From positions 39,380,437 through 39,444,436 of the forward strand of contig NC_090409.1 of the NCBI RefSeq assembly GCF_036365525.1: a stretch of DNA of 64,000 nucleotides, read 5' to 3'. The stretch is from Heterodontus francisci. Lineage: Eukaryota. Every line of letters starts with the position of its first letter. Within the stretch, counting starts at the first letter, position 1. The notes beneath the pieces are model-generated. The model searched no databases and had not been told where the DNA came from. It saw only the letters and a list, made by a program, of their open reading frames with translations. The position numbers and the translations under genes are program-made. Below, piece after piece: positions 1 to 64,000 of the stretch.

Positions 1-309
1 TTGAAACGTGTGTTTCCCATTGTAAACATATTGGTCACAATGTCCACCCCCAGTCTGTCATTGTTCTCCCAATGGGAGGTGGAGCTCAGCAGATAAATTC
101 CTGATATAATGAAGACTATTCCCCAGTAATATACACATTACTGATTTCAGTCCCAGACACCCAGACAAATGTTCTTTCCAGGAGACAGCTAACTACAGTC
201 TGTATAAATTCACAAGGTTAGCACCATCCAGGAAGATCAATCCTGATATAATCCATGTCACCAGCAGCCCCGAGCTCTGCTGAAATGTGAGAGCAGTCAC
301 AGCGTTTAC

Positions 310-935
310 CTGAAACAGCAGCAACAGCATTTAGCAGCAGCAGCAGGAGGAGGAGTTTCTGTAAGTTGGGTCCCTGCAACAAGAAAACACAGTTACCCCC
401 CTTTACCACAGTTTCTTGCTGCTCATGTCCATTACTGAACCGGGACAGGAGACAGTCCATGGTCCCACTCCCCATTACTGACCCCCCTCCCTCCCGGCTC
501 TGAGACACATTGAGACCGGGAGCAGCCCTGACACAGTCCATGGTCCCTCTCCCCATTACTGACCCCCCTCCCTCCCGGCTCTGAGACACATTGAGACCGG
601 GAGCAGCCCTGACACAGTCCATGGTCCCGCTCCCCATTACTGACCTCCCTCCCTCCCGGCTCTGAGACACATTGAGACCGGGAGCAGCCCTGACACAGTC
701 CATGGTCCCTCTCCCCATTACTGACCCTCCTCCCTCCCGGCTCTGAGACACATTGAGACCGGGAGCAGCCCTGACACAGTCCATGGTCCCTCTCCCCATT
801 ACTGACCCTCCTCCCTCCCGGCTCTGAGACACATTGAGACCGGGAGCAGCCCTGACACAGTCCATGGTCCCACTCCCCATTACTGACCCCCCGGGTGTGA
901 GACACTGACAATACCTGCTGTGTTTTTCTATCCAT
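310..935 (-). CDS. Paralog D (partial): first two coding exons of a single-IgV B7/butyrophilin-like membrane protein; the IgV exon lies off the left edge
   Basis: Exon 935-915 encodes MDRKTQQ (donor GTATTG). Exon 373-310 encodes GPNLQKLLLLLLLLNAVAAVS-G (acceptor ttgcag, donor GTAAAC), as in paralogs A-C. Bases 1-30 match intron-2 sequence that lies about 225 nt before the IgV acceptor in paralog B. Confidence 0.75.
465..890 (-). repeat. 81-bp minisatellite in intron 1 of paralog D (5 units plus a partial unit)
   Basis: Unit ggtcagtaatggggagagggaccatggactgtgtcagggctgctcccggtctcaatgtgtctcagagccgggagggagg; intron length 541 = 136 + 5x81. Confidence 0.95.
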
Positions 936-1176
936 TGCCCCGATCCTGGATCATTCTCTCCCGGAGACAGGAGACTGGGAATCTGCTGCTCAGGGTCAGA
1001 AACAGCAGCCGCTGGGTCAGACAGTGAATATTGAAACTGACTGAGCTGCTGAATCTTTACAGACGGTGACAGTGGCGGGAATATGACACTGAAACCTGGA
1101 TCCGGGTTCTAAATAAACCATTTCTTGGCGGGAACGGCTTCTGTTGGCAGTCAGGGCCGGGGTCAGAGCAGGTCGC

Positions 1177-1855
1177 CCAATCAGCGGCCGGGACGGCCTG
1201 TCACTCAGTGATAGCCCTGCCCCAGCCCCCTGGCCCCGCCCTTTGGCTGGAACAGATTCTCTTGGCCCCAGTGGCGGGTTCAGAGCCAGTTGTCCAATCA
1301 ACAGCGGGGCCGGCCTGTCACTCAGTGATAGCCCTGCCCCCAGCCCCCTGGCCCCGCCCTTTGGCTGGAACAGCTTCTCTTGGCCCCAGTGGCGGGTTCA
1401 GAGCCAGTTGTCCAATCAACAGCGGGGCCGGCCTGTCACTCAGTGATAGCCCTGCCCCCAGCCCCCTGGCCCCGCCCTTTGGCTGGAACAGATTCTCTTG
1501 GCCCCAGTGGCGGGTTCAGAGCCAGTTGTCCAATCAACAGCCGGGCCGGCATGTCACTCAGTGATAGCCCTGCCCCCAGCCCCCGCCCTTTGGCCGGAAC
1601 AGATTCTCGGCGCCCCAGTGGCGGGTTCAGAGCCAGTTGTCCAATCAACAGCCGGGCCGGCATGTCACTCAGTGATAGCCCTGCCCCCAGCCCCCTGGCC
1701 CCGCCCTTTGGCTGGAACAGATTCTCTTGGCCCCAGTGGCGGGTTCAGAGCCAGTTGTCCAATCAACAGCCGGGCCGGCATGTCACTCAGTGATAGCCCT
1801 GCCCCCAGCCACCTGGCCCCGCCCTTTGGCTGGAACAGCTTCTCGGCGCCCCTGT
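1177..1855. promoter_or_regulatory. Paralog D promoter: ~118-bp tandem repeat of a CCAAT / TGAGTGACAG / GC-box module (6 copies)
   Basis: CCAAT at 1177, 1294, 1412, 1530, 1641 and 1759. Each is followed after 16 nt by (C/A)TGTCACTCA and then a GCCCCGCCC-type box. The array starts about 240 nt upstream of the ATG at 935. Confidence 0.75.
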
Positions 1856-1859
1856 GAGT

Positions 1860-2035
1860 TCTCTGTGGCCTTGTCCAATCTACACCTTCTCCTTTGTTAT
1901 CTCTTGGTCCACCCCCGGCTCACTTGCTTATAACCTTTGACATTTCTAATATTTGCTAGTTCCGAAGAAGGGTCACTGACCGCTCTGTTTCTCTTTCCAC
2001 AGCTGCTGCCAGACCTGCTGAGTGGTTCCAACATC
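1860..2035 (+). mobile_element. Penelope-like element terminal (pLTR) fragment
   Basis: Homologous to 6280-6475 and 56690-56935 (gaagaagggtcactgac...gctgccagacctgctgagt); the hammerhead GAAA is deleted in this copy. Confidence 0.6.
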
Positions 2036-2474
2036 CTTGTGAATCATTTCTGCACCCTCTCTAGCTTAATCACATCGTTCCTGTAGTGAGACGACCAGAA
2101 CTGCACACAGTACTCCAAATGCAGCCTAACCAACGTTATGTACAACTGTAACATGACATCCCAACTCTAGTATTCAATGCCTCGACCAATGAAGGCAAGC
2201 ATGCCATACGCCTTCTTCACCATCCTGTCTACCTGTGTTGCTGCTTTCAGGGAACTATGTACTTGCACCCTAAGGTCTCCCTGCTCAACAAGGCTCCCCA
2301 GGGCCCTGTAAATGTCCTGCCCTGATTTAACTTCCCAAAATGCATCACTTCGCACTTGGCTGCGTTAAATTCCATTTGCCAATCCTTTGCCCACTTTATA
2401 TATATCCTGTTGTAACTTTCAACAACCTTCTTCACTGTCCACGATACCACCAATTTTGGTGTCATTTATTGTTT

Positions 2475-2778
2475 AAATTTTATTTAGAGATACAGCACTG
2501 AAACAGGCCCATCAGCCCACCGAGTCTGTGCTGACCAACAACCACCCATTTATACTAACCCGACAGTAATACCATATTCCCGACCACCTACGAGGGGCAA
2601 TTTACAATGGCCAATTTACCTATCAACCTGCAAGTCTTTGGCTGTGGGAGGAAACCGGAGAACCCGGCGAAAACCCACACAGTCACAGGGAGAGCTTGCA
2701 AACTCCACACAGGCGGAACCCATAATCGAACCCAGGTGGCTGGAGCTGTGAGGCTGCGGTGCTAACCACTGTGCTGCC
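2475..2778 (-). mobile_element. HE1-like V-SINE
   Basis: tRNA-like head (cagtggttagcaccgcagcctcacag), V-domain (tgtgtggagtttgcaag...ggtttcctcccaca) and CR1-type 3' tail, inserted in the CR1 RT. Confidence 0.85.
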
Positions 2779-3140
2779 ATCTGCAAACTTACTAATCATG
2801 CCCCCTACATTCTCATCCAAGTCATTAATATATATGACAAACAACAGAGGGCCGAGCACCGATCCCTGCGGCACACCATTGGACACCGGCCTCCAATCTG
2901 AAAAACAACCCTCCATTTCCACCCTCTTGCTCCTATCACCAAGCCAATTTTGTATCCAATTGGCTAGCTCACCCCGGATCCCATGTGTTCGAACCTTCTG
3001 GACCAGCCTACCACGCGGGACCTTGTCAAAGGCCTTGCTAAAGTCCATGTAGACAACGTCCACCACCCTGCCCTCGTCAATCCTCTTGGTCACCTCCTCA
3101 AAAAACTCAATCAAATTTTATTTGATTTATTTTTTTTACC

Positions 3141-3345
3141 AAAAGACTTGCAGGTTGATAGGTAAATTGGCCATTATAAATTGCCCCTAGTATAGGTAGG
3201 TGGTAGGGGAATATAGGGACAGGTGGGGATGTGGTAGGAATATGGGATTAGTGTAGGATTACTACAAATGGGTGGTTGATGGTCGGCACAGACTCGGTGG
3301 GCCGAAGGGCCTGTTTCAGTGCTGTATCTCTAAATAAAATAAATA
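3141..3345 (+). mobile_element. HE1-like SINE, 5'-truncated
   Basis: Matches the 3' half of the SINE at 4685-5040; A-rich tail. Confidence 0.8.
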
Positions 3346-4684
3346 AATAAAAATTTGAGAGACATGATATCCCATGCACAAAGCCATGCTGACTATCCCG
3401 AATCAGACCATGCCTTTCCAAATGCATATAAATCCTGTCTCTCAGAATCCCTTCCAATAACTTTCCCACCACTGATGCAAGGCTCACCGGCCTGTAGTTC
3501 CCTGGCTTATCCCTGCTGCCCTTCTTAAATAAAGGCACAACAATAGCTATCCTCCAGTCTTCCGGTACCTCACCCGTGGCTAACGATGATACAAAAATCT
3601 CTGCCAGGGCCCCAGCAATCTCCTCCCTTGCTTCCCATAATGTCCTAGGATGCATCTGGCCAGGCCCTGGGGATTTATCCACCTTAATGCGCTTCAAAAC
3701 CTCCAACACCTCCTCCTTTGTAATGTTGATATGCTCCAGGATATCGCTGTTCCCTCCCTTGAACTCACTCGCTTCCATGACCTTCTCCACGGTAAATACA
3801 GACGAGAAGTATTCATTTAAGACCTCGCCCATTTCCAGTGACTCCTCACATAGATTACCACACTAATTCTTAAGGGGACCTACTCTCTCCCTAGCAACTC
3901 TTAATGTACTTACAGAATCTTTTAGAATTCTCCTTCATCTTATCTGCTAGGAAAGTCTCATGGCCCCTTTTCGCCCTCCTAATTTCCTTCTTAAGTGTAC
4001 TCCTACATCCCTTACACTCCTCGAGGGACTTGCTTGATCCCAGCTGCCTATACCCGACATATGCCTCCTTCTTTGTCCTGACCAGACCCTCAATATCCCT
4101 CGACAACCAAGGTTTCCTAAACTTGCCAGCCTTGCCCTTCAATCTAACAGGAACGTGCCGGCCCTGAACTCTTCCTATCTCACTTTTAAAAGCCTCCCAC
4201 TTGCCAGACGTCCCTTTACCTGTAAACAGCCTCTCCCAATCAACTTTTGAGAGATCCTGTCTGGTGCCATCAAAATTAGCCTTCCCCCAGTTTAGGACTT
4301 CAACAGGAGGACCAGTCCTATCCTTTTCCATAGCTATCTTGAAGCTAATAGAGTTATGGTCACTGGTCCCAAAGTGCTCCCCCACTGACACATCAACCAC
4401 CTGCCCAGCCTCATTTCCTAAGAGCAGGTCGAGTGTCGTCCCTTCTCTAGTAGGGCCATCCACATACTGCTTCAGAAAACTATCCTGGACACACTTAAAT
4501 TCTTCCCCATCTGATCCCTTAGCACGAAGGCAGTTCCAGTCAATATTAGGGAAGTTAAAATCACCTACTATTACAACAATATAATTCCTACACCTATCTG
4601 TGATTTCCCTACATATATGCTCCTCCCATTCCCTCTGAATATTGGTGGGCTTAGAGTAAAACCCCAAAGTGATCACCAAAGTGC

Positions 4685-5040
4685 GGGTGGCACAGTGGCG
4701 CAGTGGTTAGCACCGCAGCCTCACAGCGCCAGTGACCCGGGTTCAATTCTGGGTACTTCCTGTGTGGAGTTTGCAAGTTCTCCCCGTGTCTGCGTGGGTT
4801 TTCTCCGGGTGCTCCGGTTTACTCCCACAAGCCAAAAGACTTGCAGGTTGGTAGGTACATTGGCCACTATAAATTACCCCTAGTATAGGTAGGTGGTAGG
4901 GAAATATATAGGGACAGGTGGGGATGTGGTAGGAATATGGGATTAGTGCAGGATTAGTATAAATGGGTGGTTGATGGTCAGCACAGACTCGGTGGGCCGA
5001 ATGGCCTGTTTCAGTGCTATATCTCTAAACTAAACTAAAC
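4685..5040 (+). mobile_element. HE1-like V-SINE, full length
   Basis: A/B-box-like head ggcacagtggcgcagtggttagc...gggttcaattct, V-domain, CR1-shared tail ending in (ctaaa)n. Confidence 0.9.
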
Positions 5041-5110
5041 CTCTTTCTTATTTCTAAGTTCTACCCATATTGCCTTGCTGGACATTCCCCCTGGGATATC
5101 CTCGCTAAGT

Positions 5111-6260
5111 TACCCATGGCAGGCTGATGGAGAAAGTGAAGGCGCTTGGGGTCCAAGGTGTACTAGCTAGATGGATAAAGAACTGGCTGGGCAACAGGAG
5201 ACAGAGAGTAGCAGTAGAAGGGAGTTTCTCAAAATGGAGACGTGTGACCAGTGGTGTTCCACAGGGATCCGTGCTGGGACCACTGTTGTTTGTGATATAC
5301 ATAAATGATTTGGAGGAAAGTATAGGTGGACTGATTAGCAAGTTTGCAGACGACACTAAGATTGGTGGAGTAGCAGATAGTGAAGGGGACTGTCAGAGAA
5401 TACAGCAGAATATAGATAGATTGGAGAGTTGGGCAGAGAAATGGCAGATGGAGTTCAATCAGGGCAAATGCGAGGTGATGCATTTTGGAAGATCCAATTC
5501 AAGAGTGAACTATACAGTAAATGGAAAAGTCCTGGGGAAAATTGATGTCCAGAGAGATTTGGGTGTTCAGGTCCACTGTTCCCTGAAGGTGGCAACGCAG
5601 GTAAATAGAGTGGTCAAGAAGGCATACGGCATGCTTTCCTTCATCGGACGGGGTATTGAGTACAAGAGTTGGCAGGTCATGTTACAGTTGTATAGGACTT
5701 TGGTTCGGCCACATTTGGAATACTGTGTACAGTTCTGGTCGCCACATTATCAAAAGGATGTAGATGCTTTGGAGAGGGTGCAGAGGAGGTTCACCAGGAT
5801 GTTGCCTGGTATGGAGGGCGCTAGCTATGAAGAGAGGTTGAGTAGATTAGGATTATTTTCATTCGAAAGACTGAGGTTGAGGGGGGACCTGATTGAGGTG
5901 TACAAAATCATGAGAGGTATAGACAGGGTGGATAGCAAGAAGCTTTTTCCCAGAGTGGGGGATTCAATTACGAGGGGACACGAGTTCAAAGTGAGAGGGG
6001 AAAAGTTTAGGGGGGATATGCGTGGAAAGTTCTTTACGCAGAGGGTGGTGGGTGCCTGGAACACGTTGCCAGCGGAGGTGGTAGATGCGGGCACGATGGA
6101 GTCTTTTAAGATGTATCTAGACAGATACATGAATGGGCAGGAAGTAAAGAGATACAGAACATTAGAAAATAGGCGACATGTTTAGAGAGAGGATCTGGAT
6201 CGGCGCAGGCTTGGAGGGCCGAAGGGCCTGTTCCTGTGCTGTAATTATCTTTGTTCTTTG
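5111..6260 (+). mobile_element. Young 5'-truncated CR1 LINE (RT C-terminal half plus 3' UTR)
   Basis: Uninterrupted 352-aa ORF 5127-6185 with GVPQGSVLGPLLF, FADDTK, RPHLEYCVQFW; CR1 3' tail gggccgaagggcctgttcctgtgctgt; inserted into an older antisense CR1. Confidence 0.95.
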
Positions 6261-6279
6261 TACTGCCGTGATGACTTTA

Positions 6280-6475
6280 ACATACCCTTTGCCTTTGCTC
6301 CATGACCTTCTGGTCAGTTATTCTCTGTGACCTTGTCCTATCAATACCTTTTCTTAAAACCTATTACATTTCTAATATTTGCCAGTTCTGATGAAGGGTC
6401 ACTGACCTGAAATGTTAACTCTGCTCCTTTCTCCACAGATGCTGCCAGACCTGCTGAGTATTTCCAACATTTCTT
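6280..6475 (+). mobile_element. Penelope-like pLTR fragment
   Basis: Same family as 56690-56935; contains a hammerhead core. Confidence 0.65.
6384..6420 (+). ncRNA. Minimal hammerhead ribozyme motif (Penelope type)
   Basis: AGTT-CTGATGA-AGGGTCACTGACCT-GAAA-TG-TT-AACT: stem I AGTT/AACT, conserved CUGAnGA and GAAA, stem II hairpin, vestigial stem III. Confidence 0.55.
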
Positions 6476-6494
6476 GACGTTATAATTGGAAAAA

Positions 6495-6645
6495 AGGCTT
6501 GCATTTCTATAGCACCTTTCCCCACCTCAAGACATCCCAAAGCATTTTACGGCCAATGAAATATTTACTATTTGTGAAGCAGTCACTGTTGCAATGTAAG
6601 TAACTTAGCAGCCAATTTGTGCACAGCAAGATTCCACAAGCCATT
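6495..6645 (-). mobile_element. Deu-domain SINE fragment (SacSINE/AmnSINE-like)
   Basis: Reverse complement reads tgtggaatcttgctgtgcacaaattggctgc...tttgggatgtcttgagg...gctatagaaatgcaag. Confidence 0.7.
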
Positions 6646-6709
6646 TGACCAGGTCATCTGGAATACTGTTGTGCAGCTGGGAGAGGAGGGGTTGGGGATG
6701 GGAACAGGG

Positions 6710-7415
6710 TCAGAACCGAGGGAGGGCCGCACCGTCGGAGGGACAGTACCGAGGGAGGGCCGCACCGTCGGAGGGACAGTACCGAGGGAGGGCCGCACCG
6801 TCGGAGGGACAGTACCGAGGGAGGGCCGCACCGTCGGAGGGTCAGTACCGAGGGAGGGCCGCACCGTCGGAGGGTCAGTACCGTCGGAGGGCCAGTACCG
6901 AGGGAGGGCCGCACTGTCGGAGGGCCAGTACCGAGGGAGGGCCGCACCGTCGGAGGGCCAGTACCGAGGGAGGGCCGCACCGTCGGAGGGTCAGTACCGA
7001 GGGAGGGCCGCACCGTCGGAGGGTCAGTACCGAGGGAGGGCCGCACCGTCGGAGGGTCAGTACCGAGGGAGGGCCGCAACGTCGGAGGGTCAGTACCGAG
7101 GGAGGGCCGCACCGTTGGAGTGTCAGTACCGAGGGAGGGCCGCACCGTCGGAGGGTCAGTACCGAGGGAGGGCCGCACCGTCGGAGGGTCAGTACCGAGG
7201 GAGGGCCGCACCGTCGGAGGGTCAGTACCGAGGGAGGGCCGCACCGTCGGAGGGTCAGTACCGAGGGAGGGCCGCACCGTCGGAGGGTCAGTACCGAGGG
7301 AGGGCCGCACCGTCGGAGGGTCAGTACCGAGGGAGGGCCGCACCGTTGGAGTGTCAGTACCGAGGGAGGGCCGCACCGTCGGAGGGTCAGTACCGAGGGA
7401 GGGCCGCACTGTCAG
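6710..7415. repeat. 33-bp minisatellite (~21 copies)
   Basis: Unit ccgagggagggccgcaccgtcggagggtcagta. Confidence 0.95.
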
Positions 7416-7419
7416 ACAA

Positions 7420-7645
7420 ACAGGAGGGGTGTTATCCCCGTCGTCCTATTTATTACTCAACCAACATCACTAAAAACAGATGATCTGGTCACTATCACAT
7501 TGCTGTTTGTGGGATCTTGCTGTGCACATACTGGCTGCTGCATTTCCTACATTACAACATTCAATACACTTCAGAAAAAGTACATCATTGGCTGGGAAGC
7601 ATTTTCAGATGCCGGTGGTCGTGAAAAACACGACAGAAATGCGAG
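7420..7645 (+). mobile_element. Deu-domain SINE body
   Basis: ttgctgtttgtgggatcttgctgtgcacatactggctgctgcatttcctacattacaac; related copies at 7925-8215 and 61795-61950. Confidence 0.7.
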
Positions 7646-8079
7646 ACTTTTTTCTCCGGCCACATCAGTTCCATCAGTGAGAGCTCGAACCTCCCTCTCT
7701 GTGACATCTCCCAGACTTTACCCACTCAGCCCATCTGCTGCTGAAACCCTCATTCCTGCCTTTCTTACCTCCAGACTCAATTATTCCAACCCTCTCCTGG
7801 CCTGAATGAGGCTCCACATTGAGGATTGAACCTGACAAACGTTTACCTTCACTGTCAAAACTCACACATGAAGAATGGATGTTTATGTGGGCTAACAGAG
7901 GGCTGCAGGCATCCACGTGTCAGACATGAGTCAGTGGGTAACACTCACCTCAGTCAGAAGGCACTGCAGTACTGAGGGAATGCTGCACTGTCAGAGGTAC
8001 TGTCTTTCAGGTGAGAGGTTAAACCGAGGGCCCTGTCTGCCCTCTTTGATGTGAAGGATCCCACAACCACAAAGCCAGA

Positions 8080-9335
8080 TCCTCCTGGTTTATTTGTCAA
8101 TGTTTAGAATTTAACCAACACATAAAACAGTTTAGTGCAGACATTTATCACATTGTTATTTGTGGGAACTTGCTGTGTGTAAATTGGTGAGAAAGACACT
8201 GTATAAATGGGAGAAACTGAAACTGGAATTTACCTTTCTGAGATACATTGAACTGTTGGTTGGGGCTCTCTCCTCGTGTTGCTCTGATTTGGAACATGTT
8301 TGACTGTCCCTGTGGCCTCAAGACACACGGCTTTTAATGGAATCCATACTTCAGGATAAACTAGATCTTCCTCATTGTTGTGAGTGAGTTTACTTCAGTA
8401 CCCAGGACACATTGATCACTCCAGTTAGTTGCTGATGGCCTTGTTTCAGTATCTGAGACACATTGAATGTCCTCATGGCTGTGGTTTTTTCACCTCTATT
8501 ATAATCCCCACTTGTTATCTCTACCCCGGTGAGCAGAGGTGAGAATTCCAGTCTCTGAATACTGGGTTCACATCCAGCAGGGAACTGGTACCCGATGGGA
8601 GCAGAGAGTCAACCCACCACCCATTGTATCGACCCGGACTCTCCTGGTAGGGTGTTGTTAGTCAGGATAAGGACCTGTCCATATAAAGAAAGAGTCTTCC
8701 TTATGGAGCACAATCTACTGGGTGTAAAAGCAGTGGAAGGAATCAGCTGCCTCATTTTAAAATGATATATTAATTCCTGAGATGTGGGTGTCACTGGCAA
8801 GGCTGGTATTTATTGTCCATCCCGAGACGCCCCTTGTGAAGGTGGTGCTGGGTCTTCTTGAACCGTTTCAGTCCCGTGTGGTGAAGGTGCTCCCGCGGTG
8901 CCGTTAGGGAGGGAGATCCAGGATTTTGACCCAGTGACGATGAAGGAACGGCCGATATATCTCCAAGTTGGGACAGTGTGTGTGAGACTCGGAGGGGAAC
9001 ATGGAGGCGATGGTGTTCCCATGCTCCTGCTGCCCTTGTCCTTCTAGGGGAGGCTGGAGGTTGTGGGTTTGTGAGGTTTTATTGAAGAATGTGGGACTGG
9101 GAACAGAAGAGAAAGAAGACTTGTTATCCTCCTTGTCCTGTCACCCTCCTCTAGGAAACCTCAATCCCAGACAATAAATTCATTCATTAAATAAAAAACA
9201 CCTTTGCAATAAATACAACCATTAAACATTTCCCCCAACAATTCCTTCTCGGAGCTTCCTTAATGTGATTTATCCTTCACTAAAATAAACTTTCTGAAGT
9301 TGGCCATTCACTTTGACCTTTCACCTCCTCACCCA
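8080..9335 (+). repeat. Segmental duplication block (direct copy at 57765-59035)
   Basis: Near-identical sequence, including a shared LINE 3' fragment (ORFs 8810-9022 and 58496-58708 are nearly identical). Confidence 0.9.
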
Positions 9336-9399
9336 CATTTGAATTTCAACCGTTTTTTTTTTCCTGAACGGTTTCTGCTCGGGTCAGTGGCAGCTGAGA

Positions 9400-9490
9400 C
9401 AGCCGCCAATCAGGTGCCTGAGCGACCCGTCACTCAATTACCCCGCCCACTCTGTGGGACGGGCCCAGAGACATCCAGCCAATCAGGGAA
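9400..9490 (+). promoter_or_regulatory. Putative paralog A promoter module
   Basis: CCAAT(9406)-N16-CCGTCACTCA, then CCCCGCCC and a second CCAAT near 9479; about 700 nt upstream of the ATG at 10164. Confidence 0.6.
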
Positions 9491-10163
9491 AGGAAGTGGG
9501 AGGTGCAGCTCCGCCTGGCGGTGGTTTGGTGAACTGTGAGGATGTGAAATGAAGCACCGGAAATGCTGCTGACTTTTTAGTCAAGTACCTCGCACTGTCT
9601 GCACCAAAAACTATTTTTATTGTGTGAGGGAAATGTTAGTTGCCTGCCCTGGAATTCAGGGTTGAGGCGGGGGTTAACCGCTGCCTTCCCCCATCACTGG
9701 GACCCCTTCACTCACAATAAAAACCCAGCCCAGGGCATTCAGCCAGTGAAAGGTCTGAACCTCGTGATCCCCTCACACTAAACCCACTGAATCCCACACA
9801 GGGGAATCTCAAATATCTGTCCTGGACTGATGACAGGGCAAGATCATGGAAGATAGAGAATCTTTATACAAGTTTTATACAATACAGAATGTTAATTTAC
9901 AGTCAGCAAACACCAATTCATTATTTCACTGATTCACTAGAAAATGGAACCCTGAGATCTTCAGCAAGAAATTGCTCTTTAAAAATAAGCAGCATTTTGA
10001 TTGGGCAGATTTTAGGTGCCGCCACCTGATTGGCTGAATGATGATGTTAGTTCCCCAATTGGTCAGATTGAACAACTCGGGAAATTCAAATGAGAAAAGA
10101 TACAACCAGAGCAGCAGGGTCAGTGTTACTGTGTCCAGGAGCTAGTGATCCAGGATCGGGACA

Positions 10164-13100
10164 ATGGATGGAGAAGCGCTGCAGGTATTGTCAGTGTCTC
10201 ACACCCGGGGGGTCAGTAATGGGGAGAGGGACCATGGACTGTGTCAGGGCTGCTCCCGGTCTCAATGTGTCTCAGAGCCGGGAGGGTCAGTAATGGGGAG
10301 AGGGACCATGGACTGTGTCAGGGCTGCTCCCGGTCTCAATGTGTCTCAGAGCCGGGAGGGAGGGGGGTCAGTAATGGGGATTGGGACCATGGACTGTGTC
10401 CTGTCCCGGCTCAGTAATGGACATGAGCAGCAAGAAACTGTGGTAAAGGGGGGTAACTGTGTTTTCTTGTTGCAGGGACCCAACTTACAGAAACTCCTCC
10501 TCCTGCTGCTGCTGCTAAATGCTGTTGCTGCTGTTTCAGGTAAGCGCTGTGACTGCTCTCACATTTCAGCAGAGTTCGGGGCTGCTGGTGACATGGATTA
10601 TATCAGGATTTATCTTCCTGGATGGTGCTAACCTTGTGAATTTATACAGACTGCAGTTAGCTGTCTCCTGGAAAGAACATTTGTCTGGGTGTCTGGGACT
10701 GAAATCAGTAATGTGTATATTACTGGGGAATAGTGTTCATTATATCAGGAGTTCATCTTGCTTTAAGGTGCTGTGTTCACTGTGAGTGGGCCCATTGAGG
10801 GAGTGGACACAGTCGGTTCACATTACACATAATGATCATGAGACCTGAAAGGAAGGCAGTTAATGTCTTCAGATTAACCCCTGTGATGTGAACAGTGGAA
10901 TCTGGACACTGAGCAACACTCGGTGACACTGGGATGGGTGACTGGGGTCCAGTGGTACTGGGATGGGGTCCTGAGCACTGGGATCAGGAGTCTGGGACAG
11001 TCCTGGATCAAATAGAACTGGGAATTGCCTCTGAGCATGGGGAGTAGGGTCATCAGGACTGGGGGTTGTGTTTTGGGTCCTGGGAGGGGGCAGAGTCTGG
11101 CCGTATTGGGGTGAGGAGCAAGGTCTGACAGGTTAGTGGTGGAGGGAGGTGAGGATCCACATTGCCTCGGCCCCTTTCAGACCATCAGGTGCTGCCTCAC
11201 CCCCTACACAGTGTACTCGTCCGTCATTGTCCCCCCAACCTGTCCAAAGCCCTTTCCACATCCTCGGGTACCCCCTCCCCCACCCGTTCCTGTCTTTACA
11301 TTTCAGGGTCAGTTTTCTGCTCCTGAGCTCCACCTCACATTGTGCACCCCCAGTCTGTCATTGTTCTCCCAAAGGGGGGAGGTGGGCAGGGTGACCAATA
11401 TCCTGATGTGTTCTCCCAGCATGTGTACAATGGGAAACACACGATTCAAAGTGCTGTCCAGCTGCTCTGTGGATACAAATATCCAGCACAAGCTGGTTTT
11501 AGTTGAAGGCCCTTAATGTCTGACCTTTAACCTTCCCACAGAAATGAAAGCAGTGAGTTACTGATCAGTGCTTCTTGTAAATCAAGCATCGCAGTGTAAC
11601 CATGTGGAGCTTGGGATGGAATGTACCAGCAGGGAGGTTATATCTGTGGATAAATACTTTCAATCTTTTCCAGGTTACTCGCCTGTCCCAGTTTCTGGGT
11701 TCCTTGGGGAGCAGGTTGTGCTGCCCTGTATCTACAAAGGGAATGTCCCAGTCTCTGATTTACAGGTAATTTGGTGGATATGCAAGCGTGGAGTATCACA
11801 TAATTTTGTCGATGGAAATGATGATTTGACACTACAAGACCCGCAGTTCAGAAACAGAACAAACCTGTTCCAAGATCAACTGGAACAAGGCAACTGGTCA
11901 CTTATGATCTCTGACCTCAGGCAGTCAGACCAGAATGAGTATCAGTGTGAGATTACTGAGAGGACAGGTGTGGTCTTTCTTCAAGATGTCCATCTCTCTG
12001 TAACAGGTGAGAGGTTTCTGTTTCAGGTATTCTGCATTTACTCTCTGATTTTATGGGTACGGTAGTGCAGTGGTTATGTTACTAGACTAGTAATCCAGAG
12101 GCCTGGACTAATGATCCAGAGAACGTGAGTTCAAATCCCACCATGGCACTTTCAGAATTTGAATTCAGTTTGAAATAATTTTGGAAATATAAAGCTGGTC
12201 CCATGCCCTCCTTGCAACTCTCACTTCCACCTAGTTTTGTGTCATCTGCAAAATTGAAAATATTGATCTCCACATCCAAATCATTGATCTAGATTGTTAA
12301 TAGCTGGGCCCAAGCACCGATCCTTGTAGTATCCCACTTGTAACAGCCTGCCAACCTGGAAATGACCCATTTATTCCGACTCTCTGTTTTCTGTCTGTTA
12401 ACCAGTTCTCAATCCCTGCCAGTATATTCACTCCAATCCCATGTGTTCTCATTTTGTTTACCAACCTCTTGTGTGGGACTTTTTCAGAAGCTTTCTGAAA
12501 ATCCAGTTACAGCACATCCACCTCTTCCCTCCCTTTTCTATTCTGTTAGTTACATCTCAAAAAAAAAAACTCCAACAGGTTTATAAACCATGACTTCCCT
12601 TTCATAAATCCAGGTTGACTCTGCCCAATCCTACCATTATTATCGAAGTGTCCAGTTTTCACACCCTTTATTGTAAATTCTAGCATTTTCCCTATAACTG
12701 ATGTCTAGGCTAACAGGCCTGTAGTTCCCTGTTTTCTCTCTCCCTCCTTTCTTAAACAGTTGGGTTACATTTACCACCTTCCAGTCTGCGGGAACCATTC
12801 CAGAGTCTACAGAATTTTGAAAGATGACCACTAATGCATCAACTATCTCTACAGCCACCTCTTTCAACATGCTGGGATATAGATCATCAGGTCCAGAGGA
12901 TTTATCTACTTTCAGTCCCACTAATTTCTCTTGTACTTGTTTATTAATATTGGTATCTTGCAGTTCCTTGTTTACACTAGTCCCTTGATTCTCCATTATT
13001 TCTGGGAGCTGTTTAGTATTTTCCTCTGTGAAGACAGACACAAAGTATTTGTTTTATTTTCTCTGCCATTTCCTTAGAATCATAGAGAGATACAGCATCA

Positions 13101-14883
13101 AAACAGACCCTTTGGCCCACCGAGTCTGCGCTGACCATTAACCACCCATTTACATTAATCCTACATTAATCCCATTTTCCTTCTCACATCCCCTCAATTC
13201 TCCTACTATCTACCTACGCTAGGGGTAATTTTTTTTTTTTACAATGGTCTATTTACCTATTAACCCGCAAGGAAACCGGAGCACCCGGAGGAAACCCACA
13301 TGGTCAGAGAGAGAGCTTGCAAACTCTGCACAGGCGGTACCCAGACTGAACCCGGGTCACTGGAGCTGTGAGGCTGCAGTGTTAACCACTGTGCCGCCCT
13401 TGTTCCCAATTATAAATTCTCCTAAGTCTGTTTGTAATGGACCCACATTTGTCTTTGCTAATCTTTTCTGTTTTACAGATCTGGAGAAGCTTTTACAGTC
13501 TGTTTTTATGTTTCTCGCTAATTTACTCTCGTATTCTATTTTCCCTTTCTTAAACTTTTTCCCGGTCCTCCTTTGCAGAATTTTGAAATGTTCCCAATCC
13601 TCAGGATTAACATTTTTTTTGGCAACTTTATACGCCTCTTCCTTTGCTCCAATACAATCCTTGATTTCTTTTGTTAGCTACAGTTGGAACACTTTCCTTG
13701 CTGGGATTTTGTACATTAAAGAAATGCATTTTTGTTGTAAACTATGTATTAGATCTTCAGGTGTGAGCAATTGCCTGTCTACCGTCACACACAATACTAA
13801 ACACATGATGTTTTCTTTAGAGCGAGCTCGTACACCTGGACTGAACACACCTGTACTGAACACACCTGTACCAGGTAAATCTGTTTCTAAACTACTGCAT
13901 GTGTTTTTAGATTTTACATATGCTCACACTGAATGGGTAATAAGTCCAACAATATGTGCGAGGAGCTCATGGACTGTTCTGTCACTACGTTCGAGACCAT
14001 TCGATCAGCTGCCTCTGTCGTGTCCCTCCCTTCCACTAGCACACCTGGCCAAACTTCCTATAATCCTGCCCTAACCCTGAACTCCCATCTTTCTCTGGTT
14101 TCTCTCCTATTTCCACTCATTCCCTGTTTGAGCTCATCTTGTCCATGAGACCCACCTCCTGTTCCCTTGATCCTGTTCCTGCTAAACTACCGAAAACCCA
14201 CCTTTCCCTCTTGGTTGTAATGTTAGTCGATATTGTAAATGCTTGTCTCCAGGTGTTATCTGCCTCTCCTGTAAATCTGGCGAGATCATTCCTATCCTCA
14301 AAAAAATAACCCTTAACCTTTGGAAACTACTGTCCAATCTCCTACCTCCCTTTCCCCTCCCAAATCCTTTAATGTGTTGTCACCTTCCAAATCTTTTCCC
14401 ATCTTTCCGGGAACTCCAGGAGCTGGATGTAAACCAGCATCCATCCAATCCTGTGATTTTCACGAGTTTAAAATTCCTGCTCTATTTCAGCGAGCTGTTG
14501 GGTTTAATTGAAGGGAAGCTGCTGCTGGTCAGTGTCCAGTTATCTCCATTGGAAAGCATGTATCTATCAGACTGTGGGGCAGTGTGTGTGTGTGTGTGTG
14601 AGATTATTGATATTTAACCTCCCACATTCCTCCAGGACTAGAATTGACCAGGGATGTGTTTGTACTGAGGATGGTTCTGAAACACTAGGTGCTGACGGTC
14701 TCTGCTGTTAGTTTTGTTAGTGTGTCCCAGTCTGTTAACAGCTTCATTCTGTCTCTAGGTCCTGGACTCTCTACTGGAGCAGTAGTTGGATTGGTCATCG
14801 CAATTCTTGTGCTTATTTGCATAATTCTTGTTCTTGTTTGCATAATTCTGGATTTCATAATCCGAAACCGACAAAGATGGTGA
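10164..14883 (+). CDS. Paralog A: single-IgV type-I membrane protein, B7-family/butyrophilin-like (CD276/VTCN1/MOG-like)
   Basis: Exons 10164-10184 (MDGEALQ), 10476-10539 (signal peptide), 11674-12006 (IgV), 13821-13874 (stalk ERARTPGLNTPVLNTPVP) and 14759-14879 (TM ...IRNRQR). All introns are GT-AG with compatible phases 0/1/1/1. The end is set at the read-through stop; the true last exon is uncertain. Confidence 0.85.
10208..10400 (+). repeat. 81-bp minisatellite in paralog A intron 1 (2 units, the first with a 7-bp deletion)
   Basis: Intron length 291 = 136 + 74 + 81. Confidence 0.9.
11674..12006 (+). CDS. IgV exon of paralog A
   Basis: 333 nt, phase 1-1; VVLPC...W...QDPQFRNRTNLFQDQLEQGNWSLMISDLRQSDQNEYQC, a B7/BTN-type V-set signature. 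Confidence 0.92.
12205..13755 (-). mobile_element. Old CR1 ORF2 remnant in paralog A intron 3, shared with paralog B, with an A-specific HE1 SINE at ~13078-13398
   Basis: ORF 12640-13041 (KSSGPDDLYP...GNYRPVSL) is nearly identical to ORF 27011-27415. Confidence 0.85.
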
Positions 14884-16964
14884 GTTCTGGAATGTTCCGC
14901 AGTTCCCATTGTTAATTCTGGTTTTGTTTTATTATATTTGGTGTTGTGGAAATGTTGTGTGCACTGATACACTTTGTGCTGTGTGGGATGTTTCAATGCT
15001 GCATTATCCAGTCACTTCTAGCTTGTTGTCATCCTCTAGCTGCTGAACTGAAGGTGAAGAGCAGGAATGTGCGGCTCCCTCTATCACACAGTTAATAGAC
15101 ACTCGCCTAATCTCTGCAGCAAACAACTCACCAGCCTACACCTAAAATCCCCTTGGCCCCTCTCCTCTGACTTTTCACCAGCCTCTGATCCTTGATCTGT
15201 TCCCCAGTCACTGACTCCATCCCCCTCCCTGGCCACTGTTTGAGGCTGAACCAGACTGTTCACAACCTCGGAGTCCCATCAGACCCTGAGCTGAGCTTCT
15301 GAATCCAAATCCTCTCCATCACTCTAATACCACCTAGCTCCACCTCTGAGTATACCCTATGTTTGCTCCCATCTCTTGAGATCCTCACCCATGCCTTTGT
15401 TATCATCAAAATCAACTATTCCAATGTTCCCCTGGCCAATTCCACTTTGCACCCTCCGTAAATTTGAGCTCATCCAAACCTCTGCTGCCCCGTATCCGAA
15501 CTCACACCAAGTCTTGTTTTCCCATCACTCCTGTACTCACTGACCTACATTCATCCTCATGTTCAAATCCGCAACCCGCCAGCCCCCCCCCCCCCCACCA
15601 AAGTCTCTGTAACTTCCTCCAGCCCTACAACTCAGAGATCTTTGTGTATCCCCCAATTTCCATCACTCCATCATTGGCGGCTGTGCCTTCAGATGTCTGG
15701 GCCCCAAGCTCTGGAATTTCCTCCTGAAACCTCTCTGCCTCTCCCTTAAAAGCTCTCTCTGAGCTTTTGGTCACATGTCCTAAAATCTTTTCACACGGCT
15801 CGTTGTCTTTGTTTGAACAGTCACTCCCGTGAAATGCCTTCGGATTGTGAAGCTGTGAAAGAAATGCAAGTTATTGCCCAACCTCCATTTGTGTTTACAT
15901 TTTTTAAACCACTCCCTGTGATCCGGCCATCTTGGATTTCTCTGTCTCCCTCAACATCCACATCTCCCTGCCCACCTCTTACCCACCTGCCAGTGGGGAG
16001 GGGGAACTATTGCAGATTCTCTAACTCTGTCCTCCGACTCTTTCCCCCATTTCGATATTTCTGCCTCCGTCAGCCTGTTTGGTCACTGCTGGGTCGGGTT
16101 TGATCACATCCGGGAATATCCTGTCCATCTGTGATTCCTCTCAATAATTCAGGATCAGTCTGGAGAGTCCGGACATTCCCAGTCTCCTCCTGTCTGATCT
16201 GATCCCTATCATCTTCAGCTCAGTGTTAACTGAGATCCTCATCAATTCTTCTTAATCTCCAATGTTGAGGTGAGCTGTCATTTTTCTATTGGTCTGGTGT
16301 CTTGGTCAGCACAGGTCCTGTGGAGTGTCCAGCTCTTGCCCATTGCCTCCTCTATAAGCCTCCTCTCCTCTACACTCTGTGCTCCATCACCGTGCAGCTC
16401 CTGTGACCCATTTTCCAGCTGCCATTGGTGCCCAGGATGTTGAGTGTAATTTAATTGGTCTGTGTTCCTGAACAGCTCCTTTACACACTTGTACAAAGTG
16501 TTGGATTCTTTTAATGTAACCTGAACTCTGCTGTTTTTTCCCTCCCAGGAAAGAGAACAAACACAGCATCAAGCACAATGCAGCATCTAATGACCCCCCT
16601 TTGACAGGGGTGACTTGTTCAGGTGAAACACGGGACCTTGTGACGACAGCACCTGAGCATCAGAATGGAGCAGCTGAAGAACAAAACCTTCTGGGGAACG
16701 GGGCTGTCCAGCACTAACTGAGTTTACACTGCACTGAGCCTGGGTCAGGGAGGGGAAAATCAGCCCAGTGTTGTGGTTATCCAGTGAATCCTGGTGGAAA
16801 GTCTGAGTTCAGGATTGGGATCAACAATCACTTCCCTAGTTGTCCACCAGCTTTTAGTGATTGGTGCATCTTGGACTAGGATTTCTCTGCTGTACAGTTC
16901 CTCATCACACTGTTTGTGTATGGAATTTATATTGTAAATATTTATATGTGTTAACAATTGAAAC

Positions 16965-18430
16965 TACCTGAAAAATACACAGCCAAAATCAGTGGGAAAT
17001 GTATCTCTCTCACATATGTTATGGTCCTGTAGTTTTTTTTTCCTGGAATATGCAGTGTACCTTTTTAAGGCGTGCAAAGGATCAGTACTGCTTTCAGTAC
17101 CAGCGGGCATCCAGAGTTGCTGAGAAGGTGCATTCTTGTTACCATGGATACAGTCACTTGGATTGAGCATCATGTGATACATTTGATAGAATTCAATTTT
17201 GAACTGGCTTTCAGTTGAAGACAGTTCTAACAGAGAACACACAGACAGACAGCTGGTCTTAGCACCTGAAAACGAGCTCTCAGCCATTTAAACTGAAGGA
17301 AGAGAATTTTAGTCTGTTTAATTATTATTATCTCTCAAAATTCTAAATTTAAAAGGTCAAGCCAAAATGGAGATCTCTGGTAACTTCAACGGAAGAAGGA
17401 AGCATCGCTTACTGCTGGAATTAGACTATGGACTGTTGTACTGTGGATCCACCTTTTTTCCCATTGGACAGCTGTGAAGACTTCAAGCAAATTGGACTGT
17501 AAATTTGCAAGGACTCTAATTTTTTCTATTTTAAATGTTTATTTCTTCATAGTGTTAATTTAGTTTTTTTAATTAAACAGTTAATTTGTTGATTTAAAGA
17601 CACCTGGTTTGGTTAGCCTCATTTGGAGTTAATAGATAGGACAGCCAAATTGTACTTTCTTTAATTTGGAAAGTTTAAAATGATATGTTTGGTGATCTGT
17701 GGAGGGACGGGATTGAATTAACAGTGCATTTCTCCCACCACAATCAAATCGTATATTTTGATTGGGGGCTTTGACTGGAGTGGTCAGTTGTAACACGTCT
17801 GAATATTAATCTGTTAATATTAGTGGATGTTCAATCTTCTGTTTGTCACTGCCTGATATCATGCAGGCCCCACCTGCCAAGAATGGGGAATATTAATTTT
17901 GCCACATGAACATTGATTTTAATCTGTTGATGAAGAAAGAGCTTGCTTTAAAAAAAATTGCCAGATTTTGGCTGGAGAGACACGTTAGCATATTAACAGC
18001 AGGGCTTGAAAGGACACATTCAATCTACAATGGACTTCTGATTACCAGACATTGAGGGTGGAGGAGTTTGCATTCCAGGTTGGCTGCTAAAATGGCCAAA
18101 TACACAAACAGATGTGGTCAGACCAGTTAAGTCACATGACTAGTTGGCTGTTGCAGAATTTGAACTTGCCAGGGAGTTCTGAACGGCAGAAAACTGTGCT
18201 CCCGGTTTGAACAGACCTCCTCTCCTGCCCTGCCTGCTCCCATCTCTTTCTCACAGAACTGAATCTTGTGAAGACATGTGAATCTCAACGAGAGAAAAGA
18301 CACCTACATGAACAAGGTTTAAGAAGAATACTAGGCCCCAATGAAAAGCAAGACCTACCTATAATTGGAAAGCAGTGAACAAGGATTCACCAAGGCGGAG
18401 CTAAAAATACAATATGTTTAAAATTAAAAC
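16965..18430 (+). mobile_element. Two adjacent LTR-like remnants
   Basis: The first ends ...gaattaacagtgc...gttgtaaca (~17795), like the Gypsy LTR ends at 36838 and ~53960. The second starts tatcatgcaggccccacc (~17857) and is homologous to solo LTR 37064-37933. Both are absent from the paralogous block at 62280-62450. Confidence 0.55.
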
Positions 18431-19914
18431 CCTGTTACAGTAAGAAGAGGTGAAGGCTGAGGGACCCCGAGACACCTTTCTCACCTGGTCCTGACACAGC
18501 AGCATCTCTGTTCAGTGTACAGGCAGGAAGTCTCTTGATCCTAACTGGAGTGAATTGAATTGTCTGATGACGGTATCTGTGATTGTGGGATCTCAGGAAG
18601 AGGCCGGGATGGATCATCCAGTCGGCACTTACAGCTGAAGATGGTTGTGATCACTTCAGCCTGGTCTTTTTCACTGGTGCTGGGCTCCCCCATCACTGAG
18701 GATGGGGATGTTCATGGAGCCTCATCCTCCTGTTGTTTAATTGTTCCCCACTGTTCAAGACTGGATGTGGCAGGACTGTTGAGATTTGATAGTGTGAGCA
18801 TTTCTGAAACTCTGTTTCTATAAAGGGTTTACATCTATACAGTGTCTTTCACCACCTCAGGACATCCCAAAGTGTTTCACAGTCAGGGAAGTACTGTTTG
18901 AAGTGTAATTATTGACCCAGATGGGGGTGTGCAGGGGGAGAGAGCTCTCAGAATCAGAATAGTTATAGCACAGAAGGAGGCTGTTCGGCCCATCATCTCT
19001 CTGCTGGCTCTGCTCCGACTGACCAAATCCTTTAATCATGGAAAAGATCTGAATTAGATTTCTTCCCCACCTCCCCCCCCCCCCCCCCCACCCTTAATCT
19101 TCTATACGCGAGGGAATCCAAGCCTCATCTGTGCAATCTGTCGTAATTTAACCCTTTTCAGTCCAGTATCATTCTGGTGAACCTGCACTGCACCCCCTCC
19201 AAGGGCAATATATCCTTCCTGAGGGACAATGACTCCAGATGGACCCTAACCAGATCGAACCCCTCCTGAGCCAGCAATAAATCAAAGAGGAGTTTGACAG
19301 AGTAACTCATTATTCCAACCTTCACAGAAACACACAGCAGATCCTTCAGAGGTGAAGACCCTTCCCCAGCCTGGGAGAAAGATACAGGAACACGGGAATA
19401 CTGTTCACACATCAAGGTAGAACAGTAGCTAAAAAATATCCCAGGGAACCAGACTGTTCCTCAACACCTCACCCTCAGGAAACAATTCTCCAAAATCCCT
19501 TTTTTCAAACCAATTTTTGATGTATATAATTTAAATTACTCAATACACATTAGACACTAATAAATCCTTTCAGTGATAGGTTTTCCGAAGGCCTTTAGCT
19601 TCAGACCATTTTGCAATCACCAGGTGCCCTCTAGTGCATCGCTCAGTTAGCGTAGATGGGCTATTTGACTGTGGCAGACATCACAGTTTAGCTTCATACC
19701 TGAAAGAGGTGCAGAGGTTTCATCAGGAGCAGGAAATAAATTTAACAGATACATATTAACAGAGGCTGTGGGATATTTCAGTTTAATGTCAGACGCTTGT
19801 CACTGTAAAGATTAGAAATAAGAATCAGCTGTGAGGCAATGTGGACTCAGCTGATATTGTGAGATTTCTGAGCTTTTAGATTTCTAATCCAGAATCTCGA
19901 TCATATATTAAATA

Positions 19915-20435
19915 TAGAATGAAAGAGTTATACAGCACAGCAACAGGCCCTTCGGCCCACCACGTCCATGCCAGCCATCAAGCACCAAACCATTCTAATC
20001 CCATTTTCCAGCACTTGGCCCGCAGCCTTGTATGCTATGGTGTTTCAAGTACTCATCGAAATACCTCTGAAATGTTGTGAGGGTTCCTGCCTCTACCACC
20101 CCTTCAGTCAGTGTGTTCCAGATTCCAACCACTCTCTGCTTCTTACCTTAACCCTATACCCCTGTTTATTGACACCTCCGCTAACAGAAAAAGTTTCTTC
20201 CTATCTCTGCCCCTCATAATTTTGTATACCTCAATCAGGTCCCCCCTCAGCCTTCTCTGCTCTAAGGAAAACAACCCGAGTCTATCCAGTCTCTCTTCAT
20301 AGCTGAAATGCTCCAGCCCAGGCAACATTCTGGTGAATCTCCTCTGCACCCTCTCCAGTGCAATCACATCCTTCCTATAGTGTGGTGCCCAGAAACTGTA
20401 CACAGTACTCCAGCTGTGGCCTAACTAGCGTTTTA
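19915..20435 (-). mobile_element. CR1 3' fragment
   Basis: ORF 20143-20403 ([23 protein letters not shown]) plus CR1 tail. Confidence 0.85.
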
Positions 20436-20699
20436 TGGGCACAAAGGAGCAGTCGTGCGGAGCTGACACACAAACATTTGGCAGTATGGGCCTTACACAT
20501 GCACGCGCGCGCACACACACACACGTGTAGTGAACCTTACATACAGAAGTAATGTGAGCCTCACACACACACGTGGAGATCACATGTTTCCAGTCTTGCT
20601 CACGGGTGTTGGTACAAGCGGTCAAGCACAGGGGTCACAGTGCGGTGCCAGTGATGTATCCAATCCCTCCGGCCAGCCAGGACACTACTTGCTTAAAAA

Positions 20700-21125
20700 A
20701 AACATAGAAAATAGGAGTAGGAGTAGGCCATTCGGCCCTTTGGGCCTGTTCTACCATTCAAAAAAGATCATGGCTGATCATGTAATTCAGCACCCTGTTC
20801 CTGCTTTTTCCCCATATCCATTGATCCCTTTGACATTAAGAAATATATCGATCTCCTTCTTGAATATATTTAATGATTTGGCCTCCACTGCCACCTGCAG
20901 TTCTAAATGGCATACCCATATCCTGAGACTGAGACCCCTGGTCCTGGACTCCCCAGCCATCGGGAACATCCTCCCTGCATCGAGCCTGTCTAGTACTGTT
21001 AGAATTTTACAGGTTTCTATAAGAACCCCTCTCCTTCTAAACTCTAGTGAATATAGGCATAATCGACCCAATCTCTCCTCACATGTCAACCCTGCCATCT
21101 CAGGAATCAGCCTAGTAAATCCTTC
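20700..21125 (-). mobile_element. CR1 3' fragment
   Basis: FTRLIPEMAGL...YSLEFRR motif plus 3' UTR. Confidence 0.75.
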
Positions 21126-21344
21126 CTCATTTTTCTTTTTGAGCGGTTTGGGTGCCCCTGGGGTTGGAGCAATCCTGGGGGTGGCCGCAGGGCCTTGTCC
21201 AGCCTGGGCATCATGTAGTAGTTGATCACCAGGACGCAAGAAATAGGAGCAGGAGTAAACCACATGGACCATCAAGCCTGCTCTGCCATTCAAAACAAAT
21301 GTTACATCACCCATTGAGGAAATGGAATCCTGAAACATTGCTGG

Positions 21345-21395
21345 CCACGCCCCCCGGCCAATCAGGCGCCGGGCTGCCCTGTCACTCAGAGTCTC
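21345..21395 (+). promoter_or_regulatory. Promoter module of relic E
   Basis: GC-rich box followed by CCAAT-N16-CTGTCACTCA. Confidence 0.6.
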
Positions 21396-21561
21396 ATGAA
21401 ACAAGTTCCAATCTCTCAGCTGACTCCGGGCTGCAGGAGTTTGTTTCCAGAGGAACAGTTTCTCCCCTTTTCCCAGTTATCATTCACATTCCTGTTTGTT
21501 TTTCCAGCGGAGCATCAGCTTCCCTGTCTCTGGGAGGGGGGGATGATCCAGGATCGGGGGA

Positions 21562-21843
21562 ATGGATGGAAAAGCGCTGCAGGTATTGTCAGTGTCTCAC
21601 CCGGGAGAGGGAGACGGATCTGGGGGAAACTTTCCTTTCTTTCCCCCCAGGATTCGCCTCTTTACTGTTTGTCTCCATTTCTGGGCTTTGTCTCCCTGAC
21701 CCTGGGGCAGGGTCTCGTTTATAAAAGGAGAAATGTCGACATTTGAGATGGAGTGAGAGAAACTGACTTTAGACTGAAAATAAACACCCGGCTGTTAATC
21801 TACACCCGGGGGTGGGGAACACAGTGACACATCCCGGCTCAGA
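21562..21843 (+). pseudogene. Orphan exon 1 plus partial intron 1 of the IgV family (relic E)
   Basis: 21562-21582 encodes MDGKALQ with donor GTATTG. The following ~260 nt match paralog B intron 1 (33420-33707). It is truncated where a Tx1 element begins, and no signal or IgV exon follows. Confidence 0.7.
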
Positions 21844-21849
21844 AATTGA

Positions 21850-23170
21850 CATTTTTTCCCCCAAAAATATACTTTATTCATAAAAATCTGTAAAAAGTAC
21901 ATTACTGAACAGTACCAAATTGTCATTCCAAAAAGTGCAAAGGAAATCAGTTTTCTTCGATACAGGAGTGAGTTGCCTCACCTTTCCATTCCATTTTACA
22001 TGCCCTGTACATTTTACAGTGAACACACATTTGACAGATACAGCCCAAGGGGATTCGCATGGGTCTCGCCCCTCATTTCAGCTTGGTGGAGGTCCTTACA
22101 CTGTGGTCTTTTCCCATTGAGCCTTTGCTGCGGATGCCCCAAGCTTTAGTGCGTCCCTCAGCACGTAGTCCTGGACCTTGGAATGTGGCAGTATACAACA
22201 CTTGGTCATGGACAACTCTTTGCACTGGAAGACCAGCAAGTTTCGGGCAGACCAAAGAGTGTCTTTCACTGAATTGATAGTCCTCCAGCAGCAGTTGATG
22301 TTTGTCTCGGTGTGTGTCCCTGGGAACAGCCCGTAGAGCACAGACTCCTGTGTTACAGAGCTGCTTGGGATGAACCTCGACAAAAACCACTGCATCTCTT
22401 TCCACACCTGCTTTGCAAAGACACATTCCAGGAGGAGGTGGGTAACAGTCTCTTTTCCACCACAGCGGGGGCATTGTGCAGAGGGTGTGAGACTCCAGGC
22501 GTGCAGGAAGGATCTGACAGGGAGGGCCCTTCTCACCACCAGCCAAGCTACATCTTGGTGCTTGTTTGAAAGTTTTGGTGATGAGGCATTCTGCCAAATG
22601 ACTTTGGCAGTCTGCTCGGGGAACCATCCGACAGGATCCACCGTCTCCTTTTCCCGTAGGGCTTTGAGGACATTCCGTACAGACCACTGCCTGATGGATT
22701 GGTGGTCAAAGGTGTTTTCCCGCAGAAACTTTCCCACAAAGGATAAGTGGTACGGCACGGTCCAACTGCATGGAGCGTTCCGCGGCAATGCGACCAGGCC
22801 CATCCTTTGCAACACCAGGGACAGATAGAACCTCAGCACGTAGTGACACTCGGTGTTTGCGTACTGGAGGTCTACACACAGCTTGATGCAGTTGCACATG
22901 AAGGGAGTCATCAGGATGAGGGCGAAGATGGGTACACTTCCGCCCCCCACCCCCCTTTTCCAGAGGTTTGAACATCGTGTCCCTCTGGATCTGGTCCATT
23001 TTTGTTCTCCAGATAAAGCAGAAAATGGCTCGGGCGACCGCCATAGCACAGGAGTGGGGTATGGGCCAGACCGATGCCACATACAGCAACGCCTCGCACC
23101 TGATGGCCAGGTTCTTACCTACAATGGAGAAATCGCTGCTCCCTCATGCTCAGTTTATGGTGGACCCTGG
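21850..23170 (-). mobile_element. Tx1/L1-clade non-LTR retrotransposon, 3' part
   Basis: ORF 22096-23082 with a zf-RVT-like C-terminus (CPRCGGKETVTHLLLEC; DVAWLVVRRALPVR); frameshifted. Confidence 0.85.
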
Positions 23171-25263
23171 CTACACACTCCTTCCAGTGGGGGAGTGGAA
23201 GCCCCTTCCCCAGACCCTCACCTGATTAATGTCACTCCAGGTGTTTACAGATATTAGAGAAAAATCACAGCAGACCAACACAGTGTTACTGCTCCCCAAT
23301 CAGTGAATGGGAGGGTTTTTAAAAATAAAACTCAGTATTTATTGATTGAATAAGTTGTTAAAAACAATGAACACTTGGAAATGTTACTATTTGTTCTGGA
23401 TGTCACTCTCACACCTTTGTTCTGTTCTGTGTGTAAAAGAAATTAAATAACTATTCTGTTCAATAATGTTCACAGGATGCTGTCTGTTGCTGTGATGAAG
23501 AGGTAGTTAATTTTGAAAACAAATTTCTCTATATTTCCAACAACCTGTCCGTGTAATTTACATTTTCCCTTTTCTTGAAAAAAAAAGCCTTGATAGGATT
23601 CACAAACAAACAGAGAGTGGAGAAATAGACTGACTTTTAAAAGACTGCAACAAAACTGTTAAAAGATTTTTTTTTAAAAAGGTAGTGTTTATTAACACAC
23701 ACCGACTCGAGAGGGGGTTAACTTCACAACGCACGCTCACAAACATACAAGGAAAAGTAAAGACATCAAAAGGGCAAGGACATTTACAAAAGTAGAAAAT
23801 AGTTTAATTACAATTGAAACTCAAATCTGTTTTTATTTTAAACTAAAAGTCAAATGCTTGAATTTACTGCCTGGAAGTGCTGATTTTCCCCTCCCTGACC
23901 CAGGCTCAGTCCAGTGTAAACTCAGTTAGTGCTGGACAGCCCCGTTCCCCAGAAGGTTTTGTTCTCCAGCTGCTCCATTCTGATGCTCAGGTGCTGTTGT
24001 CACAAGGTCCCGTGTTTCACCTGAACAAGTCACCCCTGTCAAAGTGTTGGGGGGGGGCGGTGGTCAATAGATGCTTCATTGCGATTTTTGCTGTGTTTGT
24101 TCTCTTTCCTGGGAGGGGAAAATAAAAACCAGCAGAGTTCAGGTTACATTAAAAGAATCCAACACTTTGTACAAGTGTGTAAAGGAGCTGTTCAGGAGCA
24201 CAGACCGATTAAATTACACTCAACATCCTGGGCACCAATGGCAGCTGGAAAATGGGTCACAGGAGCTGCACGGTGATGGAGCACAGAGTGTGGAGGAGAG
24301 GAGGCTTATAGAGGAGGCAATGGGCAAGAGCTGGACACTCCACAGGACCTGTGCTGACCGAGGCACCAGACCAATAGAAAAATGACAGCTCACCTCAACA
24401 TTGGAGATTAAGAAGAATTGACGAGGATCTCGGTTAACACTGAGCTGAAGATGATGGGGGTCAGATCAGACAGGAGGAGGCTGGGAATGTCCGTACTCTC
24501 CAGACTGATCCTGTATTATTGAGAGGAGCCACAGATGGACAGGATATTCCCTGATGTGATCAAACCCGACCCAGCAGTGACCAAACAGGCTGACGGAGGC
24601 AGAAATATCGTGATGGGGGAGAGTCAGAGGACAGAGTTAGAGAGTCTGCAATAGTTCCCCCTCCCCACTGGCAGCTGGGCAAGAGATGGGCAGGGAGATG
24701 TGGATGTTGAGGGAGGCAGAGAAATGCAGCATAGCCTTGTTAGTGATTAAAACCACTGATGGCCGGGTCACAGGGGGTGGGAGTGGACACAGGGTATATC
24801 AGAGGTGAAGGTAGGTGGTCTCAGGTGATGGAGAGGATACAGTGTCGGAGGCTCAGCTCAGGGTCTGATAGGACTCCAAGGTTGTGAACAGTCTGGTTCA
24901 GCCTCAGACAGTGGCCAGGGAGGGGGATGGAGTCAGTGGCTGGGGAACAGAGCAAGGATCAGAGGCTGGTGAAAAGTCAGAGGAGAGAGGACAAGGGGAC
25001 TTTAGGTGTAGGCTGGTGAGTTGTTTGCTGCAGAGATTAGGCGAGTGTCTATTAACTGTGTGATAGAGGGAGCCGCACATTCCTGCTCTTCACCTTCAGT
25101 TCAGCAGCTAGAAGATGACAACAAGCTGGAAGTGACTGGATAATGCAGCATTGAAACATCCCACACAGCACAAAGTGTATCAGTGCACACAACATTTCCA
25201 CAACACCAAATATAATAAAACAAAACTAGAATTAACAATGGGAACTGCAGAACATTCTAGAAC

Positions 25264-28200
25264 TCACCATCTTTGTCGCTTTCGGACAACAAAAACCACA
25301 ATTACAGCAATGAGGAGGAGAAGATGAAGAATTCCGATGACCAATCCAACTATTGCTTCAGTAGAGAGTCCACGACCTGGAGACAGAATGAAGCTGTTAA
25401 CAGACTGGGACACACTAACAAAACTAACAGCAGAGACAGTCAGCACCTAGTGTTTCAGAACCATCCCTAGTACAAACACATCCCTGGTCAATTCTAGTCC
25501 TGGAGGGATGTGGGATGTTAAATACCAATAATCACACACACACACACACACACCAAGCCACCCACAGTTCCTTGCACACACTCACTGCCCCACAGTCTGA
25601 TTGATACATGCTTTCCAATGGAGAGAACTGGACACTGACCAGCAGCAGCCTCCCTTCAAGTTGGGAATGGAAAGGGAGTTTGGAGATGGAACAACAGCTT
25701 CCAAGGGTGAGGGGTTGTTTTTTTTTGAGGAGGGGGTGATGATGGTGGATTTAAAAGGAGGAACAGAGAATATCTGAAGAGAAAGAACCATTTAAAATAC
25801 CGGCTCACGTGGGACCAGGAGGGAAAGTTGGATGATTAGTAGTTTAGCAGGAACAGGATCAAGGGGACAGGAGGTGGGTCTCATGGACAAGATGAGTTTA
25901 GAGAGGGAATGAGTGGAAATAGGAGAGAAACCAGAGAAAGATGAGAGTTCAGGGTTAGGGCAGGGGGGAGGATTATAGGAGGTTTAGCCAGGTGGGCGAC
26001 TGGAAGGGAGGGACACAGCAGAAGCAGCACAGTGGCACAGTGTTTAGCACTGCAGCCTCACAGCTCCAGCGACCCGGGTTCAATTCTGGGTGCTGCCCGT
26101 GTGGAGTTTGCAAGTTCTCCCTGTGTCTGCGTGGGTTTCCTCCGGGTGCTCCGGTTTCCTCCCACAGCCAGAAGACTTGCAGGTTGATAGGTAAATTGGC
26201 CATTGTAAATTGCCCCTAGTATAGGTAGGTGGTAGGGAAATATAGAGACAGGTGGGGACATGGTAAGAGTATGGGATGAATGTAGGATTAGTATAAATGG
26301 GTGGTTGATGGTCGGCTCAGACTCGGTGGGCCGAACGGCCTGTTTCAGTGTTGTATCTCGAAATAAATATTTTTAAAAAGAGACAGCTGATCGAATGGTC
26401 TCGAACTTAGTGACAGAACAGTCCATGAGCTCCTCGCACGTATTGTTGGACTTATTACCCATTCAGTGTGAGCATATGTAAAATCTCAAAACACATGCAG
26501 TAGTTTAGAAACAGATTTACCTGGTACAGGTGTGTTCAGTACAGGTGGGCAATTGCGCTCTAAAGAAAACATCATGTGTTTAGTATTGTGTGTGACGGTA
26601 GACAGGCAATTGCTCACACCTGAAGATCTAATACACAGTTTACAACAAAAATGCATTTCTTTAATGTAAAAAATCCCAGCAAGAAAAGTGTTCCAACTGT
26701 AGCTAACAAAAGAAATCAAGGATTGTATTAGAGCAAAGGAAGAGGCGTATAAAGTTGTCAAAAAAATGTTAATCCTGAGGATTGGGAACATTTCAAAATT
26801 CTGCAAAGGAGGACCGGGACAAAGTTTAAGAAAGGGAAATAGAATACGAGAGTAAATTAGCGAGAAACATAAAAACAGACTGTAAAAGCTTCTCCAGATC
26901 TGCAAAACAGAAAAGATTAGCAAAGACAAATGTGGGTCCATTACAAACAGACTTAGGAGAATTTATAATTGGGAACAAGGAAATGGCAGAGAAAATAAAA
27001 CAAATACTTTGTGTCTGTCTTCACAGAGGAAAATACTAAACACCTCCCAGAAATAATGGAGAATCAAGGGACTAGTGTAAACAAGGAACTGCAAGATACC
27101 AATATTAATAAACAAGTACAAGAGAAATTAGTGGGACTGAAAGTAGATAAATCCTCTGGACCTGATGATCTATATCCCAGCATGTTGAAAGAGGTGGCTG
27201 TAGAGATAGTTGATGCATTAGTGGTCATCTTTCAAAATTCTGTAGACTCTGGAATGGTTCCCGCAGACTGGAAGGTGGTAAATGTAACCCAACTGTTTAA
27301 GAAAGGAGGGAGAGAGAAAACAGGGAACTACAGACCTGTTAGCCTAGACATCAGTTATAGGGAAAATGCTAGAATCTACAATAAAGGATGTGATAACTGG
27401 ACACTTCGAAAATAATGGTAGGATTGGGCAGAGTCAACCTGGATTTATGAAAGGGAAATCATGTTTTATAAACCTGTTGGAGTTTTTTTTTGAGATGTAA
27501 CTAACAGAATAGAAAAGGGAGGGAAGAGGTGGATGTGCGATATCTGGATTTGAAGAAAACCTCTGATAAAGTCCCACACAAGAGGTTGGTAAACAAAATG
27601 AGAACACATGGGATTGGAGTGAATATACTGGCAGGGATTGAGAACTGGTTAACAGACAGAAAACAGAGAGTCGGAATAAATGGGTCATTTCCAGGTTGGC
27701 AGGTTGTTACAAGTTGGATACTACAAGGAACAGTGCTTGGGCCCAGCTATTAACAATCTAGATCAATGATTTGGATGTGGGGATTAAATGTAATATTTCC
27801 AAGTTTGCAGAAGACAAAAAACTAGGTGGAAGTGAGAGTTGTGAGGAGGACGCAAAGAGGCTTCAAGGAGATATGGAGAGGTTAAGCAAGTGGGCAAAAG
27901 ATTGGAGAAATGTGAGGTAATCCACTTTGGGAGGGAAAACAGAAATACAGAGTATTTCTTAAACAGTGAGAGGCTGGGAATGTTGAATTTCAAAAGGACT
28001 TGGGTGTCCTTGTTCATGAGTCACTGAAAGCTAACATGCAGGTACAGCAAGCAATTAAAACAGCTAATGGTATGTTGGTTTTTATTACAAGAGGATTTGA
28101 GTATAGGAGTAAAGACTGCAATTATATAGAGCCTTGGTGAGACTGCATCTGGAGTATTGTGTAGTTTTGGTCTCATTACCAAAGGAAAGATACACTTGCC

Positions 28201-31200
28201 TCGAAGACAGTGCAACGAAGGTTCATCAAACTAATTCCCGGGATGGAGGGATTGTCTGATGAGGAAAGATTAAATGGACTGGGCCTTTATTCTCTAGAGT
28301 TTAGAAGAATGAGAGGTGATCTCATTCAAACATACAAAATTCTTACAGGTCTCGACAGGGTAGATGTAGGAAGGATGTCTCCCCAGGCTGGGGGTGGGGG
28401 GGTGGGGGTCTAGAACCAGGGGACACAGTCTCAGAATAAGAGGTAAGCCATTTAGGACTGAGATTAGGAGGAATTTCTTCACTCAGAGGGTGGTGAATCT
28501 TCAGAATTCTCTGCCCCAGAGGGCAGTGGAGGCTCAATCATTGAGTATGTTCAAGACTGAGATCGACAGATTTCTACATATTAAAAATATCAAGGGTTAC
28601 GGGGGTAGTGCAGGAAAATGGTGTTGAAGTAGAAGATCAGCCATGATCTCATTGAATGTCGGAACAGGCTCGAAGGGCTGAATGGCCTCCTCTTGCTCCT
28701 ATTTCTTATGTAAACTGCAGAAATGTTCAAATACTCTATCGGGCTGTAGGGAAACACATCCCGGGAGGAACGAGACTCGGGACAAACAGATCAGGAAGGA
28801 TCAGGAACAGGGTCGGCAGAGTGAAAAATCCAACAGGATTGCATTCACTTTGAGGGGTAGAATGGAAGTTTTCCAGAGTTACCCCCAGCAGGATCATTCC
28901 CAGCAGACTACACCCACCTGTGGAGAGAATTCCCACAGGATCCTGGGCTGACTGGGATACACTTTCAAGGTAAGTGCACTGGGTCTTGTAAAGGCTGCCT
29001 GAGAGGTGCTATGGACCCCACCTCCTTCACCCCAACATCTGGAGACAGATGTAGCATGTTTTTGGAGAGTGAGAGCAGCTTAATAGCACCGTTAACTCCT
29101 TCCATCACCCAGTTTAGCAGCTCTGTCCTTCAGGGCTCAGCCAGCTCGGTCAGTGGTGGGATTACAGAGTGACCCTTGGTGATAGACAGTGAAGTCCCCA
29201 CTCAGTACATTCTGTGTCCTTGTTACCCTCAGTGCTTCCTCCAAGTGGTGTTCAACGTGGAGGAGAACTGATTCATCAGCTGAGGGAGGGCAGGAGGTGA
29301 TAATCAGCAGGAGGTCTCCAGGCCCATGTTTGACCTGAAGCTGAGAGATTTCATGGGGTTCAGAGTCAATGTTGAGGAGTCCTGGGGTCACTCCCTCCTG
29401 ACTGTATACCACTGTGTCCCCACCACTGGTGGGTCTGTCCTGCCAGTGGGACAGGACATACCCAGGGATGGTGATCGAGGAGTCTGGGATGTCGGGTTGA
29501 TTCTGTGACTATGACTGTCTCACAAATCTCTCCCAACATGGACACCAGTCTCCAGATGTCAGTGAGGGGGACTTTGCAGTGTCAAAAGGGCTGGGTTAGC
29601 CTTTGCTGTGTCCTGATTCGATATCTGGGTCACAGCCAGTGGTCCGTTCAGTTTTATTCCTGTTTTTCTTTCTGGTGGTTTGATACAAACTGATTGAAGT
29701 GACCGAGCAAATCAGAGGGCAGTTAAAAGTCAACCAGGTTAATGTGGGACTGGAGTCACATATAGACCAGACCAGGTAAGGATGGCAGGTTTCCTTTCCG
29801 AGAGGGACATTAGTGAACCAGTTGGGTTTTACAACAATCCAACAGCTTCATGGTCACTTTTATTGGGACCAACTTTATATTTCCAGATTTATTTTAAACT
29901 GAATTTCAATTCTGAAAGTGGGATTCCATGGTGGGATTTGAACTCACATTCTCTGGATTATTTTTTTTAATTCATCCATGGGATGTGGGCGTCGCTGGCC
30001 AGGCCAGGATTTATTGCCCATCCCTAATTGCCCTTGAGAAGGTGGTGGTGAGCTGCCTTCTTGAACCGCTGCAGTCCAGGTGGGTTAGGTACACCCACAG
30101 TGCTGTTCGGAAGGGAGTTCTAGGATTTTGACCCAGCGACAGTGAAGGAACGGTGATATAGTTCCAAGTCAGGATGGTGTGTGACTTGGAGGGGAACTTG
30201 CAGGTGGTGGTGTTCCCATGTATTTGCTGCCCTTGTCCTTCTAGTTGGTAGAGGTCACGGGTTTGGAAGGTGCTGTCTAAGGAGCCTTGGTGCATTGCTG
30301 CAGTGCATCTTGTAGATGGTACACACTGCTGCCACTGTGCGTTGGTGGTGGAGGGAGTGAATGTTTGTAGATGGGGTGCCAATCAAGCGGGCTGCTTTGT
30401 CCTGGATGGTGTTGAGCTTCTTGAGTGTTGTTGGAGCTGCACCCATCCAGGCAAGTGGAGAGTATTCCATCACACTCCTGACTTGTGCCTTGTAGATGGT
30501 GGACAGGCTTTGGGGAGTCAGGAGGTGAGTTACTCGCCTCAGGATTCCCAGCCTCTGACCTGCTCTTGTAGCCATGGTATTTATATGGCTACTCCAGTTC
30601 AGTTTCTGGTCAATGGTAGCCCCTAGGATGTTGATAGTGGGGGATTCAGCGATGGTAATGCCGTTGAATGTCAAGGGGAGATGGTTAGATTCTCTCTTGT
30701 TGGAGATGGTCATTGCCTGGCACTTGTGTGGTGCGAATGTTACTTGCCACTTAACAGCCCAAGCCTGGATATTGTCCAGGTCTTGCTGCATTTCTACACG
30801 GACTGCTTCAGTATCTGAGGAGTCACGAATGGTGCTGAACATTGTGCAATCACCAGCGAACATCCCCACTTCTGAACTTATGATTGAAAGAAGGTCATTG
30901 ATGAAGCAGCTGAAGATGGTTGGGCCTCGGACACTACCCTGAGGAATTAGAATTAGAACATTACAGCGCAGTGCAGGCCCTTCGGCCCTCGATGTTGCGC
31001 CGACCTGTGAAACCATCTGACCTACACTATTCCATTTTCATCCATGTGTCTATCCAATGTCCACTTAAATGCCCTTAAAGTTGGCGAGTCTACTACTGTT
31101 GCAGGCAGGGCGTTCCACGCCCTTACTACTCTCTGAGTAAAGAAACTACCTCTGACATCTGTCCTATATCTATCACCCCTCAACTTAAAGCTATGTCCCC

Positions 31201-33728
31201 TCGTGTTTGCCATCACCATCCGAGGAAAAAGACTCTCACTATCCAACCTATCTAACCCTCTGATTATCTTATATGTCTCTATTAAGTCACCTCTCCTCCT
31301 CCTTCTCTCCAATGAAAACAACCTCAAGTCCCTCAGCCTTCCCTCCATACCAGGCAACATCCTAGTAAATCTCCTCTGCACCCTTTCCATAGCTTCCACA
31401 TCCTTCCTATAATGCAGTGACCAGAACTGCACGCAATACTCCAGGTGCGGTCTCACCAGAGTTTTGTACAGCTGCAGCATGACCTCGTGGCTCCGAAACT
31501 CGATCCCCCTACTAATAAAAGCTAATACACCATATGCCTTCTTAACAGCCCTATTAACCTGGGTAGCAACCTTCAGGGATTTATGCACCTGGACACCAAG
31601 ATCTCTCTGTTCATCTACACTACCAAGAATCTTCCCATTAGCCCAGTACTCTGCATTCCTGTTACTCCTTCCAAAGTGAATCACCTCGCACTTTTCCACA
31701 TTAAACTCCATTTGCCATCTCTCAGCCCAGCTCTGCAGCCTATCTATGTCCCTCTGTACCCTACAACACCCTTCGACACTATCCACAACTCCACCGACCT
31801 TCGTGTCATCCGCAAATTTACTAACCCACCCTTCTACACCCTCATCCAGGTCATTTATAAAAATGACAAACAGCAGTGGCCCCAAAACAGATCCTTGCGG
31901 TACACCACTAGTAACTAAACTCCAGAATGAACATTTGCCATCAACCACCACCCTCTGTCTTCTTTCAGCTAGCCAATTTCTGATCCAAAGCTCTAAATCA
32001 CCTTCAACCCCATACTTCCGTATTTTCTGCAATAGCCTACCATGGGGAACCTTATCAAACGCCTTACTGAAATCCATATACACCACATCCACTGCTTTAC
32101 CCTCATCCACCTGTTTGGTCACCTTCTCGAAAAACTCAATAAGGTTTGTGAGGCACGACCTACCCGTCACAAAACTGTGCTGACTATCGCTAATAAGGAA
32201 CTCCTGCAGTGATGTCCTGGAGCTCAGATGATTGACCTCCAACAACCACAACCATCTTCCTTTGTGCTAGGTATGACTTCAGCCAGCGGAGGGTTTTCCC
32301 CGATTCCCATCGACCTCAGTTTTGCGAGGGCTCCTTGATGCCATATTCGGTCAAATGCTGCCTTGATGTCAACGGCAGTCACTCTCACCTCACCTCTGGA
32401 TTACTAGTCCAGGCCTCTGGATTACTAGTCTAGTAACATAACCACTGCACTACTGTACCAATAAAATCAGAGTAAATGCAGAATACCTGAAACAGAAACC
32501 TCTCACCTGTTACAGAGAGATCGACATCTTGATGAAAGACAACATCTGCCCTCTTGTAAAACTGGCACACATACTTGTACTGGTCTGACTGCCTGAGGTC
32601 AGAGATCATAACTGACCAGTTGCCTTGTTCCAGTTGATCTTTGAACAGGTTTGTTCTGTTTCTGAACCGTGGGTCTTGTAGTGCCAAATCATCATTTCCA
32701 TTGACAAATTTGTGTAAAACTCCACGCTTGAATATCCACCAAATTACCTGGAAATCAGAGACTGGGACATTCTCTTTGTAGACACATGGCAGCACAACCT
32801 GCTCCCCAAGGAACCCAGAAACTGGGACAGGCGAGTAACCTGGAAAAGATTGAAAGTATTTATCCACAGATATAACCTCCCTGCTGGTACATTCCATCCC
32901 AAGCTTCACATGGTTACACTGCGATGCTTGATTTACAAGAAGCACTGATCAGTAACTCACTGCTTTCATTTCTGTGGGAAGGTTAAAGGTCAGGCATTAA
33001 GGGCCTTCAACTAAAACCAGCTTGTGCTGGATATTTGTATCCACAGAGCAGCTGGACAGCACTTTGAATCGTGTGTTTCCCATTGTACACATGCTGGGAG
33101 AACACATCAGGATATTGGTCACCCTGCCCACCTCCCCCCTTTGGGAGAACAATGACAGACCAGTGAACTGGCAGTGAGATCCCCAAACAAACACTGGATT
33201 TGGGACTGAGGTTTGCAGAATCACCCAGGCTTCAACACTGAACCAACTAATCCGAGCTCTGCTGAACGTGAGAGCAGTCACAGCGCTTACCTGAAACAGC
33301 AGCAACAGCATTTAGCAGCAGCAGGAGGAGGAGGAGTTTCTGTAAGTTGGGTCCCTGCAACAAGAAAACACAGTTACCCCCCTTTACCACAGTTTCTTGC
33401 TGCTCATGTCCATTTCTGAACCGGACTGTGTCACTGTGTCCCCCACCCCTGGGTGTAGATTAACAGCTAGGTGTTTATTTTCAGTTTAAACACAGTTTCT
33501 CTCGCTCCATCTCCTGTCTGACATTTCTCCTTTTATAAATGAGACCCTGCCCCAGGGTCAGGAAGACAACGCCCCGAAATGGAACAAACTCTCCTCCTTT
33601 TTTTTTTAGAGGGAGACAAACAATAAAGAGGCGAATCCTCGGGGAGAGAAAGGAAAGTTTCCCCCACATCCCCCTCCCTCTCCCCGGGTGTGAGACACTG
33701 ACAATACCTGCAGCGCTTTTCCATCCAT
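25264..33728 (-). CDS. Paralog B: single-IgV type-I membrane protein, B7-family/butyrophilin-like
   Basis: Exons 33728-33708 (MDGKALQ), 33354-33291 (signal), 32839-32507 (IgV), 26559-26521 (stalk ERNCPPVLNTPVP) and 25376-25268 (TM GRGLSTEAIVGLVIGILHLLLLIAVIVVFVVRKRQR). Introns are GT-AG with compatible phases; the last exon is uncertain. Confidence 0.85.
26025..26365 (+). mobile_element. HE1-like V-SINE
   Basis: Full head, V-domain and tail, as at 4685-5040. Confidence 0.88.
26620..28715 (+). mobile_element. Old CR1 ORF2 remnant plus 3' UTR in paralog B intron 3
   Basis: ORFs 27011-27415, 27529-27753 and 28210-28627 carry degenerate CR1 RT motifs. Confidence 0.85.
29961..32393 (-). mobile_element. 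CR1/L2-group LINE 3' part, specific to paralog B
   Basis: PQGSVRGPTIFSCFINDL...FAGDCT...YKAQVRSVMEYS; A-rich tail; flanked by ctctggatta at 29951-29960 and 32394-32403. Confidence 0.85.
30947..32195 (-). mobile_element. Young CR1 nested inside the previous LINE
   Basis: ORF 31022-32251 with intact RT motifs; AGGAA duplicated at 30942-30946 and 32196-32200; (ttctaa)n tail. Confidence 0.92.
32507..32839 (-). CDS. IgV exon of paralog B
   Basis: 333 nt, phase 1-1, canonical C/W/DxxxYxC residues. Confidence 0.92.
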
Positions 33729-33844
33729 TCTCCCGAACCCTGATCATCCCCTCTCGGAGACGGAGACAGGGAATCTGCTGCTCAACCCGGATCGGCCAAC
33801 TGCGCCTGTTATACTTTGAAACACAGGGACGATAGGGGTATGGT

Positions 33845-34938
33845 CCAGACAGAGGGGAATCAGTCCCGGTCCCCGTGTCTGTGTCTCTGTCCAGACAGAG
33901 GGGGGATCAGTCCCAGTCCCTGTGTCTGGGTTCAGACAGAGGGGGATCAGTCCTGGTCCCTGTGTCTGGGTCCAGACAGAGGGGAATCAGTCCTAACCCC
34001 TGTGTCTGGGTCCAGACAGAGGGGGATCAGTCCTGGTCCCAGTGTCTGGGTTCAGACAGAGGGGGATCAGTCCGAGTCCCTGTGTCTGGGTCCAGACAGA
34101 GGGGGATCAGTCCCAGTCCCCGTGTCTGGGTCCAGACAGAGGGGGATCAGTCCCAGTCCCCGTGTCTGTGTCAGGGTCCAGACAGAGGGGGATCAGTCCC
34201 GGTCCCTGTATCTGGGTCCAGACAGAGGGGGATCAGTCCGAGTCCCTGTGTCTGGGTCCAGACAGAGGGGGATCAGTCCCAGTCCCCGTGTCTGGGTCCA
34301 GACAGAGGGGGATCAGTCCCAGTCCCCGTGTCTGTGTCAGGGTCCAGACAGAGGGGAATCAGTCCCGGTCCCTGTGTCTGGGTCCAGACAGAGGATGATC
34401 AGTCTGGGTCCCTGTGTCTGGGTCCAGACAGAGAGGGATCAGTCCCGGTCCCTGTATCTGGGTCCAGACAGAGGGGGATCAGTCCCGGTCCCTGTATCTG
34501 GGTCCAGACAGAGGGGGATCAGTCCTAGTCCCTGTGTCTGGGTCCAGACAGAGGGGGATCAGTCCCGGTCCCCGTGTCTGGGTCCAGAAAGAGGGGGATC
34601 AGTCCCGGTCCCCGTGTCTGGGTCCAGAAAGAGGGGGATCAGTCCCGGACTCTGTGTCTGTGTCTGGGTCCAGACTGAGAGGGGAGTCAAACCCAGTCCC
34701 AGTCCCTGTGTCTGGGTCCAGACAGAGAGGGATCAGTCCTGGTCCCTGGGTCTGGGTTCAGACAGAGAGGGATCAGTCCTGGTCCCTGTGTCTGGGTCTG
34801 GGTTCAGACGGAGAGGGATCAGTCCCAGTCCCTGTGTCTGGGTCTGGGTTCAGACGGAGAGGGATCAGTCCCGGTCCCTGTGTCTGGGTCTGGGTCCAGA
34901 CAGAGAGGGATCAGTCCTGGTCCCTGTGTCTGGGTCCA
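33845..34938. repeat. 40-bp minisatellite (with 52-bp variants, ~25 copies) just upstream of paralog B exon 1
   Basis: Unit gtccagacagagggggatcagtcccggtccctgtgtctgg. Confidence 0.93.
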
Positions 34939-34944
34939 TGGAGA

Positions 34945-35470
34945 GTATGCACACCATTCTGCTGTTAGGAAGGATGTTGCAGGATTTTGACCCAGCGACA
35001 GTTCTACTCGGGATGGTGTGTGGCTTGGAGGGGAACTTGCAGGTGGTGGTGTTCCCATGCATCTGCTGCCTTTGTCCTTCTAGTTGGTAGAGGTCATGGG
35101 TTTGGAAGGTGTTGTCTAAGGAGCCTTGGTGCGTTGCTGCAGTGCATCTTGTAGATGGTACACACTGCTACCACTGTGTGTCGGTGGTGGAGAGAGTGAA
35201 TGTTTGTAGATGGGGTGTCAATCAAGCGGGCTGCTTTGTCCTGGATGGTGTCGAGCTTCTTGAGTGTTGTTGGAGCTGCACTCATCCAGGCAAGTGGAGA
35301 GTCTTCCATCACACTCCTGACTTGTGCCTTGTCGATGGTGGACAGGCTTTGGGGAGTCGGGAGGTGAGTTACTCGCCTCAGGATTCCCAGTCTCTGACCT
35401 GCTCTTGTAGTCACAGTATTTATATGGCTGGTCCAGTTCAGTTTCTGGTCAATGGTAACCCCCAGAATGT
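34945..35470 (-). mobile_element. CR1/L2-group LINE fragment
   Basis: ORF 35094-35543 nearly matches ORF 30255-31016. Confidence 0.85.
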
Positions 35471-35769
35471 TCTGGATGATATTTCCAGGATGGTGAGTGA
35501 CCTTGAGAGGAACATGCGAGGCCTCCTTAGACCGACTGCACAATTTTTGTATCCGTGCTTATATAATGAATATTTTGCACTTGTTTTGCTCTCAGCAAAT
35601 TTTAAAATTAAAAATTAGATTCCATAGTGAGGGAATAATGTTAAAAAGAAAGCCCAAACAGAAACAAAGCAAATTGTCTATAATTATAAACTCTGTCCTG
35701 CTTTCCAGTCAATGAGGTTTTATCACAACTGCTGAAAGTCTTTATTTCACAATTTTATTGTTTTAGCTC

Positions 35770-35990
35770 GATTTCTATTGGTGGATTCTAACCGTCAATC
35801 AGCGCAGACCCGCCCCTCGGCGGCGAAACAGCTGGGCGGAGCATTCATCGCCTTGACCCTGATCGACACCGAGCTCGGCCAATAGGAACACAGACTGACA
35901 TGAGTCGGTTCAGCCAATGGGCGGCAGCGGGGGCGGGACCGCGCTGAACAAGATGGCCCCCGTGTCCGCCGCCATTTTAAAGTTTATTTC
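35770..35990. promoter_or_regulatory. CpG-rich promoter-like element
   Basis: High CpG density, two CCAAT plus one ATTGG, GGGCGG boxes, YY1-like AAGATGGC and CCGCCATTTT. Confidence 0.6.
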
Positions 35991-36084
35991 CTGCACCATC
36001 TGGTCTGGATGGTGAACGGTGCTGAAAAAAACAAGGAGGCGCAAACCGCAAACAGCAACGTTTATCAGGAAGGAGCCGCTCGCC

Positions 36085-36195
36085 ATTACTGACCCCCCCG
36101 AGTGTGAGACACTGACAGTACCTGAAACCCCTTTTCTATCGTCAAGGCCTCGATCATCCCCTCCCGGAGACAGGGGAGCTGCTGCTGCTCAGCCG
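36085..36195 (-). pseudogene. ATG-less homolog of the family's exon 1 and intron-1 start
   Basis: Reverse complement reads ...gatagaaaaggggtttcag|GTACTGtcagtgtctcacactcgggggggtcagtaatgg, matching the exon-1 donor region of A, C and D. Confidence 0.55.
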
Positions 36196-36299
36196 GAGGA
36201 GTCAGACCGAAAGAGAAAGAGCAGCTGCAGGCAGAGACCAAAGTACAAGGGCAGGGTGGAGCCAGAGGCTGAGCGGATAATGTTATTGGACTGGCAATC

Positions 36300-36837
36300 C
36301 AGAGGCAATAAAAACAGAAAGTGCTGGAAAACGATCAGGCAGCGTCTGTGCAGCGAGAGAGAACAGAGTTAACGTTTCAGGTCTGTGTCCCTTCATCAGA
36401 ACTGCAATAGATTAATAACCACAATGTCAGGGTTAGACCTGAGAGAAGGGAGTGCAGCAAGTTCAGAGGGAGAGAGGTTAGAGTGAGTGAGTGAGTGAGT
36501 GAGTGAGTGAGGGGGGGGCGGGGAGGGGGTGGCAGAGAAACTAAGAAGACCGATGTCACGCCGACAGTTTTCAATGAAAAGCTCAAGAGCGGGTAAGAGG
36601 CCAGAGGGAGGGGTCCGATGCCGGAGGCGGGTGAATGGGACTGCTGGTCGGCGGGGTTGGACTCCTGGTCAAAGAAGTGATCCCAGAGGCGAAAGTGACG
36701 AAGGAAAAGCTCAACATCATGTCCAGCACAAAATACATTGAGGTAGGGGGCGTAAGGGTGTAAAACGGAGTCCTTTGCTAAGTACAGGTTGTTCAGCATC
36801 AAAGAGGGGAAGGTCAGAGGGTATTGTGAATACATGG
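36300..36837 (-). mobile_element. Penelope-like element 5' region (continues after 39097)
   Basis: pLTR with a hammerhead motif at 36367-36403; ORF remnant VFTIPSDLPLFDAEQPVLSKGL, split by an LTR insertion. Confidence 0.65.
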
Positions 36838-37063
36838 TGTTACAACCGAGGTGGGAGGAATGCACTGTTAATTCAGTCCCGCTTCTCCACGGGCCACAGC
36901 ATATCAATACATTTTCCCACTTACTGAAACAGCCAGTTAGATACTCTGTCCCCCAGAATAAAGCACAGCAACCAGGTCTTCTTTAATCAACAACAAAATT
37001 AACTGTTTATTATAAAGCCAAATCTTAACCAATAATGAAGTAAATATATATTCAAACCGAGAT

Positions 37064-37933
37064 TGTAACAAGGTTTAATGTTAAACACACTCTCTTTATA
37101 GCTCCCCTTTGGCGAATCCTTGTTCACCGCTTTCCAATTATAAGGAAAAGAAATCAGCACACACAGGTTTTTTTAAGTTTAAAGAAGAAAGATTGAAATT
37201 TATTAAATTTAACCTTGAACTCTAATTCGGATAATGCCTACAGATACATGACCCGCCCACGCCAGCATGCATACATGATGTATGTAGATAAGGACTGAAA
37301 AGAGAAGATAAATGAAGTGAAAAGTTTGAGGCAATCTCTAAAAGGGGGGTTCGTTACTGTGCTTCAAGCTCGCTGTGGAGTCTTTGATTGTAGGTAGGTC
37401 TTACATGTCATTGGGACCCAGTATTATTCTTAAACCTTGTTCAATGTAGGAGACTTTTCTCTCTTTGAGGTTCATGTGTCTTCAGTGGGTTCAGAGGCTT
37501 GTGAGAAAGAGATGGGAGCAGGCAGGAGAGACCTTCTTCAGTCTAGGAGTAAACTGCTTTTTGCCAGTTACAAACACTGTGGCAGGTTCAAATTCAAAAA
37601 AAAACTCAGGTGGCCCTGCAAGTTAGTCATGTGACTAGCTGGTCTGACCACATCCATTTTTGTATACGGCAATCTTAGCCATCAACCTGGAATGTGAACT
37701 CCTCCACCTTTAAGATCTGATAATCAAAAGTCCATTGTGGATTGAACGTGTCAGGGTCTTTTGTCCCTTTTAAGTATTGTCTGTAAATAGGCAAATATCT
37801 TTCCAGTCAAGGGTCTGGTGTTTTTTTTTTTAAAAAAGCAAGTTCTTTTTTTACACCAGTAACAGTTTAAAAATCAATGTGCATGTGGCAAAATTAATAT
37901 GCCTCATTCTTGGGAATGGGGGCCTGCATGACA
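37064..37933 (-). mobile_element. Nested solo LTR (870 bp)
   Basis: TGTAACA...ATGACA termini; TSD AGAT at 37060-37063 and 37934-37937. Confidence 0.85.
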
Positions 37934-38277
37934 AGATGTTAAAGTCCCTTATTTTCCCTAGCCCTCATGCACACACCACACATCCATTCAAAAACTGGTT
38001 AACCGGGGGAGGAAAAAGGAGTTTGGTTTACAGCTGTTTCATAGGAATGAAAAGAACAATTAAAAAAAAACGTTGTCATGATCTGGAAGGAAGATCTTTG
38101 GTTTGGCGAGGTGAACCAAAGTCGAATAGTTGGATGCCACTCGAAGTCTTTCCAGGTGAGGATGAGCCGTCGATGATGGGTAGGCTTTCAAAGAACCTCA
38201 ACAAAAGAAGGCTTTATATAAGGCTTTCCATCAGGTATGCAGCATGAAGGCTCTTTGGTCTTACAGCAGCAGTAAAG

Positions 38278-38625
38278 GGCGGCGCAGTGGTTAGCACCGC
38301 AGCCTCACAACTCCAGGGACCCGGGTTCGATTCCGGGTACTGCCTGTGTGGAGTTTGCAAGTTCTCCCTGTGTCTGTGTGGGTTTTCTCCGGGTGCTCCG
38401 GTTTCCTCCCACAAGCCAAAAGACTTGCAGGTTGATGGGTAAATTGGCCATTATAAATTGTCACTAGTATAGGTAGTTGGTAGGGAAATATAGGGACAGG
38501 TGGGGATGTTTGGTAGGAATATGGGATTAGTGTAGGATTAGTATAAATGGGTGGTTGATGTTCGGCACAGACTCGGTGGGCCGAAGGGCCTGTTTCAGTG
38601 CTGTATCTCTAATCTAAATCTAAAA
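38278..38625 (+). mobile_element. HE1-like V-SINE
   Basis: Full-length copy nested in the LTR. Confidence 0.88.
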
Positions 38626-39674
38626 AATCTAACCTATAGCAGGAAAAGGTTTCTTGCAATATTCAGGATTTCTTCAAAACACAGAAGGTAACAGGAACCA
38701 CTCTTGATGCAGGAATCCTTTAGCGAGAGATAATAATCTTTCCGGGTCTACTTCTGACCTCCGGGCAGGTCAGAATCCAATTTCAAAATGTCTGCTTTTT
38801 GGCCAAACCCACTGACTTTATAAAAGTTCAAAACTGAAACCACAACTTTCCATAAACAATTCACATGCCCAGTGATAAATTATCTCCTGTGGTAACAGAG
38901 GGTAACTCTGAGGTCCACCCCCTGCTGGTTTCCTTGAGATTACCTGCATTCCTGTCCTTGTTTACCAGTTCAGCTTTCGTTGAACGTCCTATCAAAACAT
39001 CCATAAAGTTCAGATCTCAATATCCACTGAAATCCTTTTCAGTTTTTAAAGACATGGAATCCGAAGTTTTAATACAAAAAAAAAATCCTCGTAACAATGG
39101 CAAGAGGTGAGATTAGGAGGGATGGGGGGTCAGAGGGAAGGGGAAGAAAGATCTGGAGGGGTGTTGGTACCCATGAGGTGCTGGAGCTTATGCTTCTTTA
39201 ACACCTGAAAGGAAGAGATAAAGTTTTTTGTAAATGCATCGGAGAAGGTGAAGGATGAAATGGAACTGCAGAGCAGGACAGCTCTGAGATCGGGTGAGTC
39301 GGTGCTGCTGGAGAGAGAGGTCAAGTGCGTCCATGTGCACGGAGTATGGATCGCGATACCTGTAATCCTGGGTGGATTCAAAACACAGGATAAAACTTCA
39401 GTTGGAGTCTACGTGGAATAAGTCGGAGTCGGAGACAGTCGCTGAGGAAGGAGATGTGGCTGTGAAAATGAGTTTTAGCAGAAACCTTATTGAACAGCAG
39501 GAGGGAAATGGGAAGCAATGAAGGTGAGAAATGTAAACGAGATAAACGGAAATCCCAGAGAAAAGAGCAGAACTGCTTTGTGGTAGCATTCCTGCAAGAG
39601 AAGTGGCAGTGAAGTAAATACTAAAATAACAGCAAAATAATGTGGATGCTGGAACTCTGAAATGAGAACAGAAA

Positions 39675-40293
39675 TGTGAGAAACGTAGCCCACTTGATAA
39701 CAATTTACACCAAGTCAAACTCTGAAGAAGTAAGTTTATTTAACGGTCTTGCAAGATCGGGTGTCCTACAAGCAGGCACACCGATCAACATATTCAGTTC
39801 ATGTTTATACAATACAAATCCATTTGTCCACGCCTTTATTTTACATTATTGGTTATAACGTATTATGACACTAACCTATCCTATGGTTGCTACAGTCTCC
39901 TCCTCTGTTTACTTCTCCCCCTACTCTAACTTTCTAGCCCCTAACTCTTGTTTTTGTTTTACCTTATTTGGCTCTCCATTATGTGTTTTAACTTGCAGCT
40001 GTCAGCCTTTATCTTAGTGGGGCAGTTTCTTATTCACTACATCCGTTGTTCTAACTCTTGCTGTTTCTCTGTTATCTGCCTAAGCACAATTTTTAAGTGA
40101 TGTACTGTCCCAAGGTCTCCACTTACATACCCTTATCAATTCTCTTTGTCAGTGATGTACTGTCTTAAGGTCTCCACTGACATATCCTTATCAGTTCTCC
40201 TTTTCAGTGATTTCATTATGTTGTGCACAAATGACTTCTTGGTAACTTTCCACAAGCTGTAGAAACAACATTTCAGTATTTCTTATTCTCACA
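39675..40293. mobile_element. Solo LTR (619 bp)
   Basis: TGTGAGAA...TTCTCACA termini; TSD GAAA; interrupts a Penelope pLTR fragment. Confidence 0.8.
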
Positions 40294-40544
40294 GAAAGTG
40301 TCAGAAATACTCAGCAGATCTGGCAGCATCTGTGTAGAGAGAAACAGAGTTAACATTTCAAGTATCTGACCTTCCATCAGAACCTGGAATGTTAACCCTG
40401 TTTCTCTTTACTTGCTGAGTATTTCCAGCACTTTCTGTTTTTATTTCAGAGATCCAGCATCTGCAGTATTTTGCTTTTCCGCATGGATTCTGACATGCTG
40501 CCGGCCAGAAGCATACTCTCGTACACTTCCAGCAGGTCTGAGCC

Positions 40545-41060
40545 GACCCAGTCCCTCAGAGTCGCAAACAACTCAACTGGTAATCTGTCGCTCCTGGGGG
40601 GGTGGTTTTACTCGTCTCGAAGGACCTGACAGCCTTTGTCAGTTTGTCCAGAATTAGCGGTTTGTCCAGACTCTCCCACGTACTGTCATCTAAGACCTCC
40701 GTGACAGATGACAGGAAGGACTGGGAGGCCGTGCTGTCTGTGGGCTTCACGTCGTACAGCCCAGCATAAAAGGATTTGCTGAACCTTAGTATGTCAGACT
40801 GCGATGACGTTACCAAGCTGTCTTCTTCCTCCAGGCTGCTGATCACAGAGCTCTCTCTGTGTACCTTTCGGAAGAAGTAACACGAGCACGTCTCATCCTG
40901 CTCCACGGAGCGGACTCTGGACTGGAAGATGATCTTGCAGGCCTCTGCGGCAAAGAGCAAGTCCTGCTGGCTCTTCACCTCTTGGAGATCCTCCTTGGCC
41001 TCGACCCCAATCGACTGCAGCCGGAGCAGATTCTGCATGCTTTTCTGCCAACTCTCTGAT
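40545..41060 (-). mobile_element. Tx1-like retrotransposon ORF2 fragment
   Basis: ORF 40556-41038 (RVRSVEQDETCSCYFFRK...FYAGLY...KTTPPG). Confidence 0.75.
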
Positions 41061-41329
41061 CATCCTGGGATAGACAGTCATATGAACATATGAATTAGGA
41101 AAAGAACTCAGTCACATGAATTCTCGAGCCTGCTCAGCCATTCAATAAGATCATGGCTGATCTGATTACTCCACATTCTCAACTATCCCCAATAACCTTT
41201 CCCCACCTTGCTTATCATGAATCTATCTACCTCTGCCTTAAAAATATTGAAAGGCCTTTTGACATCATCACATTTTGAAGAAGAGCTTTATACAAACGGG
41301 AACAGTGTTATACAACATCAACTGAGATT

Positions 41330-41402
41330 GGACCCTAATGAGATTTGAACTCACAACTCATGGTTTACAAGACCAGCTCTCTAACCCCTGAGTAATGGAG
41401 CC
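41330..41402 (-). pseudogene. tRNA-Thr(TGT) pseudogene
   Basis: Reverse complement GGCTCCATTACTCAGGGGTTAGAGAGCTGGTCTTGTAAACCATGAGTTGTGAGTTCAAATCTCATTAGGGTCC resembles vertebrate tRNA-Thr-TGT. The anticodon loop is intact; D, anticodon and acceptor stems carry mismatches. Confidence 0.75.
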
Positions 41403-41807
41403 AGATGTCAGCGAGGAGGAGGCAGGAGTCGGAGAAGAACACCGGCTTGACGTCAGTGGATCCGACTGTGAATGCGCGGGACACAAACAGGAAGTCAATC
41501 CTGGAATGGACGGACCCGTCTGGTCTTCACCAGGTCTATCTACACTCTGCTCCATCTGCAGGCCAAGACATTGTGCAGCTTGGCCTCTTTGACTGTTTCC
41601 ATTTGGAGTCTGGACGGGGCTGAGTAAATTGGTCCTATATTCTGTGGAGTTCAGAAAAATGAGAGGTGATCTAATTGATTCTGAAAGGGTTTGATAGGGT
41701 AGAAGCTGAGAGATTGTTCCCGCTGGTCGGGGGATCTAGAACATGGGGACACAGTCTCAGGATAAGGGGCCAATCATTCAGGACTGAGATGAGGAGAAAT
41801 TATTTCA

Positions 41808-43745
41808 GGTATAGGCAGCTGGGATCAAGCGAGTCCCTCGGAGTATAAGGGATGCAGGAGTACACTTAAGAAGGAAATTAGGAGGGCGAAAAGGGGCCAT
41901 GAGATTTCCCTGGCAGATAAGATAAAGGAGAATCCTAAAAGATTCTGTAAGTTTTTAAGAGTAAAAGGGTAGCGAGGGAGAGAGTAGGTCCCCTTAAGGA
42001 TCAGTGTGGTAATGTATGTGAGGAGCCACTGGAAATGGGCGAGGTCTTAAATGAATACTTCTCGTCTGTATTTACCATGGAGAAGGTCATGGAATCTAGT
42101 GAGTTCAAGGGAGGGAACAGCGATATCCTGGAGCCTATCAACATTACAAAGGAGGAGGTGTTGGAGGTTTTGAAGCGCATTAAGGTGGATAAATCCCCAG
42201 GGCCTGACCAGATGCATCCTAGGACATTATGGGAAGCAAGGGAGGAGATTGCTGGGGCCCTGGCAGAGATTTTTGTATCATTGTTAGCCACGGGTGAGGT
42301 ACCGGAAGACTGGAGGATATCTAATGTTGTGCCTTTAAGAAGGGCAGCAGGGATAAGCGAGGGAACTACAGGCCGGTGAGCCTTACATCAGTAGTGGGAA
42401 AGTTATTGGAAGGGATTCTGAGAGACAGGATCTATATGCATTTGGAAAGGCATGGTCTGATTCGGGATAGTAAGCATGGCTTTGTATGTGGGAAATCATG
42501 TCTCACAAATTTGATTGAGTTTTTTGAGGAGGTGACTAAGAGGATTGATGATGGCAGGGTGGTGGACGTTGTCTACATGGACTTTAGCAAGGCCTTTGAC
42601 AAGGTCCCGCATGGTAGGCTGGTCTGGAAGGTTCGAACACATGGGATCCATGGTGAGCTAGCCAATTGGATACAAGATTGGTTTGGTGATGGGAGGCAGA
42701 GGGTGGTAGTGGAGGGTTGTTTTTCAGATCGGAGGCCGGTGACCAGTGGTGTGCCGCAGGGATTGGTGCTGGGCCCTCTGTTTGTCATATATATTAATGA
42801 CATGGATGAGAATGTAGGGGGCATGATTGGTAAGTTTGCAGATAACACCAAAATTGGTGGTGTAGTGGACAGTGAAGAAGGTTGTCTAAGATTACAACAG
42901 GATATAGATAAACTGGGAAAGTGGGCAAGGGATTGACAAATGGAATTTAACGCAGACAAGTGTGAAATTATGCATTTTGGGACGCTAAACCAGGGCAGGA
43001 CATATACAGTGAATGGCAGGGCCCTGGGGAGTGTTGTTGAGCAGAGAGACCCTGGGGTGCAAGTACATAGTTCCCTGAAAGTGGCAACACAGGTAGACAG
43101 GATGGTGAAGAAGGCATATGGCATGCTTGCATTACGGCCGAGGCATTGAGTACAAGAGTTGGGACGTCCTGTTACAGTTGTACATAACGTTGGTTCGGCC
43201 GCATTTGGAGTACTGTGTGCGGTTCTGGTCGCCGCACTACAGGAAAGATGTGATTAAGCTAGAGAGGGTGCAGAAAAGATTCACAAGGATGTTGCCTGGT
43301 TTGGAGGGCTTGAGTTATAAAGAGAGATTGGATAGGCTGGGTCTGTTTTCACTGGAGCTAAGGAGGTTGAGAGGGGACATGACAGAGGTATATAAAATTA
43401 TGAGAGGCATAGATAAGGTAGATAGCCAGAATCTATTTCCCATGGTAGGGGTGACTAAAACTGGAGGACATAGATTTAAGGTGAGAGGGAGGAGGTTTAA
43501 AGGAGTTCAAAGGGGTACATTTTTCACACAAAGAATAGTGGGTATCTGGAATGAGCTGCCAGAGGAGCTGGTGGAGGCAGGAACAGTAGCAACATTGAAG
43601 AGGCATCTGGACAGGTACTTGAATGAACAAGACATGGAGGGATATGGAATTAATGCAGGCAGGTGGGATTAGTATAGATAGGCATTATGGTCGGCATGGA
43701 CGCGGTGGGCCGAAGGGCCTGTTTCTATGCTGTACCACTCTAACT
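41808..43745 (+). mobile_element. CR1 LINE ORF2 3' portion
   Basis: ORFs 42035-43672 with RT motifs and frameshifts; same subfamily as 2040-4680; CR1 tail. Confidence 0.92.
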
Positions 43746-43754
43746 CTAAGTGAG

Positions 43755-43990
43755 CCTGGAGGCAACGGAAGACGAGCTCAATGTCATACCGAGGGTGAAA
43801 TTCATTGAGGTGGAGGCGGAAGGGGATAAAACAGAGTCCTTTGCTGAGTAAAGAACGTTCCCTGTCAGAGAGAGGAAGGTCTGAGGGTTTAGTGAATACA
43901 CAGCAAGGGGTCAGATCAGAGGGAAGTGAAGGGGAAGAAGGATCTGGAGAGGCAATAGTCCCCATCAGCTCCTGGAGCTGGTCTTCCTCA
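43755..43990 (-). mobile_element. Penelope-like ORF fragment
   Basis: CCVFTKPSDLPLSDRERSLLSKGLCFIP. Confidence 0.65.
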
Positions 43991-44024
43991 ACACCGGAAA
44001 TGAACTAAACAGAACTGAATCAGC

Positions 44025-44300
44025 CAAGGGGCGGGGCCAGGGGACTGTGGGCGGGGTTAGTAATGAGTGACAGGCCAGTCCGGCCGCTGATTGGGCGATT
44101 GGCTCTGAGACCCGCCACTGGGGCCAGGAGAAGTTGTTAGCCCCACCCCGGCGGGTCGAGCGCTGAGTGACAGGCGGGCCCGGTCGCTGATTGGGCGACC
44201 TGCTCTGACCCCGGCCCTGACTGCCAATAGAAGCCGTGCCCGCCAAGTATTGGTTTCTTTATAAACCGGATGAAGGGTTCAGGCAGATTCCCGCCATTTT
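44025..44300 (+). promoter_or_regulatory. Paralog C promoter (two modules plus a YY1-like site)
   Basis: GGGGCGGGGC; TGAGTGACAG-N16-ATTGG at ~44064 and ~44164; CCGCCATTTT at 44291. Confidence 0.7.
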
Positions 44301-44330
44301 CACTGGAGCTGGTGATCCAGGATCGGGGCA

Positions 44331-47300
44331 ATGGATAGAAAAGCACAGCAGGTATTGTCAGTGTCTCACACCCGGGGGGTCAGTCATGGGGAGAGGGACC
44401 ATGGACTGTTTCAGGGCTGCTCCCGGTCTCAATGTGTCTCAGAGCCGGGAGGGAGGGGAGTCAGTAATGTGGAGAGGGACCATGGACTGTGTCAGGGCTG
44501 CTCCCGGTCTCAATGTGTCTCAGAGCCGGGAGGGAGGGGGGTCAGTAATGGGGAGAGGGACCATGGACTGTGTCAGGGCTGCTCCCGGTCTCAATGTGTC
44601 TCAGAGCCGGGAGGGAGGAGGGTCAGTAATGGGGAGAGGGACCATGGACTGTGTCAGGGCTGCTCCCGATCTCAATGTGTCTCAGAGCCGGGAGGGAGGG
44701 GGGTCAGTAATGGGGAGAGGGACCATGGACTGTGTCAGGGCTGTTCCCGGTCTCAATGTGTCTCAGAGCCGGGAGGGAGGGAGGTCAGTAATGGGGAGAG
44801 GGACCATGGACTGTGTCAGGGCTGCTCCCGGTCTCAATGTGTCTCAGAGCCGGGAGGGAGGGGGGTCAGTAATGGGGAGAGGGACCATGGACTGTTTCAG
44901 GGCTGCTCCCGGTCTCAATGTGTCTCAGAGCCGGGAGGGAGGGGAGTCAGTAATGTGGAGAGGGACCATGGACTGTGTCAGGGCTGCTCCCGGTCTCAAT
45001 GTGTCTCAGAGCCGGGAGGGAGGAGGGTCAGTAATGGGGAGAGGGACCATGGACTGTGTCAGGGCTGCTCCCGGTCTCAATGTGTCTCAGAGCCGGGAGG
45101 GAGGGGGGTCAGTAATGGGGAGAGGGACCATGGACTGTGTCAGGGCTGCTCCCGGTCTCAATGTGTCTCAGAGCCGGGAGGGAGGGGGGTCAGTAATGGG
45201 GAGAGGGACCATGGACTGTGTCAGGGCTGCTCCCGATCTCAATGTGTCTCAGAGCCGGGAGGGAGGGGGGTCAGTAATGGGGAGAGGGACCATGGACTGT
45301 GTCAGGGCTGCTCCCGGTCTCAATGTGTCTCAGAGCCGGGAGGGAGGGAGGTCAGTAATGGGGAGAGGGACCATGGACTGTGTCAGGGCTGCTCCCGGTC
45401 TCAATGTGTCTCAGAGCCGGGAGGGAGGGGGGTCAGTAATGGGGAGAGGGACCATGGACTGTGTCAGGGCTGCTCCCGGTCTCAATGTGTCTCAGAGCCG
45501 GGAGGGAGGGAGGTCAGTAATGGGGAGTGGGACCATGGACTGTGTCAGGGCTGCTCCCGGTCTCAATGTGTCTCAGAGCCGGGAGGGAGGGGGGTCAGTA
45601 ATGGGGAGAGGGACCATGGACTGTGTCAGGGCTGCTCCCGGTCTCAATGTGTCTCAGAGCTGGGAGGGAGGGGGGTCAGTAATGGGGAGAGGGACCATGG
45701 ACTGTGTCAGGGCTGCTCCCGGTCTCCATGTGTCTCAGAGCCGGGAGGGAGGGGAGTCAGTAATGGGGAGAGGGACCATGGACTGTGTCAGGGCTGCTCC
45801 CGGTCTCAATGTGTCTCAGAGCCGGGAGGGAGGAGGGTCAGTAATGGGGAGAGGGACCATGGACTGTGTCCTGTCCCGGTTCAGAAATGGACATGAGCAG
45901 CAAGAAACTGTGGTAAAGGGGGGTAACTGTGTTTTCTTGTTGCAGGGACCCAACTTACAGAAACTCCTCCTCCTGCTGCTGCTGCTAAATGCTGTTGCTG
46001 CTGTTTCAGGTAAACGCTGTGACTGCTCTCACATTTCAGCAGAGCTCGGGGCTGCTGGTGATATGGATTATATCAGGATTGATCTTCCTGGATGGTGTTA
46101 ACCTTGTGAATTTATACAGACTGCAGTTAGCTATCTCCTGGAAAGAACATTTGTCTGGGTGTCTGGGACTGAAATCAGTAATGTGTATATTACTGGGGAA
46201 TCTTCTTCTTCTTTGGCCTCCTTGTCTCGAGAGACAATGGGTAAGCGCCTAGAGGTGGTCAGTGGTGTCAGTCGCTGTGAGGCAACTATGGAGTGACCTC
46301 TCCATGGCGCATGCCTGGGCGAATGTATGGAGGTTGAGAGTTGCCCAAGCGTCAAAACCCCCCTCTCGGCCTTTCTGGTGGGGTCCAAAGGAGTGCAGAG
46401 CACGACGTTTGGCACCGGTAGTATTCATTATATCAGGAATTCATCTTGCTTTAAGGTGCTGTGTTCACTGTGAGTGGGCCCATTGAGGGAGTGGACACAG
46501 TCGGTTCACATTACACATAATGATCATGAGACCTGAAAGGAAGGCAGTTAATGTCTTCAGATTAACCCCTGTGATGTGAACAGTGGAATCTGGACACTGA
46601 GTGTTAGTGAGAATGAATCTAGAAGAATCACTCGACACTTGGGTCTGCTCCAATGTCAAACAGTTTATTGAGTTACGCCAGCAGGGAGCAGGTCACTGGG
46701 CTGTCCAGATGCCCCTCCACTGAACAATGAAAAATCATCAATACTTATACATTTTCAAACAGTTACTCAGCCCATCCTTTCTGGACATGGTCCAATCATA
46801 ATGATTACAGATTCTCTCCATTGATTATTAAAGACCAATAGAAGTGGTTACCCGGTGTGAAAGGGGCTGCAGGACCAACCCATGGACAGATAGGGGATTA
46901 CTCATGATGTTTTCCATTCCTTTCTAGTCCCCATCCTTGGTTCTCCTGTACGCACACCACCTTATCTTAACCTTGTTACAGGCTGGTATCTTTGTCAGCA
47001 TTCCACATGGACATCTGCTCTCCATTGAATAAGTCTTTGAATTTATGTTACTCAGTTCCTGTGTGGAATGTGGTCAAGTTGGCTAAACCCCATGATGCCT
47101 TGCAAACTCTTCATTGTTCACTAAAATTACGTTACGAGTTACTCAAATAACATTTAAACAGGATGTTCTTTTCTGCAGGTGCCTCTGCGCTTGGGAATAC
47201 CCGTCAACACTGAGCAATACTCGGTGACACTGGGATGGGGTCCTGAGCACTGGGATCAGGAGTCTGGGACAGTCCTGGATCAAATAGAACTGGGAATTGC

Positions 47301-50300
47301 CTCTGAGCATGGGGAGTAGGGTCATCAGGATTGGGGATTGTGTTTTGGGTCCTGGGAGGGGGCAGAGTCTGGCCGTATTGGGGTGAGGAGCAAGGTCTGA
47401 CAGGTTAGTGGTGGAGGGAGGTAAGGATCCACATTGCCTCGGCCCCTTTCAGACCATCAGGTGCTGCCTCACCCCCTACACAGTGTACTCGTCCGTCATT
47501 GTCCCCCCAACCTGTCCAAAGCCCTTTCCACATCCTCGGGTACCCCCTCCCCCACCCGTTCCTGTCTTTACATTTCAGGGTCAGTTTTCTGCTCCTGAGC
47601 TCCACCTCACATTGTGCACCCCCAGTCTGTCATTGTTCTCCCAAAGGGGGGAGGTGGGCAGGGTGACCAATATCCTGATGTGTTCTCCCAGCATGTGTAC
47701 AATGGGAAACACACGATTCGAAGTGCTGTCCAGCTGCTCTGTGGATACAAATATCCAGCACAAGCTGGTTTTAGTTGAAAGCCCTTAATGCCTGACCTTT
47801 AACCTTCCCACAGAAATGAAAGCAGTGAGTTACTGATCAGTGCTTCTTGTAAATCAAGCATCGCAGTGTAACCATGTGGAGCTTGGGATGGAATGTACCA
47901 GCAGGGAGGTTATATCTGTGGATAAATACTTTCAATCTTTTCCAGGTTACTTGCCTGTCCCAGTTTCTGGGTTCCTTGGGGAGCAGGTTGTGCTGCCCTG
48001 TATCTACAAAGGGAATGTCCCAGTCTCTGAGTTACAGCTAATTTGGTGGATATCCAATCGTGAAATTTTACACAGATTTATCGATGGGAACGATGACTTA
48101 ATACAACAAGACCCACGGTTCAGAAACAGAACAAACCTGTTCAAAGATCAACTGGAGCAAGGCAACTGGTCACTAATGATCTCTGACCTCAGGCAGTCAG
48201 ACCAGAATGAGTATCAGTGTCAGATTTACAAGAGGATCGGTGAGCACTATCAATGGCAACAAGCTGATTCAGTCCATCTCTCTGTAACAGGTGAGAGGTT
48301 TCTGTTTCAGGTATTCTGCATTTACTCTCTGATTTTATGAGTACGGTAGTGCAGTGGTTATGTTACTGGACTAGTAATCCAGAAGCCTGGACTAATAATC
48401 CAGAGAACGTGGCTTCAAATCCCACCATGGCACTTTCAGAATTGAAATTCAGTTTAAAATAAATCTGGAAATATAAAGTTGGTCCCAATAAAAGTGACCA
48501 TGAAGCTGTTGGATTGTTGTAAAACCCAACTGGTTCACTAATGTCCCTCTCGGGAAGGAAACCTGCCATCCTTACCCGGTCTGGTCTATATGTGACTCCA
48601 GTCCCACATTAACCTGGTTAACTTTTAACTGCCCTCTGATTTGCTCGGTTACTTCAATCAGTTTGTATCAAACCACTAGAAAGAAAAAACAGACTAAAAC
48701 TGAACAGACCACTGGCTGTGACCCAGACATCAAATCAGGACACAGGAAAGGCAAACCCAGCCCAGTTGACACTGCAAAGTCCCCCTCGCTGACATCTGGA
48801 AATTGGTCTCCATGTTAGGCGAGCTGTGTGAGACAGTCACACTCACAGAATCAACCCTACATCCCAGACTCCTCTATCACCATCCCTGGGTATGTCTTGT
48901 CCCACTGGCAGGACAGACCCACCCGAGGTGGGGGCACAGTGGTATCCAGTCAGGAGGGAGTTTTTTATTCTTTTGCTGCATTTGCTGACAATGCATCCAC
49001 TCGGTGTCGCAATACTTGCACATGTGAAAATGCAGCCTGATCCACTGAAACGTCGCTGTCTGTGACCTTTTTGGCAGCTGCCAGTAATAAAGATGGCGAC
49101 GCTCAATTTATCACAAAACAAATGAAACACAAATGCCCACAGTGGCTGTGATCACTGCCTCCATCACACCCCCAACAGTACCTCGCTCCCTCCTGCCATC
49201 ACCACCTCCATCCCACCCCCAGCAATACCTCGCTCCCTCCTGCCATCGCCACCTCCATCAGTACCTCGCTCCCTCCTGACATCACTACCTCCATCCCACC
49301 CCCAGCAGTACCTCGCTCCCTCCTGCCTTCGCCACCTCCATCCCACCCCCAGCAGTACCTCGCTCCCTCCTGCCTTCGCCACCTCCATCCCACCCCCAGC
49401 AGTACTTCGCTCCCTCCTGCCATCGCCACCTCCATCCCACCCCCAGCAGTACCTCGCTCCCTCCTGCCATCGCCACCTCCATCCCACCCCCAGCAGTACC
49501 TCGCTCCCTCCTGCCATCGCCACCTCCATCCCACCCCCAGCAGTACCTCGCTCCCTCCTGCCATCGCCACCTCCATCCCACCCCCAGCAGTACTTCGCTC
49601 CCTCCTGACATCACTACCTCCATCCCACCCCCAGCAGTACCTCACTCCCTCCTGCCATCACCATCGCCATCCCACCCCCAACAGTACCTCGCTCCCTCCT
49701 GCCATCACCACCTCCATCCCACCCCCAGCAGTCCCTCGCTCCCTCCTGACATCGCCATCCCACCCCCAACAGTACCTCGCTCCCTCCTGCCATCGCCACC
49801 TCCATCCCACCCCCAGCAGTCCCTCGCTCCCTCCTGCCATCATTGCTGCCTACCGCAGCAGTCTACTCACCACTTGCTCCTGGCATCGCTGCTTCATTCC
49901 CTCTGCCATCCCTCTGCTCCCCTCCCCTGCTTATCTTTTCTGTCTCTGTGCGAGGAAGAAAGGCAGCAATCGCGGGACGGAGTGGGGAGGCTGGAGTGAA
50001 TGGCCCACAGATAGGTGGAGGTGTGAAGCGTGGAGTGAGTAGGTGGGGGGGTGGGTGGTGGAGGGCGGAGATGAAGCGAGGCTGGGGGTGAGCGGTGAGC
50101 AGACATTGCAGTACACAATGATGTTTGAGCGTAGACATGAGTAAGTCCTGGTAAACCGGGTGCTGACGTAGACTGCACATGGGCAGCACTGTACGAACAG
50201 CAAGACTCTGATCTGCACATGTGTGAAGCTGGGAGCTTCTGATGTTGGCAGTGGGTTGCGTTGTCAGCAGTCACTTTGTTTTATTTTATTCATGTTAGTG

Positions 50301-51203
50301 GGATGTCTGCGTCACTGGCCAGGCCAGCATTTATTGCCCATCCCTAATTGCTGTTGAACTGAGTGGCTTGCTCGGCCATTTCAGAGGGCAGTTCAGAGTT
50401 AACCATATTGCTGTGAGTCTGGAGTTACGTGTAGGCCAGACCAGCAGATTTCTTTCTCTAAAGGACATTCATGAACAAATCGACTGTTTTCATGGTCACC
50501 ATTATTCTAGCTTTTTATTTTAAATTACTGATTTTATTAATTAAATTCAAATTTCACCATCTGCTGTGGGTGGGATTCAAACCCCTGTCCCCAGAGCATT
50601 CACCTGGGCTCTGGAGTACTAGTCCAGTAACAGTCCCACTACACCCCACCAGTTCCCCATAGGCCCCAGGACTCCTCAGCATTGAAGTCAGTGGAAAGTA
50701 ATACTGATCCCATTGTAAACCAGCGTTCCATCCAATCCTGTGGTTTACCCAAACAGCAAATTATTTTAAATTCCTGCTCTATTTCAGCGGGCTGTTGGGT
50801 TTAATTAAAGGGAGGCTGCTGCTGGTCAGGGTCTGGTTATCTCCATTGGAAACCATGTATTGATCACATTGTGGGTGTGTAAGAAAGTCGAGCTGTGGGG
50901 TGGCTTCCTGTGTCTGTGGCTGTTTATTGGTGTTTAATCTCCCACATCCCTCCAGGACTAGAATTGACCAGGGATGTGTTTGCACTGGGGATGGTTCTGA
51001 AACACTAGGTGCTGACAGTCTCTGCTGTTAGTTTTGTTAGTGTGTCCCAGTCTGTTAACAGCTTCATTCTGTCTCTAGGTCCTGGACCCTCTACTGGATT
51101 GGTAGTTGGATTGGTCATCGCAATTCTGGTTCTTGTTTGCATAATTCTTGTTCTTCTTTGCATAATTCTGGTTTTCATAATCCAAAACCGACAAAGATGG
51201 TGA
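44331..51203 (+). CDS. Paralog C: single-IgV type-I membrane protein, B7-family/butyrophilin-like, with no stalk exon
   Basis: Exons 44331-44351 (MDRKAQQ), 45946-46009 (signal), 47946-48290 (IgV, 345 nt) and 51079-51199 (TM). Phases are compatible; the last exon is uncertain. Confidence 0.83.
44376..45870 (+). repeat. 81-bp minisatellite in paralog C intron 1 (18 units plus a partial unit)
   Basis: Intron length 1594 = 136 + 18x81. Confidence 0.96.
46201..46418 (-). mobile_element. RTE-like LINE 3' end, specific to paralog C
   Basis: (GAA)n tail and IVSRDKEA terminus; absent from the equivalent site of paralog A (~10730). Confidence 0.6.
46602..47209 (-). mobile_element. Solo LTR (608 bp), specific to paralog C
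   Basis: TGTTAG...TCAACA termini, 5-bp TSD CTGAG; empty site in paralog A at ~10908; AATAAA on the minus strand. Confidence 0.85.
47946..48290 (+). CDS. IgV exon of paralog C
   Basis: 345 nt, phase 1-1; the F-G loop is 4 codons longer than in A and B. Confidence 0.92.
49160..49842. repeat. 47-bp C-rich minisatellite (~14 copies) in paralog C intron 3
   Basis: Unit ctccatcccacccccagcagtacctcgctccctcctgccatcgccac. Confidence 0.93.
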
Positions 51204-52899
51204 GTTCCAGAATGATCTGCAGTTCCCATTGTTAATTCTAGTTTTGTTTTATTATATTTGGTGTTGTGGAAATGTTGTGTACACTGATACACTTTGTGCT
51301 GTGTAGGATGTTTCAATGCTGCATTATCCAGTCACTTCCAGCTTGTTGTCATCCTCTAGCTGCTGAACTGAAGGTGAAGAGCAGGAATGTGCGGCTCCCT
51401 CTATCACACAGTTAATAGACACTCGCCTAATCTCTGCAGCAAACAACTCACCAGCCTACACCTAAAATCCCCTTGTCCCCTCTCCTCTGACTTTTCACCA
51501 GCCTCTGATCCTTGCTCTGTTCCCCAGTCACTGACTCCATCCCCTTCCCTGGCCACTGTCTGAGGCTGAACCAGACTGTTCACAACCTCGGAGTCCTATC
51601 AGACCCTGAGCTGAGCTTCTGACTCCATATTCTCCCATCACTCAAATCCCACCTACCTCCGCTTCTGTGATGTACCCTGTGTCCACTCTCATCCCTTGAC
51701 CTGACCATCAGTGGTTTTGATCACTAACAATAAAATATGTTGCATTTCTCTGCCTCCCTCAACATCCACATCTCCCTGCCCATCTCTTGCCCATCTGCCA
51801 GTTGTGGGGGGGAAACTATTGCAGATTCTCTAACTCTGTCCTCTGACTCTTTTTTCCCCATCACAATATTTCTGCCTCCGTCAGCCTGTTTGGTCACTGC
51901 TGGGTCGGGTTTGATCACATCAGGGAATATCCTGTCCATCTGACTCCTCTCAATAATTCAGGATCAGTCTGGAGAGTCTGGACATTCCCAGCCTCCTCCT
52001 GTCTGATCTGATCCCCATCATCTTCAGCTCAGTGTTAACTGAGATCCTCATCAATTCTTCTTAATCTCCAATGTTGAGGTGAGCTGTCATTTTTCTATTG
52101 GTCTGGTTCCTCGGTTAGCACAGGTCCTGTGGAGTGTCCAGCTCTTGCCCATTGCCTCCTCTCCTCTGCACTCTGTGCTCCATCACCGTGCAGCTCCTGT
52201 GACCCATTTTCCAGCTGCCATTGGGGCCCAGGAGGTTGAGTGTAATTTAATCGGTCTGTGCTCCTGAACAGCTCCTTTACACACTTGTACAAAGTGTTGG
52301 ATTCTTTTAATGTAACCTGAACTCTGCTGTTTTTTCCCTCCCAGGAAAGCGAACAAACACAACATCAATCACAATGAAGCATCTAATGTCATCCCTTTGA
52401 CAGGGGTGACTTGTTTAGGTAGCAAGGTCCCATGTTTCACAACAGCACCTGAGCATCAGAATGGAGCAGCTGGAGAACAAAACCTTCTGGGGAACGGGGC
52501 TGTCCAGCACTAACTGAGTTTACACTGCACTGAGCCTGGGTCAGGGAGGGAAAATCAGCCCAGTATTGTGGTTATCCAGTGAATCCTGGTGGAAAGTCTG
52601 AGATCGGGATCAACAATCACTTCCCACTCTGTACAAATCCCTCTGACCAGCAGAGTCTTGAGATAATCACCCAATGAAAGTTTTGTCCCGTTACTCGAAA
52701 ACCTGTCCGATTGATATTTCATTGTATCTCAGTATTACTGATACAGTGTCCAAACCCAGTCTCAGGAACACACAGGACCAACTTCAGCTGTGTAACCCAT
52801 TGATCACTCCCTGTGTGAGATGGTAACTTCCAAAGTATCCAAATGATGAGCGAGTGGTTTTATGAAAGTGACTCTGTTTTCCTAAATAATTTTTTTAAA

Positions 52900-55800
52900 A
52901 AAAGGAATTTCTAGTTAAGCTAAGTAAATGTTTTTTTAATGAAGAGGACAATGAGGGCTGATTGACCAGTGTTGCTCTTTGTCACCTGGCTGGGCTCGGC
53001 TTTGAACAGAAGCCATGGCAACAGAGGCAGAAATTGACAAGCCCAGTAACAACAGACAAGATCTGGGTGGGCAGAGAACTGCCAAGCTGTTTGGTTGTTC
53101 GTCAGTGCGTGTGTGATACCTTCTGGAAGGAGACAAAAGTCAAATGCTGCTGAAGTGCCAAAGAAGGACAGAAAAAGGAAAGAATTCCAAGGAAGAACAG
53201 AAGACTACAACCCAGTGCTTTTACTTGCAACTCCCTCAAAGATTCTGAAGTTCAGTGTGTTAATTTGTCTTGTTCCTGCATTTCAACAAGGCCTGCTAAT
53301 TTGCTTTTCAACACCGCCTGAAGAGAACTAATTCTGGAAGAATCCTTTTTAACAGTTGCTCGGACGTTGGACTGTCTGCAAGTTTGGTGCAGTGCGTCTC
53401 ATCTGCTATTCTTTTAGGGTGGACACGTGATCTATTTGTGTTTTTGTCTGTAACAGAGCTCTAATCTAAAAATTCTTTTTATTTTTCCAGTTGACCGATA
53501 TATGTATAAGAATATATGAACATATGAATTAGGAGCAGAAGTAGGCCATTCAGCCCCTTGAGTCTGCTCCGTCATTCAATAAGATGTGTTTGTGTCTCAC
53601 ATCCCACACTCCCATCTACACCTCCCCCACCGCCCCCCATAACCTTTGATTCCCTTGTCTAACAAGAATCTATCTGTCTCCACTTTAAATATATTCAATG
53701 ATTCCGCCTCCACCACTTTCTGAGGCAGAATATATGTATATATGACTTTATTAAAAAAAAACTTCAGGTTGCATATTCAAAAATATGCTGGTATTTTTCT
53801 TTAGCTTTTTTTAAATAAAATTGTTAATTTTGGACTGTTAAGAGGGCTGGTTAGTGTGTTCTATTCTGGGGAATAATAGTGTGGGGAAACTTTTAAAGAA
53901 TATGCTGTGACCTGTGGAGAAGTGGGACTGAATTAACAGTGCACACCTCCTGCTTTGGTCATATCAATATTTATTTGGGGGCTCTCTTTTTCCAGGATAA
54001 ACCAACGCTGACCAAGTTCAATTGTAAGTGGGTTATAATAATTGGAAAAGGGAATATAAAAAGAACCAGGTTTCGTGTGTCATGGAGTAACATTTACACC
54101 ACTGGAATGTCTTTAACAGCAGCTGCAACTTGTCTGGGGAAGGTGAATGTATCCCTCAGTGATTTGAGATACTTAACCAAGATGAAATTAAAGGATTTGG
54201 CAGACCTGTTGACATTAGAGTTACAACCAGGGGCGAAGAAAGCAGGAATAATTGACATAATAGCCCTACATTTGAAATTGGAAGAAGAAAGCAAACCAGA
54301 GGGTAATGCAGTTGAATTAACTAAAATTCAGTTACAGACAAAGCAACTGGAGCTTCAACAAGAAACAGAATTGGAAAAAACTTGAGGCTGAAGAAGAAAT
54401 GTCAGTGGAAAAACTTGAATTTGCAAAAGAGGAAAGTGAAAAAGGGAGAGCATTTCAGAGAGAAAGAAAGATGGGAATTTGAATTTTTTTTTAAAAGCTG
54501 GAACTAAAGTAACAGGGTGATCCTGACTCCAGGAAGAATCTAAGTCCAACCCAGGACACAGTGAAAAGCTGTTTAAATTGATACAAGCTCTCCCTAAGTT
54601 TGAAGAAAGGGACGTAGAGGTATTTTTCATTGCTTTTGAAACGATAGTTAAACAAGTGAAATGGCCAAAGGAAAGCTGAACACTGCTTATGCAAATCAGG
54701 TTGATGGGCAGAGTTCATGAACTTTATGCCATGCTTTCTGCAGAGGCTTCCACAGATTGAGATGGTAAAAAAGGCCATTCTCACTGCGTACGAGTTAGTC
54801 CCTGAAGTTTACTGACAGAAGTTTCAGAACCTCTGGTGATTGGCTGGGCAGATTAACATAGAATTTGAGAGGGTAAAACAAATTAATTTTGATTGTTGGA
54901 TACGAGCATTAAAGATGGAAACCACGTATGAGAACCTTAGAGAACGGATTCTCCTGGAAGAATTTAAGAATTCACTCCCTCCAGTTGTAAGAACTCGGGT
55001 AGAGAATCAGAAGGTTTCAACAGCCGACAGGCAGCAGAAATTGCTGCTGATTGAGTTTGTGTATAAACTCAAACCCTTTGTCCGTCACCTCCACAAACCC
55101 AAGCAGGATAGGAGGTGGGAGAGTGAAAGGAAGGCAAGTAGCCGGGGACAAGAATGGACAGCTGGGAATGCACCAGGATCTCCTCCTTGGTCCAGAAAAG
55201 AAGATGCTGAGGGTGGGAGTGAGGTCCGCAAGCCTAAATGTTACCATTGTCACAAGGTGGGACATATTCGAGCAGATTGCTGGAAGTTGTGAATTAAACC
55301 CATGGGATTTAATACGGTGCATAAAGACAATGAAGAGAAAGAGGCCCTGACCGAGCATGTAGATCAGGCTGTAGTTCTGACTGCAGCTGTAAGGACAAGT
55401 ACAAAAACCACAGAGTGTAGGGGTTGTGAATAAGATACTGGAAATTCTTGTCAAAAGGAAAAGTAACTCTTATCCCTCGAGTGAGGCAGGCAAACCTATA
55501 ATTATACTTAGGGATACAGGAGCCACCCAAACGTTTGCTGGGAAAAGGCATAAAATTTGCACCAGAGAGTGCACTGAATGCTAATGTTTTAGTGAATGGT
55601 ATTGATGGGGAGTGTATACCCCTACCTTAGAGTGTGATCTAATGTCTGGAATGGTAACTGTAGGAGTTGTTCATAGCTTGCCAGTAGACAGAGTTGATCT
55701 ACTCCTGGGGAAAGATTCCAGGACTTTTTCCTCGTGTAATAACCCGAGCAATGGCTAAACAAGTTCCATTGTCGGAGGTAAAATTGCCACCACAGTCAGG

Positions 55801-56310
55801 TAGTTGAATATATGAAACTATCTTTGGGGATTTAGATAATCCAAATGAAATATTTGATAAATCTTCTCTGATCACAGCTCGGCTAGCTGACCCAGAGTTG
55901 AAGAATGTGACACAAACAGCTCTATCAGAAGCTGAGGTAAAAGGAGTTCCAGAAGGCTCTGATATTGAAAATGGGATTGTGATGAGGAAGTGGAGACCTT
56001 CTCACAGACCTGTGGATGAAGACTGGACAGTTCTTCATCAGATAGTGGTATCTCTAAAGTATCACCGGGAACTATTCAGGTTAGTGCGTGGGATTCCTCC
56101 AGCGGGACATATAGGGATCCGGAAGACCGAAACACATAGAAATCAACATTACTACTGGCCAGGTCATTCCAAGGACATGGTGCAGTTTTGTAAAATGTGC
56201 CATACATTCCAGATTGTGGGAAAACCACAACCTGCCATAATTCCCATCCCAGTTATTGGGGAACCATTTAGTAGGGTGTTGGTAGACTGTGTAGGACACT
56301 TAACAAAAAG
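52900..56310 (+). mobile_element. Degenerate Gmr1-like Gypsy LTR retrotransposon (5' LTR, gag, protease, start of integrase)
   Basis: LTR ends near 53965; TGGGGGCTC PBS-like site; gag with LRERILLEEFKNSLP and knuckle CYHCHKVGHIRADC; protease ILRDTGATQT; integrase GHIGIRKT...YYWPG...PFSRVLVDCVG. Confidence 0.85.
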
Positions 56311-56559
56311 TAGTAGAGTTGGTGAGGGGGAGCCAATGGATGTGGTTTATTTGGAATTTCAGAAGGCTTTCGACAAAGTCCCACATAAGAGATTAGCGTG
56401 TAAAATTAAAGCACATGGGTTTGGGGGTAGTGTATTGCGATAGATAGAAAATTTTTTGGCGGACAGGAAACGAAGAGTAGGGATAAATGGGTCTTTTTCC
56501 GAATGGCAGGCAGTGACTAGTGAGGTACCACAGGGATCGGTGCTCGGACCCCAGCTAAC

Positions 56560-56935
56560 CAGTGCAAGCCTGATTAAAAAAACAGGTTTGCACTTGCTGC
56601 TGTTCAATATTCAGTCCGTTAACACCTAATCTGTACTAATGCTTTCTCTTTCAACACACCATTAACATATTGTTTGTCTTTGCTCCATGACCTTTTGGTC
56701 AGCTATGTGGCCTTGTCCAATCTTCACCTTCTCCTTTGTTATCTCTTGCCCCACCCCCACCTCACTTGCTTATAACCTGTGACTTTTCTAATATTTGTCA
56801 GTTCTGAAGAAGGGTCACTGACCTGAAACGTTAACTCTGCTTCTCTTTTCACAGATGCTGCCAGACCTGCTGAGTGGTTCCAGCATTTCTTGTTTTTATT
56901 TCAGATTTCCAGCATCTGCAGTATTTTGCTTTTAT
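56560..56935 (+). mobile_element. Penelope-like 3' end/pLTR, preceded by a CR1 fragment at 56310-56555
   Basis: Best-preserved copy of this pLTR family in the window. Confidence 0.7.
56800..56836 (+). ncRNA. Minimal hammerhead ribozyme motif (Penelope type)
   Basis: AGTT-CTGAAGA-AGGGTCACTGACCT-GAAA-CG-TT-AACT; palindromic AACGTT in place of stem III. Confidence 0.6.
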
Positions 56936-57764
56936 TGCTCCGTTTCTAGTTCAGCTTGGACCGCTGCGCCATCTAGTGCTGAACTCCTTTACTACAGGAA
57001 CCGGACTCTGCGTTGATCTGTCCTCCCTCCCTTTGCTATTAATCTCCTCTGGGTCTGTCACCCTGCGACGATGAAGGGTTTTGATGGAGTAAAGAGGGAG
57101 AAACTTTCCAGGAAGGAAAGGAGGGAGACATTACACTGCCATCAAAAACTCTGCTGCCCCGTATCCTAACTCACACCAAGTCCCGTTTATCCAACACCCA
57201 CTTCCCCGCACTGTGCCATGTGAAACATCTTGTGATGTTCTATTACATTAAAAGTGCTATATAAATGCAAGTTGTTGTTATGTGAATACAAACTCTTCTC
57301 TCAGTTCCGCCTCATGGCCTGGAACCCAGCTGTCTCCAAGCTGGTTCTCACCCATCCCTGTTTTTGTGAGATTGTGACTCTGTATTTCTGTGGGAGAATT
57401 ATCATCCTTTCATTATTCTTGGTATGAACACCATATCCCAGCCCTTCCAATGACCCTGTGGCTAAAGGACCATCTGGTGCCCTAAGGGAAAAGATCCCTC
57501 AGCCAGAGCAGCAGCTAATATTGATCTCAGTACTCTGAGTGAGAGGGGAATGAGTGGCTGGTGTTCCTGTCCTGATCCCTGTCTGGAAACTCCTGCTGGA
57601 CATCAGGATCAGGCTGAGATGCAATGTTAAATAAGCTGCTGAATCTAAAGGAGTTGTTTAACAAGGCTCTGCTCCCAGCATCGAGCCTTCCTACACAGTG
57701 AATGTAGCAACAGAGAAAGGGCCACAACACAGCAGGCCAAATATTCCAACCCTCACCTAGGTGA

Positions 57765-59035
57765 GTCCTTCCTGGTTTATTTATCAATTTTTAGCATTTA
57801 ACCTAAACACAAAACAGATTATCTGGTCACTTATCTCTCTGCTACTTGTGGGAACTTGCTGTGTGTAAATTGGTGAGAAAGACACTGTATAAATGGGAGA
57901 AACTGAAACTGAATTTTACCTTTTGGAGATACATTGAACTGTTGGTTGGGGCTCTCTCCTCATGTTGCTCTGATTTGGAACATGTTTGACTGTCCGTGTG
58001 GCCTCAAGACACACGACTTTTAATGGAATCCATACTTCAGGATAAACTAGATCTTCCTCATTGTTGTGAGTGAGTTTACTTCAGTACCCAGGACACATTG
58101 ATCACTCCATTTAGTTGCTGTTGGCCTTGTTTCAGTATCTGAGACACATTGAATGTCCTCAAGGCTGTGGCTTTTTCACCTCTATTATAATCCTCACTTG
58201 TTACCTCTACCCCGGTGAGCAGAGGTGAGAATTCCAGTCTCTGAATACTGGGTTTACATCCAGCAGGGAACTGGTACCCGATGGGAGCGGAGAGTCAACC
58301 CACCACCCATTGTATCTACCCAGACTCTCCTGGTAGGGCGTTGTTAGTCAGGATAAGGACCTGTCTATATAAAGAAAGAGTCTTCCTTATGGAGCACAAT
58401 CTACTGGGTGTAAAAGCAGTGGAAGGAATCAGCTGCCTCATTTTAAAATGATATATTAATTCCTGAGATGTGGGTGTCACTGGCAAGGCTGGTATTTATT
58501 GTCCATCCCGAGACACCCCTTGTGAAGGTGGTGCTGGGTCTTCTTGAACCGTTTCAGTCCCGTGTGGTGAAGGTGCTCCCGCGGTGCCGTTAGGGAGGGA
58601 GATCCAGGATTTTGACCCAGTGACGATGAAGGAACGGCCGATATATCTCCAAGTTGGGACGGTGTGTGTGTGACTCGGATGGGAACATGGAGGCGATGGT
58701 GTTCCCATGCTCCTGCTGCCCTTGTCCTTCTCGGGGAGGCTGGAGGTTGTGGGTTTGTGAGGTTTTATTGAAGAATGTGGGACTGGGAACAGAAGAGAAA
58801 GAAGACTTGTTATCCTCCTTGTCCTGTCACCCTCCTCTAGGAAACCTCAATCCCAGACAATAAATTCATTCATTAAATAAAAAACACCTTTACAATAAAT
58901 ACAACTGCTTTTCCCATTCCAATAAACACTTTACCCCAATTATTCCTTCTCTGATATTCCTTACTGTGATTTGCCCCTCAATAAACTGAACTTTCTAAAT
59001 TTGGTCAGTGTGACCTTTCACCTCCTGACACCCTT
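57765..59035 (+). repeat. Segmental duplication of 8080-9335
   Basis: Direct, near-identical copy. Confidence 0.9.
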
Positions 59036-59689
59036 TTCAATTTCATTGTTTCGGATTACATTGGAGATACAGCAGAGAAACAGGTCATTCTTTTCCTCAA
59101 TTTTAAATTATTCATTCTTGGAATGTGGGCACTGTTACCAAGGACAGCATTTATTGCCCATCCTTAATTGTCCCTGACAAGGTGGCAGTGAGCTTCCTTC
59201 TTGAACCGCTGCAGTCCACGTGGTGGATTTACACCCACAGTTCTGTCCTGTAATTTTGCTGTCGAGGTTTGATAAAACTGAGTGTCTTGCTCGGCCATTT
59301 CAGAGGGCAGTTAAGAGTTAACCACATTGCTGTGGGTCTGGAGTTACTTGTAGACCAGACCAGACCAGGTAAGGGCGGTAGATTTACCTTCCCGAAAGGA
59401 TATTAGTGAATCAGATGGGTTTTTACAACAATCGGTAATGGTCATCTTTAAACTAGCTTTTTAATTCCAGATTTAAGTGAATTCAAATTTCACCATCTGC
59501 TCTGGTGAGATTCGTAATTATCGAGTTTCCTATTATCACATTTCTATTCTTCTCTCCCCTCCCCTGGACAGCCTCCTGACAGGGCCAGTGTCTGCGGGAC
59601 CTCCTTCTCAACCTCTCCTAAATCCCCACTACCCAGCTCCGTATTAGTCACACCCTCCCTTTCCGGAACCTGTGTTTTCCTCTGGGGTG

Positions 59690-59880
59690 TATTCTGGATA
59701 AAACTGTCCAGAAATTCCTCCCCCTCTCTTATGTGTCAGAGTCTCTCCAGCTCAATGACTCTGAGCCGGAGAGATTCGAGATGGAGACATCACCTGCAGA
59801 CGTGTTTGCTCAGGACAGTCTCGCTGTCCACAAACTCCCACATTCTGCAGTCCAGACACACAATCTGCTCTGCTATATCT
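59690..59880 (-). mobile_element. CR1 ORF1 N-terminal remnant
   Basis: Reverse complement translates VCLDCRMWEFVDSETVLSKHVCR*CLHLESLRLRVIELE (zinc finger/leucine zipper). Confidence 0.6.
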
Positions 59881-60639
59881 TAAACTAGCCTTATTTTATT
59901 TATTTAACTGAAGTCTTTAATCAATGATTATTTGTAATTTTATAACGTAGTTTAACACGTGAAATAATAACCTTAATACACTACTTATACTTTCCCAGTT
60001 CTATGTTTAAACCACTGACGTAGTTTAGAGAAAAAGAAGCCTTAAAACTCACTAACTAATCATTTACCTGTTTATCTAATTAATGCCTCTGGACTTCAGC
60101 TCTCTGGTCTCACTGTCTCCCTCTCCCTCTCTCGATCACTCCTTGTCTTGTGAAAGACCAGAACAGCACCTCTTCCCTCCCTGCGCCGAATTCCCTCACT
60201 CACCAAATTGTCCGAGTGAAGTACTCTGTCGCAGCAGTACGCCATCGTGCTGGCCTCCATGCTGCTCACTTGGTGTGTAAGTAAAAACCAATTCCAAAGA
60301 CCTGAGTCAGGCCCTGCTGACCGGGTAAGCAGTTCTAACTCGTCACCTCATTAACTAACCGTGTAGCGACATGAGGGGAGGGCGGATCTTTTTTGGGCAG
60401 CGAGTGTTTGGGATGTGGAATGCGCTGCCTGAGAGTGTGGTGGAGGCACATTCAATGGTGGCTTTCAAAAGGGAATTGGATAATAATGTGAAGAGTAAAG
60501 TTGTGCGGGGGCTAGGGGGGGAAAAGGCGGGGGGGCTGTGAGACTAGCTGAGTTGCTCTGACAGAGAGCCAGCACAGACAGGACGGGCCGAATGGCCTCC
60601 TCCTCTGCTCTCACCATTCACTTCAACCCCTTCTCCCTC

Positions 60640-60775
60640 CAACGGCTTCTGCTCGCGCCGGGGGGCGGGGTCACAGCCAGCCTCCCAATCAGCGGCCGGG
60701 CCGGTCTGTCACTCAGCTCTCGCCCCGCCCCCCGGCCCCGCCCCTTGGCGGCAAGGGCTTCTCCTGGCGCCAGTG
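60640..60775. promoter_or_regulatory. Orphan copy of the family promoter module
   Basis: CCAAT-N16-CTGTCACTCA plus three GC boxes; colinear with 1135-1250. Confidence 0.65.
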
Positions 60776-60779
60776 TGTC

Positions 60780-62560
60780 AGGCTCACACTGCCGAGTGTG
60801 TGTGTGTAAGCTTCACACTACTGCTCCTGTGTGTCTGCATAGATTGCAAATAGAATTCACACAGTCTCTGCATTAGAAATAGAAAAGCTCAGCAATCTCA
60901 CACAATATCAGCTGAGTCCACATTGCCTCACAGCTGATTCTTATTTCTAATCTTTACAGTGGCGAGTGTCTGACATTAAACTGAAATATCCCACAGCCTC
61001 TCTTCATATCTATCTCTTCAATCATTATGGATCTAACTGCTGTCATATATAATGTTTTATACACTTCCTACATTTCCTGTTCCTGATCTCTGTCTCTCCT
61101 GTTGAAATCTTGGCGCCTCTCTCGGGCAAGGAGCTGGGCTGTGATGCCTCCCACAGTCAAATAGCCTGTCTACATCCAGTGTAACACCAGAGAAGGCCTG
61201 GAGACCGCAGAACGGTCTGGAACGAAGGTCTTGGCCATAAACGAGTTCGTTTTGGTGTGTAATGTTTATTGGACAATATATTTAAAATTTGTACAAAAAA
61301 GGGATTTGGGGGAAGTGGTTCCTGAAGATCAGGTGTTGAGGAACAAGTCTGGATCCCTGATAATGAGTTACTCTGTCAACCTCCTGATTGATCTAATGCT
61401 GGGTCAGAGGGGTTTGATCTGGTTAGGCCCCATCTGGAGTCACTGTGTTCAGTCTGGGCACCGCCCTTCAGGATGGATATATTGCCCGAGAGGGTGCAGT
61501 GCAGATTCAGCAGAATGATACTGGAGTGAAAAGGGTTAAATTACAAGGACAGGTTGCACAGACGAGGCTTGTATTCCCTTTTCTATCAAAAATTAAAAGG
61601 TGATCTAATCGCTGTGTTTAAGGTAATTAAAGGATTTGACAGGATAAATAGGAGAGCCAACACAGATTAGATGGGCTGAACAGCCTCATTCTGAGTTGTA
61701 ACTATTGTTTAATTGAGTTCTCTCCCCCTACATGCCCCATTCAGGTCAATAGCCCTGAACCAACATCACTTTAAATAAAACTGATGATCTGAATCATTAT
61801 CACATTGCTGTTCATGGGATCTTGCTGTGCACAAGGTAGCTGCTGCATTTCCTACATTACAACAGTAACTACATTTGAAAAAGTACTTCCCTGACTGTGA
61901 AACACTTTGGGATGTCCTGAGGTGGTGAAAGACGCTATATAAATGTAAACTCTTTCTTTTATAGAGAGTACCAGAAATGCTCACACTATCAAAGCTCGAC
62001 AGTCCTGTCACATCCAGTCTTGAACAGTGGGGAACAATTAAACAACAGGAGGAGGAGGCTCCATGAACATCTCCATCCTCCGTGATGGGGGAGCCCAGCA
62101 CCAGTGAAAAAGACCAGGCTGAAGTGATCACAACCATCTTCAGCTGGAAGTGCCGACTGGATGATCCATCCCGGCCTCTTCCTGAGATCCCACAATCACA
62201 GATACCGTCATCAGACAATTCAATTCACTCCAGTTAGGATCAAGAGACTTCCTGTCTGTACACAGCAGCATCTCTGTTCAGGCAGTGACAGACAGAGTCA
62301 TTAAACATAACAAGACTGTACATTCACTAATATTAACACTGACTTCTCTTTAATCAGAGATTAAATCAAAAATTACATATAGAAAAGTAACATTAATTAT
62401 ACAGAATAGAGGTACAGATATAGACAAAATCTATAGGACTCAGTTTCAATTGTAGAAAACATGTATAAAATATTTACAGTATAAATTACACATAAATACA
62501 GTGACAATGAGGACCTGGACTGCAGAGAGAGAGAGATCGGAGTCCAAGATATACAAATCA
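60780..62560 (-). repeat. Inverted, older duplicate of ~16850-20530
   Basis: ORF 61766-62218 matches ORF 18560-18823; 60900-61010 is the reverse complement of ~19760-19870. Confidence 0.85.
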
Positions 62561-63129
62561 TTAAAAGCTGGTGAACAGGCACAGATCCTTGAATTAATAA
62601 ATATTGCTCGAGTGCAAAAGTGAGGACTTTCTGGTAAACCTTCATAAATTCACCAGTTTCAGCCTCAGCTGGAGTATTGAGTCTGGGGATCACACTTTAG
62701 GGAGGATGTCAAGGCTTTGGAGAGGAGATTTACTAGAATGGTTCCAGGGTGAGAGACTTCAGTAACAGAAACCACAGAAGGAGCCCATTCAGCCCATTGT
62801 GTCAGCACAGCCGAAAAAACTGGCCGCCCAATATAATATGTGGAGACTGGAGAAGCCACAGGCAGTTTCAATCTATAAAATATCTAGAAGATGGAATCGG
62901 TATATAAACAGTTACTGGCAATAATGTCGCTGCTGGTTTTGCCCAGTGGATGCTGCTGCACAGAGAGTTTCTGAAGCCTCTTCCCATGTTCACCACTGTG
63001 GGAGAACCATCGCTACAAGGACTGCAGTGGTTCAGGTACAGATGGACAATAAATGGGGCCCTGCCAGTATCACCCACACTGAGAACAGGTTAATAAATGC
63101 ATCACAAACTACCTGATGTTCCCACTGTT

Positions 63130-64000
63130 TGGACCGAGGCGGGAGGAGTGCACTGTTAATTCAGTCCCGCTTCTCCACAGATCACAATATATTCTTTAAG
63201 TTTTCCATTTGTTGAAACAATTCCCCAGAATAAAACACACTAACCAGGTTTCTTTACTAAACAAAATTAACAGATTATAAAACAATTCTTAACTAGTAAT
63301 GCAGTAAAATAATATCACAGATCAAATTTTTAAATATCCAACATTAGATTTTAAAATGTCCCCTTTACCTTAGTTCCTTCACACTCACACATTCCTATAC
63401 ATAAATCAGTTAACTGGAAAAAGAAAAAGAATTTTTAGATTAGAGCTCTGTTACAGACAAAAACACAAATAGATCACGTGTCCACCCCAAAAAGAATAGC
63501 AGATGAGACTCACTGCACCAAAGAAGCAGACAGTCCAATGTCTAAGCAACTGTTACAGAAACTTCCAGAATTAGTTCTCTTCAGGCAGTGTTGAAAAGCA
63601 ATTTAGCTGGCCTTGTTAAAATGCAGGAACATGACAAATTAACATGCTGAACTTCAGAGTCTTTGAGGGAATTGAGAGTAAAAGCACTGGGTTGTAGTCT
63701 TCTGTTCTTCCTTGGAATTCTTTCCTTTTTCTGTCCTTCTTTGGCACTTTAGTAGCACTTGACTTTTGTCTCCTTCCAGAAGGTATCACACACATGCACT
63801 GACTGACAACCAAACAGCTTGGCAGTTCGCTGCCCACCCAGATGTTCTCTGTTGTTACTGGGCTTGTCAATTTCTGCCCTTTGCCATGGCTTCTGTTCTA
63901 AGCCGAGCCCAACCAGGTGACAAACCGTTGCCAATCATCCCTCACTGTCTTCTTGAGTGAAAAACATTTAGCTTAATTATAAATTCCTTTATTTTATTAA
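63130..64000 (-). mobile_element. Gypsy LTR, same family as 52900-53965
   Basis: Reverse complement aligns to 52900-53965 (ORF 63616-63870 versus 53095-53331). Confidence 0.85.

Follow-up and report, generated by a model that had tools for sequence, protein, structure and literature searches.

The ligands of the B7 and butyrophilin families control T cells, gamma-delta T cells and NK cells in mammals, and little is known about how this control arose. Sharks belong to the oldest extant animals in which immunity relies on antibodies and T cells, and a stretch of 64,000 nt from the horn shark Heterodontus francisci (referred to as the window throughout) that carries several small genes, each with a single IgV exon, raises the question of what kind of protein is encoded there and how the copies have come to differ from one another. 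The locus probably belongs to a cluster of small, transcribed horn-shark genes for type I membrane proteins, the V exons of which are islands of divergence within near-identical introns.

Layout of the locus

Three complete genes, A, B and C, are present in the window together with the start of a fourth, D. Genes D (minus strand) and A (plus strand) form one head-to-head pair, genes B (minus) and C (plus) a second (Table 1). The order of parts is a first exon of seven codons (21 nt) that is separate from the leader exon and lies upstream of it in each gene, the leader exon, a single IgV exon, an optional Pro/Thr stalk exon (54 nt in A, 39 nt in B, none in C), a transmembrane (TM) exon and a cytoplasmic exon. 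AG and GT are present at all tested exon borders, and each of the six exons of A matches RefSeq protein P0161 at 100%. Four leader exons and three V-set exons (Pfam, 3e-12 to 5e-11) were found; tblastn of the window likewise returned exactly three V exons and no V-exon relic. The tail exon of B has a C-run with an insertion, by which the reading frame is shifted and a stop is reached after 22 residues; this could be an assembly error. LINEs, SINEs and satellites are abundant across the region.

The preliminary description had postulated at least four paralogs in the pairs D<->A and B<->C. Positions and strands of the leader exons bear this out, although D is represented by its first two exons, its V exon lying past the left end of the window. 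The gene model proposed at that time, i.e., signal, one IgV, optional stalk and TM, overlooked the separate first exon and the conserved cytoplasmic exon of 55 residues; its right-hand limit at 51203 falls at the TM exon of C, while the tail exon of C lies beyond. As for the relics that had been mentioned, the only one recovered is an orphan first-exon-like piece; no V-exon relic was found.

Table 1. Coordinates of gene parts and associated features within the 64,000-nt window.
Gene	Feature	Position	Strand	Evidence
D	Leader (signal peptide) exon; rest of D beyond left end	310..373	-	64/64 nt identical to A and C
D	Intron-1 tandem array, 81-bp unit, 5.4 copies	452..892	.	TRF
D	First coding exon, 7 codons	915..935	-	Alignment to A exon 1, GT donor; matches start of RefSeq proteins P0163/P0169
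A	First coding exon, 7 codons	10164..10184	+	Equals start of RefSeq P0161
A	Intron-1 tandem array, 2.7 copies	10194..10400	.	TRF
A	Leader exon, phase 1 end	10476..10539	+	3' end on loose contig ends at 11671
A	IgV exon, phase 1-1, 111 codons	11674..12006	+	Pfam V-set 3.3e-12; 100% to P0161; exon depth >> intron depth
A	Pro/Thr-rich stalk exon, 18 codons	13821..13874	+	GT..AG joints 12006>13821 and 13874>14759 in 4/4 runs
A	Transmembrane exon	14759..14879	+	Match to P0161
A	Cytoplasmic tail exon and stop codon, 55 residues, no tyrosine	16549..16717	+	Joint 14879>16549 in 3/4 runs; 100% to P0161
	Orphan first-exon-like relic	21544..21598	+	blastn 94.5% over 55 nt to exon-1 region of A
B	Cytoplasmic exon, frameshifted	23926..24108	-	C-run insertion, stop at about 24040
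B	Transmembrane exon, 109 nt	25268..25376	-	Exon alignment
B	Stalk exon, 39 nt	26521..26559	-	Exon alignment
B	IgV exon	32507..32839	-	Pfam V-set 1.3e-11; 100% to V domain of RefSeq P0165
B	Leader exon	33291..33354	-	Exon alignment
B	First coding exon	33708..33728	-	Exon alignment
B side	Distal alternative first exon of RefSeq model P0165	36122..36157	-	tblastn 12/12 residues
C side	Distal alternative first exon of RefSeq model P0170	38078..38155	+	tblastn 26/26 residues
C	First coding exon	44331..44351	+	Exon alignment
C	Intron-1 tandem array, 81-bp unit, 18.5 copies	44374..45870	.	TRF
C	Leader exon	45946..46009	+	Exon alignment
C	IgV exon, 345 nt, four extra codons in F-G loop	47946..48290	+	Pfam V-set 5.4e-11
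C	Transmembrane exon; no stalk exon in C	51079..51199	+	Exon alignment
C	Cytoplasmic tail exon and stop codon	52345..52513	+	100% to tail of RefSeq P0170

Transcripts and absence of IgC and B30.2 exons

Spliced joints in public runs indicate that the genes are transcribed. The contigs were placed at 90% likeness, such that the joints may stem from A or from close paralogues; GT..AG joints connect V to stalk and stalk to TM in all four runs, TM to tail in three of the four, and V directly to TM in one. The 3' end of the leader exon occurs as a loose contig end at the V exon. Summed depth amounts to 10^3 to 10^5 for exons vs. 10 to 10^2 for introns; the RNA label of the runs is a guess, and it is by the spliced joints only that they are shown to contain RNA. 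TM-skipping isoforms would fit a further loose contig end located at the stalk exon's 3' side, and they are represented among the RefSeq models by P0163 and P0171, for which secretion is predicted.

An IgC exon is not contained in any of the transcript contigs, where V is joined to the stalk or to the TM exon, and the 37 same-strand open frames of at least 70 aa between the V exon and the last exon gave neither an Ig nor a SPRY match. Pfam searches with P0161, P0170 and P0218 returned V-type Ig matches only, with no C-set and no SPRY. The absence of IgC and B30.2 exons that had been claimed from the start thus holds for genome, RefSeq models and transcripts. Consequently, neither the IgV-IgC ectodomain of B7 members (transcripts, 37 open frames, RefSeq models) nor the combination of IgC and cytoplasmic B30.2 (SPRY) of BTN/BTNL proteins was found, the last exon stopping after 55 residues, and instead of the long heptad-repeat tail of BG there is one 55-residue exon without repeats.

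Protein features, distribution and names

The best solved relative of the V domain is the IgV domain of human B7-H4, with 57.6 bits when a single sequence is used and 71.7 bits with the profile. PD-L1 follows with about 54 bits, SCN4B with 38.8, MOG with 37-39, CD276 with 31-35 per domain and BTN1A1 with 33, and look-alikes in the atlas are the CD276, HHLA2, BTN and MOG clusters. An alignment of 40 sequences shows conservation of 90% or more, up to full invariance, for the Cys pair, for the Trp and for two N-glycosylation sequons, and framework residues are invariant in an alignment spanning ten shark species. The G strand lacks a J-like motif. Leader and TM exon constitute a type I layout, the membrane spans contain no mid-span charged residue, and the 55-residue tails of A and C are devoid of tyrosine and hence of ITIM and ITAM. 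The C-terminal half of the tail is conserved across four shark orders, and the tail was seen only in the shark family (10 of 11 candidates). Some members contain two V domains, e.g., RefSeq P0218 with the arrangement V-stalk-V.

The family comprises at least nine distinct horn-shark proteins. All named relatives were from sharks, 58 of 58 in one search and 44 of 44 in another, and in an exhaustive search family members showed at least 57% identity, all other proteins at most 43%. In a phylogenetic tree the shark family is set apart as a long-branched clade of its own (support 100/99), with frog HHLA2 V domains as nearest outgroup at weak support (96/79). All nine sequences from the horn shark group together, while sub-lineages of greater age are shared among other sharks.

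RefSeq labels A, B and C as MOG, and the family is spread over about ten unrelated names including MOG-like, CD276 homolog, VTCN1-like, ICOS ligand-like, sodium channel beta-4-like, BTNL2 and CD86-like. Since these names cover one family, they should not be taken as orthology.

Taken as a whole, the preliminary interpretation is partly supported. A B7-type V domain is confirmed by Pfam V-set and by B7-H4 as the best PDB match, the matches named above agree with a lineage-restricted, multi-copy family, and signs of the birth-and-death evolution that had been suggested are given by the frameshifted tail, the orphan first exon and a stalk exon that some genes have and others lack. On the other hand, the designation chondrichthyan is wider than the evidence, as no ray, skate or chimaera occurs among the named matches, and the suggested role as immune ligand or receptor and the suggested analogy to BG/BTNL are conjectural. 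Likewise, the family had been termed undescribed; no description of a shark single-IgV family was found in the literature searched, but the proteins have already been predicted in RefSeq under unrelated names.

Divergence of the V exons

The V exons of the paralogues differ by 9.6-12.3%, vs. 0.6-0.9% in the 320 nt upstream and 3.0% over five intron pieces (Fisher p from 1e-6 to 7e-10); for A and C, six mismatches were counted across 717 nt upstream. Synonymous sites of the V exon are also diverged, above the level of the introns. Values of dN/dS are 0.63-0.84 for the whole V exon and 0.49-0.74 for the variable segments, which were delimited after protein variability was known; as they are below 1, this crude test gives no sign of positive selection.

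Variation is concentrated at residues 63-86 and 116-135. When strands are assigned by sequence alignment to B7-H4 and general knowledge of IgV domains, two C' motifs and two types of F-G motif can be discerned, and all four combinations of them occur in the alignment of the nine horn-shark proteins.

Possible function

From these features we infer that the proteins are diversified B7-like surface ligands. They would reside on the cell surface, with soluble forms arising by skipping of the TM exon as in B7-H4 or B7-H3, and would engage a partner through the V-domain strands C, C', F and G, which harbour nearly all differences between paralogues. Selection would keep the copies different, while gene conversion or recent duplication would homogenise the flanks and reshuffle old variable segments. 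In a joint reading, which we consider tentative and on the whole rather unlikely, the locus would belong to a repertoire of minimal B7-H4-like ligands that is specific to sharks and linked to the MHC. A few old C'-C'' and F-G segments would make up the contact face; segmental gene conversion would reshuffle them among paralogues and selection would maintain their diversity, with the introns being homogenised. In function this would be a shark counterpart of BTN, BTNL or BG, the members serving as germline ligands of gamma-delta T, NK-like or CD28-family receptors, which are likewise expanded in cartilaginous fish. If true, a B7 ligand family would follow an MHC-like evolutionary regime.

The location of the variation in the C'-C'' and the CDR3-like F-G regions, the latter extended by four codons in C, also fits recognition receptors that are encoded in the germline, occur in membrane-bound and soluble form and bind pathogens or altered self via CDR-like loops, in a logic closer to that of teleost NITRs or amphioxus VCBPs than to that of B7 ligands. 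Variable loops and soluble isoforms in a multi-copy family would suit a recognition receptor equally well, and the predicted secreted models P0163 and P0171 and the loose end after the stalk exon agree with it. However, the tails of A and C are without a tyrosine motif, the spans offer no charged residue for pairing with an adaptor, and the V domain is of the B7 and not of the antigen-receptor type, without a J-like motif in its G strand, such that we accord this explanation a low, albeit appreciable, probability.

Assignment to non-immune single-IgV proteins with adhesive or channel-auxiliary function of the MPZ, SCN-beta or MOG kind appears improbable. The layout of one IgV, one TM and a short tail is shared with them, several RefSeq names point in that direction, and the profile gives 38.8 bits for SCN4B, with a match over V and TM, and 37 bits for MOG, but B7-H4 scores far higher (71.7 bits), and the cluster is large, inverted and fast-diversifying, unlike SCNxB, MPZ and MOG, which are conserved single-copy genes. 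That most copies are decaying duplicates, with exon divergence due to relaxed constraint or misassembly of repeats, might be read from dN/dS, the frameshifted B tail, the orphan first exon and the richness in LINEs, SINEs and satellites, but is very improbable given intact frames and splice sites in A and C, spliced transcripts and invariant framework residues in ten shark species, and given that relaxed constraint can neither produce a 10- to 15-fold excess of exon divergence over the adjacent intron nor lift synonymous divergence above that of introns.

With regard to the proposed surface ligands, a transcribed, stripped-down B7-H4-like family, so far seen only in sharks, with a diversifying candidate contact face on a homogenised background is a testable candidate for a lineage-specific ligand repertoire. 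It raises the question which receptor family co-evolves with these proteins, and whether the shark family is MHC-linked, as is the case for BTN, MOG and BG.

Comparison with known systems

Clusters of duplicated B7-related genes are a trait that the shark family shares with BTN/BTNL and BG. Unlike BTN/BTNL, the shark proteins lack IgC and B30.2/SPRY, and the V domain of BTN1A1 reaches only 33 bits. In chicken BG, one IgV and a TM span are followed by a long tail of heptad repeats; the first two are found in the shark proteins as well, which differ by their 55-residue tail.

MOG, a single-copy gene whose product features a second hydrophobic segment, resembles the shark proteins in combining a single IgV ectodomain with a membrane anchor. 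Its V domain scores 37-39 bits vs. 58-72 for B7-H4, the shark family is multi-copy and so far restricted to sharks, and no second hydrophobic segment follows the TM span in the shark tail. Identity as MOG orthologues was rejected: the RefSeq name is a best-hit label, and it is at odds with at least nine horn-shark proteins and the weaker V score.

In B7-H3 (CD276) and B7-H7 (HHLA2), IgC domains are located between or after the V domains. These proteins have B7-type V domains in common with the shark family, which also includes two-V members (P0218), but the latter lacks IgC and forms the separate long-branched clade. The next tier, at no more than 43% identity, is made up of multi-V 'CD276-like / BTNL2-like' proteins from bony fish and frogs with two or three tandem V domains, each scoring 45-62 bits against the shark family profile; they fall into a separate clade, and none of them showed the tail that is conserved in sharks.

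B7-H4 (VTCN1) is encoded by a single gene and has an IgV-IgC ectodomain and a tail of few residues, while the shark family is without IgC and has a Pro/Thr stalk, a conserved 55-residue tail and many paralogues. Among all systems compared it is nevertheless B7-H4 that attains the top V score; a D-E strand motif with an N-glycosylation sequon is common to both, and both are type I membrane proteins with a tail free of tyrosine signalling motifs.

Gene models and genomic surroundings

With the first V-like open frame as query, tblastn detected exactly three V exons in the window, all of which match Pfam V-set with E-values of 3e-12 to 5e-11. Exons were placed one by one by tblastn and local alignment and were left unjoined. 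AG/GT was found at every tested exon border. Leader, V and stalk exons all have phase 1 at their ends, the usual arrangement in genes of the Ig superfamily. Coordinates and strands bear out the two head-to-head pairs, D<->A and B<->C, proposed in the preliminary description, which on the other hand had overlooked that the leader is split and that a cytoplasmic exon is present.

Every exon of gene A shows a 100% match to the horn-shark RefSeq protein model P0161 (253 aa, 'myelin-oligodendrocyte glycoprotein-like'), which identifies the window as DNA of this species; the gene is thus already predicted in RefSeq. Genes A and C are both intact and spliced, which rules out a pseudogene reading for them; such a reading could still apply to the tail of B. 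Here, a homopolymer of at least nine C contains extra bases that cause a frameshift, with a stop after 22 residues and loss of the conserved C-terminus; this reflects either an actual truncation or an error in assembling the homopolymer. RefSeq models on the B and C sides use distal alternative first exons that are divergently oriented, with 1.9 kb between them, which suggests a shared bidirectional promoter region.

Self-comparison of the window revealed segmental duplication, partly inverted, with LINE and SINE fragments and satellites throughout. As the duplicated units contain LINE insertions, the duplications are younger than these insertions. On both strands, several open frames for LINE reverse transcriptase (Pfam RVT_1) are located inside the genes as well as in intergenic DNA (2683-6185, 30258-32266, 42035-43672 and others). 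In D, A and C, an 81-bp tandem array is located in intron 1 directly 3' of the 7-codon first exon, while intron 1 of B is devoid of it. A further tandem array with periods of 118/229 bp (about six and three copies) is present at 1125-1856 in the D-A intergenic region, and satellites with periods of 40, 47 and 33 bp reside at 33842-34938 (B-C intergenic), 49151-49842 (C intron) and 6706-7413 (D-A intergenic), respectively.

Coordinates of exons, intron-1 arrays and splice joints in the window
Gene	Feature	Position	Strand	Remarks
A	first exon (7 codons)	10164-10184	+	
A	81-bp array, intron 1	10194-10400		2.7 copies
A	leader	10476-10539	+	
A	IgV	11674-12006	+	tblastn, Pfam V-set
A	stalk	13821-13874	+	
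A	TM	14759-14879	+	
A	tail	16549-16717	+	
B	distal alternative first exon	36157-36122	-	RefSeq model, B side
B	first exon (7 codons)	33728-33708	-	
B	leader	33354-33291	-	
B	IgV	32839-32507	-	tblastn, Pfam V-set
B	stalk	26559-26521	-	
B	TM	25376-25268	-	
B	tail	24108-23926	-	
C	distal alternative first exon	38078-38155	+	RefSeq model, C side
C	first exon (7 codons)	44331-44351	+	
C	81-bp array, intron 1	44374-45870		18.5 copies
C	leader	45946-46009	+	
C	IgV	47946-48290	+	tblastn, Pfam V-set
C	stalk	none		
C	TM	51079-51199	+	
C	tail	52345-52513	+	
D	first exon	935-915	-	only first and leader exons within window
D	81-bp array, intron 1	452-892		5.4 copies
D	leader	373-310	-	
	orphan first-exon-like piece	21544-21598		
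A	joint V to stalk	12006>13821		GT..AG, 4/4 runs
A	joint stalk to TM	13874>14759		GT..AG, 4/4 runs
A	joint TM to tail	14879>16549		GT..AG, 3/4 runs
A	joint V directly to TM			GT..AG, 1/4 runs

Transcription, splicing and domain content

Contigs from four public runs, for which the RNA label is a guess and the organisms are coded, were aligned to positions 10740-16735 at 90% likeness. The contigs are spliced and therefore stem from RNA despite the guessed label. Loose contig ends at the 5' border of the V exon contain the 3'-terminal part of the leader exon, and run X2 features a loose end at 13875, after the stalk exon. Summed depth amounts to 10^3 to 10^5 in exons vs. 10 to 10^2 in introns. 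As 90% likeness admits contigs from close paralogues, the joints document splicing within the family and not expression of gene A alone; at this family level, expression is borne out. Stalk-less isoforms exist, as do isoforms without the TM exon (RefSeq models P0163 and P0171), in which skipping of the 121-nt TM exon places the tail exon out of frame, so that the protein ends after about 20 residues. The latter isoforms would be secreted or soluble, and the loose end at 13875 is in line with their existence.

The absence of IgC and B30.2 exons, noted in the preliminary description, holds at several levels. Transcript contigs continue from the V exon directly into the stalk or TM exon, and the only Ig matches that Pfam gives for the protein models P0161 and P0170 and for the two-V protein P0218 are of V type. 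In A, B and C, 37 same-strand open frames of at least 70 aa lie downstream of the V exon and before the last exon; none of them has an Ig or SPRY family match, and two encode LINE reverse transcriptase. When regular expressions were used to look for IgC-like open frames, chance patterns alone were returned. Some shark models (P0218 and others) contain two V domains with a stalk between them, none an IgC domain.

Affiliation of the V domain

When a single V domain was compared with solved structures, human B7-H4 scored best (57.6 bits), followed by CD276 (about 31 bits per domain) and then by MOG (39), PD-L1 (38) and BTN1A1 (33). A profile of 40 family sequences gave 71.7 bits for B7-H4, about 54 for PD-L1, 38.8 for SCN4B, 37 for MOG and 35 per domain for CD276, ruling out the names SCN4B and MOG on score. 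Positions that are invariant or conserved to at least 90% in the 40-sequence alignment include the Cys pair, the Trp and two N-glycosylation sequons. Based on the top scores for B7-H4 and these conserved residues, the domain is a B7-family V domain on the B7-H4 side. The genes are not filed as B7-H4 orthologues because the IgV-IgC ectodomain that defines B7 proteins is not found in the window genes. The nearest outgroup in our tree is formed by frog HHLA2 domains, with weak support (96/79); a 2026 survey of the Ig superfamily groups VTCN1 with HHLA2 (PMC13262535).

An atlas search returned further look-alikes of generic nature only (B7, MOG, BTN). Across the family, RefSeq names range from MOG-like, CD276 homolog, VTCN1-like, ICOS ligand-like and BTNL2 to CD86-like, sodium channel beta-4-like, JAM-like, MXRA8-like and uncharacterized.

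Distribution and phylogeny

An exhaustive protein search yielded 2764 proteins at E <=0.001. Among the matches listed, identity drops in one step from 57-69% (12 representatives) to at most 43% for all others. All 12 representatives originate from sharks, as do 44 of 44 and 58 of 58 named matches in two word-indexed searches, which reach close relatives only. The 58 matches stem from eleven species of the Heterodontiformes, Orectolobiformes, Lamniformes and Carcharhiniformes, to which the representatives of the exhaustive search add a sawshark member. The next-tier representatives that were looked up (18 of the 138 listed; 14 from teleosts, one from Polypterus, two from frogs and one unnamed) are tandem two- or three-V proteins. 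Members from rays, skates or chimaeras were not seen among the named matches, in searches that favour close relatives and cannot prove absence. So far, the family appears restricted to sharks.

In a tree calculated for 35 distinct V domains of the family together with 18 domains as outgroup, the shark family forms a single clade (support 100/99). The nine horn-shark sequences likewise cluster in a single clade (97/90), which may reflect either lineage-specific expansion or homogenisation, and several older sub-lineages are common to carpet sharks, mackerel sharks and catsharks. Taken together, the tree, the frameshifted tail of B, the orphan exon and the stalk exon, which some genes have and others lack, fit birth-and-death evolution, as originally proposed, combined with some concerted evolution. 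The RefSeq model P0025 from Cetorhinus comprises a family member (leader, V, stalk, TM) fused to a PRDM7/9-like protein. Two models have probably been merged here, a hint of a PRDM9-like gene nearby.

The family is real and transcribed and, although already predicted in RefSeq, unstudied. The term 'undescribed' used in the preliminary description is accordingly appropriate for the literature searched but not for the databases. Full-text searches retrieved no description of the family within the text they cover, while supplementary files may list the genes; nor do the consulted passages of PMC12151841, PMC12841164, PMC10751288, PMC11599192 and PMC13262535 contain one. The 2026 survey describes paralogue numbers of B7 ligands as 'generally consistent' across jawed vertebrates, turtles excepted, and its consulted passages make no mention of a B7-like expansion in sharks (PMC13262535).

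Protein layout and proposed function

The sequences predict surface-type proteins in which a Pro/Thr stalk bears a single glycosylated V domain of the B7 type. The cytoplasmic tail is without tyrosine, and its last approximately 20 residues are conserved in four shark orders. A search with the tail alone retrieved no other protein family carrying it, but did retrieve one Hemiscyllium protein with a different ectodomain. In carpet sharks, a non-Ig module that is rich in cysteine and about 100 residues long replaces the V domain in Hemiscyllium P0227, which has no Pfam match, and precedes the V domain in Rhincodon P0019; leader, stalk, TM and tail of both are as in the rest of the family. With P0019 as tblastn query, the module was not detected in the window.

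We infer that the family proteins function as B7-like ligands that would contact a partner via the C, C', F and G strands, the positions of which were taken from sequence alignment, and that paralogues may differ in partner specificity. The main rival explanation is that the proteins act as receptors.

Divergence of the V exon

In pairwise comparisons of A, B and C, 9.6-12.3% of sites differ in the V exon vs. 0.6-0.9% in the 320 nt directly upstream and 3.0% in five pooled intron pieces (Fisher p 1e-6 to 7e-10 for the V-exon contrast). Between A and C, 6 mismatches occur in the 717 nt upstream of the V exon, and mismatches peak inside it at 11737-11856 and 11917-11990. The TM exon is likewise more diverged than its flanks (79-92% vs. 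94-97% identity). The stretch of intron that leads up to the V exon shows at least 99% identity between paralogues (10957-11673, 47229-47945, 32840-33160), and its last approximately 40 bases, when translated, recur in basking and whale shark models that start inside the intron (P0003, P0160, P0168). This stretch may represent a conserved intronic element or reflect slow shark evolution.

Synonymous divergence of the V exon (0.12-0.20) exceeds intron divergence (p 2e-3 to 5e-6). Variation among nine horn-shark proteins is located in residues 63-86 and 116-135; dS is 0.33-0.59 in these two segments vs. 0.02-0.07 in the rest of the V exon, a split that is biased since it was picked after the variability had been seen. 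The simplest reading would be that old, deeply diverged segments are embedded in a recently homogenised background. Recent positive selection driven by point mutation fits less well. Values of dN/dS stay below 1 in the whole V exon (0.63-0.84) as well as in the variable segments (0.49-0.74) and thus give no signal of positive selection, and the lone values above 1 (cold part in A-B, tail in A-C) are based on 1 to 4 synonymous changes. In the family alignment, each of two C' motifs is paired with each of two F-G motif types, giving all four combinations; this points to exchange between paralogues.

Architecturally, the family constitutes a novel variant within the B7 family, and the exon-specific pattern of its divergence is unusual. 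In MHC genes, introns are homogenised while the exons encoding the binding site remain diverse, and it is this contrast of uniform introns and diverse binding-site exons that the family in the window resembles.

Follow-up and report, generated by a model that had tools for sequence, protein, structure and literature searches.

Near-identical introns beside divergent IgV exons in a cluster of B7-like genes of the shark Heterodontus francisci

Three single-IgV genes and their products

The window analysed here, a stretch of 64,000 nt on the forward strand of Heterodontus francisci (assembly GCF_036365525.1, contig NC_090409.1, positions 39,380,437-39,444,436), contains a cluster of three genes, A, B and C, which are present in both orientations and are all named "MOG-like" in their RefSeq models. 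Mapping of RefSeq protein P0182 gives the layout of gene A on the plus strand, with a leader, an IgV domain, a stalk of 23 aa, a transmembrane segment and a tail. An ATG motif points to an ATG exon at ~10164, upstream of the leader exon (10476-10539), which encodes a hydrophobic signal, matches P0182 residues at 100% and is preceded by the acceptor ttgcag. The leader-IgV intron of 1134 nt (10540-11673) is followed by the IgV exon (11674-12006; 333 nt, phase 1-1, 100% to P0182), a Pro/Thr-rich stalk exon (approximately 13820-13888; tblastn, P0182 residues 140-162), a transmembrane exon (approximately 14758-14880; residues 158-198, 100%) and a cytoplasmic tail exon of 165 nt (16550-16714; residues 199-253, 100%). 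Gene B, on the minus strand, has its leader at 33357-33289, a leader-IgV intron of ~451 nt (32840-33290) and an IgV exon of 333 nt (32839-32507) that matches P0192 at 100%. Gene C, on the plus strand, has its leader at 45943-46011, an intron of ~1936 nt (46010-47945) and an IgV exon of 345 nt (47946-48290) of the long F-G type, matching P0190 at 115 of 116 residues. The leader exon of a fourth family gene lies on the minus strand at 308-379 (tblastn, P0182 residues 6-29, 100%), and its IgV exon would fall beyond the window start.

The initial annotation had described B7-type IgV domains, and this is borne out by Pfam V-set (9e-13, 3.7e-12 and 1.6e-11 for A, B and C), by matches to solved sequences (CD276 1e-16, VTCN1 1e-14, with MOG, PD-L1 and BTN1A1 also in the top set) and by fold matches to B7-H4 and PD-L1 (TM 0.84-0.89; for B7-H4, 4gos, E 5.7e-12 and TM 0.88) at 25-30% identity. 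B7/BTN V domains are thus nearer to it than those of antigen receptors, CD28 or CD300. The AF2 model of the gene A IgV has nine strands and a pLDDT of 92.7, and C18, W33 and C91 (B-F disulphide and C-strand Trp) are invariant in 44 sequences. Neither a J-like motif nor an RSS was found at the A, B and C IgV exons, whose end is a splice donor. The family is shark-wide, with one IgV domain and kinship to B7-H3, B7-H4 and PD-L1; its single-V members measure 177-261 aa and Heterodontus has at least 12 distinct V domains. By P0182 mapping, gene A contains no further Ig exon, whereas canonical B7 ligands have an IgV followed by an IgC domain; B30.2 (PRY-SPRY) is also absent, the tail of gene A being a single 55-aa exon, and family members have precomputed Pfam matches to V-set/Ig only. 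A, B and C are predicted to be small type I membrane proteins, with a leader, a B7-type IgV, a short Pro/Thr stalk, a transmembrane segment and a tail of ~55 aa.

Orthology to MOG was rejected, MOG being third among the solved-sequence matches (7e-9), after CD276 and VTCN1. MOG is single-copy, and its transmembrane segment is followed by a second hydrophobic one; the lone hydrophobic segment found after the gene A stalk also contradicts this identity. Family members in other sharks go under the names CD276 homolog, VTCN1-like, SCN4B-like, ICOS ligand-like, JAML or CD86-like. Such RefSeq names, MOG-like included, mislead and mask membership of one family, on which we found no paper in the literature.

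The cluster is expressed with splicing. In RNA contigs, the gene A leader exon continues directly at 11674, the 1134 nt left out having GT..AG ends, and depth in public runs is 2e4-1.4e5 for the exon vs 48-136 for the intron. The intron is represented in these runs by single contigs (866 nt and 3 other letters for X1, 761 nt and 8 for X6), whereas up to 10 variant contigs cover the exon sites. Paralog-rich clusters are error-prone, and the intron identity described below could come from collapse or polishing across paralogs during assembly. We give this explanation almost no credit: the introns lie in three contexts, in both orientations and with the three lengths given above, the RefSeq proteins match the three exons as listed, and independent contigs from four runs give the same invariant intron and variable exon.

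Near-identical introns, intermediate background and divergent exon blocks

The IgV exons of A, B and C share an identical acceptor flank, TCAATCTTTTCCAG, and an identical donor flank, GTGAGAGGTT. About three A-C differences had been counted by eye in the ~370 nt before the acceptor, and there are exactly three (11448, 11508 and 11519). The leader-IgV intron ends in a 321-nt tract (A 11353-11673) with 2 (A-B), 3 (A-C) and 3 (B-C) differences, i.e. 0.6-0.9% divergence or 99.1-99.4% identity. Between A 10957-11673 and its C counterpart, 47229-47945, there are 6 differences in 717 nt (99.2% identity). The gene B intron, whose homology to A starts at 33160, has no counterpart of A 10540-11352, and in this missing part A and C show only 3 differences in 396 nt. 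The rest of the duplicated units diverges by 4.8% (158/3311, A-B), 6.4% (175/2726, A-C) and 6.9% (166/2409, B-C), and the intron tract lies below this background in all pairs (p<=8e-5). This unusual similarity of the intron, beside the unusual difference of the exon, had been missed by the initial annotation.

The IgV exons carry 32, 42 and 47 differences per 333 aligned positions (A-B, A-C and B-C, the order kept below), and exon and intron divergence are clearly unequal (Fisher, p=4e-8, 3e-10 and 1e-11), confirming diverged IgV exons between near-identical introns, with three tiers of divergence. Within the exon the differences are clustered (heterogeneity chi-square over four blocks, p=2e-5 to 2e-7). 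Block 1 covers the end of the BC loop and strands C, C' and C'' (A 11757-11845, B 32756-32668, C 48029-48117), with 10, 20 and 17 differences per 89 nt; block 2 covers the F strand, FG turn and G strand (A 11934-11990, B 32579-32523, C 48206-48274 with 12 extra nt), with 17, 18 and 23 differences per 73 nt when counted over 11934-12006. Both blocks thus diverge by 11-32% across pairs, above the unit background for F-G (p<=1e-6) and for C-C'-C'' (p=1e-2 to 1e-6). In F-G, 10-13 of 24 codons are replaced. Silent changes affect 3/23, 6/18 and 4/18 of the unchanged C-C'-C'' codons, in agreement with the 12 amino-acid and 6 silent A-C differences previously reported there. The F-G peptides had also been read correctly as EITERTGVVFLQD (A), QFYKRADVVFHQD (B) and QIYKRIGEHYQWQQADS (C), with four additional residues in C, whose exon is 12 nt longer than those of A and B, and all three genes retain the NRT and NWS sequons. 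The long F-G form of gene C is the one present in other sharks. A second divergence peak, overlooked at first, is the transmembrane exon (20 of 100 columns, A vs B), so that islands also occur outside the binding face.

Silent sites of the variable blocks differ at 7/33, 10/32 and 8/32 (21-31%), above background (p=9e-4, 3e-5 and 1e-3), and synonymous divergence in framework codons is 2.6-7.8%, equal to background. The invariant G-N-D-D-L codons of gene C contain four silent changes. In F-G, purely silent codons number 2/13, 0/14 and 1/11, and because the NG86 synonymous count there comes mostly from multi-hit codons, an old age is well supported for C-C'-C'' only.

Translated in the frame of the exon, the intron end (11629-11673, plus strand, ~45 nt) gives REVISVDKYFQSFPG, which is identical in one read-through model each of Cetorhinus (P0003) and Rhincodon (P0184) and has a single substitution in each of P0155, P0157 and P0181, also read-through models of Cetorhinus. 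This conservation of the last ~45-50 nt across shark orders, also missed before, indicates that they are constrained, more than merely converted. The whole intron could accordingly be a conserved non-coding element, acting in splicing or regulation, beside an exon showing ordinary paralog divergence, with no gene conversion; contigs of two other organism labels that are 97-99% identical to the intron over 202-761 nt agree with this explanation. Several observations nevertheless make it decidedly unlikely. Upstream of the ~45-50 nt, the Cetorhinus models diverge from the window (0 of 5 residues identical just before, then 68% identity further up), and the intron part that B lacks is still nearly identical between A and C. 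Rfam shows no family in the leader-IgV intron, the only match in 10400-12300 lying outside it. Finally, the exon blocks diverge 2-5 times more than the non-coding background, silent sites included, which is beyond ordinary divergence since one duplication.

Mapped at strand level on the AF2 model, which does not resolve side-chain exposure, the variable positions of A, B and C cluster on one sheet, with 29 of 56 on the front sheet (BC/C/C'/C''/F/G) vs 7 of 54 on the back sheet (p=1.5e-5). The same split among 12 paralogs gives 33/56 vs 12/49. The proposal that variability falls on a GFCC'-type face holds at this level. According to PMC6868513, BTNL3 and BTN3A bind TCRs through their C'/C''/F/G ("CFG") face, and the A, B and C proteins may bind through their variable face.

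Probable segment exchange and possible selection

The relationships among paralogs are reticulate. For 12 Heterodontus IgV sequences, 140 of 703 informative column pairs fail the four-gamete test and the p values of a PHI-like permutation test are 0.0004, 0.0046 and 0.0068, these tests being performed on RefSeq protein models of which some are possibly chimeric (e.g. P0197, with two V domains). Identical F-G cassettes occur intact in four paralogs each. The exon tree splits two long-F-G genes from ten short-F-G genes (supports 0.96 and 0.93), despite which the intron of C is at least 99% identical to those of A and B. In the intron after the IgV exon, a tRNA-derived SINE (12047-12200, plus strand; Rfam 23.6 bits, below the 29-bit cut-off) aligns in all three genes, and the region 12007-12120 shows 4/112, 4/114 and 6/112 differences (3.5-5.4%). 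Such a shared SINE just after the exon suggests that the flanks have a recent common ancestor and the exon blocks do not. The sequence comparison thus supports flanks younger, and exon blocks older, than the rest of the duplicated unit. Exon and intron genealogies would then disagree and gene conversion or recombination would be needed, although the contrast is drawn from three DNA sequences and a three-taxon comparison alone cannot show incongruence. The data agree with homogenised flanks beside exon cassettes that are older or have been exchanged.

We therefore lean, with modest confidence, towards a mosaic cluster in which converted flanks surround old, swapped binding-face cassettes retained by selection for a germline repertoire. 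Non-allelic gene conversion or unequal crossing-over would keep the paralogs near-identical from the leader-IgV intron through the initial ~83 nt of the V exon, and C-C'-C'' and F-G, on the sheet used by B7/BTN V domains for binding, would be much older cassettes swapped among paralogs. Variants homogenising the binding face would be selected against, so that the cassettes would persist as a diverse germline repertoire. The initial annotation had combined diversifying or balancing selection with homogenisation of the flanks, a pattern that it linked to a putative host-pathogen arms race. The homogenisation fits; diversifying selection is not backed by NG86 dN/dS, which for three sequences and small counts is 0.82, 0.63 and 0.84 over the whole exon, 0.35-0.75 in C-C'-C'' and 0.84-1.22 in F-G, none significantly above 1. 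The variable sites, however, are not scattered, and in this respect its claim survives.

The block values are also compatible with weak constraint or neutrality. The least constrained blocks could have drifted below the identity required for conversion, whose tracts would stop at their edges, so that the flanks are repeatedly reset while the blocks go on ageing, with no selection for diversity. Such an escape would account for the near-identical tract ending at ~codon 28, exactly where block 1 starts, for the same columns being variable in all shark species, with the invariant columns outside them, and for the divergence peak in the transmembrane exon, also loosely constrained. We regard it as a serious possibility but a rather doubtful one, since the F-strand changes are radical, charge-reversing and at alternate outward positions (NEYQCEITER in A vs YKYVCQFYKR in B), G-N-D-D-L and other invariant codons inside the blocks are under clear purifying selection, and the intact F-G cassettes suggest preserved units over drifting sequence.

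Targeted mutation, e.g. AID-like germ-line hypermutation on CDR-like segments, would raise silent and replacement changes together, as seen in block 1, and the differences are clustered and often adjacent (e.g. 11955-11958 and 11981-11985). We hold this process to be very improbable, as WRC/GYW hotspots are not enriched (5 of 60 variable sites within the 34 hotspot positions among 333, OR 0.76, p=0.81) and whole cassettes unchanged across paralogs fit transfer over repeated mutation.

Relation to known immune gene families

Other immune gene families already show the mosaic pattern, here found in a shark family. The nearest parallel comes from the chicken genes of the BG region, butyrophilin/B7 relatives whose V domains exchange cassettes. 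BG V-domain diversity arises by exchange of short cassettes between paralogs, on the basis of a phi test (PMC5043582; PMC4046983), and hybrid genes and poorly resolved extracellular trees are described (PMC5043582). Both families are clustered multigene families with a single extracellular IgV, a transmembrane segment and a tail, and both apparently undergo segmental V-domain exchange (PHI-like p=0.0004-0.007 here). The cassettes described for BG correspond to CDR1- and CDR2-equivalent loops, whereas in A, B and C they span strands C-C'-C'' and F-G. BG genes are in tandem with a single orientation, and A, B and C occur in both. BG tails are long heptad-repeat coiled coils encoded by many 21-nt exons, in contrast to the single 165-nt tail exon of gene A. 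The nearest solved relatives of A, B and C are B7-H3, B7-H4 and PD-L1.

The IgV domains of B7-H3, B7-H4 and PD-L1, the best sequence and fold matches, share with A, B and C the F.D.L..GN.S motif between strands D and E. These canonical ligands are nevertheless single-copy with a conserved IgV-IgC structure, whereas the shark family lacks IgC, numbers at least 12 paralogs in a single species and is 25-30% identical to them. MHC class I and II genes show the same genealogical contrast as A, B and C: recombination or conversion homogenises their introns, whereas segments of the exons are far older, with elevated silent divergence near functional sites. The MHC pattern is mainly allelic, with dN/dS >1 at binding sites, whereas ours is a comparison of paralogs with dN/dS not significantly above 1. 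Mammalian BTN, BTNL and Skint proteins, ligands of gamma-delta T cells, also have a B7-superfamily IgV and form lineage-specific multigene clusters; BTN and BTNL carry IgV and IgC domains and usually B30.2, and the A/B/C family has neither IgC nor B30.2. In BTN/BTNL, the CFG face carries specificity for particular TCR V regions (PMC6868513).

It is conceivable, although we think it unlikely, that sharks possess a repertoire of single-V B7/BTN-like surface proteins, diversified in the germline and highly expressed, in which a CFG-type face is varied by cassette exchange amid uniform surroundings, each cassette type engaging a different innate-like lymphocyte receptor. If so, the A/B/C family would be the equivalent in cartilaginous fish of BG in chicken or BTNL/Skint in mammals, with gamma-delta TCR V families or NKp30-like receptors as candidate partners, and such recognition would be placed at the base of jawed vertebrates. 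If selection keeps the cassettes, the family would be a new case of germline-encoded diversity on the B7/BTN binding face, and the phylogenetically deepest one, because the other examples cited are from birds and mammals. For comparative immunologists it offers a target with at least 12 expressed paralogs in one species, two delimited variable segments and a uniform scaffold for receptor probing.

Three tiers of divergence around the IgV exon

The IgV exons of the three neighbouring horn shark (Heterodontus francisci) MOG-like genes A (11674-12006, + strand), B (32507-32839, - strand) and C (47946-48290, + strand) were described in the initial annotation as islands of divergence on the ligand-binding face, lying between near-identical introns. 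Its exon boundaries, its three F-G peptides, the four residues inserted in C and the conservation of the NRT and NWS sequons were all reproduced. Exactly 3 positions separate A from C over the 370 nt 5' of the acceptor, matching the initial count of about 3, and the 12 replacements and 6 silent differences reported for their C-C'-C'' stretch were found again. For the pairs A-B, A-C and B-C (an order kept below), the exon is more diverged than the intron, with 32, 42 and 47 differences over 333 nt versus 2, 3 and 3 over the last 321 nt of the leader-IgV intron, a stretch common to all three genes and called here the intron tract (Fisher test, 4e-8 to 1e-11). The divergence islands are real and highly significant. 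MHC genes show a similar intron-exon contrast in divergence.

Divergence is organized in three tiers rather than two. As background we took the remainder of the duplicated units, made up of the other introns and exons and of shared transposon fragments; it diverges by 4.8% for A-B, 6.4% for A-C and 6.9% for B-C. The intron tract, at 0.6-0.9%, lies significantly below this level (p<=8e-5). Above it lie two exon blocks: block 1, encoding the C-C'-C'' segment (11757-11845), with 11%, 22% and 19%, and block 2, encoding the F-G segment (11934-12006), with 23%, 25% and 32% (blocks against background, p from 1e-2 to 1e-9). The exon parts encoding the A/B strands and D/E do not exceed background, with 4-7 differences over 171 positions. 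Between A and C, the similar tract extends over ~1 kb, from ~10731 to ~11757, and stops at codon 28. The TM exon (14758-14880, 25267-25377 and 51078-51200) forms a second divergence peak, with differences in 20 of 100 columns for A-B and 24 of 100 for B-C.

The V domain of A, B and C is B7-type. That of gene A matches Pfam V-set at 9e-13, and the best matches among solved sequences are CD276 (1e-16) and VTCN1 (1e-14), then MOG, PD-L1 and BTN1A1; as queries for our homology searches we used translations of individual window exons or unmodified database proteins. The AlphaFold model obtained from a 44-sequence alignment (pLDDT 92.7) resembles most closely B7-H4 (4gos) and PD-L1 (TM 0.84-0.89). 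In this model, DSSP assigns strands A (residues 4-8), B (14-16), C (30-35), C' (39-45), C'' (48-49), D (62-64), E (76-78), F (87-95) and G (98-109). Mapped at the strand level, the positions that vary among A, B and C are concentrated on one side as initially proposed, with 29 of 56 in BC/C/CC'/C'/C''/F/FG/G versus 7 of 54 elsewhere (p=1.5e-5). When 12 distinct Heterodontus V domains are compared, 33 of 56 positions vary in these segments versus 12 of 49 elsewhere (p=4e-4); the first five positions were left out here, as some models start differently. Invariant or near-invariant columns among 44 shark sequences fall in A, B, D, E and the cores of C and F, indicating that the same segments are variable family-wide. 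The C'/C''/F/G ("CFG") face is described, in a section of PMC6868513, as the TCR-binding face of BTNL3 and BTN3A.

Gene structure, transcripts and relatives

Self-comparison of the window revealed three copies of a unit of ~6-9 kb, containing A (+), B (-) and C (+), and the leader exon of a fourth family gene is located at the left edge. Four exons of gene A (leader, IgV, TM and tail) are matched at 100% by RefSeq protein P0182, while the V exon of gene B corresponds to P0192 at 100% and that of gene C to P0190 at 115 of 116 residues. Gene A is composed, on the + strand, of an ATG exon (~10164, found by motif match) and, from the mapping of P0182, of a hydrophobic leader exon (10476-10539), a single IgV exon (11674-12006), a short Pro/Thr stalk exon (~13820-13888), a TM exon (~14758-14880) and a tail exon encoding 55 aa (16550-16714); this mapping revealed no IgC exon in the gene. 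The tails (16550-16714 and 52346-52510) contain no tyrosine motif. Their C-terminal ~25 residues (TAPEHQ.GAAGEQNLLGN..VQH) are kept from Heterodontus to Rhincodon, Carcharodon and Stegostoma, and the LL in this sequence may be a sorting signal.

Tandem arrays of 81 nt stand directly 5' of leader exons, at 44374-45870 before gene C (18.5 copies, 97% matches) and, with few copies only, at 10138-10400 before gene A and 368-973 (- strand) before the fourth gene. RefSeq isoforms of C and B start from alternative upstream first exons, at 38078-38155 (+; residues 1-26 of P0190) and 36122-36157 (-; residues 1-12 of P0192), both falling in the 12-kb space between these divergently oriented genes. IgV matches in the window are confined to A, B and C. 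The start-codon exon motif MDG[EK]A... occurs a third time at 21562-21575 (+), and since no family IgV exon lies nearby, this copy may be a remnant first exon.

We aligned contigs of 4 of the 24 listed public sequencing runs to gene A 10470-12046 at >=80% likeness; such contigs give neither levels nor proof of absence. In runs X5 and X6, which we guessed to be RNA, depth reached 2e4-1.4e5 in exon bins versus 48-136 in intron bins (X5), and 1.2e3-7.6e3 versus mostly about 10 (4.8-170) (X6). A GT..AG joint from leader to V exon, skipping 1134 nt, was carried by four contigs in X5 and one in X6, and loose contig ends at 12006 continue into stalk-type and B-type TM sequence. Altogether, these data indicate that the family is transcribed and spliced as modelled. 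In X1, guessed to be DNA, one contig (1822 nt, depth 6.3) over 10536-11765 carries the leader-IgV joint, either as a processed genomic copy or as cDNA in the run.

Relatives sharing 53-93% identity with the query protein P0026, and 62-73% with the V domain of gene A, were found in Stegostoma, Chiloscyllium, Rhincodon, Hemiscyllium, Scyliorhinus, Mustelus, Carcharodon, Cetorhinus and Pristiophorus, under about a dozen mutually unrelated automatic names. Our literature searches, together with passages of PMC12227049 and PMC12841164, yielded no account of this shark family.

Constraint and probable homogenisation in the leader-IgV intron

Cetorhinus and Rhincodon have gene models in which the acceptor is read through and the final ~45-50 nt of the intron are treated as coding. 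The peptide encoded there matches that of the window exactly in P0003 and P0184 and is one residue off in three other Cetorhinus models; just 5' of it, 0 of 5 residues are identical in the Cetorhinus models. Further upstream, the intron piece 10895-11044 of gene A is 68% identical in translation to the first annotated exon of Cetorhinus P0003, an exon spliced to an acceptor ~40 nt upstream of the usual one, which may reflect either an alternative transcript or an artefact of the model. In gene B, the counterpart of A 10540-11352 is entirely missing. From these comparisons we conclude that deep constraint in this intron is probably limited to its 3' end, and that homogenisation best accounts for the near-identity of the other ~270-670 nt among paralogs. 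A search of Rfam at E<=1 over 10400-12300 gave no match in the intron and a single one outside it, the tRNA-like head of a SINE 3' of the exon. We rejected a dispersed repeat as the origin of the intron tract: in the window it has no copies beyond those of A, B and C, and in the DNA run the contig depth over it resembles that of its neighbours.

In the public runs, the intron is covered by single long contigs, one of 866 nt with 3 differing letters in X1 and one of 761 nt with 8 in X6, which bears another organism label; X15, with a third label, gave contigs of 256, 202 and 63 nt with 6, 6 and 0. Over contigs of 202-761 nt, intron identity across labels is 97-99%, and, the labels being coded, constraint and species closeness are indistinguishable here. 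Exon contigs show 6-18 differing letters per 80-166 nt, with up to 10 variant contigs per site. Among 40 of 94 rows, difference places number at least 18 in the 1134-nt intron (at least 4 in its last 321 nt) and at least 21 in the 333-nt exon.

Ancestry, proposed exchange and possible selection of the cassettes

Silent sites bear on the age of the blocks. Synonymous proportions there are 7/33, 10/32 and 8/32, framework codons giving 2.6-7.8%. In the C-C'-C'' segment of A and C, silent differences occur in 6 of 18 unchanged codons, four of them within the invariant G-N-D-D-L motif. The tRNA-derived SINE just 3' of the exon is common to A, B and C and diverges by 3.5-5.4%. Taken together, the raised silent divergence and the shared SINE indicate that the flanks share a recent ancestor that block 1 does not. 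Such a mismatch requires a transfer of sequence, with flanks copied across older genes or, the other way round, old cassettes brought into young genes.

The Heterodontus paralogs as a group show signs of reticulation. In their 12 V domains, a few F-G types are joined to differing C-C'-C'' versions: the B-type is found in four, the EIQQRETPVFHQD type in four and the long C-type in two, A and P0178 being each unique. The four-gamete test is failed by 140 of 703 informative column pairs, and a PHI-like permutation test (refined incompatibility on amino-acid columns of RefSeq models, some possibly chimeric) gave p=0.0004, 0.0046 and 0.0068 for windows of 3, 5 and 8 sites. IgV types and TM/tail types are also paired variously among RefSeq models, so that either some genes are hybrids or some models are chimeric. 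A tree was built from 68 distinct V domains after removal of identical duplicates. It places all 12 Heterodontus sequences in a single clade (support 0.897), within which the two long-F-G genes form the sister group of the ten short-F-G genes (supports 0.96 and 0.93). Since the long form is that of other sharks, the 4-aa-shorter form is probably derived. Nevertheless, the introns of C (long lineage) and of A and B (short lineage) are >=99% identical.

The initial annotation attributed the islands to diversifying or balancing selection combined with gene conversion of the flanks. Homogenisation of the flanks stood up. Diversifying selection is not demonstrated by the NG86 dN/dS values, which, obtained from three sequences with small counts, range from 0.35 to 1.22 and are nowhere significantly >1. 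They are 0.82, 0.63 and 0.84 for the whole exon, 0.55, 0.35 and 0.75 for C-C'-C'', and 0.84, 1.22 and 1.09 for F-G, and are compatible with weak constraint as well as with positive and purifying selection acting in combination. In F-G, purely silent codons are few (2/13, 0/14 and 1/11) and 10-13 of 24 codons are replaced, so that the excess is mostly non-synonymous. That selection for diversity maintains the cassettes is plausible but unproven, and their neutral escape from conversion is a serious rival explanation. AID-like hypermutation was rejected, with 5 of 60 variable sites in WRC/GYW hotspots (p=0.81).

The chicken BG region offers the closest precedent; parts of PMC5043582 describe it as a dynamic cluster of single-V butyrophilin relatives with hybrid genes and "swap cassettes" in the V domain. 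These cassettes involve the CDR1- and CDR2-like loops in chicken, according to the same parts of PMC5043582, whereas they involve C-C'-C'' and F-G in the shark family; the cytoplasmic tails differ as well. Gene A alone has one additional Cys, left unpaired, in its CC' loop at codon 36 (11781-11783), a position occupied by C, F or S among the 12 Heterodontus paralogs. By analogy with chicken BG dimers, linked via a loop Cys (PMC5043582), this residue could lead to disulphide-linked dimers.

For the shark family, the best supported mechanism is mosaic evolution, in which the flanks would evolve in concert among paralogs while the binding-sheet cassettes would be old and exchanged among them.
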